From NCBI GenBank assembly GCA_963668025.2, contig CAXXTH010000023.1, positions 192,001 to 256,000 of the forward strand: DNA of 64,000 nucleotides. Direction: 5' to 3'. Under the pieces are notes generated by a model. That model worked only from the letters and a program-made list of their open reading frames with translations. It was not told the origin of the DNA and searched no databases. The DNA comes from Candidatus Hydrogenedentota bacterium. GTDB lineage: Bacteria > Hydrogenedentota > Hydrogenedentia > Hydrogenedentales > SLHB01. Position numbers and translations under genes: made by a program. Shown here one piece after another: positions 1-64,000 of this stretch (the stretch's first letter is position 1; each line of letters begins with the position of its first letter).

Positions 1-88
1 CCGCCGCGAAAAACAACAGCACATACAGCACCCGGTCGCGGACGGCTTCTCGGAACGTGTTGCGGGCGACTGCGATGATCCGGTTCAT
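1..88 (-). CDS. ABC transporter permease, 5' part (runs off the window)
   Basis: Manual translation from ATG at 88 gives MNRIIAVARNTFREAVRDRVLYVLLFFAA, a typical ABC-2 type permease N-terminus. ATGA overlap with the stop of the ATP-binding gene. Confidence 0.8.
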   Translation of the reverse strand, partial: MNRIIAVARNTFREAVRDRVLYVLLFFAA

Positions 89-1026
89 GAGCGCGCCTCC
101 TTGCCGCCTTGCTCGCGCATGAAATACTCCTCCAGCGATTCCTTCACGGGTGACAATTCGACGATGCGCCCCCCGCGCGCGAAGGCTTCACGCGCCAGTT
201 GATTGGCTTCATCAAGCCCCGGCATATGAAAATGGCGGCCTGCTTCCGATACGCGCGTGCGCAGCGCCATGGGCGCGAGGGCGTCCACGGCGGCGGCATC
301 AAGCCCATCCAAAATGACCTCCACCTCTTGCACCCGCTGGTCCAGCAATTCATCCAGCCGGCCTTCGGATGTGAGCCGCCCCTTCACCAGAACGCCCACG
401 CGGCTGCAAATCTGTTCGACATCGCTCAATACGTGTGACGAAAAAAACAGCGTCTTGCCTTCAGCATGCAGGCGCAGCATGAGTTCGCGGAACATGCGCC
501 GCCCGAGCGGATCAAGCCCGCTCATAGGCTCGTCCAGTATCAATACCGGCGGGCTGCCCACGAGGGCCACCGCGAACGCGAGGCGCTGGCGCATGCCTTT
601 CGAGAAGCTTCGCACCCGCTGCTCGGCGATAGGGCCAAGCTCCAGCAATTCCGCTAGATGCTTCCATTCCCGCGCCCGCTCATGAGCGGGCATTCCTTGC
701 AGGCTCCCGTAAAAATCCAGCGTTTCGCGCGGCGTTAAGTATTCATAAAAATACGGGTTTTCCGGCAGATAGCCGATGGCGCGGCGAGCCACACGGCGGC
801 GCGCATCCTGGCCGAAGATGTATGCATTCCCGCGCGTCGGGCGCAGCAAGCTGCACAGGATTTTGATCGTGGTCGTTTTACCGGCCCCATTCTGCCCTAA
901 GAAGCCATAGATTTCATTCTCGGCGACGTGCAGATTCAGCCCGGAAAGGGAATGGACGGCGGGGCGTCCTATATGGCCTTTGTAGACCTTGCAGAGATGC
1001 TGCGTGGAAATCACCTCGGAAGCCAT
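85..1026 (-). CDS. ABC transporter ATP-binding protein
   Basis: Walker A GQNGAGKTT, signature FSKGMRQR, Walker B LILDEP, H-loop SSH. Confidence 0.95.
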   Translation of the reverse strand: MASEVISTQHLCKVYKGHIGRPAVHSLSGLNLHVAENEIYGFLGQNGAGKTTTIKILCSLLRPTRGNAYIFGQDARRRVARRAIGYLPENPYFYEYLTPRETLDFYGSLQGMPAHERAREWKHLAELLELGPIAEQRVRSFSKGMRQRLAFAVALVGSPPVLILDEPMSGLDPLGRRMFRELMLRLHAEGKTLFFSSHVLSDVEQICSRVGVLVKGRLTSEGRLDELLDQRVQEVEVILDGLDAAAVDALAPMALRTRVSEAGRHFHMPGLDEANQLAREAFARGGRIVELSPVKESLEEYFMREQGGKEARS

Positions 1027-1053
1027 GCGAAAACCTCATCCATGCGGCTGGCG

Positions 1054-2889
1054 TTATTGAACCACAAAACCTTCTTTTTCCAGTTCCCGTTCGAGGTCCG
1101 CTTTGGATATCCCCGTAAACAGGACCGAGCGCGCGGGGTCCACGCGTTCGAAGAACTTGCCAAATTTGCGCCGGTGCAGCAAATCAGCCATGACCAGCGG
1201 GTCATCCGATTCCAGCAATTGCACGGTGCGCATGCGGACATGCTTGATGCCGCCGCGCCAGCCTTCGAGAGTGGCCATTACATTGGCGGGCAGTTCGCCT
1301 CCCCGGTTATGGGCCAGCAGAAACGCCACAAATGCGCCGCCGTCATGGCCTTCCTGGATGGCCTTGGTGAAGGTCTCTTTGTTGAACCGGTAGACGGCCA
1401 CTTGCCCCGAACTGGCGCGTATGGCGAACTGATCGAGCGGAACGGTCAGCAAAGGATCCATATCTTGAACCGGGACGACGATATCGAAATTAGGCTGCAC
1501 CACGATCTCCGCCTCGCGCTCGGGAAATGCATCCGCCAATGAGCTGAAATCGCCGCCGGACAGCAAGCAATGCCCGAGGGGGCTCAGGCGGAATACGCTT
1601 TCACCGTCCCATTCGCCGCGATCCACCACGCCCATCCAAAGCAAGGTTTCTTCCAGCGAACGGGCCAGGCTCCGTTCCATGTGCGCGGAGACGGATGGAT
1701 TGATGTAGCGCCAATGGCCTCCCGCGTTGCGCAGCACCGGCTGCTCATGCTCGGAGTTCGCCGCCATGACATGCCGGATGAAATCCACGGCGGGATACCA
1801 TGCGCCTGGCCGGAGTTCATCCAGAAAAGAAACCAGCGCGCGCCGGGAATCTTCCTCCCCGCCGCGCTGCATCAGCCAGTCAAAGAGCAAGCGCTGCCGT
1901 TCGATGCGGCTCATGCCAAGCAGCGGCTCGATGCCGCCCGCCCGCAACTCATTGTCCACCCGGGCAATCCAATCCACGCCCTGCGCCACCCACAGGCAGG
2001 TGCTCAGCGGCGGATCTTCGTCTTGCGGGCAAATCTCTTCGAGACGCCGCCGATCTTCGCGGAACAGGTCGCCATCACTCCGCAAGCGCGCGGGATGGGC
2101 CGCCACAGCCGCCACGAGCCGGCATACGCTCTCCGAGAACGCCAGCCCACGGCTGTCGATCTGGCTTGGCTCGCCCCGAAGCGGCTTGAGCGCCTTTTCT
2201 TGTTTCCGATGGGCGGAGCCTGCCTCACGCCACTGGCGAATCTCCGATAACAGCGCCACGGCGCGCACCAGGCGCTCCTCCGAATCGAAGCGGAATAACT
2301 CGAATAGGGCAAGGCCCTGGACTAATTCGGCAAGCGCCTGCTCGACCTCATATTCCGAGCCGCCATGCTCGGTGCGCAGCACGGAAGCAGGCAGAATGCC
2401 GTCTTCCGATTGCCAAACCACGTCGAAAACCTCTTGCGCGGCCGTCGAGAATCCGCGCGTCGCCACATATTCGATGACGGTTTCCGGGTGGATGTAATAC
2501 CGCTCGACCAATTCCTCCGCCGCGGCTTTCTTGCCGCCGGGGCGTTCGATGCCCACTTGCTCCTCGATGCGCCGGAACTCGTGGGGATTGAGCGTCTTGA
2601 GCAGGCGGAACAGGGATGGAATATCGCCATGGTTTTCCAGGCCCTCGGCGATGCGCTTGATGGCCCCCGCGCCTTCCGCCACAAGCTTCACCTTGGTGAG
2701 GTCCAAGAAAAAGAGCTGATGGTTAATATCCACCAGATATTCGATTTCTTCCTCGGGAACCTCGATTTTCTTGGCCAGAAATCGCACCGTAAGGCCCGAA
2801 CGGCTGTTCAAGGCGAGTTCCTGGCCAATACGAAACGCGGGACGGCTCATCCCCTCGAGCGAAGTAATTAGACTTGCTGCGTGCCGCAT
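1054..2889 (-). CDS. Helicase-associated (Helicase_C_3 / XPB N-terminal-like) domain protein
   Basis: C-terminal IVVQPNFDIVVP...DQFA...VAVYRFNKETFTKAIQEG...FLLAH...LPANVMATLEGW resembles the Helicase_C_3 domain. Start moved to ATG 2889, which has GAGGTG upstream. No helicase Walker motifs seen. Confidence 0.75.
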   Translation of the reverse strand: MRHAASLITSLEGMSRPAFRIGQELALNSRSGLTVRFLAKKIEVPEEEIEYLVDINHQLFFLDLTKVKLVAEGAGAIKRIAEGLENHGDIPSLFRLLKTLNPHEFRRIEEQVGIERPGGKKAAAEELVERYYIHPETVIEYVATRGFSTAAQEVFDVVWQSEDGILPASVLRTEHGGSEYEVEQALAELVQGLALFELFRFDSEERLVRAVALLSEIRQWREAGSAHRKQEKALKPLRGEPSQIDSRGLAFSESVCRLVAAVAAHPARLRSDGDLFREDRRRLEEICPQDEDPPLSTCLWVAQGVDWIARVDNELRAGGIEPLLGMSRIERQRLLFDWLMQRGGEEDSRRALVSFLDELRPGAWYPAVDFIRHVMAANSEHEQPVLRNAGGHWRYINPSVSAHMERSLARSLEETLLWMGVVDRGEWDGESVFRLSPLGHCLLSGGDFSSLADAFPEREAEIVVQPNFDIVVPVQDMDPLLTVPLDQFAIRASSGQVAVYRFNKETFTKAIQEGHDGGAFVAFLLAHNRGGELPANVMATLEGWRGGIKHVRMRTVQLLESDDPLVMADLLHRRKFGKFFERVDPARSVLFTGISKADLERELEKEGFVVQ

Positions 2890-2946
2890 CCACCCACCTC
2901 GGTTTAGCCATACCCCTATAACGTGCGAAAAATGTAAATAAACTAC

Positions 2947-2975
2947 AGTATATCGCACAAAAACCTTGGTGGCAA
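2947..2975 (-). promoter_or_regulatory. Putative sigma70 promoter
   Basis: TTGCCA-17 bp-TATACT on the minus strand upstream of ATG 2889. Confidence 0.6.
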
Positions 2976-3066
2976 GGGGGTTTTGCATTAATTTCACGTA
3001 AAGAGGGAATTATACTAGTGAAAGTGGCCCAAAATGATCTGGCCATGGCCAAAGATCCGGATTCTG

Positions 3067-3199
3067 AACCACTAATAAACACCAAAGCTCTCCAATAATA
3101 CCCGTTCTGCTTTTCCACCGATTACACTGATGATGCCCAGAAAAAGTGCATAGCAGGAATGCCGCTTCCCATTGGTTTTGATTGGCGCTATTCGTGGTT
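3067..3199. repeat. Inverted pair of triple-repeat sites
   Basis: aaccactaataaacaccaaagctctccaat (3067-3096) versus the reverse complement of 3171-3199, aaccacgaatagcgccaatcaaaaccaat. Confidence 0.6.
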
Positions 3200-3204
3200 G
3201 GGAA

Positions 3205-3226
3205 GTAGGGTGGGGCTTGCCCCACC
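3205..3226 (+). repeat. REP-like palindrome, family 1 (GTAG-GGTGGGGCTTGCCCCACC)
   Basis: GTAG tetranucleotide followed by a GC-rich hairpin. Further copies at 5690, 25969 and 38725. Confidence 0.85.
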
Positions 3227-3517
3227 GCCCATGGATACACCTATATATACTTGGACATATCTATTTGTTATGGAAACATTTCTCAGGAAAACCCTTGCAA
3301 GAAAAGGGTGCAGCTCTGTTATTACCGCTCCATTCGCCTTGCCGAGAGATAGCCGCAACTTATTTGGAGCCGTTCTTGGGCGCACGGATGAACCAACATA
3401 CATGGTGGATTTGCCCCACCGGCTAATAGCATCCGTTCTATAAAACCCCGTAAACTACCTCCTTGTCATTCCCGCGAAAGCGGGAATCCAGTGCAAATTC
3501 TCTGGATCCCCGCGTTC

Positions 3518-5356
3518 GGGCCTGTCGATTAAGCAGCCGCCTCGATAGGGTATATCTCCACCGCATCGACAGGAATGCGCCGGGGATGCCGATTCGACGT
3601 TATTCGTGGGAAAAAAGCATAGGCTACGGCTCTAGCTGCGGCATGAAGCCCCGCCAGGACCGTGTTTACGCCAGGATGGCCGCCTTGGGGGAAGCCGGTG
3701 GCCATGTTTGCCTTGCGGGCCAGAAGTTTTTTGAGGGTATACGCGGTGCAAATCCAGGACCAGTCGCACCGGACTTTCTCCAGGCCGCGCCGGGCGAAGC
3801 GGCGGATGCCCATGCACGACTTGATGACGCCGAACAATCCTTCGATCCCCGGGGCGCGTTTCTTGTAGATGGCCCGGCCTTCTTCGGTCTTCATGCGCTC
3901 GTCCGCGGCCTCGCGCAGCGGTTCGTGTTCGTCGCGGGTGATGGTCCGGTGCGTGGCCTTTCCTTTGATGCATTGCCCCGCCAGCGGGCAGCCGGGGCAG
4001 GCTTCGCATTGGTAGGTGGCGTATGAAACGCCGTCTTTGTCCGTGCCGTGTTTCGAGGCCGCCATCTCGTGGCCCATGGGGCAATGGTAGGAGTCGGCTT
4101 GTTCGTCGTACACAAATGCGGTGCGGGCGAACTGGCCGCCTTGTTTGGGCAGGCGTTCCACCGCTTCTTGGGCCACGGGAAGCGCGGGCTCGGGGCGTTG
4201 AGCCGGATTGTCCGCCCCAGAGGCCGAGCGGGTGGGCATGTAGGCCTCTATCCCTTGGGCCTCAAGGGCTTCGAGCACTTGGCCCGCGGCAAAATTGCCG
4301 TCGGCGGCGATTGCGCAAGGCTTCTCGCCCGTAAGGGCTTCAACGGCCTCCACCGCCGGGCAAACGGCGCTGGCCTCGTCGGAACCCGCCAGCACATCAT
4401 CATAGAGGATAGCGCCTGTTTGCGCGTCAATCGCGGCCACGGGGGTGTAATTCGGCGCGTAGCCCCCTTCTTTGTTGGGGGTGATTTGGGAGTCCGGATC
4501 GCTCACGGGCACTCGGACGGGTTTGGCGTTCTTGCCATTGTGCTCTTGGGACTTCGCGTCTCGCCTGCGGGCGGCGTCGAGGGCTTTTTGAAGCTGTTTG
4601 CGTTTCGTTTCGAGCCGCGCGATTTCCTGGCTGGCCTTTTCCAACTGTTCCGCAACGTCTCCATCCGGCTCCATGCCCGCCAGAAACTCGGTTTCAGGAA
4701 GGGCTTGGGCATCATTGCGCCGCATTTCCTCCATCCGGCGGTCCAGTTCCCTTATAATCTTCTCGATGGTCCCGGCCGTGCGCGCCCCGTGGCGGTCGCT
4801 GTCGGCCCGCAAACGGGTGCCGTCGATGAGCAATTCCAATAGCGGCTTCTCGCGCTCACCTAGCAGGAGCTGGGCGATTTGCCGCTTCAACTCGTCGATG
4901 GCTTTGGCGTGGCGCACCCGGAATTTGGCGAACGTGGAGTGATCGGGCGTGAACCCTTCAAGGAACCATATGAAATCCAGGTGCTTGCACGCCGCCATTT
5001 CCAGCTCGCGCGACGAACGCACGCGGTGCATCAGCCCGTACAGGATAGCTCCCGCCAGGTAATGTGGATGGATCGGCGGCTGGCCAACGCCCACATAGGC
5101 AGCCTCCCAAGCGCTCCAATCCAGTTCATCCAAAATCCGTGCGAATATCCGGATGGGCGCATCCGCCGGGAGCATCTCGTCCAGATACTGGGGATACAGC
5201 ACCATTTGATGCCGCTGCGCCTTCGGAGTGGCGAATAGAATGTCTCGTGCGTTCATGTGGGTTTCCCTGGTGACACCAATAATAAATTCTATTCTACTAG
5301 AAATCGAGTTATATGTCTATATAAATTCTACCCCGGCGCACTACATCGACAGGCCC
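3518..5356 (-). mobile_element. IS1182-family insertion sequence, complete
   Basis: 12-bp perfect terminal IR GGGCCTGTCGAT (3518-3529 and 5345-5356). 4-bp target duplication GTTC (3514-3517 and 5357-5360). Confidence 0.92.
3529..5256 (-). CDS. IS1182-family DDE transposase
   Basis: N-terminal GQPPIHP...LYG...SSRELE...PDHSTFAKFR (DUF772-like), IDGTRLRA, ADGNF, Cys cluster CPMG...CEACPGCPLAGQC, YKKRAPGIEGLFGVIK. Confidence 0.93.
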   Translation of the reverse strand: MNARDILFATPKAQRHQMVLYPQYLDEMLPADAPIRIFARILDELDWSAWEAAYVGVGQPPIHPHYLAGAILYGLMHRVRSSRELEMAACKHLDFIWFLEGFTPDHSTFAKFRVRHAKAIDELKRQIAQLLLGEREKPLLELLIDGTRLRADSDRHGARTAGTIEKIIRELDRRMEEMRRNDAQALPETEFLAGMEPDGDVAEQLEKASQEIARLETKRKQLQKALDAARRRDAKSQEHNGKNAKPVRVPVSDPDSQITPNKEGGYAPNYTPVAAIDAQTGAILYDDVLAGSDEASAVCPAVEAVEALTGEKPCAIAADGNFAAGQVLEALEAQGIEAYMPTRSASGADNPAQRPEPALPVAQEAVERLPKQGGQFARTAFVYDEQADSYHCPMGHEMAASKHGTDKDGVSYATYQCEACPGCPLAGQCIKGKATHRTITRDEHEPLREAADERMKTEEGRAIYKKRAPGIEGLFGVIKSCMGIRRFARRGLEKVRCDWSWICTAYTLKKLLARKANMATGFPQGGHPGVNTVLAGLHAAARAVAYAFFPRITSNRHPRRIPVDAVEIYPIEAAA

Positions 5357-5689
5357 GTTCGCGGGGATGACAGGCAGGCGGTTTTGCGTTATTTCTTCAA
5401 TACGTACACATGATAATTCTTCCAGGAGCGGTAATAACAGAGTTACACCCTAAGAAAACAACGTTTTACCAGATAGTACGAAGCAAAAAAACGGTATGAT
5501 CATTGCCAATGTTTGCCTCTCGAAACGGTGTTCAGTCCATGATATGGTGAATAGCGTCTACAGAAAAACCTCGTACTACTAACAAACAATATCTTGTTTT
5601 CTTGCATATATTTTCTGTGTAAGTCAAATAGAATCAAATTGTTATAGCATACCTTTTAAATAGTGCATTAGTTGGCTCTTCCTTTGATT

Positions 5690-5782
5690 GGTGGGGCAAG
5701 CCCCACCCTACCCCTCGAAATTTTAGTGTGTTTAGTGTATTTCGTGGTTAAATCTGGATCTTTGGTTGCGGCTATGCCGCGC
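5690..5782 (-). repeat. Composite repeat: REP family 1, triple 9-mer, and TTTGGTTGCGGCTATGCCGCGC hairpin
   Basis: Same order and nearly the same sequence as 25969-26058. Confidence 0.85.
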
Positions 5783-5883
5783 TAGGTTCGTAGTGAAAAA
5801 TCCGGCTCTTCAAATTCTGATAAAATGAACCGCTACATGGTAGTCTCCCCAAAAAGGGTGTCCCAAAGGGACAACCCGCCACA

Positions 5884-5913
5884 ACAAAGCGAAGCGGCCT
5901 CAATGAGGCCGCT
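5884..5913 (-). terminator. Probable intrinsic terminator of the surface-protein/pilin operon
   Basis: Hairpin agcggcctc-att-gaggccgct followed by tcgctttgtt on the minus strand, just after the stop at 5942. Confidence 0.5.
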
Positions 5914-5941
5914 CAAGTATTGCGCTATATGCTTGCGCACG

Positions 5942-7030
5942 TTATCCCTCTTGATTGAAGATCACCGGGCCGAAACCGCGCGTGCCATCCGGCAGGAGCG
6001 TCAGATCAGTTTCCGGAGTGACGGATACCGAATTCAGGCTGTTGGCCTCTTTCTTGCGCCGCGCCTGGTAATCGAAATCAAATTTGCCGTTGCCGTCCGC
6101 ATCGCGCGTGGCCAGGTAATAGGTGCGCAACGCAAGGGCCTGATACGGGCTGGCTTTAGCGTCATTAGTAGGCAGCGAATCGATAAATTTTTTTTCTAGC
6201 GATGTGGTGCTTGCCGCAGTAAGATCCGGTGACTCAAGCCCAGCAAATGAGCCTTGCGGCCCTGCCGATATCAGCACATAGGCATCGTAACGCGGCGCAA
6301 CCAAAGTCTTAATGTATTTACCCAAATTGCCGTTTGTTTGATCAACTTCCTCGCCTCTGGGCCAGATACTGCCATTCCAGCCATAATAATTGGTGGTGCC
6401 TTCGACAGTAAAGTCGGGTTTTAGCTTAATAAGCCCTTCCAGGCGCTTGAACGTATCGATATTCACCGGAGCATACAGATAGGGAAGATCACCTTCTTCA
6501 TAATCTTGGTAGTTGGAAGTAGGATAGATTTTAAATAAATGATCATTCTTCGGGTTGTTATTGACGAAACTCATGAACGGCTCTACGGGAGAGTACTGCA
6601 ATCGGGGAATAACCTTAGGCAATTGCAATAAGTCGCTATACCGGTCATATTGCTCTGTCGAGCCATACAGGTTTAGCGCGCCCATATAGGGGATGAAGTT
6701 GTACATCAACGGGCTGTTTGTATTGTTCCACGTGACACCGTTTTTATCCGTTCCGCCAACCCACTTATGGGTGGTTGTATTAAACGTGGGCTGGGTTTCA
6801 TGGGAATACCAGGTCCGGAAGCCGTAGGCAAGCGGATAGGTATTGTTTTCGGCGTAATAGGCGGCCATGCCGTTGCGGATCGAGTTGAAGTCCGCGGTGA
6901 CATCCGCGAGATTGGCCCGCTCGATGACTCCCGGCAATGCGGAAGCGGTGATGCCCGCCAAGATGGCGATAATGGCGATCACGGTGAGCAGCTCGATGAG
7001 CGTGAAACCGTAGGTGCGGCGAGTTCTCAT
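5942..7030 (-). CDS. Prepilin-type N-terminal cleavage/methylation domain protein (pilin/pseudopilin-like)
   Basis: MRTRRTYG|FTLIELLTVIAIIAILAG class III signal. GGAGG ribosome-binding site upstream. Confidence 0.9.
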   Translation of the reverse strand: MRTRRTYGFTLIELLTVIAIIAILAGITASALPGVIERANLADVTADFNSIRNGMAAYYAENNTYPLAYGFRTWYSHETQPTFNTTTHKWVGGTDKNGVTWNNTNSPLMYNFIPYMGALNLYGSTEQYDRYSDLLQLPKVIPRLQYSPVEPFMSFVNNNPKNDHLFKIYPTSNYQDYEEGDLPYLYAPVNIDTFKRLEGLIKLKPDFTVEGTTNYYGWNGSIWPRGEEVDQTNGNLGKYIKTLVAPRYDAYVLISAGPQGSFAGLESPDLTAASTTSLEKKFIDSLPTNDAKASPYQALALRTYYLATRDADGNGKFDFDYQARRKKEANSLNSVSVTPETDLTLLPDGTRGFGPVIFNQEG

Positions 7031-7138
7031 GGGTAATTAACCTCCAATTGGGACAAGGCGGCGCTTCGCGCGCCACACCGGCCCCCGCTACACGGCATGC
7101 ATGCAGGAAGGCCGCTGGCCCGCCTGCCGCGCCGCCGA

Positions 7139-7519
7139 TTAATTTAAGGCGCGCTTATATGCGGCCAACAGGAAAGCTCCACCCAGGAGCAGGACGATGG
7201 AAAGCGGGGCCCATGCCAGCGGGACCGCCTTGCCGTCTTTTGTCGTGCCGCCTTCGAGCCAATTCTGGACCAGCTTGGCGTCGAGCAGGTTCACAATGCC
7301 GTCTTCATTGACATCGGCGGACCAGAAACTGCCTTCCGGCAACACGGCGGCCCCAACGGCTACCTGGTTGATGAGTTTCACATCGGCGGAAGTCACCACG
7401 CCATCCGCGTTGGCGTCGCCCTTCAATGCGCCGATCGGCGCATTGTCAGCCGCGCAGGCCATGCCCGCAAATCCCATCACCAACATGCCCGCCAGCAATA
7501 CGATCCCAATCTTGCCCAT
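7139..7519 (-). CDS. Small secreted dockerin-domain protein with C-terminal TM anchor/sorting signal
   Basis: Signal peptide; paired dockerin repeats GDANADGVVTSAD and ADVNEDGIVNLLD; tail VPLAWAPLSIVLLLGGAFLLAAYKR. Start set at ATG 7519 (GAGGAG upstream). Confidence 0.85.
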   Translation of the reverse strand: MGKIGIVLLAGMLVMGFAGMACAADNAPIGALKGDANADGVVTSADVKLINQVAVGAAVLPEGSFWSADVNEDGIVNLLDAKLVQNWLEGGTTKDGKAVPLAWAPLSIVLLLGGAFLLAAYKRALN

Positions 7520-7599
7520 CGCTGCATTACTCCTCGGTTTAGTATGCATTACCTATCGCTATTCCGGCGCACGGTGCAGCCGCGCGCCGGATTCGAGCC

Positions 7600-9969
7600 T
7601 TATTTACGGGCGTCCTTGCGCGGCGACATGCATACCGCCGCAGCGCCAGCCAAAGACATCGCCAAGGCCAGCGCAATCCAGCCCAGCGGCACCGGCACGC
7701 TGTCCGCCGAATAAGGATTGCTCCCTATATTCCACTCTTTCTCATCCGAAAATCCGTCGTCATCGCTATCGAGGTCGAGGAAATTCGGCAATTCATCGCC
7801 ATCTACATTCGGGCCTTCCGCGACGTTGTTTTCATATTCATCGCTGATGCCGTCATCATCGCTGTCGAGATCGCGGAAATTCGGGATGCTGTCCGCATCG
7901 GGATCGCCCGAGCCTTCCTCTAGGTCAGGAATCGTGTCGCTATCGCTGTCCGAATCCCGGAAATCCGCCACGCCGTTGGCGTTGGTGTCGGGCGGATTGG
8001 TGGGCGTCGGCGCGCCTTCGATGGCATCCGAGATCGAATCGTCATCGCTGTCCGTATCGAGATAATCCGGCGTTGTATCGCCATCGGTATCAATCGGCGT
8101 ATTGGGATTTGGCCCCATTTCGGCGCTATCGGGGATGCCGTCGCCGTCCGAGTCGCCGGTGCTGCTACTGGCGGAAACCACCAGATTCACCGCCGCACCT
8201 GGAACGGCGTCCTCTCCGGCGTCGGGGTCTTGAGAGAGCACCTGGCCGATGGGCTTCGTCGAAGATTGATATGTGACCGTTCCCACGACCAAGCCGCTTG
8301 CGGCGATGGCGTCGCGGGCAGCGGTTTCGTGCTGGCCCACCACATCAGGCACGGGCACTACGCCCGAGCCGGACGAGACGGTGATGTCGACAGCGGTTCC
8401 CGGCGCAACGGATGCGCCGCTCGAGGGTGTCTGGCCGATGATTTCACCCGCAGGCTCGGCGCTGGCCTGATAGTAGGTGCTGCCGACATAAAGGTAAACC
8501 GCAGAAAGGGTTGCGGCAGCCGTATCCTCTTGTGCGCCAATGAGTGCCGACACCGTGGTCGAGCCTGGCGATAGAGGCGTACTGGCGGCGCTGGCGGGAT
8601 TGCTGCCCTTGAAGTATTCCATCAGGTTGGAATAGTTATCGCTGTCCATATCCCCGAGGGGGCCATTGACGCCTAAAATGCCCGAACCCGCCGTCGAGCT
8701 AAGCCCGAAAGTGGCCTCCCAGTCATCCGGCATACAGTCGCCGTCTACGTCCGTCCGGCGCAAACCCGGCGCTAGGATGTAATCGAGACTTTCCTCTGAA
8801 GTGGAACTGCTGGTGGCGGCCGTGGCGGTGATATACATGCCGGGGAATTTGCTGGCTACATCGCCCGCTAACGTCCATGTGCCATTCGCTAACGCGGTGG
8901 CGGCGCCGATGTACCCCGTCAATTGGGGATGAGCGCCCGCAAGGTAGGGATCCACGTAGACTTGGACGCTGCTGAGCGCCGGGGCAATACCTGTGACCGA
9001 ACCCAAAGCAAGGTTCGTTGGCTGTACGGGCGGAGTGCGATAGCCATCTTCTTCATGCCAATTGATGGCCACGCCCACACCGGAGCCGTCGTCGATGTGG
9101 TGAATGGAATTGCCTGCTATATAAAAGGTGCCGGTAGCGTCCTCGAACGGATCGCCTACCTGTACGCCCGCGTACTGGGCATATGTGATCGTGTTTCCGC
9201 TTACATTGGCGTTTGAAGTAAGGCCACGCAGTACAATCGCGTACTCGCTTCGGGAACTCAACGCGGGAATAGTTCCGTTTGCATCCATACCGAACACATT
9301 ATTGGAGATCGTGGCGCCGGTGAAACTGCGCAACAGGATGTCGGCGCTTGGCAGCACGGCAGTGCCCAAATTGCTATAGAAGGTGCAGCCCGTGATGGCG
9401 ATGGTGCTGTTGGCCACATTGTCCGCGGGGAAGGGCTGGGTGGATATGCCAGACTGCTGGAGGCTGCCATGGATGATGCAATTGGTGATGGTGGTGTTGC
9501 TGGCCTTGGTGATGTATACGCCGCACAATTTCGGGGAGGCAATCTCCACATTTTCAAGCGTGACATACGAACAATTTTTTAGGTTGAACGCATGGCTTTT
9601 CGCGCCGGTCACCTTCAAATTGCGGAACACATATTTCGCGGCCCCATCTTCAAACTGGAACATTGCGGCCGGCAAGGAAGCGGAGCCGTCGATCACGATC
9701 GTGTGGCCCGTGCCATCAATCGTGACGGCGGTAGTGTTGACTGCCGTAAAGGCCAGCGTGTTTGCAAGGGAGATCGTGTAATTCGCTTGGAAGTTGATCG
9801 TATCGCCCGCGGCGGCGGAGGCGATAGCCGCCCGCAGGCTGCCGACGCCGCTATCCGCGTTGGTGGTGACGGTGATAGTGGCGGCGTGGGCGGGCGCGAA
9901 ATTGAGCATGCAACTGGCCATGATTCCCACGAACAACAACAAACGTGGCTGTTTCGACATCTTTCGCAT
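7600..9969 (-). CDS. Large surface protein: right-handed beta-helix, PASTA domains, Asp-rich Ca-binding (thrombospondin type 3-like) repeats, C-terminal TM anchor
   Basis: Signal peptide then [20 protein letters not shown]; parallel beta-helix repeats; PASTA-like VPDVVG...[11 protein letters not shown]...VNLVVS; many DSDGDGIPD-type repeats; tail [26 protein letters not shown]. Start set at ATG 9969 (GAGAGG upstream). Confidence 0.85.
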
Positions 9970-10276
9970 GTTCCTCTCGAGTCTGGATGGAAGCCTGGCT
10001 CCCATCAACCGCACGGGCATACCCCAGACGCCCGCATGAAACACCGCCGTCAGAAGTAAAAAATGCTCGGCCTGTATCTTGCCGCCACTTCTGCATCGAG
10101 CCGAAGGCCCAGACACATTGATTATAACATAATGTGCAAGGCCTGAAGAAGCGTGTTTTACTACAAAACATGTATCTTGTCTACCAGATAGACGCCTCCT
10201 ACTGCAAGCCTAATCTGATTTCCACCCAACGGATATACTGGACACGATGATATCAGGTTTATCTTGAATCCTATTT

Positions 10277-10529
10277 CGCGCAAAGCCGCTAAGCCGCAAA
10301 GGCCTATAAAAGACGAACAGCAGGAATATTTCAGCACATCCTAACAATACTTGATTCATTTGCACTACTATCAGGCAAAACGTTGTTTTCTTGCGAAGAT
10401 TCTCAATGCAAATCCAGTCACATCATGAAGTTGCATATCGCGGCTCTTCACATGGGCGGGACGCCCATGCTACGGGAGCTAACAAACGGAGAAAGATATA
10501 TTGGCGTTCATTCGCGTCCATTCGCGGTA
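10277..10529. repeat. Triple-repeat sites in inverted orientation enclosing a REP family 2 copy
   Basis: cgcgcaaagccgctaagccgcaaag (10277-10301); catgggcgggacgcccatgctac (10451-10473); attggcgttcattcgcgtccattcgcggt (10500-10528). Confidence 0.65.
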
Positions 10530-10721
10530 AAAAAGGCTTGCCGTTTGGTTGCGTCCATGCCTCACGGTGGAATGCAGCGCATTCCTTAACGGACACATTC
10601 CCCGCTTTACACCGCCGGGCAAAACATGATATTCTGCTTTTTAACATCCTGCAAATCCAGGAACTTCGGTTTGGGGAACAAACTGATGCATGCTCAATTA
10701 TTCGAGCAAAGGGATACCTGC

Positions 10722-13700
10722 ATGCTCTTTCGACGAAAGAGCGCAGTGGGAACTCTTATGTTTTTGGTGCTCTCGAACCACGCTTCCGCCCAAACGGAGC
10801 CTGCGGCGTCTTGGATTTTCCCGCCTGTGGCGCTGATTTTTGCCATTGCCGTGCTGGCCGCGCTAGCTGGCATCCTTCTATTCGTTCATATCCGCCATTT
10901 CAAGGCCACGGAAGCGTATAAGCAAGACCTTGAACGGCTAAAAGCCGCCGCGTACTCCGGCAAAGTAGGCCTATGGGAACTCCGCCCCACGGAGCGCACC
11001 TTTCACGCCGATGACAGTTTCAAAGCCTTGCTGGGCTATATGCCGGATGAACTGGACGCCCAGTTGCGCACATGGTACGGCATGCTGTGGCTGGATGATT
11101 GGCGCAAAATGCGCGGCTCCCCCCGGCGGGGTCCAGGGAATTCCGAGCCCCGCTCGGAATTTGAGCATCGCATGCTCCATAAAGATGGGAGCGTACGCTG
11201 GTTTTTGACCAGTGCGTCACTGGCTGGGCGCAATGCGGGCCATCCCATGCGCGTGCTTGGCACCAGCATGGATATCACGGAACGAAAATCCGCGGGCGAA
11301 GCGTTGCGGCAAGCGGAAGAACGCCTGCATGCCATCATTGAGAGTGCGGATGACATGATTTATTTCCTTCCGCTTTTTCCCGGTAAAATGCAACTGCTCA
11401 ACGATGCGTGCGTACGCGTGACGGGCTATTCGCGGGAGAAGCTGGAAACCTATCCCGAGCTGTGGGAGCAAATCGTCCATCCAGACGATAGGAATGCTTC
11501 GTTTCTATTCCATAAAACACATTTGGCAGGATGCGCCCGGCACGAGAAAGAATACCGCCTCCGGTCCCAAACCGGTGAATGGAAATATCTGCATTCGCTC
11601 ATGATCGGCGCGCGTGACGCTCGAGGCAAGTACGTGGGGTATTACTGCATCGACCGCGAACTGACCCAGATGTACAAAGCCGAAGAAGCCTTGCGCGCAA
11701 GCGAAGCCCAACTCCGCGCTATTTTCGAACACGCCGCTTTGGGAATTGTGCGGGTCACGCCAGATGGAGCCATTAAAGAACTCAATCCCGCCATCACGAA
11801 TATGATTGGCTATACCCAAGAAGAAATCTTCGGCACATGGATATCGGACCATCTGATCGATGGCATTTCGGAAGAAGAAGAACGGCAACTGGATGAAATG
11901 CGCGCAGGCGTCCAGCTCCATATCACCATGGAAAAACGGCTGCGGCGAAAAGACGGCCGGACCGTTTGGAGCAAACTATCCGCGTCATGCGTCCAGCGGC
12001 CAAATGGAGAACCAGACTTCTTTATCGCACTAGCTGAAGATATCACCGAGCAGCGGGAAGCGGAAGTGCTGTTTACGATGCTGCGTGATTTGGGCCTGGC
12101 GTTGGGCTCCATCCGGAGTCTAGGCGAAGTGCTCGATCGCGTATTGGAAGCCATATGCAGTTTGGAAGCGGTCAGTGCGGGCGGCATCTACTTGATCGAG
12201 CCCGGGACAGGGCACCTGAAGCTCATGGCGCACAAGGGGATTTCAGAAACATTCGCCACTCAAGCCGCCAGCATCCAATCCGGCCCAATCGAAATATGGC
12301 AAGCAGTCCCTTGGAGCCCCCTGTATTTATCCATGGACGCTATCCCCGGCCTGGAAGAACAGGCGCAGTTGCGCCATGAGGGATTCCGCTGCGGCGCGAT
12401 GATCCCTATTCATCATGAAGGCATCATGCTGGGCTCCATTACTGCCGCCTCGCGCGTATACAGTAATTTCCCACGCAATGCGCGAAGCTCTCTCGAGTCC
12501 ATCGCCAGCCATGTGGGCAGCGTCATCACACGGGTGCGCACCGAAGAAGCCCTTCGGGAGTCACAAGAGCGAGTGCGGGCTTTCCTTGATAATGTCCAAG
12601 ACACCATCTATTTTTTATCGCTAAACGGCGATATGCGCATCCTGACTGGTGGATGGAAAAACGCAGCGGATTATCCATCCGCCATCAGCGAAAATGATTC
12701 CATGGCCTGGCGCGCCTGCATCCATCCCGATGATCTACTCTTGTTTGAACAACACCCAGCCAACCGGCATAGCTATGAACTCGAATACCGGATGAAGAAC
12801 AAGCGGGGCGAATGGCGCTGGTATCAATCCCGCCGGAATGCCGCCAAAACAAACGGCGACCCCGCGACCGGTTTTTATTGTGTGGACCGGGATATCACCC
12901 GGACCAAACAAATTGAAGAGGTATTGCGCGATACGGAGCGCCGGCAAGCGGATATTATCAGCTTCCTGCCAGACGCCACTTTTGTGATCAATGAAGAAAA
13001 GCGGGTCATCGCCTGGAACCGGGCCATGGAAACCCTCACCGGCGTGCCCGCCGATGAAATGCTCCGGCAAGGCGATTGCCGGTATTCCATTCCTTTTTAT
13101 GGCATTCGCCGCCCAATGCTGATTGATATGGTGCATGAACCCATCGAAGCCATCCGCCCGTTCTACCCAGATTTGCATCTATCGAATGGCATCCTAACCG
13201 CATCAAGCGCTCCACGTGAACTCAAGGACGGGAAACGGCATTTGTTGTCCACGGCGACCCCGTTGTATGACGCCGGGGGAAACCGGATTGGCGCCATCCA
13301 GTGCATTCGCGATATCACCGTAGTGAGAGAAGCAGAAGCCGAACGTGAGCGTCTCGAACTCCAGATGCAACAAGCCCAGAAGCTCGAAAGCCTGGGCGTG
13401 CTGGCGGGCGGCATTGCCCATGATTTTAATAATTTGCTGATGGGCGTCCTCGGCAACGCCAGCATGGCGCTGTTGGAGATGGACCTGAACTCGCCAGCCC
13501 GGAACAGCATCGTGCAAATCGAGACTACCGCCCAACGCGCCGCGGAACTCACCAAGCAGCTTCTGGCGTACTCGGGGCGCGGCAAGTTTGTGGTGGAACC
13601 CATCAACTTATCGATGTTGGTGCATGAAACCGCCCATCTGCTGGAAGTATCCATCTCCAAAAAAGCCGCTATTCGGTATCATTTGGCGGAAGACCTTCCC

Positions 13701-14519
13701 GCTATCGAGGCAGACGCCTCCCAAATCCGCCAAGTCATCATGAACCTGATCACCAATGCCTCCGACGCCATCGTGAGTGAAAATGGGACAATCACCATCA
13801 CTACGGGAGCTTGCCATTGCACAAAAGAATCCCTGCGGGATACCTATTTGGCGGATGACCTGAAAGCGGGCAAATACGCCTTTGCCGAGGTCGCCGATAC
13901 CGGCATGGGCATGGATGAAGAAACCATTCAGCGCATTTTCGATCCGTTTTTCACGACCAAGTTTACCGGCCGCGGCTTAGGATTGGCCGCGGTTCTTGGC
14001 ATAGTTAGAGGACATGGAGGTGCTTTGAAAGTGGATAGTGAACCCGGACGAGGATCTGTATTTCGCGTTTATTTCCCCACATGTGACAGGCAGCCCATTC
14101 GTTCCGCGCCGCCTGCCGCCAGTATGGATGCCTGGCATGGAAGCGGGCTTGTGTTATTTGCAGACGATGAAACAAGCGTGCGTTCTTTGGGGGAACGCAT
14201 CTTGAAGCGCGCCGGTTTCAGTGTGGCCGCGGCCGCCGACGGCCAGGAAGCCGTGGAGATTTTCCGGGCGCGCGCCAGCGAAGTCAAGCTGGTGCTGCTC
14301 GATATGACCATGCCAATTATGAACGGGGAAGAAGCTTTCCGGGCGATGCGCGATATCCGGGAAGACATCCCGATTCTGTTATCGAGCGGATATAATGAAC
14401 AGGACGCCGTGCAATCGTTCATGGAAGGCGGACTGGCTGGCTTCATCCAGAAGCCCTACCGGCCTTCCGAGCTCATTACATTGATCCGCAATGTGCTATC
14501 GAAATCGGCTACGACATAA
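10722..14519 (+). CDS. Multi-PAS/GAF hybrid sensor histidine kinase with receiver domain
   Basis: Several PAS/PAC repeats (HPDD, DITERK), GAF, HisKA LAGGIAHDFNNLL, HATPase DTGMGM...FDPFFTTKFTGRGLGL, C-terminal REC (LLDMTMP, IQKP). Start uncertain (10626-10758). Confidence 0.95.
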   Translation: MLFRRKSAVGTLMFLVLSNHASAQTEPAASWIFPPVALIFAIAVLAALAGILLFVHIRHFKATEAYKQDLERLKAAAYSGKVGLWELRPTERTFHADDSFKALLGYMPDELDAQLRTWYGMLWLDDWRKMRGSPRRGPGNSEPRSEFEHRMLHKDGSVRWFLTSASLAGRNAGHPMRVLGTSMDITERKSAGEALRQAEERLHAIIESADDMIYFLPLFPGKMQLLNDACVRVTGYSREKLETYPELWEQIVHPDDRNASFLFHKTHLAGCARHEKEYRLRSQTGEWKYLHSLMIGARDARGKYVGYYCIDRELTQMYKAEEALRASEAQLRAIFEHAALGIVRVTPDGAIKELNPAITNMIGYTQEEIFGTWISDHLIDGISEEEERQLDEMRAGVQLHITMEKRLRRKDGRTVWSKLSASCVQRPNGEPDFFIALAEDITEQREAEVLFTMLRDLGLALGSIRSLGEVLDRVLEAICSLEAVSAGGIYLIEPGTGHLKLMAHKGISETFATQAASIQSGPIEIWQAVPWSPLYLSMDAIPGLEEQAQLRHEGFRCGAMIPIHHEGIMLGSITAASRVYSNFPRNARSSLESIASHVGSVITRVRTEEALRESQERVRAFLDNVQDTIYFLSLNGDMRILTGGWKNAADYPSAISENDSMAWRACIHPDDLLLFEQHPANRHSYELEYRMKNKRGEWRWYQSRRNAAKTNGDPATGFYCVDRDITRTKQIEEVLRDTERRQADIISFLPDATFVINEEKRVIAWNRAMETLTGVPADEMLRQGDCRYSIPFYGIRRPMLIDMVHEPIEAIRPFYPDLHLSNGILTASSAPRELKDGKRHLLSTATPLYDAGGNRIGAIQCIRDITVVREAEAERERLELQMQQAQKLESLGVLAGGIAHDFNNLLMGVLGNASMALLEMDLNSPARNSIVQIETTAQRAAELTKQLLAYSGRGKFVVEPINLSMLVHETAHLLEVSISKKAAIRYHLAEDLPAIEADASQIRQVIMNLITNASDAIVSENGTITITTGACHCTKESLRDTYLADDLKAGKYAFAEVADTGMGMDEETIQRIFDPFFTTKFTGRGLGLAAVLGIVRGHGGALKVDSEPGRGSVFRVYFPTCDRQPIRSAPPAASMDAWHGSGLVLFADDETSVRSLGERILKRAGFSVAAAADGQEAVEIFRARASEVKLVLLDMTMPIMNGEEAFRAMRDIREDIPILLSSGYNEQDAVQSFMEGGLAGFIQKPYRPSELITLIRNVLSKSATT

Positions 14520-14605
14520 GCTCAACCTATTGATAGCGCATTTCGAAAAAAACACTTTAAATGGAAGAACGATGTACTATACACGCGGCTGCGCGTTGCC
14601 GTTCG

Positions 14606-16474
14606 TCACTTGGTTGACGCACCACGCAGCCAATGCTCGAGCATGAGTAGCGCCCAGAGGTGATGGCCCAAATTGGCGCGCCGTTCAACATGATCACGGC
14701 GAAGGGCGCGCACGGCATCGAGCTGAAAAAACGACCCAATACGCGCATCGGAAGCAAGCGCCACCTCATCAAAATGCCGGAGCAGTTCACCGCGAAACCA
14801 GCCGTGGATGGGTATGGCGAAGCCCTGTTTGCGCTGGCGGAGCAGTTCGGGCGGCAGGAAGCCGCGCAAGGCGTGCTTGACGAGTAGTTTCGATGTGCGG
14901 CCATGCCATTTAAGATTAAAGGGTACGGTCACCGCGAACTCGACGATGCGGTGATCGAGCAGCGGCACGCGCAATTCCAGTCCCACTGCCATGCTCATAC
15001 GGTCCACCTTCGTCAAAATATCATCCGGCAAATACATGGCCGTGTCGTGATACAGCAAACGATTTTCTACATCCAATGAAGCGCAAGCGGCGCTGTGCTC
15101 CTCGAAACGGTCCACGGCGCTTGCTGCGATGGAGCGGGCGAATTCCGGCGCGTACAAGCCCGCACGCTGTTCATCAGTGAAACAGGTGTGGCGCTCTCGG
15201 AAAGCCTCGATAGGCCCAAGGAGCGCGCCGCGATGAAACCGGCGCAGCTTGTCCACGAGGGGAGAGCCTGGCGCAAACCGCAGGGCGGCCCCGATGAGGA
15301 CGCGCGCGGGAGCGGGCATGCGGGCATAGGCGGCGCTACGAAGGGCCATATGGGTCCACGTATAGCCCGCGAACAATTCATCCCCGCCATCCCCCGAGAG
15401 CGCCACAGTCACCTGTTCGCGGGCAACTTTAGACACCAGCCACGTGGGGATGGCCGAGGAATCGCCGAATGGTTCACCGAAATGCCGCACGAGGCGTTCC
15501 GCCGCTTCCGCGCCATCAGGGTGCAGCACGGCCTCCGTGTGGTCCGTGCCGAAATGCCGCGCAGCGATACGGGCGTAACGCAGTTCATCGTAGCGGGCGT
15601 CGTCGAAGCCGATTGTGAATGTCTTGACTGGCCTCGATGCGTGGCGCGCCAGCATGCCCACCACGGCGCTGGAATCGAGTCCGCCGCTGAGAAGCGCTCC
15701 CAGGGGCACATCGCTCACGCGCTGGAGCCGCACGGCGCTGTCCAGCAATTCCATATACCGTTCCGCCGCGCTATCCAGGGTCCAGGAAGCATCCAGCGCC
15801 CACTGCAAGCGCCAGTACGGCTCGATGGATATGCCGCCTTTTTCCAGGACAAGCTTTTCACCGGGCCGCAGCTTGCGAATATGGCGGTATATGGTGTCTG
15901 GCGCGGGGATATACAAAAACGCTAGGTAAGCGTCGAGCGACGCTGGCTCAATACCGCCCGTGTTGATTCCCGAACGCAACAGCGCATCCAGCTCGGACGC
16001 GAAAGCGAAGGTTCCATCGCGAAAGGCATAATAGAGTGGCTTGATCCCCAGGCGGTCGCGCGCCAGCAACAGCCGCTGGCGCGGCATGTCATACAATGCG
16101 AAAGCGAACATGCCATTCAGGCGTTCGAGCACTCCGTCGCCCCAGGCGCGATAGCCATGCAGCAGGACTTCCGTGTCGCTCTGGGTGCGAAACACATGCC
16201 CCCGGCCCTCGAGTTCCTGGCGCAATTCGCGGTAATTATAAATCTCTCCATTGAACACCACAATCAGCGCGCCATCTTCCGTGGCCATAGGCTGGCGGCC
16301 TTGCTCGATGTCAATAATGCTGAGGCGGCGCATGGCCAGGATCGCCGAACCGCCATTCCACAGGCCGCCATCATCCGGGCCGCGATGGCGCAAGGCTTCA
16401 TTCATCACGGCAACGGCAAGCTCGGAGGCCATCCGTCCGGGTTCCGTGTGGGCGAGGCCGCAAATGCCGCACAC
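14606..16474 (-). CDS. asnB: Asparagine synthase (glutamine-hydrolysing) family amidotransferase, polysaccharide-associated type
   Basis: MCGICG N-terminus, HRGPD, RRLSIID, FNGEIYN, LSGGLDSS, SGDGGDELFAGY. Confidence 0.93.
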   Translation of the reverse strand: MCGICGLAHTEPGRMASELAVAVMNEALRHRGPDDGGLWNGGSAILAMRRLSIIDIEQGRQPMATEDGALIVVFNGEIYNYRELRQELEGRGHVFRTQSDTEVLLHGYRAWGDGVLERLNGMFAFALYDMPRQRLLLARDRLGIKPLYYAFRDGTFAFASELDALLRSGINTGGIEPASLDAYLAFLYIPAPDTIYRHIRKLRPGEKLVLEKGGISIEPYWRLQWALDASWTLDSAAERYMELLDSAVRLQRVSDVPLGALLSGGLDSSAVVGMLARHASRPVKTFTIGFDDARYDELRYARIAARHFGTDHTEAVLHPDGAEAAERLVRHFGEPFGDSSAIPTWLVSKVAREQVTVALSGDGGDELFAGYTWTHMALRSAAYARMPAPARVLIGAALRFAPGSPLVDKLRRFHRGALLGPIEAFRERHTCFTDEQRAGLYAPEFARSIAASAVDRFEEHSAACASLDVENRLLYHDTAMYLPDDILTKVDRMSMAVGLELRVPLLDHRIVEFAVTVPFNLKWHGRTSKLLVKHALRGFLPPELLRQRKQGFAIPIHGWFRGELLRHFDEVALASDARIGSFFQLDAVRALRRDHVERRANLGHHLWALLMLEHWLRGASTK

Positions 16475-16475
16475 G

Positions 16476-17606
16476 TTAAGCTCCCCGAACCAGCGAACGC
16501 GCCAGCATCCGGTTATAGAGTTCGCGGTAGGAAGCGGCCATGCGTTCCACGGAGAATTCGGCGCGGATGCGTTCGCCCGCCCGGGCGGCCAATGCGCGGG
16601 CCTTTTTAGGATTATCGAGAAGACTGGCGATGGCGTTTGCGAACTCTTCAGGTGCGCGGGAAGATACCAGGCATCCCGTTACGCCGTCTTCGACTAGCTC
16701 GGGAATGCCTCCCGCTTGGGCTGCTACGACGGGAACGCCTGCCGCCATGGCTTCCATGATGGCGTTTGGGGAGCCTTCGACTTTCGAGCAGAGGACGAAT
16801 ACGTCCATGATACGGTACAAATCCGCGATATCCGCGACGGTCGAGACTTGCGTGAAACACCGCTCCAGGCCTTGCGCACGAATACTCCGCATGGTGTCAA
16901 GCCGCGTGGGGCCCGCGCCCACCATGAGGAAATGGGCGTCTGGGCGCTGCCGCAGCAATGCACGCGCGGACGCCACGAACAACGCATGATCTTTCACCGG
17001 GCTAAAGTTCGCCACAATGCCTACAATGGGGCCTTCGGCGGGCATATGAAACCGGTTCCGCACATCCGCCGGAAGCGCCCCGCTTACGTAGGCATCCGCG
17101 TCGATGCCATTCGGAATGACCAGATACCGCGATAGGTCGCATCCCTCTTGTCGTGCGGAAAAATCCGCCACGGCGCGGCTGTTCGCCACGATGGCGTCCA
17201 CCAGTTCATTGGCCTTTCGTTGAATGCGCAGGTGGCGGGGCCGTTTCCAGGTAGCGAGTTCGCGGCGGCTCGATATCACCACGGGCACGCCCGTATCGCG
17301 CGCGGCGCGGTTGGCGGCGAGGTCGAAACCGAACATGAAGGTATGCACGATATCGGGCCGGTGGGCGCGGAAATGCTTTCGGAGCTTCGCGCGCATGCGG
17401 ACATCCCAGCCACGCAGCACAGTCCAGCCATCCAACACATGCAAATAGACGCCCGCCCGCCGCACATCGCCCGCCAGCGAGCCGTCATGATTTGTGCAGA
17501 AGATGCTCACCTCGAATTCGCCCGCCAATACCCGGGCCAAGCGGCAAAGCTGTTGCTCCGTGCCGCCGACGCCCATCGTAGGGATGACGTAACATAGCCG
17601 TTTCAT
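16476..17606 (-). CDS. Glycosyltransferase family 4
   Basis: GGTE N-terminal motif, VIPNGID, EGSPNAIMEAMAAGVPVV. ATGA overlap with the upstream gene. Confidence 0.92.
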   Translation of the reverse strand: MKRLCYVIPTMGVGGTEQQLCRLARVLAGEFEVSIFCTNHDGSLAGDVRRAGVYLHVLDGWTVLRGWDVRMRAKLRKHFRAHRPDIVHTFMFGFDLAANRAARDTGVPVVISSRRELATWKRPRHLRIQRKANELVDAIVANSRAVADFSARQEGCDLSRYLVIPNGIDADAYVSGALPADVRNRFHMPAEGPIVGIVANFSPVKDHALFVASARALLRQRPDAHFLMVGAGPTRLDTMRSIRAQGLERCFTQVSTVADIADLYRIMDVFVLCSKVEGSPNAIMEAMAAGVPVVAAQAGGIPELVEDGVTGCLVSSRAPEEFANAIASLLDNPKKARALAARAGERIRAEFSVERMAASYRELYNRMLARSLVRGA

Positions 17607-18631
17607 GCCATTGACTCCAGCTCCGCCGCCAGGCGCGGAGCGGCTGTATCGAGGGCGTATGCTTGCTCCACGGTGGCCCTCGCCGCTTCGCCCATGCGGG
17701 CGCGCACGCATGGATCGCGCAGCAATTCAATGGCGTCACGCCACTGGCCCGGCGAATCCGCGAACAAGCCGTTTTCACCATGCCGGATGATATCGAGAAC
17801 CGCGCCAAACGGCGTGGCGATGCACGGTACGCCGCACGCCATGTATTGCAGCGCTTTCAAGGCGCATTTACCCCGCGACCATTCGGTCTTTGGCAGCGGC
17901 ATAAGCCCCACGGAGAATTGTTGCACGTCCGCCACCTCGGTATCCAGCGACCAGTCCCGCACCTCCGCCTCTGGCCAAGGTGCGCGCCACGGGTCCGCAC
18001 CGATGAGCGTCACCGACACCCCTTCCAGACGCGCCAAATCGAGCCCGATAGCGTCCAGGGCTGGCGTGGTGCTTGGGCCGCCGATCCACCCAAGGCGGTA
18101 AGTATCTGGCGCAGGCGCAGGATGAAAACGTGCCGTGTCCACTACTGTCGGGAATACGGAGGCTTTGCCGCCAAGCCGCTCCGCTTCCGCCGCCAGCCAA
18201 GTATTGCCCGCCAACACCTTATCGGCAAGCGGAATCAGGCGGCGCACCTGCTGACGATCCTCCATGCATCGCCACACGCCCCGCAACGAATGGGGCGGCG
18301 ATAGATGCACCGCATCATCAAAGTCATACACGAGTCGGCGCGCGCAACAACGCAGCAGCCCCAGCATGCCCCGGAGATATGCGGAGAGTATGGCCTTTTG
18401 CACGAACACGATGTCGTAGCGGCGGGACTGGAGAAGCTGCTTGAGCCGCCGGGGCGTCTCCGCCGCATGGTACCAAAACGGCCGGCCGCCGGCCGCATAC
18501 TCATCAGGAGTCACGGCGCACGCCACCGCGCAATCCATGCCCCGCTGGCGCAAATACGGCAGGAATTGATGCACGCGATACCGCGGGCTGGCGGCTTGTT
18601 CAGGATATGGCGTTAAAAACAACACGCGCAT
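17603..18631 (-). CDS. Glycosyltransferase family 4
   Basis: ASPRYRV, YDFDDA, GKCALKALQYMACGVPCIA. Start set at MRVLFLTPYP. Confidence 0.9.
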   Translation of the reverse strand: MRVLFLTPYPEQAASPRYRVHQFLPYLRQRGMDCAVACAVTPDEYAAGGRPFWYHAAETPRRLKQLLQSRRYDIVFVQKAILSAYLRGMLGLLRCCARRLVYDFDDAVHLSPPHSLRGVWRCMEDRQQVRRLIPLADKVLAGNTWLAAEAERLGGKASVFPTVVDTARFHPAPAPDTYRLGWIGGPSTTPALDAIGLDLARLEGVSVTLIGADPWRAPWPEAEVRDWSLDTEVADVQQFSVGLMPLPKTEWSRGKCALKALQYMACGVPCIATPFGAVLDIIRHGENGLFADSPGQWRDAIELLRDPCVRARMGEAARATVEQAYALDTAAPRLAAELESMA

Positions 18632-18786
18632 GTAAATAAATCCACCTAAACTGAGAAACGTTATGACTGGCTTACAAGCCATTGCAACACAAGGCTTGGC
18701 GCATGTTCAATCTAAAAACTGCTTGTTTTTACCAGCCGAATCAAATCAGCAAAATCGACACTCATCATAACACCCAAAATCGGATA

Positions 18787-18815
18787 TTGTAATCAGGGCG
18801 TTCGTTTGTTATACT
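18787..18815 (+). promoter_or_regulatory. Putative sigma70 promoter of rpsT
   Basis: TTGTAA-17 bp-TATACT with extended -10 TG. Confidence 0.7.
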
Positions 18816-18861
18816 TTGTCCCCTGTATGCGGAAAAATCTAAACCACTTGGAGAAGTAGGA

Positions 18862-19122
18862 ATGGCTCACACAAAGTCGGCGCTGAAACGCATCCGCCAG
18901 AGCGAGCGGAATCACCAGCGCAATATGGCCGTGAAGGCCCGCATGAAAACCTATATGAAAAAGGCCCTCGAAGCCCTCGATGCGAAAGATGCCGAGCAGG
19001 TGAAGGCTGTATTGCCTGAAGCGTTAAGCGAAATCGATCGGGCGGCGTCCAAAGGCGTCATTCACGCGAATAGCGCGGCGCGCAAGAAATCGACGCTCCA
19101 GCGCCTCGCGGCCTCTCTGTAA
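18862..19122 (+). CDS. rpsT: 30S ribosomal protein S20
   Basis: MAHTKSALKRIRQSERNHQRN...IDRAASKGVIHANSAARKKS. Confidence 0.98.
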   Translation: MAHTKSALKRIRQSERNHQRNMAVKARMKTYMKKALEALDAKDAEQVKAVLPEALSEIDRAASKGVIHANSAARKKSTLQRLAASL

Positions 19123-19144
19123 CAAAGCGAGAACGAACACCTGC

Positions 19145-19183
19145 ACCGCCGTGGCGGACATTCCATCCGCCATGGCGGTTTTT
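19145..19183 (+). terminator. Intrinsic terminator after rpsT
   Basis: accgccgtggcgga-loop-tccgccatggcggt followed by a T run. Confidence 0.8.
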
Positions 19184-19253
19184 GTGTGCCTAAAGCGGTT
19201 CAAGATTGTATCTAGCGAGACAGCACCCAAACTCCAAGTCGATTTTGAATAGT

Positions 19254-19301
19254 GTGGCATGGGCGTCCCGCCCATGTACATGGCCGAGACGGCCATGCCA
19301 C
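19254..19301. repeat. REP family 2 inverted doublet (GTGG-CATGGGCGTCCCGCCCATG)
   Basis: gtggcatgggcgtcccgcccatg-ta-catggccgagacggccatgccac. Single copies at 10451 and 52161. Confidence 0.85.
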
Positions 19302-19355
19302 GGGAAATGAGAATCCATTCGCTTTGCTACATCCAATCTTGAGCCACCCAAAAGC

Positions 19356-19796
19356 CTAAGCGTTATTGTGGGCTTTTTCTTCCGCTTTGATGGCGTTCCA
19401 GCGTGCGATGGCTTCCTCCGGCGAAGCCGCTTTTTCATCGCCAAAGACATGCGCATGGCGGCGGATCATTTTCGCATGCGCCCGTTCGAGCGCTTCGAGG
19501 GGGCTGAATAGGCCTTCTTGTTCCGCCGCAACCGCTGCGGCTAACAACACAAAGAAGGTGTCGCCCCATTCCTCGGCGGCATGGCTGGCGCTGCTTTGCG
19601 TGAAGGCCTCATCCATCTCTTGCGCTTCCTCCCATGCAAAATGGGCGAAATTCCGCGCGGTCTGTTGTTGATCCCAGGGGCATCCTGAGGGCCCCCGCAA
19701 ATAGCGGGCAAGGCTTAAAAGCGCCTCGAACCAGTCGGATTCCGTCTCGGGATGTTTATGCCAGTGGGGGTAGAGAGGGGAGCCGGGCGATTGCAT
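19356..19796 (-). CDS. MazG-like nucleotide pyrophosphohydrolase (single domain)
   Basis: LRGPSGCPWDQQQT...EEAQE...EEWGD...KMIRRHAHVFG...WNAIKAEEK. Confidence 0.9.
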   Translation of the reverse strand: MQSPGSPLYPHWHKHPETESDWFEALLSLARYLRGPSGCPWDQQQTARNFAHFAWEEAQEMDEAFTQSSASHAAEEWGDTFFVLLAAAVAAEQEGLFSPLEALERAHAKMIRRHAHVFGDEKAASPEEAIARWNAIKAEEKAHNNA

Positions 19797-19908
19797 AATC
19801 GATACCTTCCGTTGCGCACTGCACACTTCAGCGTGAAATGGCGTCATCCACTCAAGCTTTAACGCATGCTGCCGATATGATATACTGAGTAATTATAGGA
19901 AAGGCTGC

Positions 19909-20121
19909 ATGATGACAATCCAGTGTTGTAAATGCAAACGGCTGCAAACAGAGCATGGCTGGCTCGAAGCGCCTCAGGCGCTCACTGGGCCCATTTCCCA
20001 TACCTATTGCCCCGATTGCTTTACCGAAACACGGATCGAGCATTTCTCCGAAATCGCGAGCCGTTCCGCACATGAATCCGCAGGCGCCGTGGCCATGCTG
20101 CTGGCGCTATCCACTCCTTAG
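19909..20121 (+). CDS. Small putative zinc-binding protein (CxxC...HxxCxxC)
   Basis: CCKCKR...W...ISHTYCPDC. AGGAAAGG ribosome-binding site. Fills the gap between neighbouring genes. Confidence 0.7.
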   Translation: MMTIQCCKCKRLQTEHGWLEAPQALTGPISHTYCPDCFTETRIEHFSEIASRSAHESAGAVAMLLALSTP

Positions 20122-20961
20122 TTATAGTTTGTCCAGATAGTCCACCCCGCCCAAATTCCGCATTTGCCGGACAATCCACGCTTGGCGCTGGCGTAGAAAT
20201 GAGGTAGGCCGCAAGGGCGAATACCGGCGTGGGCTAGGCAACACCGCGGCAAGCAAGGCTGCTTGCTGTTCATTCAGCCCCCGGGCTTCTTTATGAAAGT
20301 AAGTCTGTGCGGCGGCCTCGAGTCCGTAAATGCCAGGGCCGAATTCCACTACGTTGGCGTAGACCTCAAGAATGCGCCGCTTTCCCCATAGCGCCTCCAC
20401 CAACACCGTGAAGTAGGCCTCCAGCCCCTTGCGCAGCCAGGAACGACCCGGCCAAAGAAACACATTTTTCGCCGTTTGCTGAGAGAGGGTGCTTCCGCCG
20501 CGCAGGCGTTCTCCATCTTTGTGTTCTTGGATGGCTTTGCGGATTGCCGCCGCATCAAAACCATAATGCTCGGGGAAACGCTGGTCTTCGGCGGCGATGA
20601 TCGCCAGCAAGGCTTTGGGCGGCAAGGCCTCGTACGAACGCCAATGCTTAATCATGCGCGCCTTGCCCTCCTCCGCCCCCACATAATTGATAAGCATGAT
20701 GGGGGTGATCGGCGGATTCACGAACCGGTACATGGCCGCCAACATGACCGTAGTTAGCACGAATGCGCCCGCGCCCACCATGGCCCATTTCACGACGCGG
20801 CGCAGCCATCCCCGCACGGAACGGCCGGTGCGCCGCGGCGCGGCCTTCGCCTTCCGCACCCGGCGCGGTTTCGCGGTTTTTGGAGAACGCCCCTGAACGG
20901 CGGCGTCTTCAGGAGCGGAGGAGTCCTTTGCCTTCTTCATTGAGGAGTGTTTCGAGGTCAT
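20122..20961 (-). CDS. mtgA: Monofunctional biosynthetic peptidoglycan transglycosylase
   Basis: AAEDQRFPEHYGFD, RGGSTLSQQTAKNVFLW, RKGLEAY, KRRILEVYAN. Confidence 0.95.
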   Translation of the reverse strand: MTSKHSSMKKAKDSSAPEDAAVQGRSPKTAKPRRVRKAKAAPRRTGRSVRGWLRRVVKWAMVGAGAFVLTTVMLAAMYRFVNPPITPIMLINYVGAEEGKARMIKHWRSYEALPPKALLAIIAAEDQRFPEHYGFDAAAIRKAIQEHKDGERLRGGSTLSQQTAKNVFLWPGRSWLRKGLEAYFTVLVEALWGKRRILEVYANVVEFGPGIYGLEAAAQTYFHKEARGLNEQQAALLAAVLPSPRRYSPLRPTSFLRQRQAWIVRQMRNLGGVDYLDKL

Positions 20962-21328
20962 CGATTCCCTTGCGCGCCAAAATGCCGTTTAGTTCATCAA
21001 TCGAGACGCCCAGGCGCGCCTGGAGGATCTCTTCGATGACCTGGCTCGACACGGGCCGCTCATTTACCAGTTGGATGAGGTGAAGCAATGTGGTGACGGG
21101 ATTCGTCAAGTAGCGCAAATCCAGTTGATCGCGGTTAGTCGCAATGGCTCTCGCCATAAAATGCACCGCCGAGCGGACCAGATCCGCCCGCCGGAGGGGC
21201 ACTCCAAGCGTGGTGCGCACTTCTTCGCAAAGCTGGTCCAACAGCTCCGCCTCCTCGCGTGGCAAAAAAATCGCGGTGCGCCCCCATATGCGTTCATTCG
21301 GTGAAGCCGTTTTTGGGTCATTGTCCAT
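20909..21328 (-). CDS. Hypothetical protein, possible ribbon-helix-helix N-terminus
   Basis: RTAIFLPREEAELLDQLCEE...RRADLVRSAV has RHH-like spacing. Sits in operon position between the DUF456 gene and mtgA. Confidence 0.6.
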   Translation of the reverse strand: MDNDPKTASPNERIWGRTAIFLPREEAELLDQLCEEVRTTLGVPLRRADLVRSAVHFMARAIATNRDQLDLRYLTNPVTTLLHLIQLVNERPVSSQVIEEILQARLGVSIDELNGILARKGIDDLETLLNEEGKGLLRS

Positions 21329-21358
21329 CAGGGACGCCTTTCGCACGCGATTCCGCCA

Positions 21359-21877
21359 TTAAAACGTGAACGCCGCCACCGCCAGCATGGCCAGGCCCGC
21401 CATCAATTTGGCCAGCAACCCAGCCACCCGGCCCAGCGCCGCGCCAAAACCAGTCCAGAACGCCTGCTGCGCCGTGCGCTCCCGCTGCACATATTCATAC
21501 AATGCCGCCGCCGCGAATGCCCCCAGGCACGCCCCTATCAGCGTGCCCACCACGGGAATCGGAATCAACGGCGTGCCGAGAATCGCGCCTGCCAGGCACC
21601 CTGCGATGGCCGAGATGCCGCTGCCTTTGCCCCCGCCGAATTTCGACGCGCCATACCCCGCCGCCACCGCCTCGAGCACTTCGCCTAAAACCGCAAGCAC
21701 GAGCATGATGGCCAAGCCGGTGAGGCTGAACCGTTCCATACCGGTCACGCCCCAGGCGATGGCGGTTGACCCCAAGATAATCCAATTGCCAAACAAGCCC
21801 ACCGCATCCAGGAGCAGCCCCGCCAAAATGGCGGCGGCGAACGTGCCCCATCCCAAAATCGCTAAAATCCATTCCAT
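21359..21877 (-). CDS. DUF456 family membrane protein
   Basis: Gly-rich TM protein with GASKFGGGK, G...IPIPVVGTLIGACLGAF...E. Confidence 0.85.
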   Translation of the reverse strand: MEWILAILGWGTFAAAILAGLLLDAVGLFGNWIILGSTAIAWGVTGMERFSLTGLAIMLVLAVLGEVLEAVAAGYGASKFGGGKGSGISAIAGCLAGAILGTPLIPIPVVGTLIGACLGAFAAAALYEYVQRERTAQQAFWTGFGAALGRVAGLLAKLMAGLAMLAVAAFTF

Positions 21878-22086
21878 CACAAGCCATACTCCAGAGGCGC
21901 AATCCGAACCAGCCACCATTCATAGCAGAACCGCCCATGCCAGGTCCAGGAACGTGAATTGCCCTAATCGTAAAATGAGAGAGGTCAAACCTATGCCCAT
22001 CCATCAGACCGCAGAAGCTTTCTACCGTTTTTGTTCTCTTTCACATATTGTGCCGCCATTTTTTACTTTGGCTTACCTGCTCCATT

Positions 22087-22440
22087 TTTGGCCTCTTCGT
22101 CAGAATTTGTGGGTGGATAGAGTTTCCGTACCGGAAAACCAAAGACGGGAAGGCAGCCGGGTGGGTGAAACATGGGCATATGCATTTGTCTTTTTTCACC
22201 ACGGGGACACGGGGAAGCACGGGGAACGCATACTATACCCCATGGCATTCAGCATTATAGTCGTTGCAGTTTACCCAGAATGTTAAGTCCTATTTCTTGG
22301 ACATTTGTTTCGTGAACGCCTTTCGTTCCCCGTGGCTCCCCGTGTCCCCGTGGTGAAAAAAGCTTCTTTGAACAGGATTGCCACTGCCACATGTTATTCC
22401 CAGTTCTCAAACACCCACAAATTCTCACGAAGACTCCAAA
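22087..22440. repeat. Nested inverted repeats (MITE-like shell around an inverted triple-repeat pair)
   Basis: Outer 29-bp IR at 22087-22115 and 22412-22440 (3 mismatches). Inner 38-bp IR at 22191-22228 and 22324-22361 (2 mismatches). Confidence 0.85.
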
Positions 22441-22560
22441 TAAAATGTTCGCCAGATTGACGCGCTTTCCCGGTGGCGTATAGAGTAATCGCCAGCGGAA
22501 GTATGCGCCGCCATGGGGCGGACGCGGTCCTCCGGGGGAAACAGGCGGGAAACTGATCAC

Positions 22561-24009
22561 GTGCTTTTTAATTCACTGCACTTCGTCATCTTCTTCCCAT
22601 GCGTCGTGGCGCTGTATTTCGCCTGCCCCCAACGCTTTCGCTGGATGCTTCTGCTGGCGGCAAGCTATTACTTTTATATGTGCTGGAAGGCCGAATACCT
22701 CCTGCTCATCATCGCCTCGACGGTTATCGACTACATCGCAGCCCTGTTACTCGACCGCACCAAAACGCAACAGGCCCGCAATACCTTGATGGGCGCCAGC
22801 CTCGCCGTCAATCTCGGGCTCCTCTTCGCCTTCAAATATTTCAATTTCTTCAGCGATTCCGCCCGCGCCGTCCTCACTCATTTCAACGTGTTCTATGACA
22901 TGCCCACGTTCCATGTCCTGTTGCCCGTGGGCATATCGTTCTACACCTTCCAAACCTTGAGCTACACCATCGACGTCTATAAGCGCGAGCGCCCGCCCGA
23001 GCGGCACCTGGGCTACTTCGCCCTCTACGTGGCCTTTTTCCCGCAACTCGTGGCCGGGCCCATCGAGCGTAGCGAACGCCTGTTGCCCCAGTTTCACGAA
23101 CGTCACCGTTTCGACCTCGATAAAGCCGCCGACGGCGTCCGCATCATGCTGTGGGGATTTTTCAAGAAAATCGTCATCGCGGACCGGCTGGCCATCTTCG
23201 TCAACGAAGTGTTCAACCATCCCGGGGCCTACCACGGCGGGGCGACGTGGCTCGCGGCGTATTTCTTCTCGTTTCAGATCTATTGCGACTTCTCGGGTTA
23301 TTCCGACATCGCCATCGGCTCCGCCCAAATCATGGGCTACCGGCTCATGGACAACTTCAAGCAGCCCTACTTCGCCGAGAACATCGGTGATTTCTGGCAG
23401 CGCTGGCACGTCTCCCTGTCCACATGGTTCCGTGACTACCTCTACATCCCCCTCGGCGGCAACCGCGTATCGAAACGCCGCTGGCACATCAATATTCTCA
23501 CGACCTTCGTCGTGAGCGGGCTGTGGCACGGGGCCAACTGGACCTTTGTTATTTGGGGAGCCCTCCACGGGCTCTACTACGTCGTAGCGCGCTGGACAGC
23601 CCCGGCCCGTGCGCGGGCCTGCGCCGCCGTGGGGCTCGGCCGCGCGCCGTGCCTCCACCGCGCCCTGCGCATCCTCATCATCTTCCACCTCGTAACCTTC
23701 GCGTATATCTTCTTCCGCGCCAATCACCTGCAAGACGCCGTCCATTTCATCGCCGCCCTATTCACCCCAGCGCCTGGCCAAGGCCTGCGCGTGATCCTGA
23801 CGCCCACCGATTTCACCATCGCCCTCGCCTCGGTGGCCTTCATGCTCGGAGTCGAATGGTTCTGGCCCCAGCAAGACCCCGCCCACGGCCGCAGTCCCCT
23901 GGCCGACCGCCCCCCCTGGACCCGGCGCGGATTCTACTACGCCGTCGCCATGTCCATCCTCATCTTCGGCAAATTCGGAAACAATGCGTTTATTTATTTT
24001 CAGTTTTGA
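22561..24009 (+). CDS. MBOAT family O-acyltransferase (AlgI/PatA/DltB-like)
   Basis: GTG start VLFNSLHF; LPVGISFYTFQ, FFPQLVAGPIER, QIYCDFSGYSDIA, FWQRWHVSLSTW, SGLWHGANW; ends FIYFQF. Confidence 0.95.
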   Translation: MLFNSLHFVIFFPCVVALYFACPQRFRWMLLLAASYYFYMCWKAEYLLLIIASTVIDYIAALLLDRTKTQQARNTLMGASLAVNLGLLFAFKYFNFFSDSARAVLTHFNVFYDMPTFHVLLPVGISFYTFQTLSYTIDVYKRERPPERHLGYFALYVAFFPQLVAGPIERSERLLPQFHERHRFDLDKAADGVRIMLWGFFKKIVIADRLAIFVNEVFNHPGAYHGGATWLAAYFFSFQIYCDFSGYSDIAIGSAQIMGYRLMDNFKQPYFAENIGDFWQRWHVSLSTWFRDYLYIPLGGNRVSKRRWHINILTTFVVSGLWHGANWTFVIWGALHGLYYVVARWTAPARARACAAVGLGRAPCLHRALRILIIFHLVTFAYIFFRANHLQDAVHFIAALFTPAPGQGLRVILTPTDFTIALASVAFMLGVEWFWPQQDPAHGRSPLADRPPWTRRGFYYAVAMSILIFGKFGNNAFIYFQF

Positions 24010-24213
24010 GAAGGATTGAGTCCACGGATGCATGCAGATGGGCGTAGACGATGGTGATAAAGCTATCACTTATAGGTGGCGATTGTGCACACTCGCACCT
24101 TAATCTCCGGAGTTTCTACCACGAGCACGAAGGACACGAAGAATTTGACCATCTCATCCCGAAACGACTGTAGCATCGGGCGGTAGAGTATCCGCCTTGT
24201 CCATATGCTCTGT

Positions 24214-25233
24214 TCAACAGTCCTTCTTTATCGCTCGGAGTCTAGTCATGACGGTATCGCCATATGGAGTTAGCGTCCAGTAAGTCTCAGTGTCTTTGAT
24301 GCTTCTGTTACGCGAACTCTGGGTTATCAAACCTAAAGCACGCAATTGAACCTTGACTGTTTGGAAATCTTCATTCAAAACCATGAGGCTATTGGATTCG
24401 ATATATGTATACTCCCGTCTGTTCTTTTCGCTTCGAATACATCTTACTATGTAACCATTTAATGATGACAGGAACTTGTTATCAGAGGCCTCATCAATCA
24501 TGATTGGAGATATTGAAGAGAATACATCGTTCCATTTTGTTACTACACTATCATAACAGTTACCCGGTTCGGCAAAATCTGGGTATTCAAAATGTAAAGT
24601 AAACGATGCGTCACCTTGAGCCAACGATTCCGTGCCCTCTGGAGCTTTGATACGTACCTGTTCCAGTTTTGAACGAAGCATCTCATTCTCATTTTTCAAC
24701 TTTAGCATTTCCTCTGCTATGTTTTGTTGAGGAACAAGATCTCCCTTTACCCATCCAGGTGATGGATGGTCCTTAATCAGCCGAACCAGACTTCGGCTAA
24801 CTTGGCTTCCCAGATCAGCAGGAGAATCCCAGAAACGGCACAACTTTTTCTGAACAAACGCTCGCAGAGCGACCAGTTTCTCCTTGTCTTCAGTTGTTCC
24901 CTCACAACGGTTGGCGGGAAGATTCCCAGGATCCTTATGGAGAAAGCCGATAATTGGCTTTCCTTTTTCTAGCGCATATCGGTATTCCATTTCTGTATAG
25001 CCTATGCCTTCGGGTCCAATTGATCCGTACCGTCCAGCCAGGATCACAATGTAGTAATCACAATCATCGATGACTTCCTTGATGAGCGTCCACTGATCAT
25101 CATTGGCCGCAGGAAACAACTCCATTCCCGCAGGGATACAGTCGAGTTCTAGTAACGCCTGCATGACTTCCTGGCGCTCTTCCTTCAAATCATCGTATGT
25201 TGAGCTAACGAAAACCTGATATCGAATATCCAT
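24214..25233 (-). CDS. DUF4062 domain-containing protein
   Basis: YQVFVSSTYDDLKEER...PAGMELFPA...IDDCDYYIVILAGRYGS...YTEMEYRYA...KPIIGF. Visibly more AT-rich than flanking genes. Confidence 0.9.
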   Translation of the reverse strand: MDIRYQVFVSSTYDDLKEERQEVMQALLELDCIPAGMELFPAANDDQWTLIKEVIDDCDYYIVILAGRYGSIGPEGIGYTEMEYRYALEKGKPIIGFLHKDPGNLPANRCEGTTEDKEKLVALRAFVQKKLCRFWDSPADLGSQVSRSLVRLIKDHPSPGWVKGDLVPQQNIAEEMLKLKNENEMLRSKLEQVRIKAPEGTESLAQGDASFTLHFEYPDFAEPGNCYDSVVTKWNDVFSSISPIMIDEASDNKFLSSLNGYIVRCIRSEKNRREYTYIESNSLMVLNEDFQTVKVQLRALGLITQSSRNRSIKDTETYWTLTPYGDTVMTRLRAIKKDC

Positions 25234-25536
25234 GGTACGATCTATTTCCCGCACTTAGCTATGTAGCGAATTTCAGCCTTTCCCGTTCCTGGCGCTCATC
25301 CAGACAGTAAACATGGCATGGTGTCCCGACTTTTCTATTTGTACGGTTATCTTATATGGACTACAGTCTGACCATCAAGAGAAATATACCCTCACTGGGA
25401 TCGATGAGGCATGGAGCTCTTGGCCGTTGTCATTGTTGTTCCATTACTTGCATGTAATCATGCTCTCGGAAAGCCGGCTCCACGATCAAATTCCTTCATG
25501 TTCTTCATGTATTTGGTGTATTTCGTGGTCTAAAAA

Positions 25537-25719
25537 TTACGCCTGCTCTTCCCGAAACACCTACCGCGCCGCTTCCAGGGTTTTGTCGAGTTCGGCGTTG
25601 CCGTGGGCGGCGCTCATGAAACAGGCCTCGAATTGGGACGGCGCGAAGTAGATACCCCGTTCGAGCATGCCGTGGAAGATCCGGGCGTACCGCTCCGTGT
25701 CCGATTGGGTCGCGTCAGC
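25537..25719 (-). pseudogene. hemL: 3' fragment of glutamate-1-semialdehyde aminomutase
   Basis: Manual translation [59 protein letters not shown] matches the HemL C-terminus (PSQFEA). No upstream part of the gene is present. Confidence 0.85.
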
Positions 25720-25968
25720 ACGCATAGAGGCATGTCAGTATTCTAACTATTTTTTTATTACTATGACACTCGAAGGTGTATACGGTGTCTCCAGAGATTT
25801 ATTTCCTGTATGTATACCTTGTTCGCTTTTCATAATAAATGAGCATGCAAACCGATGCCTTTTTGGTATTCTGCATTAATCAAAATGTTGTTTTCTTGTG
25901 AGGATTATCCTGAGAAACCGTTGCATATCAAATGATTATGCCGGGACTATATAGGTGTATCCATGAGC

Positions 25969-26058
25969 GGTGGGGCAAGCCCCACCCTACAAATTTTAGT
26001 GTATTTAGTGTATTTAGTGGTCTCAAAATCCGCCTCTTTGGTTGCGGCTATGCCGCGC
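25969..26058 (-). repeat. Composite repeat: REP family 1, triple 9-mer, and TTTGGTTGCGGCTATGCCGCGC hairpin
   Basis: Second copy of the unit at 5690-5782. Confidence 0.85.
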
Positions 26059-26499
26059 CGGGCGCATTGGTGGTCGAAAAGAAAGCTTTTCCTGGAATGC
26101 GTCGCGGAAGAGCGTGATCTCCGGTTCGCCGGTTTCGGGGAATTCTATGCAGACCACGTCGTAGCGGTAATACGCATCAGGCTCGTCGTGGAGTGACAAA
26201 TAATGCCGGGCGGCGGCTTGGATGTGTCGGCGTTTTTGTGGGGTGAGATTGTCTTGCGGTTCGGCCATTTGTCCGGGGCGGCGGGTCTTGACCTCGATAA
26301 AGGCGATAGTGTCGCCTTCCCGCGCGATGATATCGAGCTCGTAGCGCCCGAATACGGCGTTGCGTTTGAGGATGGCGTAACCTTGCCGCTTGAGGTAGCG
26401 GGCGGCGCAATCTTCACCGAGGCGGCCCAAGGGGGCATTCAGGGCGCGCAGGCCGGCCCACCGCCGGAGGGCGTCCACCCAGGCGCGCCACGGGGCCAT
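26023..26499 (-). CDS. yraN: YraN family protein (UPF0102)
   Basis: LGRLGEDCAARYLKRQGYAILKRN...ELDIIAREGDTIAFIEVKTR...RYDVV...DAF. Confidence 0.93.
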   Translation of the reverse strand: MAPWRAWVDALRRWAGLRALNAPLGRLGEDCAARYLKRQGYAILKRNAVFGRYELDIIAREGDTIAFIEVKTRRPGQMAEPQDNLTPQKRRHIQAAARHYLSLHDEPDAYYRYDVVCIEFPETGEPEITLFRDAFQEKLSFRPPMRPARHSRNQRGGF

Positions 26500-27638
26500 C
26501 AGTTCGGCGCGTCCCCGGAGGCATCGAACGCTTCCGGCTGATCGGGATCATCCGATTCGTCCAATTCGTCGAAGTCTTCCAATCCCTCGGAATCATCGAG
26601 TTCGTCGGGTTCGGCAAGCTCTTCCAGTTCTTCCGCCACGGCGGCGTCTTCCAGGCCTTCGCCTTCATCGAGTTCGCCGGATTCCAAAAGCTCTTCCACG
26701 GTGAGTTCTTCTATCACTGCTGGCTCCTCTGGCGCGTTGGGCGCATTGGTTTCTGAGGGGATTATATCATGCGGAACCGCTTCTTGTTCGCCTGGCGTAC
26801 TTCCTTCGGGGGCGGGTGGAACGGCGGCTTCGTCGCGCGTGGCGGGGAACAGGCGGATCTCCTCGAAGGTGTTGTATTGGTGGACGCGGATGCGGCCCAT
26901 GCGGCATAGCTCGAGGATGGCCAGGAAACTGCACACCATCTCGACGCGGGACTTGCAGGCGCGGAAAAGGTCGAACCAGCCGACGCTGCCGTCTTCGGCA
27001 AGACGGGCCTGGATGTATTCGATCTTCTCATCCACCGATGAGCCTTCGGCGGTGACGGAATGGATGAGGTCGTCCTTGAAGAACCTAAGCACGCTGCGGA
27101 AGGCCTCGATCAGGTCATACAGCGTGACCTCGAGCATTTCCTGCTCTTCCGGGTCCGACTCGATTTCGGTCTTGACGTTGCGCGTGAAGAGCATTTCCCG
27201 CGTTTCCTCGAGGGCGACCAACTGCTGGCTTATCTCGCGGAAGCGGCGGTATTCGAGGAGTTTCTCGACGAGTTCGATGCGCGGATCTTCTTCCTCGACT
27301 TCTTCCTCTTCCCCGACATCCGCATCAGCGGGAAGGAGCATGCGCGACTTAATCTGGATGAGCGTGGCGGCGATGACGAGGAATTCGCCGGTGATATCGA
27401 GGTTTTCTTCACGCATCAGGTCGAGGAAATGGAGGTATTGGTCGGTGATTTTGACGATGGGAATATCGAAGATGTCGATCTCCTGCACTTTAATCAAATA
27501 CAGGAGGAGGTCGAGCGGCCCCTCGAATTTATCGAGCTGGAGGCGCAGCACTTCATCGGAGCCTTCCTCCAAATGGAAGGCCGCCTCCACGCCATCGCCC
27601 GGAGCCTGCATGACAGGGATATCGAGTTCGTCAGTCAT
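26499..27638 (-). CDS. scpA: Segregation and condensation protein A with acidic C-terminal tail
   Basis: FEGPLDLLLYLIK...IDIFDIPI..IT.QY, FLVIAATLIQIKSRMLLP, EDPR.ELVEKLLEY, FLAILEL. Confidence 0.95.
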   Translation of the reverse strand: MTDELDIPVMQAPGDGVEAAFHLEEGSDEVLRLQLDKFEGPLDLLLYLIKVQEIDIFDIPIVKITDQYLHFLDLMREENLDITGEFLVIAATLIQIKSRMLLPADADVGEEEEVEEEDPRIELVEKLLEYRRFREISQQLVALEETREMLFTRNVKTEIESDPEEQEMLEVTLYDLIEAFRSVLRFFKDDLIHSVTAEGSSVDEKIEYIQARLAEDGSVGWFDLFRACKSRVEMVCSFLAILELCRMGRIRVHQYNTFEEIRLFPATRDEAAVPPAPEGSTPGEQEAVPHDIIPSETNAPNAPEEPAVIEELTVEELLESGELDEGEGLEDAAVAEELEELAEPDELDDSEGLEDFDELDESDDPDQPEAFDASGDAPN

Positions 27639-27657
27639 ATGCTGTGTTCAACCTGGT

Positions 27658-29259
27658 TCAGCCTGCCGCGGCGGGAGCGGCGGGCGGGATGCTTGCATTG
27701 CTTTTAATGAGCAGTTCGCCGGAGATTTCACCGTTCTCGGCGGCGAGATTCAAGGTGGCTTCCTGGATGGCCCCGGCCCGTTCGAGCCATTGTTTCGAGG
27801 CCTCGCTAAACGTTTCAGATGTGTAGCCTTTCAACAGGTTTTCCTCGCACAGCAATTGGCCCGCATCGGCGATGGCTTGCACGCAAGGGAGCGGCTCGAT
27901 GCGGATAAACAGGTTGCCGCGCGCGGGCAAGGGCTGCGCGTTCGGGGCCTGGCCGAGCAATTCGGCGGCCACGGTGGCGCTGCTGCTCGCCAGCAGCGAA
28001 TTCCCATACACGCCGAAGGTGGGCTCGATGGACGGCCCGCCGAACATCGGCACACGCACTTGCCGGGTCTGGGCGTCGTAGCGTGGGTAGGAATCCCACG
28101 GTTTCGCGTCCGGCGGCGCTTGAAGCTGCGCCAGCAAGCCCTCCACAATCGCAGGCTCGGCGTCAAACGCGGCCACGAGTTCGGGAACCGGCACGAGTTC
28201 GTTGAGGTCAACGCCATGGCACGACACGCGGATGCCCGGCCCGAGAAGGCCCAGCAAGCCTTGAAGCTGGCTGGCGTTGCGCGTCCACGCGGTTACGGGT
28301 GCGCCTTCCGCCGGAGGTTCAGGCAACAGCGGCTTTCCGGTGATCTGGCCCAATGCGGCGGCCACGTCATTGGCCTGCTTTCCAAAATTGGCCGAAATCC
28401 CGAGCATGCCCGGCGGCGGCGGCAGTAATGTTTGCGGCGACGCCCCCGATAAGAGCGGAGCCATGCGCGCCGCCCATGCTTCGCTCAACACGCCCCGCCA
28501 TTGCGCATGGACCTCGCCTTCCGACGCCCGGAGCGCGAAGCTCACCGTATGCACGATATTGCCGCCTGGCGCGTCGGGCGGCAGCGCCACGAATCCGCGC
28601 ACCTGCTCCGCGCCGCCCGGCTTGGCTTCGAGGCTGGCCATGGCGTCCGGGCTGAGCATGGCGTCTTCGGTCAACGTGAGGGCATGAATGAGCGCCTCGC
28701 GAGACGGGCTCGCAATCAAGTTGCGCCCGCGAATGGCGTAATAGAGGCCGCCTTTCGCGAGATGGCGCAGTTGGAGCCCTCCCGCGCGATCATGCTCGAT
28801 GCCGGGAACGAACCGATCCGCCCAGCTCAGCAAGCGGCCCACCCGCGACATTTTGGAAATGAACAAATAATCTTGCTGATTCGTGAGGTCATTTCCGATC
28901 AAGTAGCACGTCCGCCCGATAAGGTTATTCATCACCCACGGCGGCAAATCGGAATTCCCGCCCAGCGCCTGGCTGGCTTCAGCGGCCTTTTCGCCCGGAA
29001 GCAAACTCCACAAAATAGAAGAGCCCGCAATCGACGATGAATTATTGATCAAATCCGCTAAAGCGATGTTATAAGCCTGGCCCGCGGGGATCATGCGCCG
29101 GGCGGAATAGGAGTCACGCGTGATCCATAAAAAGGCCCCCGCAACCACCACGCATAACAGGACAAAATTCCCGAGGCCCTTGAATCCCCGGAACGAACGC
29201 CTGCGCCGCCTGCGCCGCGTTCCCCCCGCCGCTTCATATCCGCGTAGCGCCTCGCTCAT
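27658..29259 (-). CDS. Hypothetical membrane-anchored protein
   Basis: 533-aa ORF with a basic N-terminus and one TM segment. ATGA overlap with the upstream gene. Confidence 0.75.
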   Translation of the reverse strand: MSEALRGYEAAGGTRRRRRRRSFRGFKGLGNFVLLCVVVAGAFLWITRDSYSARRMIPAGQAYNIALADLINNSSSIAGSSILWSLLPGEKAAEASQALGGNSDLPPWVMNNLIGRTCYLIGNDLTNQQDYLFISKMSRVGRLLSWADRFVPGIEHDRAGGLQLRHLAKGGLYYAIRGRNLIASPSREALIHALTLTEDAMLSPDAMASLEAKPGGAEQVRGFVALPPDAPGGNIVHTVSFALRASEGEVHAQWRGVLSEAWAARMAPLLSGASPQTLLPPPPGMLGISANFGKQANDVAAALGQITGKPLLPEPPAEGAPVTAWTRNASQLQGLLGLLGPGIRVSCHGVDLNELVPVPELVAAFDAEPAIVEGLLAQLQAPPDAKPWDSYPRYDAQTRQVRVPMFGGPSIEPTFGVYGNSLLASSSATVAAELLGQAPNAQPLPARGNLFIRIEPLPCVQAIADAGQLLCEENLLKGYTSETFSEASKQWLERAGAIQEATLNLAAENGEISGELLIKSNASIPPAAPAAAG

Positions 29260-31685
29260 GGTGCGGCCTCCCCATCCAGGGACGGCAAGACGGTGCTTGC
29301 GCCCGCCAGTTCATAGGATTGGTATGCGCCAGGCGAGCCATCAGGGCGCGGGCAGGCCACGGAAATGCGGCCCTCGCGGGGCTCGAACACCACGCTGTAG
29401 CGCGTGTCTCCGTTGTAAATGCGGGCACGCCCACCCTCGGGCCCTTCCGCATTCTGCAAGAACTCCCGCATGGCTTCCGCGGCAGCGATGCGCTTGGTGC
29501 GCAGCAATTGCTCCGCATGGGCATAGCGGACGGCGGCTTCGCTGCCCGGCTCGAGCGCACTGGGAAGCTGGCCGAGGAGCATCCCGTCATCGGGCTGCCG
29601 TATGATTTTTCCATTGGGGCCGCACTCGGCCACGCACGCCTTTGCGCCTGTGGCCGGCACGGCGGAGCCTTTGGCCGTGGCGGAAGCGCCGCTGCTTGCA
29701 GCGCCGCCCGGTTCGAGCGCACCCACCAGAATGTGATAGCCGCGCAGATAGGCGGCGGCATTCAAGATTGCCAATGCATCGTTCAGCGTAGCACTTTGTT
29801 CGAGCACCTGGCGGAGAAGCAGGTCCACGGGAGGCCCATCCAAGGAAGGCGCGCCTAGTTCCGGCGTGCGCTCCGCGCAAACCACCACCCCAGCGTCATT
29901 CATGCCCGAATACGCGCCCGCGCTCCATGGAAATCCCACTTCAAAATAACGCCGCCCCGCATCCGGCTGCATTTCATACACGACGATAGGCGCGCCTGGC
30001 ATGCCATCAAAATTGCGGCCCACCAGGAGGTCATCCGCACCCGCGCGATCACCCACCGTGGCGAACACCGTGCAAAACTGCGAGCGGTACAGTTCAGCCA
30101 CATTCGCCTGTTCCGCGAGCACCGGCGCGCATTGCAACAACCAAGCCGCGTCAAAGGCGATACCCGCGCCATCCGCCATGCCGCGCATATCATCGAAAAG
30201 CGGCGCGGGCAATCCCGCCAGCATGGGCCGCGCCCCAATGCCCAGCCGGGGCAGGGCCATCGGCGTTACGTTAATGAATCCAGGGGCTTGCTTCCACCAG
30301 CCCGTATCGGGAATGAGCGCGCCAGTATCGCAGGGGCCTACGATGAGCTGCTGGAACGCCTCTCCAATCGCGCGCTTAAACGCCGCGCCCCGTTGATACC
30401 CCATGGCGTAAGGCGCGCCGCTAAGCCGCACGAAATACATGCTCGCGTCCTCGCGTGGCGCGGCGGCGGGCGGCGCAGGCTTATCGGCGGGCTTGCCCCG
30501 GCTCAGCAGGCCCGCGAAGCCTTCCGACAGCCATTCATCCATGCCAGGGCCGTAAAAACTCATGGCGCTTTCGTAGCTCAAACGGGCGTAATTCGCTTGG
30601 GGAACGAAGTACATGCAATGGTCTTCCGCGAGACCCACGGTGCATTGGGCGGTATAGCCAAGGGCAAAAGCTTCCAGGCGCAAGCGCGAGCCGATCTCGG
30701 CGCATGGCTCTCCCGGCGTGAACATGAAGGCCACATCGCCTATTTCAAGCACGGAAAGGAAAGTCGAAGCGGGCAGAAAGCTCGAGGCCAGGGTTGGCGG
30801 AAGCGCCCGCTCGGCGCTTGCATAATGCAGCGGCGTTTCGCCGCAGATGATGTGTTCCGCCGCCACGGATACGCGCTGGGCCAGCAAACGGCCGATGGAC
30901 TCCGTGCGCTCCCAGCCTTCTTTATTTTCCGGATTCGCGCACGATTGATCGCCCACGGCCCCGTTCAGATACAACGCCACGCAGCCCGTGGCCAGGGCCT
31001 CGAGCGTCTGATAGTAATATCCCGGAAAATCCGCCGAAATGGACAGGCCGTCCTCTTTCCCGATTGTGGTGGGATGGGCCGCGAAGTTTGTGGCAATGGC
31101 AATCGGCGCGCCGTCGGCGTCTTCGACGCGCAAGATGCCGATTTGCGGGTCAATTGGCCCGCCGGATTCCATCCGGTTCACGGAGAGATCATTCTGGGAA
31201 ATCGCGCCGAATCCTACTACGGCGCGCTTGCGGGAAGCATACGATTTGGCGATGGCGTCGGCAATGCCCTGGGCCTCCGCATCAAGCATTTCCGGCATGT
31301 AACGCCCGGAGATCGAGCGAAAGAGCAGCCCTTTCACCATGCCGCCTGGCCCATTGTGATTGTGTGTAGCCGTGAGGATGATGTGCGCGCCAGGGGCCGT
31401 CTTTCCGGCCAGCTCGATCACCTTGTCTCGGAGTTCCCGGTTGATCACGCACAGATCGGCGCTCACTAGAAACACGGCGGTCTGGCCATCATCCAAATAC
31501 AAGCTTCGCGCCCATATAGGATCATGCACCGAGAGCGCCCCGCGCCCCCATCGTTCCAAATACCCATTGAGCGGCGTTCCGAGCGGAGGCGAAATATCCA
31601 CCTTCGCGGCGCCTGCCTCCATGGCAAAGGCCGCCATGGATGCCGTCCATATGAGCACAAAAAAAATGCTGATTCGAAATCGCAT
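29256..31685 (-). CDS. Secreted fusion of neutral/alkaline ceramidase-like domain and C45 (Ntn-hydrolase) peptidase domain
   Basis: N-half: VHDPIWARSL, TATHNHNGP, NFAAHPT, SADFPG, PGE. C-half: GAPYAMGYQRG, GMADGAG, FCTVFA...LLVGRNFD, SGMNDAGV. Confidence 0.85.
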   Translation of the reverse strand: MRFRISIFFVLIWTASMAAFAMEAGAAKVDISPPLGTPLNGYLERWGRGALSVHDPIWARSLYLDDGQTAVFLVSADLCVINRELRDKVIELAGKTAPGAHIILTATHNHNGPGGMVKGLLFRSISGRYMPEMLDAEAQGIADAIAKSYASRKRAVVGFGAISQNDLSVNRMESGGPIDPQIGILRVEDADGAPIAIATNFAAHPTTIGKEDGLSISADFPGYYYQTLEALATGCVALYLNGAVGDQSCANPENKEGWERTESIGRLLAQRVSVAAEHIICGETPLHYASAERALPPTLASSFLPASTFLSVLEIGDVAFMFTPGEPCAEIGSRLRLEAFALGYTAQCTVGLAEDHCMYFVPQANYARLSYESAMSFYGPGMDEWLSEGFAGLLSRGKPADKPAPPAAAPREDASMYFVRLSGAPYAMGYQRGAAFKRAIGEAFQQLIVGPCDTGALIPDTGWWKQAPGFINVTPMALPRLGIGARPMLAGLPAPLFDDMRGMADGAGIAFDAAWLLQCAPVLAEQANVAELYRSQFCTVFATVGDRAGADDLLVGRNFDGMPGAPIVVYEMQPDAGRRYFEVGFPWSAGAYSGMNDAGVVVCAERTPELGAPSLDGPPVDLLLRQVLEQSATLNDALAILNAAAYLRGYHILVGALEPGGAASSGASATAKGSAVPATGAKACVAECGPNGKIIRQPDDGMLLGQLPSALEPGSEAAVRYAHAEQLLRTKRIAAAEAMREFLQNAEGPEGGRARIYNGDTRYSVVFEPREGRISVACPRPDGSPGAYQSYELAGASTVLPSLDGEAAP

Positions 31686-31788
31686 ACGTTCCGTCTTCCA
31701 CACTCAAACACAGAAGCGCCCAGAAGTACGCTTATGGGCGGTGCAAGTGTACCATACGCAGCGAAAGGTTCATAGCCTCAAATTCTTT

Positions 31789-33610
31789 GAGGCATTTGCG
31801 AAATAAAGAAAATCCGTATTGACAAGGGTTTACAAAGCGGCGGAATTGGCGCCTACCCCGGAGAATGCGGGGAAAGGGGCTTGGCGGGGGCATGAATAAG
31901 GATTTTTTGTGAAAAATCACCCCAAATGCCCTCGGCGAGCGGGAAAAGGCGTAACGTCTCCCGTGTGTGATTGTAGTATAGTTGACCACATAACCACGCA
32001 CACACCAAGGAGACGTTTGCGATGGCCATTATACACCAAATGGGGTTGTTCTCGTGGAACCAGGTCGACGCGGCGTCGGATCTGGATCGGCTGAACCTGT
32101 TGCTGGCGGCGCTGCCGGATGAAGATTTGATGCGGGCGATGGAAGCCGAACGCAAGGGGCGGCGCGACGATTATCCTATCCGCGCGATGTGGAACAGCAT
32201 ACTGGCGGGGATCGTCTTCCAGCACGACGGCGTCGAAAGCCTGCGCCGCGAACTAGCCCGAAACGGGCAATTGCGCCAGTTGTGCGGATTCGACGTGTTG
32301 CGGGGCGCCAAGGCGGTCCCGCCCGAATGGGTGTACACGCGGTTCTTCGCCAGATTACTGCGCCACTGGAAAGAAGTGGACCGGATGTTCGACGCGCTCA
32401 TCGTCCGGCTGATGGAACGCTTGCCGGATCTCGGGGTGCGTCTGGCCGTAGACTCGAAAGCCATCCAAACCCACGCCAAGCCTCCGCGCAAAGACGCGGT
32501 CCTGGAAAACGAAGAGCCGGACGGGCGGCGCGACCGCGACGCAGACTGGGGCACGAAAACCTACAAGGGCGTTCACAAGGACGGCACGCCCTGGGAGAAG
32601 GTCAAACGGTGGTTCGGCTACAAGCTGCACCTCATCGTGGACACGAAATACGAATTGCCGCTGGGCTACGCGGTCACGAAAGCCAGCGCCAACGACTCGC
32701 CCTTTCTGCTGCCCCTCGTGGCGGCTCTCGACGCGCGCCACCCCGAACTCGTCCAACGCGCCGAGTACCTCAGCGCCGACAAGGGCTATGATTCCGAAGC
32801 CAACAACAAGGGCCTCTTCGAGGAACATGAAATCCGGCCCATCGTGGACATCCGGGCGACCTGGAAAGAAGAACCGGAACGGCCCCGCCCTTTATATCCC
32901 GAACGGGTAGACACGATCTTCCATACCGAACGAGGTGAAGTCCTCTGCCGGTGTCGTAACGGCGCCCCAAACGAACGCGACAACTATGATTCCATGGCCT
33001 ACCAAGGATTCGAGCAAGATCGGGGAACCTTGAAATACCGTTGCCCAGCCAAGGCACGCGGGAGCGCCTGTACCCAGCAAGACCTCTGCAACCAAGGATG
33101 CCAGCCCGAACACGGACGGATTGTCCGCGTGCCCATCGCTATCGACCGGCGCATCTTTACCCCCCTGCCCCGCAGCGCCAAATCCTGGCGCCGCGAATAC
33201 AAACACCGCACCGCCATCGAGCGAGTCAACAGCCGACTCGACGGCGCATACGGATTCGAGCGCCACTACATCCGCGGTATGAAAAAGATGCGCGCCCGCA
33301 CCGGATTAGCCCTCCTCGTCATGCTCGGCATGGCCCTGGGATGGCTCGAAGCCGGCCAGGCAGAACGCATGCGCTCGCTCCTCGGACAGCCCCGCGCCGC
33401 ATAGATCACATCGAATCCGCACAAGCAATGATGGCCCGAATCAAGGGCAAACCATGCCCATTCGGGCCGCAAGGGTCCTACACGCGAACCTCCTGCATGA
33501 TTTATTGCACCCGTAGCGGAGGCGTAATCCCATTGCCACAGGCGAAAACCGCTCCGCGTGTGCCCGCACCGTCCGCGCGTTCGCAAACCACGCTATTTCG
33601 CAAATGCCTC
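31789..33610 (+). mobile_element. Complete insertion sequence (IS5/IS1182-like DDE)
   Basis: 17-bp perfect IR GAGGCATTTGCGAAATA (31789-31805 and 33594-33610). 5-bp target duplication TCTTT (31784-31788 and 33611-33615). Confidence 0.92.
32022..33404 (+). CDS. DDE transposase
   Basis: AVDSKAI, DADWG, WFGYKLHLIVD, ADKGYDS, YKHRTAIERVNSRL. Confidence 0.93.
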   Translation: MAIIHQMGLFSWNQVDAASDLDRLNLLLAALPDEDLMRAMEAERKGRRDDYPIRAMWNSILAGIVFQHDGVESLRRELARNGQLRQLCGFDVLRGAKAVPPEWVYTRFFARLLRHWKEVDRMFDALIVRLMERLPDLGVRLAVDSKAIQTHAKPPRKDAVLENEEPDGRRDRDADWGTKTYKGVHKDGTPWEKVKRWFGYKLHLIVDTKYELPLGYAVTKASANDSPFLLPLVAALDARHPELVQRAEYLSADKGYDSEANNKGLFEEHEIRPIVDIRATWKEEPERPRPLYPERVDTIFHTERGEVLCRCRNGAPNERDNYDSMAYQGFEQDRGTLKYRCPAKARGSACTQQDLCNQGCQPEHGRIVRVPIAIDRRIFTPLPRSAKSWRREYKHRTAIERVNSRLDGAYGFERHYIRGMKKMRARTGLALLVMLGMALGWLEAGQAERMRSLLGQPRAA

Positions 33611-33935
33611 TCTTTGTATCGGAGGCAGCGCAACTCTCCACTACGAATAAAAGCGCGCCATGCTTTAGGGATGTTCCCGGCATCATGCGCGTCTTGTACG
33701 TTCATTCGCGATTTAAAAGCTGGCGGTTTTGTTGCGGCCATACCGTACTGTGTTTTCTATGGCCATGAATAAAAAAAATGGATCCATTCCAGCATGCCAA
33801 AATGGTAAAATGTAGAAATATAAGAGCTTTAAGGGCAATTGCCTTCCGTTTTGTTTGGAAAAGACTGGCGGCTTCTGATAAATTCATGAAGAAGGCAGGA
33901 GGCCGGACTTCGTCGGTAGAAAGGATTGGCAGTAC

Positions 33936-35312
33936 GTGAGCAAACTATGGGGAGGCCGTTTCGAGGGTAAAACAGATACTCTCGTCGAGGCGTTTACCGA
34001 GTCCATATCATTCGACGCACGCCTAGCGCCATATGACATTGCGGGCAGCCTCGCGCATGCGGAAATGCTGGGCGCGCAAGGCATCATTTCAAAAAGTGAC
34101 GCTCAAGCCATCGCACGCGGGCTTCGTGAAATCGCGAAAGACATACAAGCGGGGCGTTTCACGTGGGATCAATCTCTTGAGGACGTGCATACCAACATCG
34201 AAGCCGCACTGACTGAACGTATCGGCGAACCGGGTAAAAAGCTGCATACCGGGCGCAGCAGGAACGATCAAATCGCCACCGACATCCGGCTCTGGATGCG
34301 TGCGCAGCTTGATGCTATCGACCAGCTTCTGGGCGCGCTGCAAAACGCTTTCGTCGATTTCGCGGAAACCCATATCGACGTGATCCTTCCCGGCTGCACC
34401 CATCTCCAGCATGCGCAGCCCGTGCTGCTGGCCCATCATATGCTCGCCTATTTCGAGATGTTCGGGCGTGATCGCCAACGGTTCCGGGAATTGCGCAAGC
34501 GGGCCAATCTGTTGCCGCTCGGTTCCGCGGCCCTCGCGGGCACGCCGCATCCTATCGACCGTGTGCGCGTCGCCAAGGCCCTCGAATTCGATGGGGTTAC
34601 AGCCAATAGCATGGACTCCGTGGCGGACCGCGATCATCTCATTGAATTCTGCGCCCATGCTTCGGTAGCCATGATGCACCTCTCCCGCCTGTCGGAAGAA
34701 TTGATTTTATGGTCCGCGCCGCTATATGGCTTCATCGAAATCGGCGACGCCTTCACCACCGGTTCCAGTATCATGCCCCAGAAGAAGAATCCCGATGTGG
34801 CGGAACTGGTGCGGGGCAAAGCCGGGCGCGTCTACGGCTCCCTCACGGCCCTCCTCACCATCATGAAGGGCCTTCCACTCACCTACAACCGCGATTTACA
34901 GGAAGACAAAGAGCCCGTCTTCGACGCGTCGGATACGCTTCAAGCTTGCCTGGGCGTGGTGGCCCGCATGATTCCCGCCATTGCGGTGCGCCGGGAACGC
35001 ATGGCGGAAGCCGCTCGCGAAGGCTTCCTCGAAGCCACGGATCTGGCGGATTACCTCGCGGCAAAAGGCATGCCATTCCGCGAAGCGCATGAAGTCACGG
35101 GCCGCATCGTCCTCCATTGCACCCGGGAAAACAAGCGCATCCCAGAGCTCACCTTGGATGAACTACGCGGCTTTGCACCTCAATTCGGCCCAGATATCCA
35201 TCATATGCTGCGTTTGGAATCCATCGTGGCCCGGCGTGATCATGTCGGCGCGACGGCCCCGAAACGGGTGCGGGCCGCCATTCGCCAAGCTCGAAAAACA
35301 CTGAAACAATAG
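33936..35312 (+). CDS. argH: Argininosuccinate lyase
   Basis: KLWGGRF, EDVH, LHTGRSRNDQ, GSSIMPQKKNPD, YNRDLQEDKE. Confidence 0.98.
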   Translation: MSKLWGGRFEGKTDTLVEAFTESISFDARLAPYDIAGSLAHAEMLGAQGIISKSDAQAIARGLREIAKDIQAGRFTWDQSLEDVHTNIEAALTERIGEPGKKLHTGRSRNDQIATDIRLWMRAQLDAIDQLLGALQNAFVDFAETHIDVILPGCTHLQHAQPVLLAHHMLAYFEMFGRDRQRFRELRKRANLLPLGSAALAGTPHPIDRVRVAKALEFDGVTANSMDSVADRDHLIEFCAHASVAMMHLSRLSEELILWSAPLYGFIEIGDAFTTGSSIMPQKKNPDVAELVRGKAGRVYGSLTALLTIMKGLPLTYNRDLQEDKEPVFDASDTLQACLGVVARMIPAIAVRRERMAEAAREGFLEATDLADYLAAKGMPFREAHEVTGRIVLHCTRENKRIPELTLDELRGFAPQFGPDIHHMLRLESIVARRDHVGATAPKRVRAAIRQARKTLKQ

Positions 35313-35397
35313 GTAAAAACCGGTTTTGCGGTAAAAACGGGAAAATGAGAGCATAAATATGATACCATAGGCTTAGCGGGGATTCCGGGATAACTCG

Positions 35398-36903
35398 ATG
35401 GCCGAGACTGACAAAATACTCGTCGTTGATGATGAAGATGTCATTCGTGAACTCCTCACAGAGGTGTTGTCAGAAGAGGGGTATGCCGTCACCACTGCGG
35501 CAAGCGGCCCTGAAGCGATGCGAATCCTCGAAGAAGCAGACGATTTCATACTTTTGTTCACGGATATAATGATGCCCGAAATGACCGGGCTTGAATTAAT
35601 CCGGGAAGCCCGCAAGCTCCGCTCCTCAATCATTCCCATCGTGATGACCGCTTACGCGACTATCGAGACCGCACGCGCCGCCGTCAAAGAGGGGGCGTAT
35701 GACTATGTCTTGAAGCCATTCAGCCTCAGTGAAGTGAAACTCGCTGTATCGAATGCTCTGGAGCGGCACCGCCTAACTACCGAAAACGCCCGGCTTCGCG
35801 AATTGACGCAGCTTTTCCATATCAGCGAACGCATCGCCGCCATTCGCGATGAAAAGCCCTTGCTGGATTTTGTATTGAGCGCCGCGCTCGAGCGCGTGGG
35901 GGCAAGGCGCGGCTCGATCATGGTGATGACGGAAGACGAAAAAACGCTCGAGATCAAATCGAGCGTGGGCTTGCCTGATGATATCGCATCGCGTCCTGTC
36001 GAGATCAGCAAGAGCATTTCCGGCATGGTGGCCCAAACGGCGCAGCCGTTGTTGGTGAGCCATCTGAGTGAGAATCCAGAGCTGGCCGTACGCAGCCGCC
36101 TGAGAGCGGATGATTCATTTGTATCCGTGCCGCTCGAACATAAAATAGGCCGGGAGCATGCCAATTCCGCCTCCGGCAACCACCGCGTTGCGGCGGTGTT
36201 GAATGTGAGCGAAAAATCGAACGGGCGGCCTTTCTCGGAAAGCGACCTGAAAATTTTAAGCATCGTAGCCAATCAAGCGGCGGCGGCCCTGCAAAACGCC
36301 CGCCTCATTCGCGACATCGAAGCGGCGCATTTATCCACCATCGCGTCCATGGCGCTACTGCTTGAAGCGCGCGATGTATACACCCAATGCCATAGCCAGC
36401 GCGTTCGTGATATTTCCGTGGCCATCGCCATGCGCCAAGGACTGCCTAAAGATGAAGTAGAGACCCTCCGCTTGGGCGCGGCATTTCATGATATTGGCAA
36501 AGTGGGCATTCCGGACATCGTACTCAACAAGCCCGATCCCCTGACACCAGAGGAATGGCAGCTCATGCGGCGGCACCCTATCATCGGCTATGGCGTGCTC
36601 GAACCCATTCATTTCTTGCGCCGGGGCCACTTGGATGTCGTGCGCGGGCACCATGAACGCATTGACGGAAGCGGCTACCCAGATGGATTAAAAGGCTCGG
36701 ATGTGTCTCCGCTCATGCGCATCATGGCCGTAGCGGATTCCTACGACGCCATGGCCAGCGACCGCGCCTATCGCCCCGCCCTTCCGCTTAAACGCATCCT
36801 GGAAGAACTCAACAAGGCCAGAGGCACCCAGTTTGATCCCAAAGTCGTCGATGTGTTTCTCGATATGCTGGAGAAGGGGGAAGTATACGAACCGCCTTCT
36901 TGA
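35398..36903 (+). CDS. Response regulator with GAF and HD-GYP phosphodiesterase domains
   Basis: N-terminal REC (VVDDE, DIMMP, KPF), GAF, HSQRV...HDIGK...HHERIDGSGYP...DSYDAM..DRAYR. Confidence 0.95.
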   Translation: MAETDKILVVDDEDVIRELLTEVLSEEGYAVTTAASGPEAMRILEEADDFILLFTDIMMPEMTGLELIREARKLRSSIIPIVMTAYATIETARAAVKEGAYDYVLKPFSLSEVKLAVSNALERHRLTTENARLRELTQLFHISERIAAIRDEKPLLDFVLSAALERVGARRGSIMVMTEDEKTLEIKSSVGLPDDIASRPVEISKSISGMVAQTAQPLLVSHLSENPELAVRSRLRADDSFVSVPLEHKIGREHANSASGNHRVAAVLNVSEKSNGRPFSESDLKILSIVANQAAAALQNARLIRDIEAAHLSTIASMALLLEARDVYTQCHSQRVRDISVAIAMRQGLPKDEVETLRLGAAFHDIGKVGIPDIVLNKPDPLTPEEWQLMRRHPIIGYGVLEPIHFLRRGHLDVVRGHHERIDGSGYPDGLKGSDVSPLMRIMAVADSYDAMASDRAYRPALPLKRILEELNKARGTQFDPKVVDVFLDMLEKGEVYEPPS

Positions 36904-36933
36904 GGGCATCGCGTACGGATTTATAGATATCGC

Positions 36934-38184
36934 TTATTGAACGCCGTATTGGCGGGCGACTTCCCGCTCGAGCAAGGCATACGATTTACGATACGCCTGC
37001 TGGAGGGCCTGTTCAGGCTGTGCGCCTTCCGCCAGGGCGTCAAGCATGGTGGAAATCGAGCGCTGGCCGAAACGTTTGAGCAGATAGTTCACGGTGGCGT
37101 GCGACTGGACATACGCAAGCCCAAGCGCTTCGGGGCTAAGCACTTTGAGCTGGTGTTGTTCGATTCCCGATAAGGGGAAGGCCTGCCCTTGCGCATACAA
37201 TGCTTCGAGCTTCGCTACATCCTCGGGGGTCAAATCATTTGAAAGCGTCTCCGCCAAACCCTCGTTCAACCACCACGGCACATTGTCGCCCACGATATGG
37301 CGCACGACGACGTGGGTGTATTCGTGGTATAAGCGCCGCTTAAGCTCCGCTTCATTGAGCACTTGGCCGGACTTGTCCACAATCGGCAGCCGAATCGCCC
37401 CGTCATACACCGCGCCCACATGCTCATCAAGCTGTGTGGCCGCCGAGAAATCCTTGGCCGTATACACCTTGACCAGAATAGGCCCAGGCGGGTAGACGCC
37501 GCCCAAACGCAGGCCAATATCGCGATAGGCGCGTTCGAGGAGCGTGAGGGCGCGGCTTACATCGCCGCCGCTCGTGTCCGGCTCATACCGCGCTTGGAAA
37601 TGCCGGGAACTGCGCGGCCGGTAGTTGCGTTCCACGGATTCCTCCCGGTAGGCCTTTTGGATTTTCTCGCTCAAACCCTGCGTATCGGGGCGCACTTCCT
37701 TCACCCATTCCCATTGAGCCAAGGCCGAGGGAATATCGTCGTCACGGTAATAGGCATCCCCCAGCAATTCATGGGCGTCCACGTTGTAGGGATCTAAATC
37801 GACGGCTTCCTCGAGCCGGGCGATGGCCTCGGACACATGATTGAGCCGCAGCCGGCATGCGCCTAGCATCAGCAGCGGTTTGGGATTATCGGGGGAAACG
37901 CTGATCGCCATGTCGAGATAGCGCGCCGCATTCGCAAAATCCGACGTTTTGGCGAATACATTGGCCTGGGCTTGGTAGGCGTTGCACAAATTGTTCCGGA
38001 CCGTCGCATTGTCCGGAGCCGCTTGATATGCCTGAAGAAAGCTCTTCAACGCGTCATCGAACTGTTCGGCTTTATACTGCGCAACGCCTTTCGCATTGTA
38101 TTCGGCTGCGCGTTGCGCGGCGGATTGCGCGAAGGCCGGCATGGCGCATACCATCAACGCCAACGCCACGATTCGCACGGCCAT
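36934..38184 (-). CDS. TPR protein with peptidase MA-like zinc metallopeptidase domain
   Basis: Signal peptide, TPR repeats, HEYTH and PWWLNEGLAE. Start uncertain (38184-38229). Confidence 0.85.
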   Translation of the reverse strand: MAVRIVALALMVCAMPAFAQSAAQRAAEYNAKGVAQYKAEQFDDALKSFLQAYQAAPDNATVRNNLCNAYQAQANVFAKTSDFANAARYLDMAISVSPDNPKPLLMLGACRLRLNHVSEAIARLEEAVDLDPYNVDAHELLGDAYYRDDDIPSALAQWEWVKEVRPDTQGLSEKIQKAYREESVERNYRPRSSRHFQARYEPDTSGGDVSRALTLLERAYRDIGLRLGGVYPPGPILVKVYTAKDFSAATQLDEHVGAVYDGAIRLPIVDKSGQVLNEAELKRRLYHEYTHVVVRHIVGDNVPWWLNEGLAETLSNDLTPEDVAKLEALYAQGQAFPLSGIEQHQLKVLSPEALGLAYVQSHATVNYLLKRFGQRSISTMLDALAEGAQPEQALQQAYRKSYALLEREVARQYGVQ

Positions 38185-38231
38185 ACACCCGCCTGTTTGT
38201 TTCATAAAGCGCCTATCCCATGGGTGCAACG

Positions 38232-38615
38232 CTATTTGAGCAGCGCCACGGCCTCGATTTCGACATGAAGCCCTTTCGGCAGGGCCGCAACCTGAACGCA
38301 GGAACGGGCCGGAGGGTTGGCCTTAAAAAACTCGGCATATACCTCGTTCACGGCTCCAAACCCACCCATGTCCGTCAAAAAAATAGTGGCCTTCACCACT
38401 TTTTCTAGAGACGAACCACTGGCGTCGAGCACCGTTTTAAGATTTAAAAGCGCAATACGCGCCTCTTCCGCCGCCGTTCCGACGATTGGCCCCGAGTCGT
38501 CCGCCGCCATGGCGAGCTGGCCCGATACATACAGAAAACCACCGGCTTCCACCGCGTGGCTATATGGCCCTACCGCTGGCGGCGCTCCCGCCGCCGTGAT
38601 GCAACGCTTATCCAT
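38232..38615 (-). CDS. ridA: RidA family enamine/imine deaminase
   Basis: APPAVGPYSHAV, SGQL, VVKATIFL.DM..F..VNEVY, PPARSCVQVAALPK..VEIE. Confidence 0.93.
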   Translation of the reverse strand: MDKRCITAAGAPPAVGPYSHAVEAGGFLYVSGQLAMAADDSGPIVGTAAEEARIALLNLKTVLDASGSSLEKVVKATIFLTDMGGFGAVNEVYAEFFKANPPARSCVQVAALPKGLHVEIEAVALLK

Positions 38616-38724
38616 ACGCAACGAAACTCCATGATTGATTTCTATAAACCGTACCACACAAGACACAAGCCGTCAAATGCAGGGAAAACAATTGATAAGA
38701 CGGAGCCGAGTTTTTTAAGGTTTT

Positions 38725-38802
38725 GTAGGGTGGGGCTTGTCCCACCGCTCAAGGCGGCTAACAAAAAAACAAATCACGCCCATCCTATAAATCCTGTCAA
38801 AA
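38725..38802. repeat. REP family 1 copy plus degenerate triple 9-mer
   Basis: gtagggtggggcttgtcccacc (38725-38746); atcacgcccatcctataaatcctgtcaaaa (38773-38802). Confidence 0.7.
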
Positions 38803-38881
38803 AGAAAACCGCCCGAATCTTTTAGGGACAAGCTTTTTTCGTCACGCCTGTTGTTTCCCCGTTCAGTTGTCACACCGGAAT

Positions 38882-38910
38882 TTGCCCGCGCCAGACAATC
38901 GTTATATACT
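38882..38910 (+). promoter_or_regulatory. Putative sigma70 promoter of the aconitase gene
   Basis: TTGCCC-17 bp-TATACT. Confidence 0.55.
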
Positions 38911-39045
38911 GGAAAGGCGCAGTGTGTCCTTTTCCGGCGAAATACCCGAATGTATGCGGATTCAAGAAAGGCTATATCCCGCCTGCCGGTGGAACTCCTT
39001 GCTGCGCATGGTTTTAACACTCAGGCAACAAGAGGGAGATGAGCC

Positions 39046-41313
39046 ATGGCGTTCGATAGTGGCACCATTCAAAACGTGTATGCGGCGTTGCCGGCGCGGG
39101 TGGCGAAGGCCCGTGAGCTCGTGGGACGCCCGCTCACGCTGGCGGAGAAGATTCTCTACGCCCATTTGTTCGATGGGGCACCCACGCAGGCGTACGCCCG
39201 CGCGCAGGATTATGTGGATTTCGCGCCCGACCGCGTGGCCATGCAGGACGCCACGGCGCAGATGGCCCTCCTTCAGTTCATGCAAGCAGGCAAGGCGCAC
39301 GCGGCCGTGCCTGCGACGGTGCATTGCGATCATTTGATCCTTGCCCAATCAGGCGCGAAAACGGACTTGGCGAAATCCCTCGATATCAACCGGGAAGTGT
39401 TTGATTTCCTGGCGTCGGTCTCGAACAAATATGGCATCGGCTTCTGGAAGCCGGGAGCGGGGATCATCCACCAGGTCGTCCTCGAAAACTACGCTTTCCC
39501 CGGCGGCATGATGATCGGCACGGATTCGCACACGCCCAACGCGGGCGGCCTCGGCATGCTGGCCATCGGCGTGGGCGGCGCGGACGCCGTGGATGTCATG
39601 GCGGGCATGGCGTGGGAGTTGAAATTCCCGAAGCTCATCGGCGTGCGTCTCACGGGCAAGCTCAACGGCTGGGCCTCGGCGAAGGATGTGATCCTCAAGG
39701 TGGCGGGCATCCTCACGGTCAAAGGTGGCACGGGCGCGATTATCGAGTATTTTGGCCCCGGCGCGGAAGCCATGTCGTGTACGGGCAAGGGCACGATCTG
39801 CAACATGGGCGCGGAAGTTGGCGCGACAACCTCGCTGTTCGCCTACGATGGCTCGATGGCGCGGTATCTCGAAGCGACCGGCCGCGCGGATATCGCCCAA
39901 ACCGCCGAGGCGGTTCGCGAACACTTGCGGCCCGACCCCGAGGTGTACGAAACGCCGGAGCTGTTTTTCGACCAAGTGCTCGATATTAACCTTTCGGAAC
40001 TCGAACCGCATATCAACGGCCCTTTCTCGCCCGACCGCTGCCACAGCATCTCGGAATTCGGCAAGGCCGTCGAAGAAAACGGCTGGCCTCGAAACCTCGA
40101 AGTGGGCCTTATCGGCTCATGCACGAATTCCTCGTACGAAGATATGGCCCGGGCGGCTTCAATAGCCCGGCAGGCTAAAGATAAAAAGCTCAAGGCCAAG
40201 GCGGAATTCACGGTGACGCCTGGTTCGGAGCAGGTGCGCTATACCGTGGCGCGCGACGGCATCCTCGATGCCTTCGAGTCCATCGGCGGGGTGGTGCTCG
40301 CCAATGCCTGCGGGCCGTGCATCGGCCAATGGGCGCGCCATCGGGCGGGCGGCGAGGAGCCCAACTCGATTGTCACGTCCTTCAATCGCAATTTCGCCAA
40401 GCGCAACGACGGCAATCCGAAAACCCACGCCTTCGTAGCGTCGCCGGAATTGGTGACGGCCTTGGCGCTGGCGGGCGACCTTACTTTCAACCCATTGACG
40501 GATACGCTCACGAACGAGGACGGCGAACAGGTAAAACTCGATCCGCCATCGGGCGATGAATTGCCCATCCAGGGATTCGCCGTTGAGGACGCGGGCTACG
40601 TCGCGCCCGCCGAAGACGGCAGCCGGATCGAGATAGCTGTTGCGCCGGACTCGAAGCGCCTGCAACTGCTCGCGCCGTTTGCCCCTTGGGAAGGCGCGGA
40701 CTTAAAAGGCCTCAAGCTCCTGCTCAAGGCCAGGGGGAAATGCACGACCGACCATATCTCGATGGCGGGGCCGTGGCTGCGCTACCGGGGGCACTTGGAC
40801 AACATCTCGGACAACTGTTTCATCGGGGCCATCAACGCATTCAACGGCGAAGCGAACAAGGTAAAGAACCAGCTTACGGGCGAATACGGCGAAGTGCCCG
40901 CCACGCAGCGCGCGTATAAAGCGGCGGGCGTAGGCTCCATCGTCGTGGGCGATGAAAATTACGGGGAAGGCTCGTCTCGCGAGCACGCGGCCATGGAGCC
41001 ACGCTTTCTCGGCGTGCGCGCCATCCTCGTGAAGAGCTTCGCCCGCATCCACGAGACCAATCTGAAAAAACAGGGCATGCTCGCCCTCACGTTCGCTAAT
41101 CCAGCGGATTACGACAAGGTGCTCGAGGACGACGCCATCGACATCACGGGCCTCACGGAATTCGCGCCCGACAAGCCGCTCGATATCGTATTGCACCACG
41201 CGGACGGCTCGGTGGATACGCTCCAGGCGTGCCACACATACAACCATGCGCAGATCGAATGGTTCAAGGCGGGTGGGGCGTTGAATCTGATCCGCGCGGG
41301 AAAGCAGGCCTGA
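39046..41313 (+). CDS. Aconitate hydratase (mitochondrial-like type)
   Basis: [67 protein letters not shown]. Confidence 0.96.
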
Positions 41314-41318
41314 ACGAG

Positions 41319-41897
41319 ATGAAACGGGTGCCTGCGACGCCGGAAGGGATCGCGGAAGCCGCCGCATTGATCCGCGCGGGTGAGGTGGTGGCCTACCCCA
41401 CGGAGACGGTCTACGGCTTGGGGGCCGACCCGTTTTCGGACACGGCGGTCGAGCGCTTATTCGAGGTGAAGGGGCGCGCCCGGGACAAGGCGGTGCTGCT
41501 CATCGTCGCGGACATGGAGCAGCTTACCTGCGTGGCGGCGCATATATCGCCACGCGCCCAGGCATACATGGAAGCCTTCTGGCCGGGTCCGTTGAGCCTC
41601 GTATTGCCCAGCGCGTCCGGCTTGCCGGATTTACTCACGGGAGGCAGCCCAACAATATGCGTGCGCTGTCCCGCCTGCGAAACCGCCCGCGCGTTATGCC
41701 TCGCCGTAGGCGGGCCGATCACATCCACCTCCGCCAACCTATCGGGCCAGGAGCCTGCCCGGGACTTGACTCGGCTGAACCTGCCCGGCGTGGCGCTGGC
41801 CATCGACGGCGGCATCTTGCCGCCTAGCGCGCCTTCGACGATTATCGAGCCGGAATCCGGGGCGATACTACGGCAAGGGGCGATTAAGATTGACTGA
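41319..41897 (+). CDS. tsaC: L-threonylcarbamoyladenylate synthase (YrdC/Sua5 family)
   Basis: VVAYPTETVYGLGA, K.R...K, FWPGPLS, TSTSANLSG, PSTII. Confidence 0.93.
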   Translation: MKRVPATPEGIAEAAALIRAGEVVAYPTETVYGLGADPFSDTAVERLFEVKGRARDKAVLLIVADMEQLTCVAAHISPRAQAYMEAFWPGPLSLVLPSASGLPDLLTGGSPTICVRCPACETARALCLAVGGPITSTSANLSGQEPARDLTRLNLPGVALAIDGGILPPSAPSTIIEPESGAILRQGAIKID

Positions 41898-44800
41898 TCG
41901 GACTGATCGGACCGATCTGACAGATCGGGCAGATCGGGCCGATCTGCGAAGACAACAGCTCCAGCATAATCACCGTTTGGTATCCGGATTCCACTGCCGC
42001 ATCCATGATGCGCTCCACGCATTGCTGGCGTGAAGCCAATAAGGCGCTCCGCTGTTTCCCGGTAAGCTCGGAATCGCTCAGAATAGACAGGGCCGCCGTG
42101 AACAGAAGCCAGCCCATGGCCCGTTCAAGCTGCTCTTTATTCAAATAAGTGATTCCTTGATATTCGTTTACGCGTAGAAATTCCCGCACAATCGGATCAT
42201 CAAGCATCTCCTCGACGAGCAGCGCGGGCTCCGTTTCAAAGAGCGCCAATAGTCCTTTTGTGTGGGAGGTGAGCAGCATCATAAGCCGCGTGTCGTCCCG
42301 GGCGCGCCATTCATCAATCCCCAAAGCGGAAAAGGACTTTATGATGGGGTCTGTAAGCAGCCATTCATCGAGCCAGTGGCCACGGCTTCCTGCTCCGGAA
42401 TGGACGGCCAGCACTTCTTCGAGATGATGCACCATGGTCCAAATGATGGGAATACGCCAGAATAGCAGGCCATCTTCCCGTTGTTCCGGCATATGCGCGA
42501 AAACCACATCCGCCTCGGCTTTACGAGGCGCCGTAGCCTCCAAGCGTTTCTCAAACTGGAGCAGCGCCGCCATCTCTTCCATCGCCGCTCCCAGGATCTT
42601 CTCTTTCTCCACCGTAACGCCCACTTCAGCTTCCGTGATGTCTAGATACAAGCCCAGCACTTTGCCGAAACGGCGGCATGCGGCGTCCGCTTTCGTTTTA
42701 TCGCCCATGGCGGAAACCAATTGGCGCAGCATCTCCACCCCGGCCACATTGGAAAAGGCGTCGAGCATGGGCGCGACAAGAATCTCTTTGTAGAAGCGGC
42801 GGATGTTGGGAACGCCGCCACCGCCCAGGCGCGCGGCCACCTCCGCCCACACGTGGGCCGTGTCGATCACTTCCTCGAAATCCATCATCACATGGTACTG
42901 GTAGCCCCGCAATTCGAGGTAAAGCCCATCTTCGGCGAGGCTCCGCCCCGACCGGATATATTCGAGGTTCTCGTGGTGGTCGCGGAAAATATAGAACACT
43001 CCCGGCTCCGTGCGCAGGCCCAGAGATTGGACCAAGGTGCGATGGACAAGGTCTTTTACCTCCACGGAGCCTTGGTTGAAGGCCGTCGAGGTATGCAAGC
43101 GCCCGCGCGTGGAGTTATACGAATTATTGTAGATGACAATGCTCCGCTCGCCGCCTGCGCGGTTGCTATAGGCGAATACGTTCTCGTCCACATACGCGTC
43201 CGGGTGAATAAAGTCATAAAAGGCGAATTGTTCAACACCGCTGAACAAATAGCGGCGGCGCATGAGCGGAAACACCTCACGCTCGTGGCGGCGGACCATC
43301 TCGTCATTCACGGTTTCGTCCCAATACGCCCGGCGGTATTCCATGCCATATTTTTCGGTGAAGCCTTCGATCTGGCCGTGGCCGAACATGGGCAGGCCCG
43401 GCATGGTCGCCATCATCATCGCTACGCCGAAATATTTATCGCCGTTTCCAAACTGCTCGACGGCAGTCATTTCATCCGGATTGTTCATGAAGTTCACGAA
43501 CCGCTTAAGCACCTCGGGGCTGAATTCGAGGACATTCTTCACGGTCATGCGGTACTTGAGATTCTCCTCCATTTTAAGCATGTTCATGAAAGCGCTGTTA
43601 TAGACCCGGTGCATGCCCAAGGTCCGTACGAAATACCCTTCCATGAGCCAGAAGGCCTCGGCGAGCAGCAGCGTATCGGGAACTTCCTCTTGCACGCGGT
43701 CCACCACTTGCCGCCAGAATTCCTCAGGGAAAACCGCGTCAAAGGCTTCCTTCGTCATACTGCATTGCGAACGGGAAGGAATAGCCCCGCCTTCTCCGGG
43801 CAGAGGAAACCATAGGCGTTGAAAATGCTTTTTCGCCAGCGTCATGGCGGCGTCAAACCGGATAATGGGCGATAGCCGCGCCACATGCAGAATGGTCTGA
43901 ATGACCGCCTCACGCACCTCGGGAATGAGGTAATTGAGTTGCGCGGTGTCATTCCAGGGCATGTTCGTGCCGTCGTTGCCGTGATATATATAGCGCGTGT
44001 CGCCAGTCCAGTGGTCCACCCGCTTGAAAACTACCGCGGCATCGCTGTGGCTCCAGTAACCATCCTCGATATACAGGCCCACGCGGTCATCGGGGCACAG
44101 ATCAGGGCCATTAAATTGATAACTCGGGAACGGAGGATAACTGGTTTGGACGAACCAGTCCGGATGCTCGATGACCCATTTCGAGTGTATGCCCACATGG
44201 TTCGGCACCATGTCGCTGGCCAGGCGTATGCCTCGCTGCCATGCCCGGGCCTTGAGATTTAGGTAAGCCTCTTCGCCGCCCAGCTCCCATGCAATGGTGT
44301 AATCATATAGCGAATACGCCGAGGCCGCCGCTTCTGGATTGCCCATGCGCTTTTTGATGTCTTCCGAGGCGCTCGAACGCTCCCATAAACCGATAAGCCA
44401 CAGTCCAGTGAAACCATATCGCGCAAGGCGGTCCAATTCCGCATCTGGAATCTCATCCAGCCGCGCAATGGGCCGCTGGTATTGCTTGGACAACTGGTGC
44501 AGCCAGACATAGGCGATTTTCGCGATCAGCACCACCCGCGACATCCAGTCCGCATCGGGCGTGAAACGTTCCGGTTCTGGATATCCATAAAAACCGCCTA
44601 ATCCTTTTCCAAAGCCCATTACTTCGAGCAGCGGAGGGCCGAAACCGCGCATCTGGGTTTCTTCGCGCAACGCATCACGCACGGCCAATAACCGCTGGAG
44701 CAGCCATGGCGGCAGCAGCGCCGCCCAATGCTCACGGATATATTCGAGCTGCCCTTCGAGGGATTCAGGCGCGGCTGCGATGGGCGCGCGCAGGCAATCC

Positions 44801-45489
44801 GGCAGCGCTTGCTCGATAGGATAGATAGCTGGCTGTTCCCGGAAAATCCCATCCATGCGGTCCGTAAACATACGGTAGGCGCTTTGCGCTTCGAGAGGCT
44901 CATCATTGAAGAGCTCCCGGAACGGGCGGAGCGCTGGATTCTCCGTGGCCACACGGAGCAGGGACGCCTCCCGGGCGGCAGCCTCTACATGCGGCGCGCC
45001 ATCCGTCTCACCCGCAAGAAAGGCGTCCGCTACTTCAGCGCCTTGGCGCACCTCGGGGGGCGGGTAAAGCGCCACAAACGCCTCGATCTGGCGCGCCGCT
45101 TGTTCCTGGCCAAACCGGGCGCGAATTTGCGCCAGCGTTTGGCCTAGCGCTCCTTTATTCTGTTCACGGCAATACAAGTTGAATACATAACGTAAAATCT
45201 CATGCAACAAGGCAAACGCCTGCAAATGGCCTGGCCGGGCTGGATACTTTGCGGCTTCCTCCGGCGGCTTCGCTTTTTGCAGCCGGTATGCGAGCTGGCG
45301 CATCAGCGGTATCCGCGCATGTTCATCCAGCGCGGCGGCGTCCGCGGCCAAGTCATCCAGGCCAATCCGGCTCCATGCCTCCTGGGAAACGGGGAAACCC
45401 AGTGGGCAATACGGCCGGCTCGACGCCTTAGGCTGGTCCATTATATTCTCCGCATCTGGCCGCGCACCCTGTTCATCCACGTGCATCAC
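41884..45489 (-). CDS. Large alpha-amylase family (GH13) glycoside hydrolase
   Basis: DMVPNH, IRFDAAM (nucleophile Asp), LLAEAFW (acid/base Glu), FMNNPDE. Confidence 0.9.
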   Translation of the reverse strand: MMHVDEQGARPDAENIMDQPKASSRPYCPLGFPVSQEAWSRIGLDDLAADAAALDEHARIPLMRQLAYRLQKAKPPEEAAKYPARPGHLQAFALLHEILRYVFNLYCREQNKGALGQTLAQIRARFGQEQAARQIEAFVALYPPPEVRQGAEVADAFLAGETDGAPHVEAAAREASLLRVATENPALRPFRELFNDEPLEAQSAYRMFTDRMDGIFREQPAIYPIEQALPDCLRAPIAAAPESLEGQLEYIREHWAALLPPWLLQRLLAVRDALREETQMRGFGPPLLEVMGFGKGLGGFYGYPEPERFTPDADWMSRVVLIAKIAYVWLHQLSKQYQRPIARLDEIPDAELDRLARYGFTGLWLIGLWERSSASEDIKKRMGNPEAAASAYSLYDYTIAWELGGEEAYLNLKARAWQRGIRLASDMVPNHVGIHSKWVIEHPDWFVQTSYPPFPSYQFNGPDLCPDDRVGLYIEDGYWSHSDAAVVFKRVDHWTGDTRYIYHGNDGTNMPWNDTAQLNYLIPEVREAVIQTILHVARLSPIIRFDAAMTLAKKHFQRLWFPLPGEGGAIPSRSQCSMTKEAFDAVFPEEFWRQVVDRVQEEVPDTLLLAEAFWLMEGYFVRTLGMHRVYNSAFMNMLKMEENLKYRMTVKNVLEFSPEVLKRFVNFMNNPDEMTAVEQFGNGDKYFGVAMMMATMPGLPMFGHGQIEGFTEKYGMEYRRAYWDETVNDEMVRRHEREVFPLMRRRYLFSGVEQFAFYDFIHPDAYVDENVFAYSNRAGGERSIVIYNNSYNSTRGRLHTSTAFNQGSVEVKDLVHRTLVQSLGLRTEPGVFYIFRDHHENLEYIRSGRSLAEDGLYLELRGYQYHVMMDFEEVIDTAHVWAEVAARLGGGGVPNIRRFYKEILVAPMLDAFSNVAGVEMLRQLVSAMGDKTKADAACRRFGKVLGLYLDITEAEVGVTVEKEKILGAAMEEMAALLQFEKRLEATAPRKAEADVVFAHMPEQREDGLLFWRIPIIWTMVHHLEEVLAVHSGAGSRGHWLDEWLLTDPIIKSFSALGIDEWRARDDTRLMMLLTSHTKGLLALFETEPALLVEEMLDDPIVREFLRVNEYQGITYLNKEQLERAMGWLLFTAALSILSDSELTGKQRSALLASRQQCVERIMDAAVESGYQTVIMLELLSSQIGPICPICQIGPISPISQS
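41896..41949. repeat. Tandem 9-bp repeat, six GATC-initiated units
   Basis: gatcggact gatcggacc gatctgaca gatcgggca gatcgggcc gatctgcga. Confidence 0.9.
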
Positions 45490-45639
45490 ACCTCATATCT
45501 CTTCCAGCATCGAAGCATTCCTGCGGAAGATGTTTCATCCGGTAAAAAAACTAAAACGTAAGGATACACCATTGCCGGGCAGCAACGCCAAAGAATGCCA
45601 AGCCCTTATGTAACCTGTGATTTTATGTCAATTGAAAAC

Positions 45640-45668
45640 TTGACTTCAGGCTGGGAATTACGTATGCT
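45640..45668 (+). promoter_or_regulatory. Putative sigma70 promoter of the tRNA pair
   Basis: TTGACT-17 bp-TATGCT, ending 11 bp before tRNA-Phe. Confidence 0.75.
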
Positions 45669-45679
45669 ATTTCCCGCGT

Positions 45680-45755
45680 GCCGAGGTAGCTCAGTTGGTA
45701 GAGCACTGGACTGAAAATCCGGGTGTCGGCAGTTCGAGTCTGCCCCTTGGCACCA
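45680..45755 (+). tRNA. tRNA-Phe(GAA)
   Basis: GCCGAGG acceptor stem, anticodon arm ctgga-ctGAAaa-tccgg, GTTCGA T-loop, encoded CCA. Confidence 0.97.
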
Positions 45756-45767
45756 TTTTTTTTGTTT

Positions 45768-45843
45768 GCTGGATTAGCTCAGTCGGTAGAGCGCGTCACT
45801 CGTAATGACGAGGTCCGGGGTTCGATTCCCCGATCCAGCTCCA
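45768..45843 (+). tRNA. tRNA-Thr(CGT)
   Basis: GCTGGAT acceptor stem, anticodon arm cgtca-ctCGTaa-tgacg, GTTCGA T-loop, encoded CCA. Confidence 0.97.
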
Positions 45844-45997
45844 CACCACAGGATTGCCCGTCCGCTCTCGAATCAAAGACGATGGCGGGTTCAGTTGCAT
45901 AAGGCCAAACGGCCGCGCCTGATACAGCCATATGCGGGTTGTGGCTCCTAATCGGCCGCAATTTCTTTCGCATACATGATTAGGTTGGTATAAAAAG

Positions 45998-46570
45998 ATG
46001 AAACAATCATTCAGTACGTCTGAAGTCGCGGCTTATTGCCATGTCACGGCGGACACCATCCGGAAGTGGGCTGAAGCAGGCCGTATCCGTGTTTTCAAGA
46101 CTCCCGGCGGGCACCGGCGCATCCGGCGAGAAGATCTCATCCGTTTTCTCCGCGAGAATAATATCCCGATCCACGGCGATCTCAAGGAAGATGGCGTCAA
46201 GATTTTGATCGCGGACAGCGATATGGCGGCCCTTTCGAGTATACAGCGTTTTCTGGATCGCTCCAGCGGCGGCTTTATCGTCGAGACTGCGAGTGACGCC
46301 TTCGAAACAGGGCATCGGATGGCGCTATTCGAGCCCGATGTGTTGTTCCTCGACCTAAATCTCCCCGGCGTGGAAGGCATCGATTTATGTCGGCGAATGA
46401 AAAGCGATTTCGAACACCCGGGCACGCAGATCATCATTGTCGGCGCGGATGATGGTTCCGAGTTCTTAAGCCGCGGCCCCGAACCGGCTGTGGCTGCTTT
46501 CATGCGCAAACCCTTTACGCCAGATGACTTACGGCGCTGTCTCGCCCAATTGGGCATTGAAATCAGCTAA
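45998..46570 (+). CDS. Excisionase/MerR-like HTH (HTH_17) fused to a receiver domain
   Basis: FSTSEVAAYCHV..DTIRKWAEAG...KTPGGHRRI, followed by a REC-like domain (LFLDLNLPG, RKPF). Confidence 0.9.
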   Translation: MKQSFSTSEVAAYCHVTADTIRKWAEAGRIRVFKTPGGHRRIRREDLIRFLRENNIPIHGDLKEDGVKILIADSDMAALSSIQRFLDRSSGGFIVETASDAFETGHRMALFEPDVLFLDLNLPGVEGIDLCRRMKSDFEHPGTQIIIVGADDGSEFLSRGPEPAVAAFMRKPFTPDDLRRCLAQLGIEIS

Positions 46571-46702
46571 TCCGGGCCTCTTTTTGCCCGCCCCGCCATT
46601 TTTTGCGAAATAGGTGCAACCATTTCGCTTTTCTGGGCATCCATATACGGGAAGATCATGAGTGACTCGAGCGGCGTTTTGGGGCTGCTAGAAAGGGGTT
46701 TC

Positions 46703-47158
46703 ATGAGACATATGCACACACGTGTATGGATGAGCGCGGCGATGGCGCTGCTGGTGATATGTTTGGCGGGATGCCCATTGCCCGGCAGCCTGGAAGAGCT
46801 TTACGGGTACAACACTATCGTGCTGCGTAATGAAGGCAGCCGCCCCCTGCTCGCGTTTTACATTATCGATTCGGATGAACCTGGCCGGGGCGTCAATTAT
46901 CTCTCCCAGTATACTGAGGGCCTTACCCCGACGAATTATCTGTCCATAAGCAATTTTGAGCACGGAAGCTACCGGCTCGAAATTGAATATGAACTGACGC
47001 CCGAGGAACAAGGCTCGGAAGAAGCTGAAACGCTTCTGGTGGTGGAAAAACTCGCCATTAATTTAACCTACGGACAGTCCTATACTTGGTATTGGTATCG
47101 CCCCAGCGATGCGGTTCTTGCGGCGAATCAATATGTAGATGACGACGATGATGAATAA
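46703..47158 (+). CDS. Putative lipoprotein
   Basis: Hydrophobic signal with LAGC lipobox. AAAGGGG ribosome-binding site before ATG 46703. Confidence 0.75.
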   Translation: MRHMHTRVWMSAAMALLVICLAGCPLPGSLEELYGYNTIVLRNEGSRPLLAFYIIDSDEPGRGVNYLSQYTEGLTPTNYLSISNFEHGSYRLEIEYELTPEEQGSEEAETLLVVEKLAINLTYGQSYTWYWYRPSDAVLAANQYVDDDDDE

Positions 47159-47286
47159 TCCACGCCACATACGCATATAAAGCTTCCCTATAGAAATATT
47201 GCACCATATGCTGTAAACCATCTCAGAAGGGCATATAATACCGCCTTCTCCTGTTTCTATTGTGATTATCGGAGGAAGAAGGCGTT

Positions 47287-49203
47287 ATGGCACAAGAAGC
47301 AGCCGTACAAAACCGTCTGAACGCGAACGGCGAGGTGCTGGTAAGGCGCCGGGGGTGGGGACGCCGACTTTTCGCTTTTCTTGGCCCTGCTTATCTCGTC
47401 AGCGTGGGTTATATGGACCCCGGCAACTGGGCAACGGACATCGAAGGCGGAGCGCGTTTCGGCTACACCCTGATCTGGGTGTTGCTGATGTCCAACCTCA
47501 TGGCCGTGCTCCTGCAAACCCTTTCGGCGCGCTTCGGCATCGTGACAGGGCTCGATTTGGCGCAGGGCTGCCGCAGGGAGTACCCTAAACCGCTGGCGTT
47601 GTTCCTCTGGGTGCTCGCGGAAGTGGCCATCGCCGCCACGGATCTCGCTGAGGCGCTCGGCACTATCATCGGCCTAAACCTGCTCTTCGGCCTTCCGCTA
47701 TTGTGGGGATGCGCCATAACAGCCTTCGACACTTTTCTGCTCCTTGCCATGCAGCGGTTCGGCGTGCGCAAGATCGAGGCTATGATTCTTGTGATGGTGG
47801 CCACTATTGGCGGGTGTTTCCTCATCGAGGTGTTCCTGGCGAAGCCCGATTGGGGCGGTATCGCGGGCGGATTCGTGCCGAAGCTGGACCCCTCCGCCGT
47901 GTATATCGTCATCGGCATCATCGGCGCCACCGTGATGCCCCATAACCTCTATCTGCACTCCTCCCTCGTACAGTCGCGCGCCGTATCGAACACGGTGACC
48001 GGGAAATCCGAAGCCTGCCGCTTCAATTTCCTCGATTCAGCCGTGGCGCTCAATGCCGCCTTTTTCGTGAATGCGGCCATCTACATCATGGCCGCCGCCA
48101 ATTTTCATAGCCGGGGCATTCAGGTCACCGAAATTCAGCAAGCCCACGAATTGCTGCAGAATCTCTTGGGCCACACCATCGCGCCCATCGCTTTCGCGGT
48201 GGCCTTGATCGCGGCGGGGCAAAGCTCGACCATCACAGGCACCATCTCCGGCCAAGTGGTCATGGAGGGATTCCTGAACATGCGCATGCGGCCCTGGCTG
48301 CGGCGCGTCATTACGCGCATGATCGCGCTCGCACCCGCCGTCGTGGTCATTGCACTTGCGGGCGACAAAGGCACCTACCAATTGCTCATTCTCTCGCAAG
48401 TGGTGCTGAGCCTCCAGCTCCCCTTCGCGACGATTCCCCTGATCCACTTCACTTCCGACAAAACGAAAATGGGATCGTTCGTGAATCCGTTATGGGTGAA
48501 AGTCCTCGCGTGGCTCACGACGATCATCATTGTAGTGCTGAATTTGAAGCTTGTTTATGACGAATTGGGCGGCTGGCTGGGCGGCGGCCCGTGGTGGTTG
48601 TGGCTCATCGCGGCGCCTCTTTTGGTGCTGGTGCTGTGCGTGCTGGCCTATATCACTTTTGCCCCCTTGTTCCGGCGCGGCGACGCCGCATGGGAAAGCG
48701 GCATGGTGACGGCAAGCCGTTCGGTAGCGGAACGGATCAAGCCCATATCCATCAAGATGATTGGCGTGGCGATCGAGCATACCGAGGGCGACGCGGAAAT
48801 TGTGTCGGCGGCCGTGAGCATGGCCCGCACCCACAAGGCGCGCCTGACGCTTCTGCATATCGTCGAGACGCCGGGAACCATGGTGTATGGCCCAGAAAGC
48901 GCCAGTTTACATGGGCAGGAGGATAAGGCCTACATCGAAGAGCTGGCCAGGGAAATCGAAGAACGGGATCTGCCCGTTGAAGTGGAGCTGCGATACGGCA
49001 AACCTGTCGAACAAATCGTTCTCGCTACACGGGAAGGAGGCTTTGACATGCTCATTCTGGGCTCTCATGGCCATCGTGGCCTAGGCGACTTGGTCTATGG
49101 CGCCACGGTCGATAGCGTGCGTCATGCCGTCGACGTCCCCGTCATGGTCATCCGCACACACGGTATCGAACGCGCCCAGCGCAACACCCTTGATTCCGCT
49201 TGA
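47287..49203 (+). CDS. mntH: Nramp family divalent metal transporter with C-terminal universal stress protein domain
   Basis: GYMDPGNWATD, GATVMPHNLYLHS, QSSTITGT..GQVVMEGF. USP motif ILGSHGHRG..DLVYGAT. Confidence 0.95.
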   Translation: MAQEAAVQNRLNANGEVLVRRRGWGRRLFAFLGPAYLVSVGYMDPGNWATDIEGGARFGYTLIWVLLMSNLMAVLLQTLSARFGIVTGLDLAQGCRREYPKPLALFLWVLAEVAIAATDLAEALGTIIGLNLLFGLPLLWGCAITAFDTFLLLAMQRFGVRKIEAMILVMVATIGGCFLIEVFLAKPDWGGIAGGFVPKLDPSAVYIVIGIIGATVMPHNLYLHSSLVQSRAVSNTVTGKSEACRFNFLDSAVALNAAFFVNAAIYIMAAANFHSRGIQVTEIQQAHELLQNLLGHTIAPIAFAVALIAAGQSSTITGTISGQVVMEGFLNMRMRPWLRRVITRMIALAPAVVVIALAGDKGTYQLLILSQVVLSLQLPFATIPLIHFTSDKTKMGSFVNPLWVKVLAWLTTIIIVVLNLKLVYDELGGWLGGGPWWLWLIAAPLLVLVLCVLAYITFAPLFRRGDAAWESGMVTASRSVAERIKPISIKMIGVAIEHTEGDAEIVSAAVSMARTHKARLTLLHIVETPGTMVYGPESASLHGQEDKAYIEELAREIEERDLPVEVELRYGKPVEQIVLATREGGFDMLILGSHGHRGLGDLVYGATVDSVRHAVDVPVMVIRTHGIERAQRNTLDSA

Positions 49204-49523
49204 AGCAGTTGCTGTGGGGTGTTCGAGGCCTATGTATCAATTCACTCAATCCCAAATCATCGAATAGGCCCAGCCACGTACGCATACACACTACGGCGGC
49301 CGCCCTGGTAAAATTCGTCACTGTCGCGTCCGTTTCGCCAAGCTTTACTGAAACCGTTTCTTGCCATATTATTGGATTCACCTCGTTGGTGAGTTGCAAA
49401 TTTGGTTTGCACTCCATTTGTACCCAATGGAAACAATAAGATTCCGCCAGCGAGTTTTTTATCCCCTGGCCCAGTGGCCCAGGAGTGGTTTGGCCCAGTG
49501 GGGTGTGCGTCCCAATTGTGCTT

Positions 49524-50837
49524 TCATGCGGCATCTTTCCTAGCTCTGTCGGCCCAGAAGTCTTCGAAGTCTCTGTTCAAGAAGGCGCATCGTAGCGTAA
49601 TGATCTTGTTTGCACCGTTGACCGTCCATCTCATTCCGGACTGCTTGAGCCGTTTTCCTACAACATTTTTGCAGCCGGCCTCTATGACGCCGGAGCCGAC
49701 GAACAGTTTTTGTTCCCGGAATTCGGCATAGCGCATCATGTGGGCGCGGCTGCCCAGATACAGAAAATGTTCCCAGGCCGCCTTGCCGTCATCGTCGTGG
49801 CTGGGCATGTGTGGCCGCAGTAGCTCCAGGGCCTGCGCGGCCTCTCCCTGCCGCACGAGTTCGCTGAGGCTTTGGCGCATCCGCATCCCCAGCTCAGTGG
49901 TCTTCCCAAAGAGCAGCGCGCACAACAGCGCCAGGTGTTCCAGTGCGTGATACAGGTCGAGGATGTGAACGGCCCCGGGGAAGTAGTCGGCGGCGATGTT
50001 CGCTATCCATTGCGCGCCGTCGGAAAGGACCACCACCTTTTGCGCGCGTTCCAGTCCACGGCGCTGGGCTTCGGCGAAGATGCGGCCTGCAAAGGCTTCG
50101 GCGTTTTCCACGGCGCCGGAAAAGGTGGTGCTGCCGGGGTCGCGCACCGGCTCCCCCTTCTCGTCCGTGCTGGTTTGTGTGAAGACGCATCCGATTTTGG
50201 CCTCACGGGTTTTGGCGGATCCGTCTTGCGCCTTTCCCTTGCGCCCGTCCGTTTCGGACTTGACGACGGGAACCCCCGTGCCGTCCATTTCGATGTACAG
50301 GACGGGAATCTCATCGCCGGTGCTGGGCTGCGCGGGGTTTGACGGATGCCCGCGCCGCTGCTTTTCCCACGCGGCCACGTCCGCTCCCGTCTGCTCGCTG
50401 GACCGCTCGCAGTCCTTGGCGCTCACGCTGATGCCCGCCAGTTCTTTTAGATCCCCGGCGGCGTCCGCGAAGCTTTCCCGCGCGCCAAGGCGCGCCGTCA
50501 TTCGCCTGACGCCGGGCGAACGCGAAGTGCCCGCGACATCCAGCAGTTCGTCCGCTGGATAGGCGGTGGCCCCGCATGGGCAGCGGTACATCGCGCGCTC
50601 CTGCGTGACGTTCCCCAGAATGGTCGTGATGCGCCTGGCCCGCATGCCCGCGCGGCGCATGGGATGGCCGCACAGCGGGCACGCATGCTCCTGGCCCTGG
50701 ACAATGGCGTTTGCCTTGTCGAACAGGACGGCCAGCGTCTTTCCCGCGCCTTCCAGGGCGGCGGTGCGGATGAGTTTCTCCGTTGCTTCAAAGTCCACGC
50801 CGCGGTCCCGGCGGACTAGCGCCAGCGCCCGCGACAT
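49524..50837 (-). CDS. ISKra4/UPF0236 family transposase
   Basis: CPLCG...YRCPCG, YIEMDGTG, LSDGAQWI, LDLYHALEHL, VGSGVIEAGCKNVVGKRLKQSGMRW. Confidence 0.92.
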   Translation of the reverse strand: MSRALALVRRDRGVDFEATEKLIRTAALEGAGKTLAVLFDKANAIVQGQEHACPLCGHPMRRAGMRARRITTILGNVTQERAMYRCPCGATAYPADELLDVAGTSRSPGVRRMTARLGARESFADAAGDLKELAGISVSAKDCERSSEQTGADVAAWEKQRRGHPSNPAQPSTGDEIPVLYIEMDGTGVPVVKSETDGRKGKAQDGSAKTREAKIGCVFTQTSTDEKGEPVRDPGSTTFSGAVENAEAFAGRIFAEAQRRGLERAQKVVVLSDGAQWIANIAADYFPGAVHILDLYHALEHLALLCALLFGKTTELGMRMRQSLSELVRQGEAAQALELLRPHMPSHDDDGKAAWEHFLYLGSRAHMMRYAEFREQKLFVGSGVIEAGCKNVVGKRLKQSGMRWTVNGANKIITLRCAFLNRDFEDFWADRARKDAA

Positions 50838-50860
50838 TTCCGCGGACCTTTCCAGTTCGA

Positions 50861-51211
50861 CTAGAGCCCTTTTTTTTGCCGCTCGTGGGCGGCCTCCTTG
50901 TCGCGCTCAAGCTCTCCGAGCTGTTGTGTCAGCTCGCAAAAGCGTTCGGCGAGTTCGTGAATACGCTTGCTGTTGTCCGTCTGTTCACGGGCGCGCCGCA
51001 CGTCCTCGGGACTTCGCAGCCGCTGCCGCCGGGGCTTTCCCTGCTCGTACCACTGCAGGGAGTAATAAGGTCCCCGTTCCACGGCCTCCGGCATGTCCTT
51101 GCGTGTGCCCTTGACCATTTGCTCCGACACGCCGCCCGGGTGGGCGCTTCGAATGGCGCGCATCTGCCCCAAAATACATTCCCGTTGCGCTTCAATCGTC
51201 TCAATGTTCAT
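50861..51211 (-). CDS. IS accessory ORF upstream of the transposase (DUF6788-like)
   Basis: GPYYSLQW..QGK motif, GGAGG ribosome-binding site, ends in an A8 run. Lies inside the IS ends. Confidence 0.75.
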   Translation of the reverse strand: MNIETIEAQRECILGQMRAIRSAHPGGVSEQMVKGTRKDMPEAVERGPYYSLQWYEQGKPRRQRLRSPEDVRRAREQTDNSKRIHELAERFCELTQQLGELERDKEAAHERQKKGL

Positions 51212-51314
51212 GGCGGCCTCCATTTGTGTCTATACAGACACAAAATTATACCGCAAAAAACATCTGGACGCAACGAAACACAATCATGGCGCACACCCGG
51301 CCCAGTGGTTTGAT

Positions 51315-51344
51315 TTGACTTGTCTTGCAGGCATGCGCTAACAT
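51315..51344 (+). promoter_or_regulatory. Putative sigma70 promoter of rpsD
   Basis: TTGACT-18 bp-TAACAT. Confidence 0.6.
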
Positions 51345-51460
51345 TCAGTGCTTGTTGGCCGCAAGCCTATTTATCAGCCTCTCATAATTGTCCTTGCAAG
51401 AACAGAAATATAAGTTGGCTCCGGGGTATATGCCCCCATAGGAAGGAAAGAATCAAGCGC

Positions 51461-52069
51461 ATGGCCAGGTACATTGGACCTCGACACAAATTGTGCCGCC
51501 GTTTGGGCAGTTGCATTTGGGGCAGCCCGAAATGCCCCTCGAATAAACGGCCGTATCCCACGGGCCAGCATGGCCCGACGCTTCGCCGTAAAATGTCGGT
51601 GTATGGGCAGCAACTGCTCGACAAGCAGAAGATTCGCACGCATTACGGGCTCATGGAGCGCCAAATGCGCCGAACCTATGAAAAGGCTCAGCGCATGGGC
51701 GGCGTCACTGGTACGAACTTGCTCATGCTGCTCGAATCGCGCCTCGATACAATTATATACCGCCTCGGTTTCGCGGCAACCATGCCCGCGGCCCGGCAGA
51801 TCGTAAGCCATGGGCATATCCTCGTGGACGGGAAAAAATGCAACGTGCCGTCTTTACAAGTGAAGCCAGGCATGAGCATCAGCGTTCGCGAGAAAAGCCG
51901 CAAGGTGCCCATGATCGCGGAAGGCGCTGAGAATCCGCCAGCCGCGCTGCCGGAATATCTTGAGCGCGCCCCCCGTTCGTTCGAAGGCCGTATGACCGCC
52001 ACCCCGAATAGCGAAACGATCCCCTTCAAGGCGGATACGGCGGGCGTCATCGGTTTCTATTCACGGTAA
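51461..52069 (+). CDS. rpsD: 30S ribosomal protein S4
   Basis: MARYIGPRHKLCRR, GQHG, YGQQLLDKQK, LESRLD..IYRLGFA, ARQIVSHGHI, ends FYSR. Confidence 0.98.
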   Translation: MARYIGPRHKLCRRLGSCIWGSPKCPSNKRPYPTGQHGPTLRRKMSVYGQQLLDKQKIRTHYGLMERQMRRTYEKAQRMGGVTGTNLLMLLESRLDTIIYRLGFAATMPAARQIVSHGHILVDGKKCNVPSLQVKPGMSISVREKSRKVPMIAEGAENPPAALPEYLERAPRSFEGRMTATPNSETIPFKADTAGVIGFYSR

Positions 52070-52084
52070 GCTAAGTTGCTCTGA

Positions 52085-52126
52085 AAGGGAGGAGCCTTCG
52101 GATGAAGGGGCTCCTCCTTTTTTATT
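52085..52126 (+). terminator. Intrinsic terminator after rpsD
   Basis: ggaggagcc...ggctcctcc hairpin followed by TTTTTT. Confidence 0.85.
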
Positions 52127-52160
52127 GCTTACTGCCCGGTTCTGCTTGTAATGCCATGTC

Positions 52161-52181
52161 GTGGCATGGGTTCCGCCCATG
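52161..52181 (+). repeat. Degenerate REP family 2 copy
   Basis: gtggcatgggttccgcccatg. Confidence 0.6.
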
Positions 52182-52318
52182 TATTTGAATCCAAAGTATC
52201 CTGTGAAAAGCTGGAAGGGCGCTTACAACGCGCCTCTATAAAAATGGCGCTTAAGCAGCGCTGGCCTTTTCATACGTGGGCAAACCTTGTATGATACGCA
52301 GGTGCGTGCTGTTCATGG

Positions 52319-53656
52319 TTGTCTCAATGCGAGGTTTCGGTTCCCGTGGTGAAAATACTGCTGCTTGACGCCTATTCCGCCGCCCATATGGGCAACACGG
52401 CTTTGCTGGATAGCAGCATGGACAACTTGAAAGCGGCTGTTCCCGAGGCCCAGTTCGCCGCTCTCGCCAAAGCGCCGGAATCCTATGCCGCGTTCACGGA
52501 TTGCGCCTGTTATACTGATCTTTTTCCCGGCCTGTTCGCTCCGGAGCGGCGGCGGGGATGGCGGCTGATTCCCTGGCTTGCCGTGAACGGCCTGTGGGCG
52601 ATGGCGAATATCGTGAATCTGGGCGTTTTGCGGCGTGTGGGCGTAAGCATCAGCCCCCTTGCATATACTTTCAATCCCGCACGCAGGCGCGCTGTCCAGG
52701 CCTTGCTCGACGCCGGCATGGTGATCACCATCAGCGGCGAAATGCTGAACGAGGTATTCCGCAAACTGCTCCCGTTCATTCTATGCACGTATTGGATCGC
52801 CCAGCGCCTCGGCAAGCCGATGATAGTTTTTCCCCAAAGCATTGGCCCCTTCACCATTCCATGGCTCACCCGATTAACCAGCGCGGTCTTGCGCGGATGT
52901 GATCTGGTGATGGCTCGAGATGAGCCCTCGTTCGCCGAGGCCCGGCGCTTGGGCGTGCCCGCCGAACGGCTGCATTTCGTGCCGGATGTGGCGATACGGC
53001 AGCCCATGGCCTCGCCAGCAAGAGCGGCGGCGCTGCTGGCCGAAGCGGGCGTGGATGTGCATGCGCGTCCATTGATTGGGCTTACGGTCTCCGATTTCCT
53101 CGACTCGTCCGCTTCCGCAGGCGAGCGGCCCTATCTCGATGCCCTCGCGCGCTTGTGCGAATACCTGGCGGGCGAACGCGGCGTGCAATTGGTGTTTTTA
53201 ACCGCCAACCGCGCCCTATATGGCGAAGAGCAGGACGATGCGCCCGTGGCGGAACGCCTATACAACATCTTGAGTGAAGAAGCCCGAGTCCGTGTTGTAC
53301 GGACGCAGCGCTTGTACAGCGCACGGGAGTTCAAGGCCATGGCGGCGCATTTGGATGTGTTTATCACGACGCGCATGCATGCGGGGATCATGGCCACCAT
53401 GGCGGGCGCGCCCACCATCGCATTGGGCACGCAACGCAAACTCGAAGGCTATATGGCCCTCATCGGACAGGCGGAATACGCCGTGCCGGTGAAGGAAGCC
53501 ACCTACGAGCGGCTGCGTGCGCTCGTGGAGCAGGCGCTCTCCGATGGCCCATCGATTCGCACCCGTTTAGCGGCGGCCCGCTCGGAACTCGAACCGCGCT
53601 CCCTGGAAGCGGGAAGGCTTGTGCGGGCGTTGTGGAACAGCAGGGGGAGCGTATGA
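52319..53656 (+). CDS. Polysaccharide pyruvyl transferase family protein (WcaK-like)
   Basis: PQSIGPF, MARDEPS, VPDVA, TTRMHAGI. True start may be a GTG near 52346-52349. Confidence 0.88.
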   Translation: MSQCEVSVPVVKILLLDAYSAAHMGNTALLDSSMDNLKAAVPEAQFAALAKAPESYAAFTDCACYTDLFPGLFAPERRRGWRLIPWLAVNGLWAMANIVNLGVLRRVGVSISPLAYTFNPARRRAVQALLDAGMVITISGEMLNEVFRKLLPFILCTYWIAQRLGKPMIVFPQSIGPFTIPWLTRLTSAVLRGCDLVMARDEPSFAEARRLGVPAERLHFVPDVAIRQPMASPARAAALLAEAGVDVHARPLIGLTVSDFLDSSASAGERPYLDALARLCEYLAGERGVQLVFLTANRALYGEEQDDAPVAERLYNILSEEARVRVVRTQRLYSAREFKAMAAHLDVFITTRMHAGIMATMAGAPTIALGTQRKLEGYMALIGQAEYAVPVKEATYERLRALVEQALSDGPSIRTRLAAARSELEPRSLEAGRLVRALWNSRGSV

Positions 53657-55059
53657 GCGCGCGGCAACACCTGTTTGATACGGTCGTGCATGGCGGCTAT
53701 TGCATCGGCTGCGGCGCATGTGCGTCTCTGCCCCATTCAGGCGTTTCGATGCGTTTCGACGCCTATGGGCGTTATCAAGCCGAGGATGTTTCCGGTGAAC
53801 TGGCTTCGGATGCCCCTGTCGAGGCGGTATGCCCCTTCGCGGAGGGCAATCCCGATGAAGATATTTTGGCCCGCGAGCGGTTTGGCGATTCCCTAACGAG
53901 CCATCCGCGCATCGGCGGTTATTTCGCCACGTACGCCGGGTATGTGGCGGAGGGCGAATACCGCGCGCGAGGCAGTTCGGGCGGACTCGGCACGTGGCTT
54001 CTCGCGGAGATGCTCGAGCAAGGCCTTGTGGATGCAGCCGTCCATGTGCGGGGCCGGGAGGCGTCGCCGGGCGAGCCCCGGCTCTTCGAGTATGGCATCG
54101 CCACCACGCCCAGCGAAGTGCGCGCCGGGGCCAAATCGCGCTATTACCCCGTCGAGATGTCCCAGGCGCTCAAGCTGGTGCGCGAACGGCCCGGACGCTA
54201 CGTGGTGATAGGCGCGCCGTGTTTCATCAAGGCTGTGCGGCTGCTGGCGCGGCAAGACCCGCTGCTCGCGGAGCGCGTCGCGTACTGCATATCATTATTT
54301 TGCGGCCATCTTAAAAGCGCCCGGTACGCCGACATGCTGGCGTGGCAATGCGGCATCCGCCCCGGCGAACTGCGCGGGGTGGACTTCCGCCGAAAAACGC
54401 CTGGCATTCGGGCCGACCAGTACGCGTTGTCCTTCACCGGTCTTGCGGATGGCCGGCTCGTGACGGAAGAACGTTCCGCCCGCCAGCTCTACGGCACCGA
54501 CTGGGGCTTGGGTTTCTTCAAGTATAAGGCATGTGACTTCTGCGATGACGTGGTGGGCGAAACCGCCGACGCCTCGGTGGGCGATGCTTGGCTGCCGCAA
54601 TATGTGCAAGACTCCGCTGGAACCAACGCCCTTATCGTGCGCCATGCGGCGCTCCATGCAATGATCGAGCGCGCCGCACATGAAGGCCGCCTGCATATCG
54701 AGGCCATTCCAGCGGATGACGTGGCCCGCTCGCAGTCGGCGGGCCTATACCACCGCCGTGAAGCCTTGGCGTACCGGTTGCACCTCATGGCGGAAGCCGG
54801 CAAATGGCGGCCCTTCAAGCGTGTCCAGCCCCAGGCTATGGGCCTGTCTTCGCGTGAACAGCGCAAACACGCCCTGCGCCTGGCCATCGCCGAAGAGAGC
54901 CACCGCGCATTCCAGCATGCTCGCGAAGCGGGTGATTTCCGCGTGTTCCAGGAGGCCATGAAGCCTATCGTGCGCCGCTACCGCGCCGTGGCGCAGCCGC
55001 TATGGAAACGCCTGGCGTTGCGGCTGCGCGCGCTGTTGCGCGGGAGAATGCCCCGGTGA
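53653..55059 (+). CDS. Coenzyme F420 hydrogenase/dehydrogenase beta-subunit (FrhB-like) Fe-S protein
   Basis: CIGCGAC...VCP ferredoxin motif, GSSGG, AKSRY, IGAPC, LFCGH, ACDFCDD...ADASVGDAW. Confidence 0.9.
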   Translation: MSARQHLFDTVVHGGYCIGCGACASLPHSGVSMRFDAYGRYQAEDVSGELASDAPVEAVCPFAEGNPDEDILARERFGDSLTSHPRIGGYFATYAGYVAEGEYRARGSSGGLGTWLLAEMLEQGLVDAAVHVRGREASPGEPRLFEYGIATTPSEVRAGAKSRYYPVEMSQALKLVRERPGRYVVIGAPCFIKAVRLLARQDPLLAERVAYCISLFCGHLKSARYADMLAWQCGIRPGELRGVDFRRKTPGIRADQYALSFTGLADGRLVTEERSARQLYGTDWGLGFFKYKACDFCDDVVGETADASVGDAWLPQYVQDSAGTNALIVRHAALHAMIERAAHEGRLHIEAIPADDVARSQSAGLYHRREALAYRLHLMAEAGKWRPFKRVQPQAMGLSSREQRKHALRLAIAEESHRAFQHAREAGDFRVFQEAMKPIVRRYRAVAQPLWKRLALRLRALLRGRMPR

Positions 55060-56315
55060 AAGTCCTCGTCATCAATAAATTCTACCGGCCTGGTGGCGGC
55101 TCGGAACGCTATATGTTCGACGCCATCCGTGATCTCGAGCGCCACGGGCACACGGTCATTCCCTTCACGATGCAGGAAGAGGACACCCTGCCGTCGCCGT
55201 ATAGCCCCTATTTCGTGAGCGGCATTTCCTACCGCAACCACTCGATCATGTATAAACTCGCGAACATCCCGCGCATTGTGGGGAAGACCGTGTATTCCTT
55301 CGAAACGCGGCGTAAACTCGAGGCCCTGCTGCGCGACACCCGGCCCGACATCGCGCATGTCCACATGGTCTTCCACCAGTTGTCGCCCTCGGTGTTCCAC
55401 AGCCTGCGCAAGTTTCGCGTGCCCACGGTGCAGACGCTCCATAATTACAAGCTCGTGTGCCCCGCAACCGACCTGTACATCAGCCATAAATCCGAATTGT
55501 GCGAGCGATGCCTGGGCGGCCAGTACTACCAATGCGCCCGCCACCGGTGCATTAAGGGCTCGCGTTTTGCGAGCTATCTTGCCGCAGCCGCCCAATATTT
55601 CCATAAGGCCATCGGCATCTACGAACGCAACGTGGACCGCTTCCTCGTCTCGACGCATTTTTTTCGGGATAAACTTATTGAAGGCGGCATGCCCGCCGAA
55701 AAGCTGCATCTGATGCCGCTGACCCTCGATATCGAGCAATACGAGCCCCAATATGAGCCGGGCGATTATTTTCTTTGCTATGGCCGGATGGTTCGCCAAA
55801 AGGGCATCCACACCCTGATCGAAGCGGCGGCGAAACGGCCCGGCTATCGCGTGGTCATCGCGGGCGACGGCGAAGAGCGCGCCGCGCTGGAGGCCCAGGC
55901 GTGCGCTGCAGGCGTGAAGAATGTGGAATTCACCGGCTTTCTCACCGGCAAGGCGCTTAGCGGACTGGTGCGGGGCGCGCGTTGCGTCGTTGCGCCATCG
56001 GAATGGTACGAGACCTGCGGCCTCGTCATTTATGAAGCCTACGCCATGGGCAAGCCCGTCATCGCATCGGATATGGGCGCTATCCCCGAGGCCGTCGAGG
56101 AAGGCCGCACGGGCGTGCTGTTTCCCGCCGGAGACGCGGAAGCCCTCGCGGTGAAGATGGATTCATTTCAAAACGGGAAAATGGATATCCCCGCCATGGG
56201 CCGCGCCGGAAGGGCGAAAGCCGAGGCCTTATGCGCCGGACACTATGACCGGCTCATGGCCGTCTTCGACGAAGTGATGCAATCGAACGCGCGAAGCGCA
56301 CCTAAAAGTTTCTAG
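55056..56315 (+). CDS. Glycosyltransferase family 4
   Basis: GGGSERY, TLHNYKLVCP, PSEWYETCGLVIYEAYAMGKPVI. GTGA overlap start. Confidence 0.93.
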   Translation: MKVLVINKFYRPGGGSERYMFDAIRDLERHGHTVIPFTMQEEDTLPSPYSPYFVSGISYRNHSIMYKLANIPRIVGKTVYSFETRRKLEALLRDTRPDIAHVHMVFHQLSPSVFHSLRKFRVPTVQTLHNYKLVCPATDLYISHKSELCERCLGGQYYQCARHRCIKGSRFASYLAAAAQYFHKAIGIYERNVDRFLVSTHFFRDKLIEGGMPAEKLHLMPLTLDIEQYEPQYEPGDYFLCYGRMVRQKGIHTLIEAAAKRPGYRVVIAGDGEERAALEAQACAAGVKNVEFTGFLTGKALSGLVRGARCVVAPSEWYETCGLVIYEAYAMGKPVIASDMGAIPEAVEEGRTGVLFPAGDAEALAVKMDSFQNGKMDIPAMGRAGRAKAEALCAGHYDRLMAVFDEVMQSNARSAPKSF

Positions 56316-56324
56316 GAAAGGGGT

Positions 56325-56362
56325 CTGGGGGAAACCCTCTTTTCAAAGAGGGTTTCCCCCAG
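56325..56362. repeat. Long perfect intergenic hairpin
   Basis: ctgggggaaaccctcttt-tc-aaagagggtttcccccag (18-bp arms) with no U tract. Confidence 0.8.
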
Positions 56363-56387
56363 CAGGCAAACCACGAAAGGCATACGC

Positions 56388-57050
56388 GTGCTGAATATCT
56401 TTGACCGTATACGCCATCGCTTCTCGGCGTTATACCGCCGTTCGCGTGAACAGAAGTTCCGCTTGTTTCAGGATTTGGCTGCGCTCGAACCGGGCGCGAC
56501 GATCCTCGATGTGGGCGTGGATGTAGGCGAGAACAATCCCTTTGAAAACCTTTTGGAGCAACAGCTCAGCGACACCTACCGCATCGTGGCCGTGACTTTG
56601 GGCAATCCCGCGCATTTGCGCGCCAAATACCCGAAGGTGCGTTTCGTACGCGCCGACGGCTGCGCGCTGCCGTTTCGCGACGATGCCTTCGACACCATGT
56701 TTTCGAACGCGGTCATCGAGCATGTGGGACGAGAGGCGAACCAGCGCCGTTTCACCGAAGAAGCTGTCCGCGTGGCGCGCACGGGATTCATCACCACTCC
56801 CAACTTCTGGTATCCCATCGAGTTGCACACCACGCTGCCCCTGGTCCATTATCTGCCTTGGGGCGTCCGGCGCTATGTTTTCCGGGCGCTGGCGGGACGT
56901 GAGAACGAGGGCTACATGTCGCGTATCCGGCTGTTATCCACGCGCGCGTTCCGGCGGCTTTTTAAGGGTTTGGCGGAAGTACGCATCATACCCGTGCGCA
57001 CGACGTTCTGGCCGGAAACGCTCATCGCGTTCTTCACGCGGGAGAGATAG
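56388..57050 (+). CDS. Class I SAM-dependent methyltransferase
   Basis: ILDVG, ADGCALPFRDDAFD..FSNAVIEHV, TTPN. Confidence 0.92.
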   Translation: MLNIFDRIRHRFSALYRRSREQKFRLFQDLAALEPGATILDVGVDVGENNPFENLLEQQLSDTYRIVAVTLGNPAHLRAKYPKVRFVRADGCALPFRDDAFDTMFSNAVIEHVGREANQRRFTEEAVRVARTGFITTPNFWYPIELHTTLPLVHYLPWGVRRYVFRALAGRENEGYMSRIRLLSTRAFRRLFKGLAEVRIIPVRTTFWPETLIAFFTRER

Positions 57051-57130
57051 GGGCAAGCATGTGTTTGAATGGCGTAGAAAGCTTTATCAAATATCGTTAA
57101 TAAGGAATCGCAAATAAGAACAGAAAACCT

Positions 57131-57189
57131 CTTTGTGCCTTAGTGTCTTTGTGTTGAATTTTCTAACACAAAGGCGCTAAGACACAAGG
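57131..57189. repeat. Back-to-back pair of triple-repeat sites
   Basis: ctttgtgccttagtgtctttgtgtt (57131-57155), 9 bp, aacacaaaggcgctaagacacaagg (57165-57189). Confidence 0.8.
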
Positions 57190-57210
57190 AATATGCAGAC
57201 GGGAGCACAC

Positions 57211-58278
57211 GTGGAAAACATCTTAATCACGGGAGGTGCGGGGTTTGTGGGCGCGTCGCTGGCGCTGGGCCTCAAGCGCCAATATCCCCAGGCGCGCGTC
57301 ACCGCGCTGGACAACCTGAAACGCCGGGGTTCGGAGTTGAACCTGCCGCGCTTGCGCGAGGCGGGCATATCGTTCGTCCATGGCGACATCCGCAATCCGG
57401 AAGACCTCGCCGAGGTGGGGGCGGCGGACTTGCTCATCGAATGCAGCGCCGAACCGTCCGTGCTCGCGGGATTCAACGGCTCGCCCGCATACCTGATCCA
57501 CACCAACCTGGACGGCACGATCAATTGCCTCGAAGCGGCGCGCAAACACCAGGCGGCGGTGTTGTTTCTCTCGACGAGCCGCGTGTATCCCGTGGCCACG
57601 ATCAACCGATTGCGCCGCCGCGAGGAAGCCACGCGCTTCGTCCTCGAAGAAGAACAGCCGATGCCGGGGGCTTCGGCGCACGGCATCGCCGAGGATTTTC
57701 CCCTCGAAGGCCCGCGCTCGCTCTACGGCGCGACGAAACTGTGTTCCGAGTATATCCTTCAAGAGTACATCGACATGTACGGCATCCAGGGCGTCATTAA
57801 TCGCTGTGGCGTCCTCACGGGCCCCTGGCAAATGGGCAAAGTGGACCAGGGCGTTGTCGTGCTCTGGGTGGCGCGGCATCTCTTCGGCGGTTCGCTGAAT
57901 TACATCGGCTATGGCGGGCTAGGCAAACAAGTGCGGGATATGCTGCATGTGGACGACCTGCTCCGGTTGGTGCTGTACCAGATCGAGCACCTCGATGCGC
58001 TCAACGGGCGGACGTTCAACGTGGGCGGCGGCGTTGATGTGAGTACGTCGCTCCTCGAATTAACGGGCCTGTGCCAGGAAGCTACGGGACGCGTCATCGA
58101 CATTGGCGGCGTGGCGGAAGAACGCCCGGCGGATATTCCGCTGTATATCACCGATAACACACGTGTCACGCAAGCCACGGGGTGGCGTCCCGAGAAAGGC
58201 GTGGGGGACATCATCACGGAAATCACGGCTTGGATCCGTGCGCACGAAGCGGCCTTGCGGCCGATTTTGGGGGCGTAA
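57211..58278 (+). CDS. NAD-dependent epimerase/dehydratase (CDP-paratose 2-epimerase-like)
   Basis: ILITGGAGFVG, STS, YGATK, GKVDQG..LW, G.GKQVRD.LHVDD. Confidence 0.92.
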   Translation: MENILITGGAGFVGASLALGLKRQYPQARVTALDNLKRRGSELNLPRLREAGISFVHGDIRNPEDLAEVGAADLLIECSAEPSVLAGFNGSPAYLIHTNLDGTINCLEAARKHQAAVLFLSTSRVYPVATINRLRRREEATRFVLEEEQPMPGASAHGIAEDFPLEGPRSLYGATKLCSEYILQEYIDMYGIQGVINRCGVLTGPWQMGKVDQGVVVLWVARHLFGGSLNYIGYGGLGKQVRDMLHVDDLLRLVLYQIEHLDALNGRTFNVGGGVDVSTSLLELTGLCQEATGRVIDIGGVAEERPADIPLYITDNTRVTQATGWRPEKGVGDIITEITAWIRAHEAALRPILGA

Positions 58279-58283
58279 TCCAT

Positions 58284-59030
58284 ATGGATGGCGTGGCAGG
58301 CGAACCGCCGCTCGATACGCGCCCGCTCCGGCGCGTATACAAGGGCGTGCTGCTCGTTGTAGCGATTTGGCTGGCGGCATTCACGGCGGGCATCTACGTT
58401 GTTGCGGCGTATGGCCGCCCGTGGGTCGAGCATCTCGATGAACAGATCGGCGAGCGTGTGGCGGAGCAAGCGCGGCGGCTGGCCAATGCGGGACTCACCG
58501 CGGAAGCCATGGAAACGTACCGGCGCGCCCTTGCGCTGAAGTTCGACGATCCCATGCAGAAAGTGTGGCAGACCCAGGAATTCCTCAAACTGCTGCTTGA
58601 TGAACGCCAATACGAAGAGGCCGTACAGGTGGCCCATGACGCCATCGCCCTCGATCCGAACAATGGCCTGCCGTATAGCTTGCTGAATAAGGCCCTCCGC
58701 GAAGCGGGCCGCCATGCGGACGCCGCCGCGTCCGCGAAGGAGTGGGCGCAATGGGCGGCGTCGAGCCAGCAATATGACGCGCAAGCTTGGGCGGAATATT
58801 ATGCAGGCCAATCGTATCTGGCTTTGAACGACAACGAAAATGCGCTGGCCGCATTCCAGGCTGGGTATCAGGCGTCACCGTCGGCGGAGAACGCCCTTGC
58901 CGCCGCGCGCATCCTGTGCGGGCAGCAGCGATATGAGGAAGCGCGGCCACTGCTGGAGTATGTCATCAGCCATGACCAAGGCGCGAAGCGGGATCGGGCG
59001 CGTGAATTGCTTGCGGAGAGTGCGTCATGA
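58284..59030 (+). CDS. Membrane-anchored TPR protein
   Basis: One N-terminal TM segment then TPR-like helical repeats (AIALDPNN, YYAGQSY, YEEARPLLE). Confidence 0.75.
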   Translation: MDGVAGEPPLDTRPLRRVYKGVLLVVAIWLAAFTAGIYVVAAYGRPWVEHLDEQIGERVAEQARRLANAGLTAEAMETYRRALALKFDDPMQKVWQTQEFLKLLLDERQYEEAVQVAHDAIALDPNNGLPYSLLNKALREAGRHADAAASAKEWAQWAASSQQYDAQAWAEYYAGQSYLALNDNENALAAFQAGYQASPSAENALAAARILCGQQRYEEARPLLEYVISHDQGAKRDRARELLAESAS

Positions 59031-60100
59031 AATGGCTGGCGTTTTTTGCGTCTGTTGTGATGGTGGGATGGGCCACCTGCGCCGCCGATGACTTGTTGCC
59101 GTCCATCGAGGCGCTTGGGAAGGCGCTGGCTAATCCCACGTTTCCAAACGGCGCGCCCCAGTTTCCCATCCCCGTGCGCCCGCCGATTTTTGAATACGAA
59201 GGCAAGCTGCCCACGGCGCAGCTTCTTGGCTTCGATCTCGCGCAACATGGCGCGCCGGTGGCGGGCGGAGTGCCGTCACTGCAAGTGGGCGAGCCTATCG
59301 AGATCACCCTGTATTGGCGGCCTATTAGCAGGCTCGTGGAAACCACGCGGATCGGCGTCAATATCCGCGATGAGGGGGTAGGCCCCGCGCCGGGATTTTT
59401 TAAAACATATCCTATCGAGATCACACCGTGGCGCTTTGGAGAAATCCGCACGCAACGCATTCTCCTCGATATGCCCACGGGCCAATTCGTGGGTGATGGC
59501 GTGCTCTCGTTTTTTCTGACTTGGGAAGGGGCGAACTGGAAAGATTGGGCATATCTCTATCGCGGGCCCGTGCGTGTGCCCGCCGTCTTGTGGCCGTCGA
59601 AATTGGATGCGGAACGCCTTACGGAGTTGTTCGGCAACGGCGCGGAGCGTTTAGATGCGGCGTTCCGGCTCGCGCCGGGCGCGGAACTGGGCATCGACGT
59701 ACCTGGAAGCCGTGGCGGACCAATCTCGGCTATTGGGCTGGTTTCCTGTGTGAGCTGGACAAGCGATTTCGCTCAAGGCGCGCCCATTTGCCGGATTCAA
59801 TGTGTGGACGGCGCCACGGGCGAGGCGCAGGACGTGGAAGTGCAATGCGGCGTATCCACGGCGCTTGAGCGGTATGACCTCTATCCGACTGGCGCGCTCA
59901 AGAGCAACAAGATCGACATTGCATATAGCGAGGAACGAACGGATTCGGAGACGAAAAAGCTTTATGCGGCGCATCGGTATATAAGCCGTGTTGCGCTGCC
60001 TGCTTCCATGCGGCCCACGCGGCTGGTCTTTACTTATATGGCGGATGCGGGCGTGCTTGATGTGGAAGGCCTCGCGCTGCTCCCGGAGGGCGCGCCATGA
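59027..60100 (+). CDS. Hypothetical secreted protein
   Basis: Signal peptide MKWLAFFASVVMVGWATCA. ATGA overlaps with both neighbours. Confidence 0.75.
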   Translation: MKWLAFFASVVMVGWATCAADDLLPSIEALGKALANPTFPNGAPQFPIPVRPPIFEYEGKLPTAQLLGFDLAQHGAPVAGGVPSLQVGEPIEITLYWRPISRLVETTRIGVNIRDEGVGPAPGFFKTYPIEITPWRFGEIRTQRILLDMPTGQFVGDGVLSFFLTWEGANWKDWAYLYRGPVRVPAVLWPSKLDAERLTELFGNGAERLDAAFRLAPGAELGIDVPGSRGGPISAIGLVSCVSWTSDFAQGAPICRIQCVDGATGEAQDVEVQCGVSTALERYDLYPTGALKSNKIDIAYSEERTDSETKKLYAAHRYISRVALPASMRPTRLVFTYMADAGVLDVEGLALLPEGAP

Positions 60101-61992
60101 ACCTATGCGGCGCATTCAGCCGGGCGCAAGGCTTTTTGCTCTTCTTCATGGCGCTCGTGTTGCCATGGGAGTTGTTTCAGCGTTTGCCTATTGTAGGTGG
60201 CACCGCCGCCAAACTCGCGGGCGCATTGCTCCTCCTCATGGGCCTGTTGCGCCTGCTGTTGTGCAAGCCCCGCGCATTACCGCGCACCCGGCTCGAAGGC
60301 CCCATCCTGCTCTTAGTTGCCGCATGCTTGCTCGCCACGGCCCACAGCATCGACCGCGCGGCATCGCTGGCGCTGTTGCAGGTATACGGCGCATATCTGC
60401 TCTTCTTCTATGCCGCCGCCAAGGCCGTGGGCAGCCCTATCGACGCACGCCGGTATGGCGCGGCGTTCATCGCATCGTCGGCTGCCGTGGCGGTGCTCAC
60501 CCTCGCATGCCGCGCCGGTTGGCTGTATCCCACCTGGTGGCAGCCGCTCACGATCCCCTGGACAGGCCGCCTCATTGATGTGGCGCGGGCAGGCGGATTG
60601 ATGCGTATGGCAGGCGCGAGCGCCGACCTCAATCAAGGCGTGCTCCCGCTGCTATTGGCCTTCGCGCTATCTGTTTTCCTCTTCGACTACCGAGCCTTGC
60701 GGCGTCCCGCACGCGTGGGGCTTCACGCCGCCCAAGCGCTCTTGGTGCTGGGCATGGCTATCGCCCAATCGCGCAGCTCGTTGTTGTGCGCGGCCATCGT
60801 GGTGCTGATCCCCGCCACGCGTGGTTTGCGCCAGTACATAGGAACGCGGCGCTTCATGGCGCTATTTGCGCTCGGAATCGCTGCGGGCGCTATTATCGCC
60901 CTTTTCGGCCTGCACCGAATCGTGGTGCGCGACGACTTATCCGTGCACTCCCGGATGATGGCCTACCGGGCGGGCATCGCCTTGCTGCCGCGGTATGCCC
61001 TGCTGGGCGCGGGCTTCAACGCCTCGGACGCCGCCATCGCACAGACGCCCTACGATGCGGAAACGGAAGGCCAAACCATTCACAACGTACCGTTGAAATT
61101 TCTGCTCGAAACGGGCGTCCTGGGTTTTACGGCGTATCTGTGGTTGTGGTTCACGATTGTTGCCGCGCCGATACGCTGCTTGCGGGCGAGCGGCGATCCC
61201 GCCTTGCAGCGCCTGGCGCGGGCCTTTCTCGCCGCATCGGGCTGCCTCTTCGCCGTCACGCTCGTGCAGCCCTTCATGGCCACGCCCGTATATCCCTTCC
61301 TGCTCGCCGTGGCCATGGGACCGTTGTCCATGCGGCGGGAAGCGGAGCCGGAATGGCGTATGCCCCGCGCCGTCCTGTATGCCGCCGCAGTGCTGGCGGG
61401 CCTGTTGGTGGCGTGCAACGTATATCGTTATCAGAAGGATTGCCGGTTGGTGGCGCGGTTCAGCGATGCGCTCGCGCCCGTGCCTCAGGCCGAACGGGAT
61501 GGCCGCTGGGCTGATGCCCAAGCTGGATATGAGGCTGCTTTGGCGTTCGCCGCGCCGGAGCTTGGCCCGCACCTGGGCGATGGGCCGTTCTACGATGCGC
61601 AAGCCCGCTTGTTTGATCTGCCGCGCATCTACGACGCCATGCATCTGGGCGCGCTCGATGTGGACCCCGAGGCGGCGTGCCGGCTGGGCGTCGGGCGCGT
61701 GTTGTTTTCTCTAGGCAATGCCAGCGGCGCGATGCCCTATTTCGACGCAGCTATCGCACGCGAGCCGGAATGGGCAGGTGCGCATTATGTCCGCGCCGAG
61801 GCTTTATGGCATATGGAGCGCTACACGGATGCGTTGCACGCATACGCCGAAGCAGCCCGCCTCGAACCGCTTCCCCGCAACCGGCTGCATCGCCTGGCAA
61901 TGCAGCGCATCAAAGATCGGACGGATCAGGCGGATCGGTCCGATCTCTTGGAGCGCGCCTTTTGGTTACTCAAGCGCGGCGTCGCCGAATAG
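60097..61992 (+). CDS. O-antigen ligase/Wzy-like membrane protein with C-terminal TPR
   Basis: Multiple TM segments, AQSRSS, S..SR, LLGAG, IHNVPLKFLLETGVLG, then TPR-like repeats. Confidence 0.85.
   Translation: MNLCGAFSRAQGFLLFFMALVLPWELFQRLPIVGGTAAKLAGALLLLMGLLRLLLCKPRALPRTRLEGPILLLVAACLLATAHSIDRAASLALLQVYGAYLLFFYAAAKAVGSPIDARRYGAAFIASSAAVAVLTLACRAGWLYPTWWQPLTIPWTGRLIDVARAGGLMRMAGASADLNQGVLPLLLAFALSVFLFDYRALRRPARVGLHAAQALLVLGMAIAQSRSSLLCAAIVVLIPATRGLRQYIGTRRFMALFALGIAAGAIIALFGLHRIVVRDDLSVHSRMMAYRAGIALLPRYALLGAGFNASDAAIAQTPYDAETEGQTIHNVPLKFLLETGVLGFTAYLWLWFTIVAAPIRCLRASGDPALQRLARAFLAASGCLFAVTLVQPFMATPVYPFLLAVAMGPLSMRREAEPEWRMPRAVLYAAAVLAGLLVACNVYRYQKDCRLVARFSDALAPVPQAERDGRWADAQAGYEAALAFAAPELGPHLGDGPFYDAQARLFDLPRIYDAMHLGALDVDPEAACRLGVGRVLFSLGNASGAMPYFDAAIAREPEWAGAHYVRAEALWHMERYTDALHAYAEAARLEPLPRNRLHRLAMQRIKDRTDQADRSDLLERAFWLLKRGVAE
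61915..61950. repeat. Tandem 9-bp repeat, four GATC-initiated units
   Basis: gatcggacg gatcaggcg gatcggtcc gatctcttg. Confidence 0.75.
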
Positions 61993-63999
61993 CAACACCA
62001 TGCGGTATTGCGCCAGTTCATCATCCACGGCCAGTTCCGTTGGTGTGGCAGGCTTGAAGCGCGCCAGCGGTTCGGCTTGCCCCTCGCCATATACCAGCGC
62101 TTCCTGAATGGGACGCTCAAAGGTGAGCGTGGCCGGTTTCGTCACCACCACGCGCATGCGGCGCGTTTGTTGCAGTTCCCGGCCATCTTCCGACGCGCAT
62201 ACCACACGGCCCGCGCTGGTTTGCACCACCAGTTTACCTCCGGCGCGAATAGTACCCGCGCCTTCCGCTAATAGCAGGCCGTGTTCGCCCATCAAAGCCA
62301 TGCCGTAATCCATCAAGCCCATATCCACGCGCTGGCCGGGCAGTTCAAGGACCGCTTCAGGTGCAGCGCCCATCAGGATATATAACATGCCATTGGCCAC
62401 GCGCCGGACCAGCAGCCGGGCGGTTTCTGGCGTGAAGGCTATGCGCGGCAACTCGGGGTTTGTTTTCCATGCCGTATCGCCAGCGGCATAAACACGCAGG
62501 CCCTTATCGGCGCATTTTTCGAGAGCTAACCGGGACTGCTCTTGCAGAGGCCCTAAGCAGATAACAAACCGAGCGGTTTTGGGCAGCGTTTCAATTGCGG
62601 ATTCCCGCCATACGCCGAAGACAGCCCCTTGGGACCACAGGGCTTTCAACGTTTCCAGCGCGCTGGGTATGGCGTTCGTGTCAGCTTCGGGCGCTAGGGC
62701 ATAGGCCGTTTCCGGCTGAATACGCCGGGCGAAGTATTCGCCGAACTGGGCCATGCGCCATAGCGCCCGCGCTGCATCCGCCATGAACGGCGTGCCGTGG
62801 TAGATGGAGCCATACCCGAAACCACTCGGCCAAGGGCAAAGGCCCACGCTCTGTTCCGAGGTGTTTTGCTGGGCATATTCGACGATGGGAGCGAACCAGC
62901 GCGGATCCGGTTGGTCGAGCGACCGGCGCAACGGCATGGGCTCGAAGGCCTGTTCCTTCGCGAGTACGCTCACACCCCACTCGTAGGACATGGCGGCCGA
63001 TGCGCCGCCCGCCAGGCTATAGTGCATGGCGTCGTCATATGTCTGGGGATTGTTCCAGCCGAGATTGCCGAATTCTTCGAGCAAGAGGGGCCGTTTCGAG
63101 CAGGCCGCATCCCAATATTGCGTCGTGGCGGCGATGTCCTCCGCCGCGAAATAGCCGTGCCAGGGCATCAAGGGCGCGTTTTCATTCGCGAGATAGGTGT
63201 CGCCGCCATCACTCAACGAGAACATATAGCCGGGAAACACGAGTTGGCGGCCTCCCACCTCACGGATCGCTTTAGCCATTTCGTCCGCCCAGCGCCGGTA
63301 GAGGAGCGTGTCACGCCGGATGCCAGGTTCGTTCGGGATGCCATCCCATTGCTGTGCTTCCGGGTCCATTTGGGAGGCGTCGGGGGCCTTAACATATGTC
63401 TCATTGGCCAAGTTGAACATCACATTTCCCGCGTTCTTCCACCGCCGCGCCAAGGTTTGCACATAGGTGCGCTGGAGGTCCAGATTGCGCAAGGAAAAGC
63501 TGTAGACATTGAAATCGTGCGCATGATTAAACGTAAACTGCTGGAATGAGCCGTCCGGGCTCTCGAATCCTAGATGGCCCGCCCATTGGTGGAACACGCA
63601 CACATCCAGCATGATGCCATTTTCCGCCGCGAGATAGACCGCCGCGTCCATGGCGCGCAGGGCGGGCTCATCGAGATAGGGGTCCACCCAAATCCGTACG
63701 ATGCGGTTGCCCGCGCGGCGCATGGCGGCGAAATCCTGGGCCGCCCGCACCGAATCAAAATCGCGCCATGTCCGCTCGATCCACACACTCGATGGGTAGT
63801 AATGCGTGCCTACATAGAAAGCGTCCTGGCCGTCAAAGTTGAAATTCGTTCCCGCCAGCTTCATGGGATTCGGGGTGTCGATCACATTTCCGACTACGAT
63901 AAAACCAGTCTCACGGGAATCAATAAGCTGGGGCTTGCCCGATTGGGCAGTGACATCCTGCCAGATCTCCGCACGGACGTCATGAAGCCCTTCCTGGCC
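61966..63999 (-). CDS. Clan GH-A (GH5-like) glycoside hydrolase, 5' end outside the window
   Basis: FYVGTHYYP, AGNRIVRIW, FNLANE (acid/base), LLLEEFG (nucleophile). The frame is open from 63885 to the window edge (checked manually). Confidence 0.8.
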   Translation of the reverse strand, partial: GQEGLHDVRAEIWQDVTAQSGKPQLIDSRETGFIVVGNVIDTPNPMKLAGTNFNFDGQDAFYVGTHYYPSSVWIERTWRDFDSVRAAQDFAAMRRAGNRIVRIWVDPYLDEPALRAMDAAVYLAAENGIMLDVCVFHQWAGHLGFESPDGSFQQFTFNHAHDFNVYSFSLRNLDLQRTYVQTLARRWKNAGNVMFNLANETYVKAPDASQMDPEAQQWDGIPNEPGIRRDTLLYRRWADEMAKAIREVGGRQLVFPGYMFSLSDGGDTYLANENAPLMPWHGYFAAEDIAATTQYWDAACSKRPLLLEEFGNLGWNNPQTYDDAMHYSLAGGASAAMSYEWGVSVLAKEQAFEPMPLRRSLDQPDPRWFAPIVEYAQQNTSEQSVGLCPWPSGFGYGSIYHGTPFMADAARALWRMAQFGEYFARRIQPETAYALAPEADTNAIPSALETLKALWSQGAVFGVWRESAIETLPKTARFVICLGPLQEQSRLALEKCADKGLRVYAAGDTAWKTNPELPRIAFTPETARLLVRRVANGMLYILMGAAPEAVLELPGQRVDMGLMDYGMALMGEHGLLLAEGAGTIRAGGKLVVQTSAGRVVCASEDGRELQQTRRMRVVVTKPATLTFERPIQEALVYGEGQAEPLARFKPATPTELAVDDELAQYRMVLLFGDAALE

Positions 64000-64000
64000 T

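Follow-up and report, generated by a model that had tools for sequence, protein, structure and literature searches.

The window, a stretch of 64,000 nucleotides from a Candidatus Hydrogenedentota genome, carries dispersed short repeat sites, an IS5-type transposase gene and an AT-rich segment with a DUF4062 gene (Table 1). The original prediction described about a dozen sites of one architecture, and direct reading confirms this architecture at all 14 listed positions. Blind scans recovered seven of them (5722, 10277, 10500, 22191, 22324, 25995 and 57131); six others are degenerate and are missed by the strict scan (3067, 3171, 24022, 24118, 25494 and 38773). BLAST finds copies at other places in the genome for 24118, 25494 and the 3067/3171 module: the arm at 24113..24143 matches CACGAAG arms, the arm at 25489..25537 matches CACTAAATA-type arms, and the ~190-bp module at 3060 has three other copies at 80–89% identity. 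Many copies also exist of the ~105-bp composite around 5721..5753 (85–95% identity), the ~180-bp composite around 25994..26028 (80–89% identity) and the ~200-bp element at 10364-10561. Additionally, the GACAGGAT / ACAAGAT family seen at 38773 flanks two GxxExxY genes elsewhere, on C23 and C17. The earlier statement that the window holds no recombinase fails on the IS5-type DDE gene, although the ends of that element are unrelated to the triple-unit arms.

Table 1. Repeat arms, modules and neighbouring features of the window (strand in brackets)
Feature	Position	Remarks
Degenerate arm CACTAAT / CACCAAA / CTCCAAT	3060..3099 (+)	CCGGATTCTGAA just before; left arm of ~190-bp module
Degenerate arm CACGAAT / CGCCAAT / AACCAAT	3169..3200 (-)	Adjoins REP-type hairpin 3209-3226
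IS5-type DDE transposase gene	3529-5256	Own 24-bp inverted repeats
Single arm CACGAAATA / CACTAAACA / CACTAAAA	5721..5753 (-)	Between REP hairpin 5690-5707 and conserved box
Conserved box TTTGGTTGCGGCTATGCCGCGC	5759-5782	Beside arm 5721..5753
CGCAAAG-family arm (CGCAAAG / CGCTAAG / CGCAAAG)	10273..10303 (+)	Direct reading and scans
CGCGAAT-family arm with A-run	10500..10534 (-)	Followed by conserved box 10543-10567; second REP type before, 10451-10469
Outer repeat hosting nested module	22125..22440 (.)	Own 29-nt inverted repeats at 22087-22115 and 22412-22440
Complete gene-less module	22190..22362 (.)	Arms 22190-22228 (+) and 22324-22362 (-); 95-bp spacer; 173 bp
Degenerate CACAGATG-type arm (CACGGATG / ..GCAGATG / ..GACGATG)	24021..24055 (+)	Direct reading; missed by scans
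CACGAAG-family arm (CACGAG / CACGAAGGA / CACGAAGAA)	24113..24143 (+)	Left edge of AT-rich DUF4062 segment
DUF4062 gene, 346 aa	24214..25254 (-)	Pfam PF13271, E = 3.7e-29
Five-unit arm (CACGAAATA / CACCAAATA / CATGAAGAA / CATGAAGGAA), T-run tip	25489..25537 (-)	Right edge of DUF4062 segment
Single arm CACTAAATA x3	25994..26028 (-)	Between REP hairpin 25969-25986 and conserved box 26035-26059
Degenerate GACAGGAT / ACAAGAT-family arm, T-run tip	38773..38805 (-)	Direct reading
Tips-inward hairpin, CACAAAG family	57130..57190 (.)	Arms 57130-57155 (-) and 57165-57190 (+)

Analysis of the whole genome reveals that about 300 arms share one grammar, in which a T-run leads into (A)CCAC or CCGC and then into three units, each built of CRC and a 4-nt purine-rich core. 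The tip (T-run, then n, then ACCAC or ACCGC) is conserved across core families, and the A/T-rich edge and (A)CCAC are visible in the position table of the sites. The CRC part is common to the units and the 4-nt core is family-specific, many core families coexisting in one genome. Units are spaced 8, 9 or 10 bp apart with a distinct polarity, the first spacing exceeding the second in one of 331 arms of this genome; the polarity is replicated in other phyla (one of 199 arms) and in other Hydrogenedentota (one of 74). The strict scan of the genome returns 380 sites against 72 in the reversed sequence, and the pattern CRCDRAD x3 returns 271 matches against 4, with a second genome-wide count giving 300 against 4. 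The triple-unit sites are real, and their abundance lies far beyond chance.

Inverted pairing is in excess, as anticipated: an inverted same-family partner lies within 450 bp of 128 of 326 arms, a direct partner is found for 11, and the reversed control yields 3. About 60% of arms lack a partner of their own family within this distance. Among the four facing pairs originally proposed in the window, 22191/22361 forms a good palindrome and the other three do not. Specifically, 3067/3199 pairs no better than shuffles (fold z = +0.6), the 24118/25529 arms are heterologous and match weakly, and 10277/10500, already singled out as the exception in partner likeness, joins non-homologous arms (10273 and 10500) of two families, CGCAAAG and CGCGAAT. 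At 57130/57165, the 26-nt arms are 85% complementary (fold z = -5.84).

Each arm of the complete module at 22190-22362 consists of CTTTTTT, CACCAC and three CACGGGG units. The 39-nt arms are 95% complementary, the DNA fold has z = -10.25 with none of 200 shuffles as good, and the family has at least eight other copies at 79–89% identity. A second copy of the surrounding outer repeat, on C11, lacks the 173-bp module, and the gap falls exactly at the outer ends of the module (CTTTTTT...AAAAAAG). Precise presence/absence of a bounded segment is observed in one clean case among 96 modules tested, between paralogous repeat copies rather than orthologous loci, and this difference could be a palindrome-stimulated deletion. 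More generally, whole modules of two arms and a spacer are multi-copy, typically 80–90% identical, and one or more further full-length copies exist for 49 of the 71 paired modules (median best identity 90.6%). Since most copies stand at 80–90% identity, there is no sign of recent bursts, the GxxExxY arrays excepted. Contigs assembled from four public runs break at the repeats, and no module-skipping allele is seen among them.

That the hairpins are primarily functional RNA (RNase III sites, 3'-end stabilisers or translational gates), kept by selection in intergenic regions and comparable to the excised intervening sequences of 23S rRNA, rather than being mobile DNA, is unlikely. With 26–39 bp, their stems are similar to that of the Coxiella intervening sequence, which measures 28 bp and is cut by RNase III (PMC4990558), and 283 of 331 sites lie outside ORFs or at an ORF edge in a genome whose ORF set covers 88.5%. 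Moreover, the purine-rich + arm often sits right at a start codon and provides the downstream gene with its ribosome-binding site; in the window, the last unit of the 57165-57190 (+) arm, CACAAGGAA, is the Shine-Dalgarno sequence of an epimerase gene starting at 57193. The stem mismatches, however, show no excess of G:U-compatible changes: on the sense strand, G:T and A:C mismatches number 34 and 32 in tip-outward hairpins (n = 27) and 15 and 9 in tip-inward hairpins (n = 15), a symmetry that points to arm pairing at the DNA level rather than the RNA level. Site orientation relative to flanking genes is likewise unbiased (classes of 97, 74, 58 and 50 sites), whole modules recur with their spacers at 80–90% identity in unrelated genomic contexts, and one module is nested in another repeat and missing from the second copy of that repeat. 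Purine-core arms occur in none of 11 related MBOAT loci of other genera, which indicates lineage-specific placement. A search of Rfam gave no matching family, and we found no paper describing this element class. An RNA effect of the hairpins may still arise after insertion.

The GxxExxY genes are bracketed by arms of the same grammar. The protein (TIGR04256; 125 aa) keeps D70, E80, K82, Q94 and Y98 invariant across 37 sequences, and its structure model (pLDDT 94.7) has Cas4 SSO0001, lambda exonuclease, RecE and Hjc as best folds; by sequence and model, it is a small Cas4/RecB-like PD-(D/E)XK nuclease of predicted activity. The original remark that similar short repeats flank GxxExxY genes and four-helix-bundle genes is borne out here. 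Inspection of the 13 PF13366 places listed (15 matches in the genome) finds arm modules on at least one side in 12, among them C10:1219644, where a degenerate CAGGAT-type pair is present and the rest of the flanks is armless; the four-helix-bundle (S23p family) gene is flanked by inverted short tandem repeats. Beyond this genome, 80 GxxExxY loci were drawn from 15 other phyla; at 67 of them the upstream flank shares an inverted repeat with the downstream flank, and shuffles give 6 of 80. Triple units occur on both sides in 60 of these 80 loci, and a + arm upstream with a - arm downstream in 47 (strict scan). The tip TT-A-A-CCAC is the same in these loci (-1 C 97%, -2 A 70%). GxxExxY genes lie between two complete hairpins in this genome, whereas in most other phyla they lie inside one hairpin. 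On the GxxExxY protein tree, arm core type changes 27 times, where 200 shuffles average 51.6 changes and never go below 47. Within the clade of the 80 loci it changes 16 times against 24.6, and none of 300 shuffles gives so low a count. The same tree has 39 changes of host phylum. These tree comparisons show that arm type is inherited with the predicted nuclease gene across phyla, following the gene rather than the host.

Across 101 genomes of the phylum, whose kin are not independent, site count correlates with GxxExxY count (Spearman 0.69; 0.58 after removing genome size), and the median number of sites is 44.5 in 84 genomes with the gene against 4 in 17 without it. The co-occurrence is not specific, as site count follows an unrelated transposase family taken as control, Y1_Tnp, nearly as closely (rho 0.62, partial 0.44). 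This correlation speaks for a REPIN-type origin, in which the sites are true REPIN-type elements moved by a RAYT or IS200-family HUH (Y1) transposase and GxxExxY is a frequent passenger, a reading we consider quite unlikely. Both site-rich genomes without a GxxExxY match (G076 and G042; 77 and 76 sites) have Y1_Tnp matches (9 and 1), but G043, with 186 sites and 10 GxxExxY matches, and G059, with 103 sites, have none. Similarly, a GTAG-type REP hairpin adjoins 25 of 51 TAAA- and GAAA-family arms, including 5721, 25994 and 3169, but only 6 of 280 arms of the remaining families lie beside a REP. No REP hairpin and no arm lies within 600 bp of any of the three RAYT-like genes of the genome, its nine near-identical IS200 copies end in ordinary short hairpins unrelated to the arms, and GxxExxY itself is flanked by arms across 15 phyla.

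The DUF4062 segment, put forward earlier as AT-rich cargo, is indeed AT-rich (GC 0.38–0.50 against 0.57–0.67 in the flanks), but its status as cargo is less secure, with a single-copy gene between heterologous arms. Of the 101 genomes from the phylum, five have homologues (E <= 1e-10), and the 4-kb locus of the full-length homologue (G093) has no arm save one unrelated site ~1.3 kb off; the gene may, on weak support, be cargo enclosed between two arms. The strong form of the cassette idea, in which the module is an integron-like recombination site and genes are captured by a recombinase encoded elsewhere, is very improbable. Module-gene-module arrays exist (C21:32-38 kb, C23:332-335 kb and C8:159-161 kb) and the arms keep their architecture as their letters change, but most modules enclose no ORF, and DUF4062, the one gene other than GxxExxY that is 'enclosed' in the window, has heterologous arms and a homologue elsewhere without arms. 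No integron integrase is found in the genome (best TIGR02249 match 81 bits, cut-off 265), and the arms have a triple-unit structure, where attC sites would have an R/L core-site layout. Just as improbable are immobile arrays that a host regulator or nucleoid protein would bind at three helical-turn-spaced sites per arm: the 8–10 bp phasing and strict spacing polarity look protein-imposed, but a single genome holds many core families, position relative to promoters or gene starts is not fixed, arms are copied along with spacers, and arm type tracks the GxxExxY gene across phyla, not the host.

The window sites are probably inverted arms that belong to a miniature selfish DNA element whose complete form carries the GxxExxY gene. 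Because the same arm grammar brackets GxxExxY genes here and in other phyla, the window copies are best read as gene-less MITE/REPIN-like derivatives of a GxxExxY cassette, and most element copies in this genome are gene-less. The original proposal that the arms are ends of small cassettes, loaded or empty, draws support from the flanked GxxExxY loci, the multi-copy gene-less modules and the 173-bp presence/absence case; overall, its observations are partly confirmed and its interpretation is partly supported. Transposon ends usually pair a conserved tip with repeated subterminal binding sites; by that analogy, the shared tip would be the site of cleavage or joining, and the three helically phased units would be binding sites for the cognate GxxExxY nuclease. 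The element would move at the DNA level, and GxxExxY proteins from genes at other loci of the genome would mobilise the gene-less copies in trans. Once in place, the hairpins are co-opted or tolerated, for example 57165-57190 as a ribosome-binding site.

Several known systems resemble this arrangement in part. The Correia elements of Neisseria and enterobacterial ERIC are bacterial MITEs with RNA-active hairpins; like the present modules, they span 100–300 bp with terminal inverted repeats, are intergenic, multi-copy and nested in each other, and can give promoters or ribosome-binding sites and fold in mRNA. Here, by contrast, the arms have an internal triple periodicity, inspection of 45 modules reveals no consistent target-site duplication, and no DDE transposase has matching ends, those of the IS5-type element in the window included. 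The ends of Tn7 and Mu combine a conserved tip with repeated subterminal transposase-binding sites, and the arms share with them a terminal motif, three repeated internal sites per end, inverted orientation and polar spacing. The units here are 7 nt at 8–10 bp, whereas Tn7 and Mu binding sites are about twice as long, and the candidate enzyme is a predicted 125-aa nuclease rather than a DDE transposase; we know of no transposition chemistry for the GxxExxY family.

In the 23S rRNA intervening sequence of Coxiella burnetii with S23p, an ORF lies inside an inverted-repeat stem of ~28 bp that is cut by RNase III; the account of it describes its origin as not established and raises a mobile-element hypothesis (PMC4990558). 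The two systems share a small ORF within terminal inverted repeats, a stem of ~28 bp and a sporadic distribution suggesting horizontal transfer, and the S23p-family gene of this genome also lies between inverted short tandem repeats, built of 7-nt heptads rather than 8–10-nt CRC units. They differ in that no site here lies in rRNA, the 23S locus of this genome carries no such arm, the window copies carry no ORF, and no RNA-level signal is seen in the stem mismatches. A further parallel is found in REPIN-RAYT systems, in which doublets of REP sequences go together with a REP-associated tyrosine transposase (Bertels and Rainey, PMC3116915, PMC3337134). Both systems comprise short intergenic repeats whose inverted doublets form hairpins, gene-less copies in hundreds per genome, a small associated gene itself flanked by repeats, and several repeat families per genome, each with its own gene copy. 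However, the partner there is an HUH Y1 transposase and here a predicted Cas4/RecB-like PD-(D/E)XK nuclease, and the repeat there is a single imperfect palindrome with a GTAG head and here a tip with three phased units. REPIN-RAYT systems are described as mostly inherited vertically, whereas the gene and arms described here have often changed hosts and occur together in at least 15 phyla.

The window carries gene-less copies of a GxxExxY-type element, GxxExxY being a gene for a small PD-(D/E)XK nuclease (PF13366, PDDEXK_3), interspersed with REP-like hairpins of two families and copies of a conserved 22-nt box. The original prediction, in which dispersed triple-repeat sites are inverted ends of small cassettes mobilised in trans, is largely right in kind, the sites belonging to such gene-less copies, while the mechanism of their movement is something we infer. 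Each site, here called an arm, comprises a T-run, a (A)CCAC/CCGC tip and three units, and two arms with their spacer form a module. Direct reading of all 14 predicted positions finds the T-rich edge, the (A)CCAC/CCGC/ACAC motif and at least three units, each unit consisting of a CRC anchor and a mostly purine 4-nt core repeated with a period of 8-10 bp. Blind scans recover seven of these sites (5722, 10277, 10500, 22191, 22324, 25995 and 57131), six are degenerate (3067, 3171, 24022, 24118, 25494 and 38773), and 57165 is the inverted partner of 57131.

Features of the window, in window coordinates
Feature	Position	Strand	Description
IS5/IS1182-type insertion sequence	3506-5368		Ends unrelated to arms; lies between two arm-bearing repeats
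DDE transposase gene	3529-5256	-	DDE_Tnp_1_6, DUF772 and DDE_Tnp_1 matches
IS5/IS1182 inverted repeats	3506-3529 and 5345-5368		24 nt, 92% complementary
REP-like family 1	3209-3226, 5690-5707, 25969-25986		GGTGGGGC..GCCCCACC, preceded by GTAG; 109 genome copies
REP-like family 2	10451-10469, 19258-19276		CATGGGCG..CGCCCATG; 151 genome copies
Conserved box	5759-5782, 10543-10567, 26035-26059		TTTGGTTGCGGCYATGCCGCGC; holds small hairpin
Module arms	22190-22228 and 22324-22362		39 nt, 95% complementary; DNA fold z = -10.25
Inverted pair	57130-57155 and 57165-57190		Fold z = -5.84
HemL remnant	25564-25725	-	54-aa C-terminal remnant of glutamate-1-semialdehyde 2,1-aminomutase, profile positions 370-421/429; cut off at 25725, adjoining AT-rich repeat DNA
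9-bp tandem repeat	41891-41946		GACAGATCG, ~5 copies; unpaired, letters unrelated to arms; at 3' end of the alpha-amylase-domain gene
Alpha-amylase-domain gene	41884-45489	-	1201 aa

The same architecture recurs throughout the assembly (genome G000; 6.15 Mb, 24 contigs, 93.75% complete). A strict scan for three CRC+4 units whose cores lie at most one letter apart finds 380 sites in the genome and 72 when the sequence is reversed, the commonest cores being GAAG, GAAT, TAAA, AGAG, AAAG, GAAA, GGGG, CAAG, TAAG and GGAG. The threefold CRCDRAD pattern yields 271 matches against 4 in the control, and a separate whole-genome pattern search yields 300 against 4. Alignment of 330 arms on their first unit produces a consensus of a T-run (-9 to -4), n, A (-2, 63%), C (-1, 70%) and CRC-R-A-A-G, and this position table agrees with that of 199 arms lying beside GxxExxY in other phyla. 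Most sites (283 of 331) are not deep in any ORF of a crude ORF set that spans 88.5% of the genome. Unit spacings across 331 arms are 9 bp (n=300), 8 bp (n=213) or 10 bp (n=149) and are polar, the gap between units 1 and 2 almost never exceeding that between units 2 and 3: a single exception occurs among the 331 arms here, one among 199 from other phyla and one among 74 from other Hydrogenedentota genomes. This polarity looks like geometry imposed by a protein.

The inverted pairing noticed in the window proves to be a genome-wide excess. Within 450 bp, 128 of 326 arms have an inverted partner of their own family at 75% identity or more, against 11 with a direct partner and 3 in the reversed control; tips point outward in 80 of the 128 and inward in 48. 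Among the facing pairs originally named, 22191/22361 is strong, whereas shuffled sequences fold just as well as the 3067/3199 region, and both 10277/10500, with arms of different families, and 24118/25529, with heterologous arms, are weaker than 22191/22361. The last pair had been read as enclosing a DUF4062 gene as cargo, which the evidence does not bear out: this gene occupies an AT-rich segment between two heterologous arms and is single-copy in the genome, and its full-length homologue in G093, another genome of the phylum, has no arms nearby. Given the single copy and the arm-free homologue, DUF4062 is therefore not counted as demonstrated cargo, and its role as recurrent cargo is unsupported.

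Complete modules are dispersed as units. The family of module 22190-22362 has at least eight whole-module copies at 79-89% identity by genome BLAST, the 95-bp spacer included, and other full-length copies exist for 49 of 71 paired modules (median best identity 90.6%, up to 25 copies each). One copy on contig C10 at 373.4 kb retains the spacer and right arm and carries a left arm of the CACAGAG family, which means that a module can swap arms. An outer repeat (22125-22440) surrounds the window module, and a second copy of this repeat, on contig C11, is missing precisely the 173 bp that run from CTTTTTT to AAAAAAG. This is the one clean empty/filled case among 96 modules screened by separate BLAST of left and right flanks, 12 of the 13 raw matches being array repeats, and it compares paralogous copies, so precise deletion is an alternative reading. 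The empty C11 site permits a 7-bp CTTTTTT/CTTCTTT duplication reading, which is ambiguous, and inspection of 45 tip-outward modules finds no consistent direct repeat around them that would mark a target-site duplication. All 25 relatives compared belong to other genera at about 70% DNA identity, too distant for orthologous loci to be aligned precisely. Purine-core arms occur near none of 11 related MBOAT loci of other genera, and a metagenome scan for other strains with a codon-degenerate MBOAT C-terminus pattern gives no match. Contigs of four public runs covering 5601-25600 include none that skips a module; they end at repeats, and their joints are cross-mappings from other copies. The gene-less copies of the window are mostly old.

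Several further features accompany the arms. REP-like family 1 alone is linked to arms with TAAA/GAAA cores (25 of 51). The conserved box follows the tip of many minus-strand arms, with 16 copies in this genome under a strict pattern and near-exact 26-30-nt matches in several other genera. An intact hemL at C10:343956-345218, with arms beside its 5' end, shares 82% DNA identity over 164 bp with the remnant in the window. Elsewhere in the genome, tandem paralogues encoding secreted or multi-pass membrane proteins of 431-556 aa are each separated by arm hairpins (C23:323174-328127, C18:137920-139657 and C18:216734-218550), giving arrays that resemble module-gene-module repeats built on ordinary genes. 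Only one clear four-helix-bundle (23S_rRNA_IVP) gene occurs in the genome, at C18:379096-379412; a frameshift splits it, and 7-nt GGGTCTA-type heptads flank it in inverted arrays, unlike the 8-10-nt CRC units.

Stem mismatches bear on the level at which these structures are maintained, since stems kept for RNA pairing should favour G:U mismatches on the transcribed strand. Between co-directional genes, 27 tip-outward hairpins contain 34 G:T against 32 A:C mismatches and 15 tip-inward hairpins contain 15 against 9, showing no G:U asymmetry as a sign of RNA-level constraint across the two sets. The same symmetry lends no support at the RNA level to excision of the stems by RNase III. Orientation relative to flanking genes is likewise unbiased (97, 74, 58 and 50 in the four classes). 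Mismatch symmetry and unbiased orientation together favour a DNA-level element, which may still act through RNA after insertion. The purine-rich plus-strand arm frequently runs up to a start codon, for which it provides the Shine-Dalgarno sequence, as at many GxxExxY loci and at arm 57165-57190, which serves an epimerase gene. Identity with a terminator or described RNA does not hold: the T-run precedes the stem and an A-run follows it, a terminator scan of 21900-26200 flags no arm, and Rfam at gathering threshold over the window matches two tRNAs only, leaving the modules unmatched.

The gene associated with the arms is GxxExxY. PF13366 gives 15 matches at about 12 loci in this genome and none within the 64-kb window. 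Arm modules lie on at least one side of 12 of 13 PF13366 places inspected, usually as hairpin-gene-hairpin; C10:1219644 has arms on its 3' side only, in a degenerate pair of the CAGGAT type. By inspection, the families CGCGAAT, CACTAAATA/CACGAAATA, CACAGAG, CACAAAG, CGCAAAGG, CGCGAAGG and ACAAGAT each flank a PF13366 gene, and no PF13366 gene with arms of the CACGGGG family, to which 22190-22362 belongs, is present in the 93.75%-complete assembly. The association extends to 80 GxxExxY loci sampled from 15 other phyla, where an inverted repeat joins the upstream and downstream flanks in 67 loci against 6 for shuffles, and triple units flank the gene on both sides in 60. The strict scan places a plus arm upstream and a minus arm downstream at 47 of the 80 loci, with no other arrangement at 27 of those, and the tip in these phyla is the same as in G000 (TT-A-A-CCAC).

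Arm core type also clusters on the GxxExxY protein tree, requiring 27 changes against a shuffle mean of 51.6 (minimum 47); the 80-locus clade alone requires 16 against 24.6, a count as low appearing in none of 300 shuffles. The same tree has 39 changes of host phylum, so the gene moves together with its arms and frequently passes to a new host. Within the phylum, second-paralogue relatives carry CRCRRAG-type arms and the first clade CRCGRAW-type arms.

The GxxExxY protein corresponds to TIGR04256, and 37 aligned sequences share invariant D70, E80, K82, Q94 and Y98, which we take to be the PD-ExK and QxxxY motifs of RecB/Cas4-type nucleases. A PDB sequence search gives nothing significant, its best match being T7 endonuclease I (E = 0.46), and a fold search was therefore used. 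With an AlphaFold model of pLDDT 94.7, Foldseek places Cas4 SSO0001 first (E = 1.9e-4), followed by lambda exonuclease, RecE and archaeal Hjc.

Across the phylum, pattern sites occur in 97 of 101 genomes (0-549 per genome, 6724 in total, against 0-13 per genome for the reversed pattern) and GxxExxY in 84 of 101. The original prediction had proposed looking for a co-occurring nuclease or recombinase, and site number does correlate with GxxExxY count (Spearman 0.69, or 0.58 without genome size); the Y1_Tnp control correlates as well (0.62 and 0.44), and two genomes without a GxxExxY match hold 77 and 76 sites. Co-occurrence thus fits GxxExxY as the mobilising enzyme without singling it out, and as proof of the enzyme it is rejected as non-specific. 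In G003, from the same family and another genus, 39 PF13366 matches are found against 27 pattern sites; either the cores of its arms are of kinds that CRCDRAD does not cover, or gene copies have spread without arms.

We put forward tentatively, and with more doubt than conviction, that GxxExxY proteins are the mobilising nucleases of an unrecognised class of prokaryotic mobile element. The ends of such an element would combine a universal TTnACCAC tip with three helically phased, family-specific recognition units. Its enzyme would be a minimal nuclease of the Cas4/RecB type working on DNA hairpins or cruciforms, outside the DDE, HUH, serine and tyrosine classes. In Hydrogenedentota, each genome would hold hundreds of gene-less copies, and intervening sequences of 23S rRNA that bear an ORF would represent the special case in which the same element landed in rRNA. 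Among small-protein families that are still uncharacterised, GxxExxY ranks with the largest (at least 7990 clusters at E <= 1e-10 among 8000 candidates scored) and is rarely named in the searched literature, across which neither GxxExxY nor PDDEXK_3 appears in a title or abstract; triple-unit arms are likewise not described there, supplements aside. Its tie to a defined DNA architecture, with hundreds of gene-less copies and a range of at least 15 phyla, makes its function directly testable. For annotation and assembly, the hairpins matter in that they break public-run contigs, provide ribosome-binding sites and create spurious ORF starts.

Membership of REPIN-RAYT is unlikely, the three RAYT-like genes having neither arms nor REP hairpins within 600 bp, and neither REP-like family flanking them; the flanked gene is GxxExxY. 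The ends of IS200/IS605 elements are unrelated to the arms. IS200-type Y1 transposase genes (163 aa) occupy nine loci, C21:34756-35112 among them, with near-identical scores, the three inspected being identical elements, which suggests a recently active element; one copy lies inside the GxxExxY array of contig C21. An integron is improbable, with no integrase found and a best TIGR02249 match of 81.3 bits against a cut-off of 265. The modules are also not a 23S rRNA intervening sequence of this genome, whose only 23S gene (C23:70266-73271) is free of triple-unit arms throughout its 6-kb locus. According to PMC4990558, the Coxiella intervening sequence has a 28-bp terminal stem and is excised by RNase III, and the origin of intervening sequences is called unclear, with a mobile-element hypothesis mentioned. 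If true, the proposed role of GxxExxY would place a new class of enzyme beside the few whose chemistry is known to mobilise DNA in prokaryotes, and could explain the source of rRNA intervening sequences, a long-standing puzzle.
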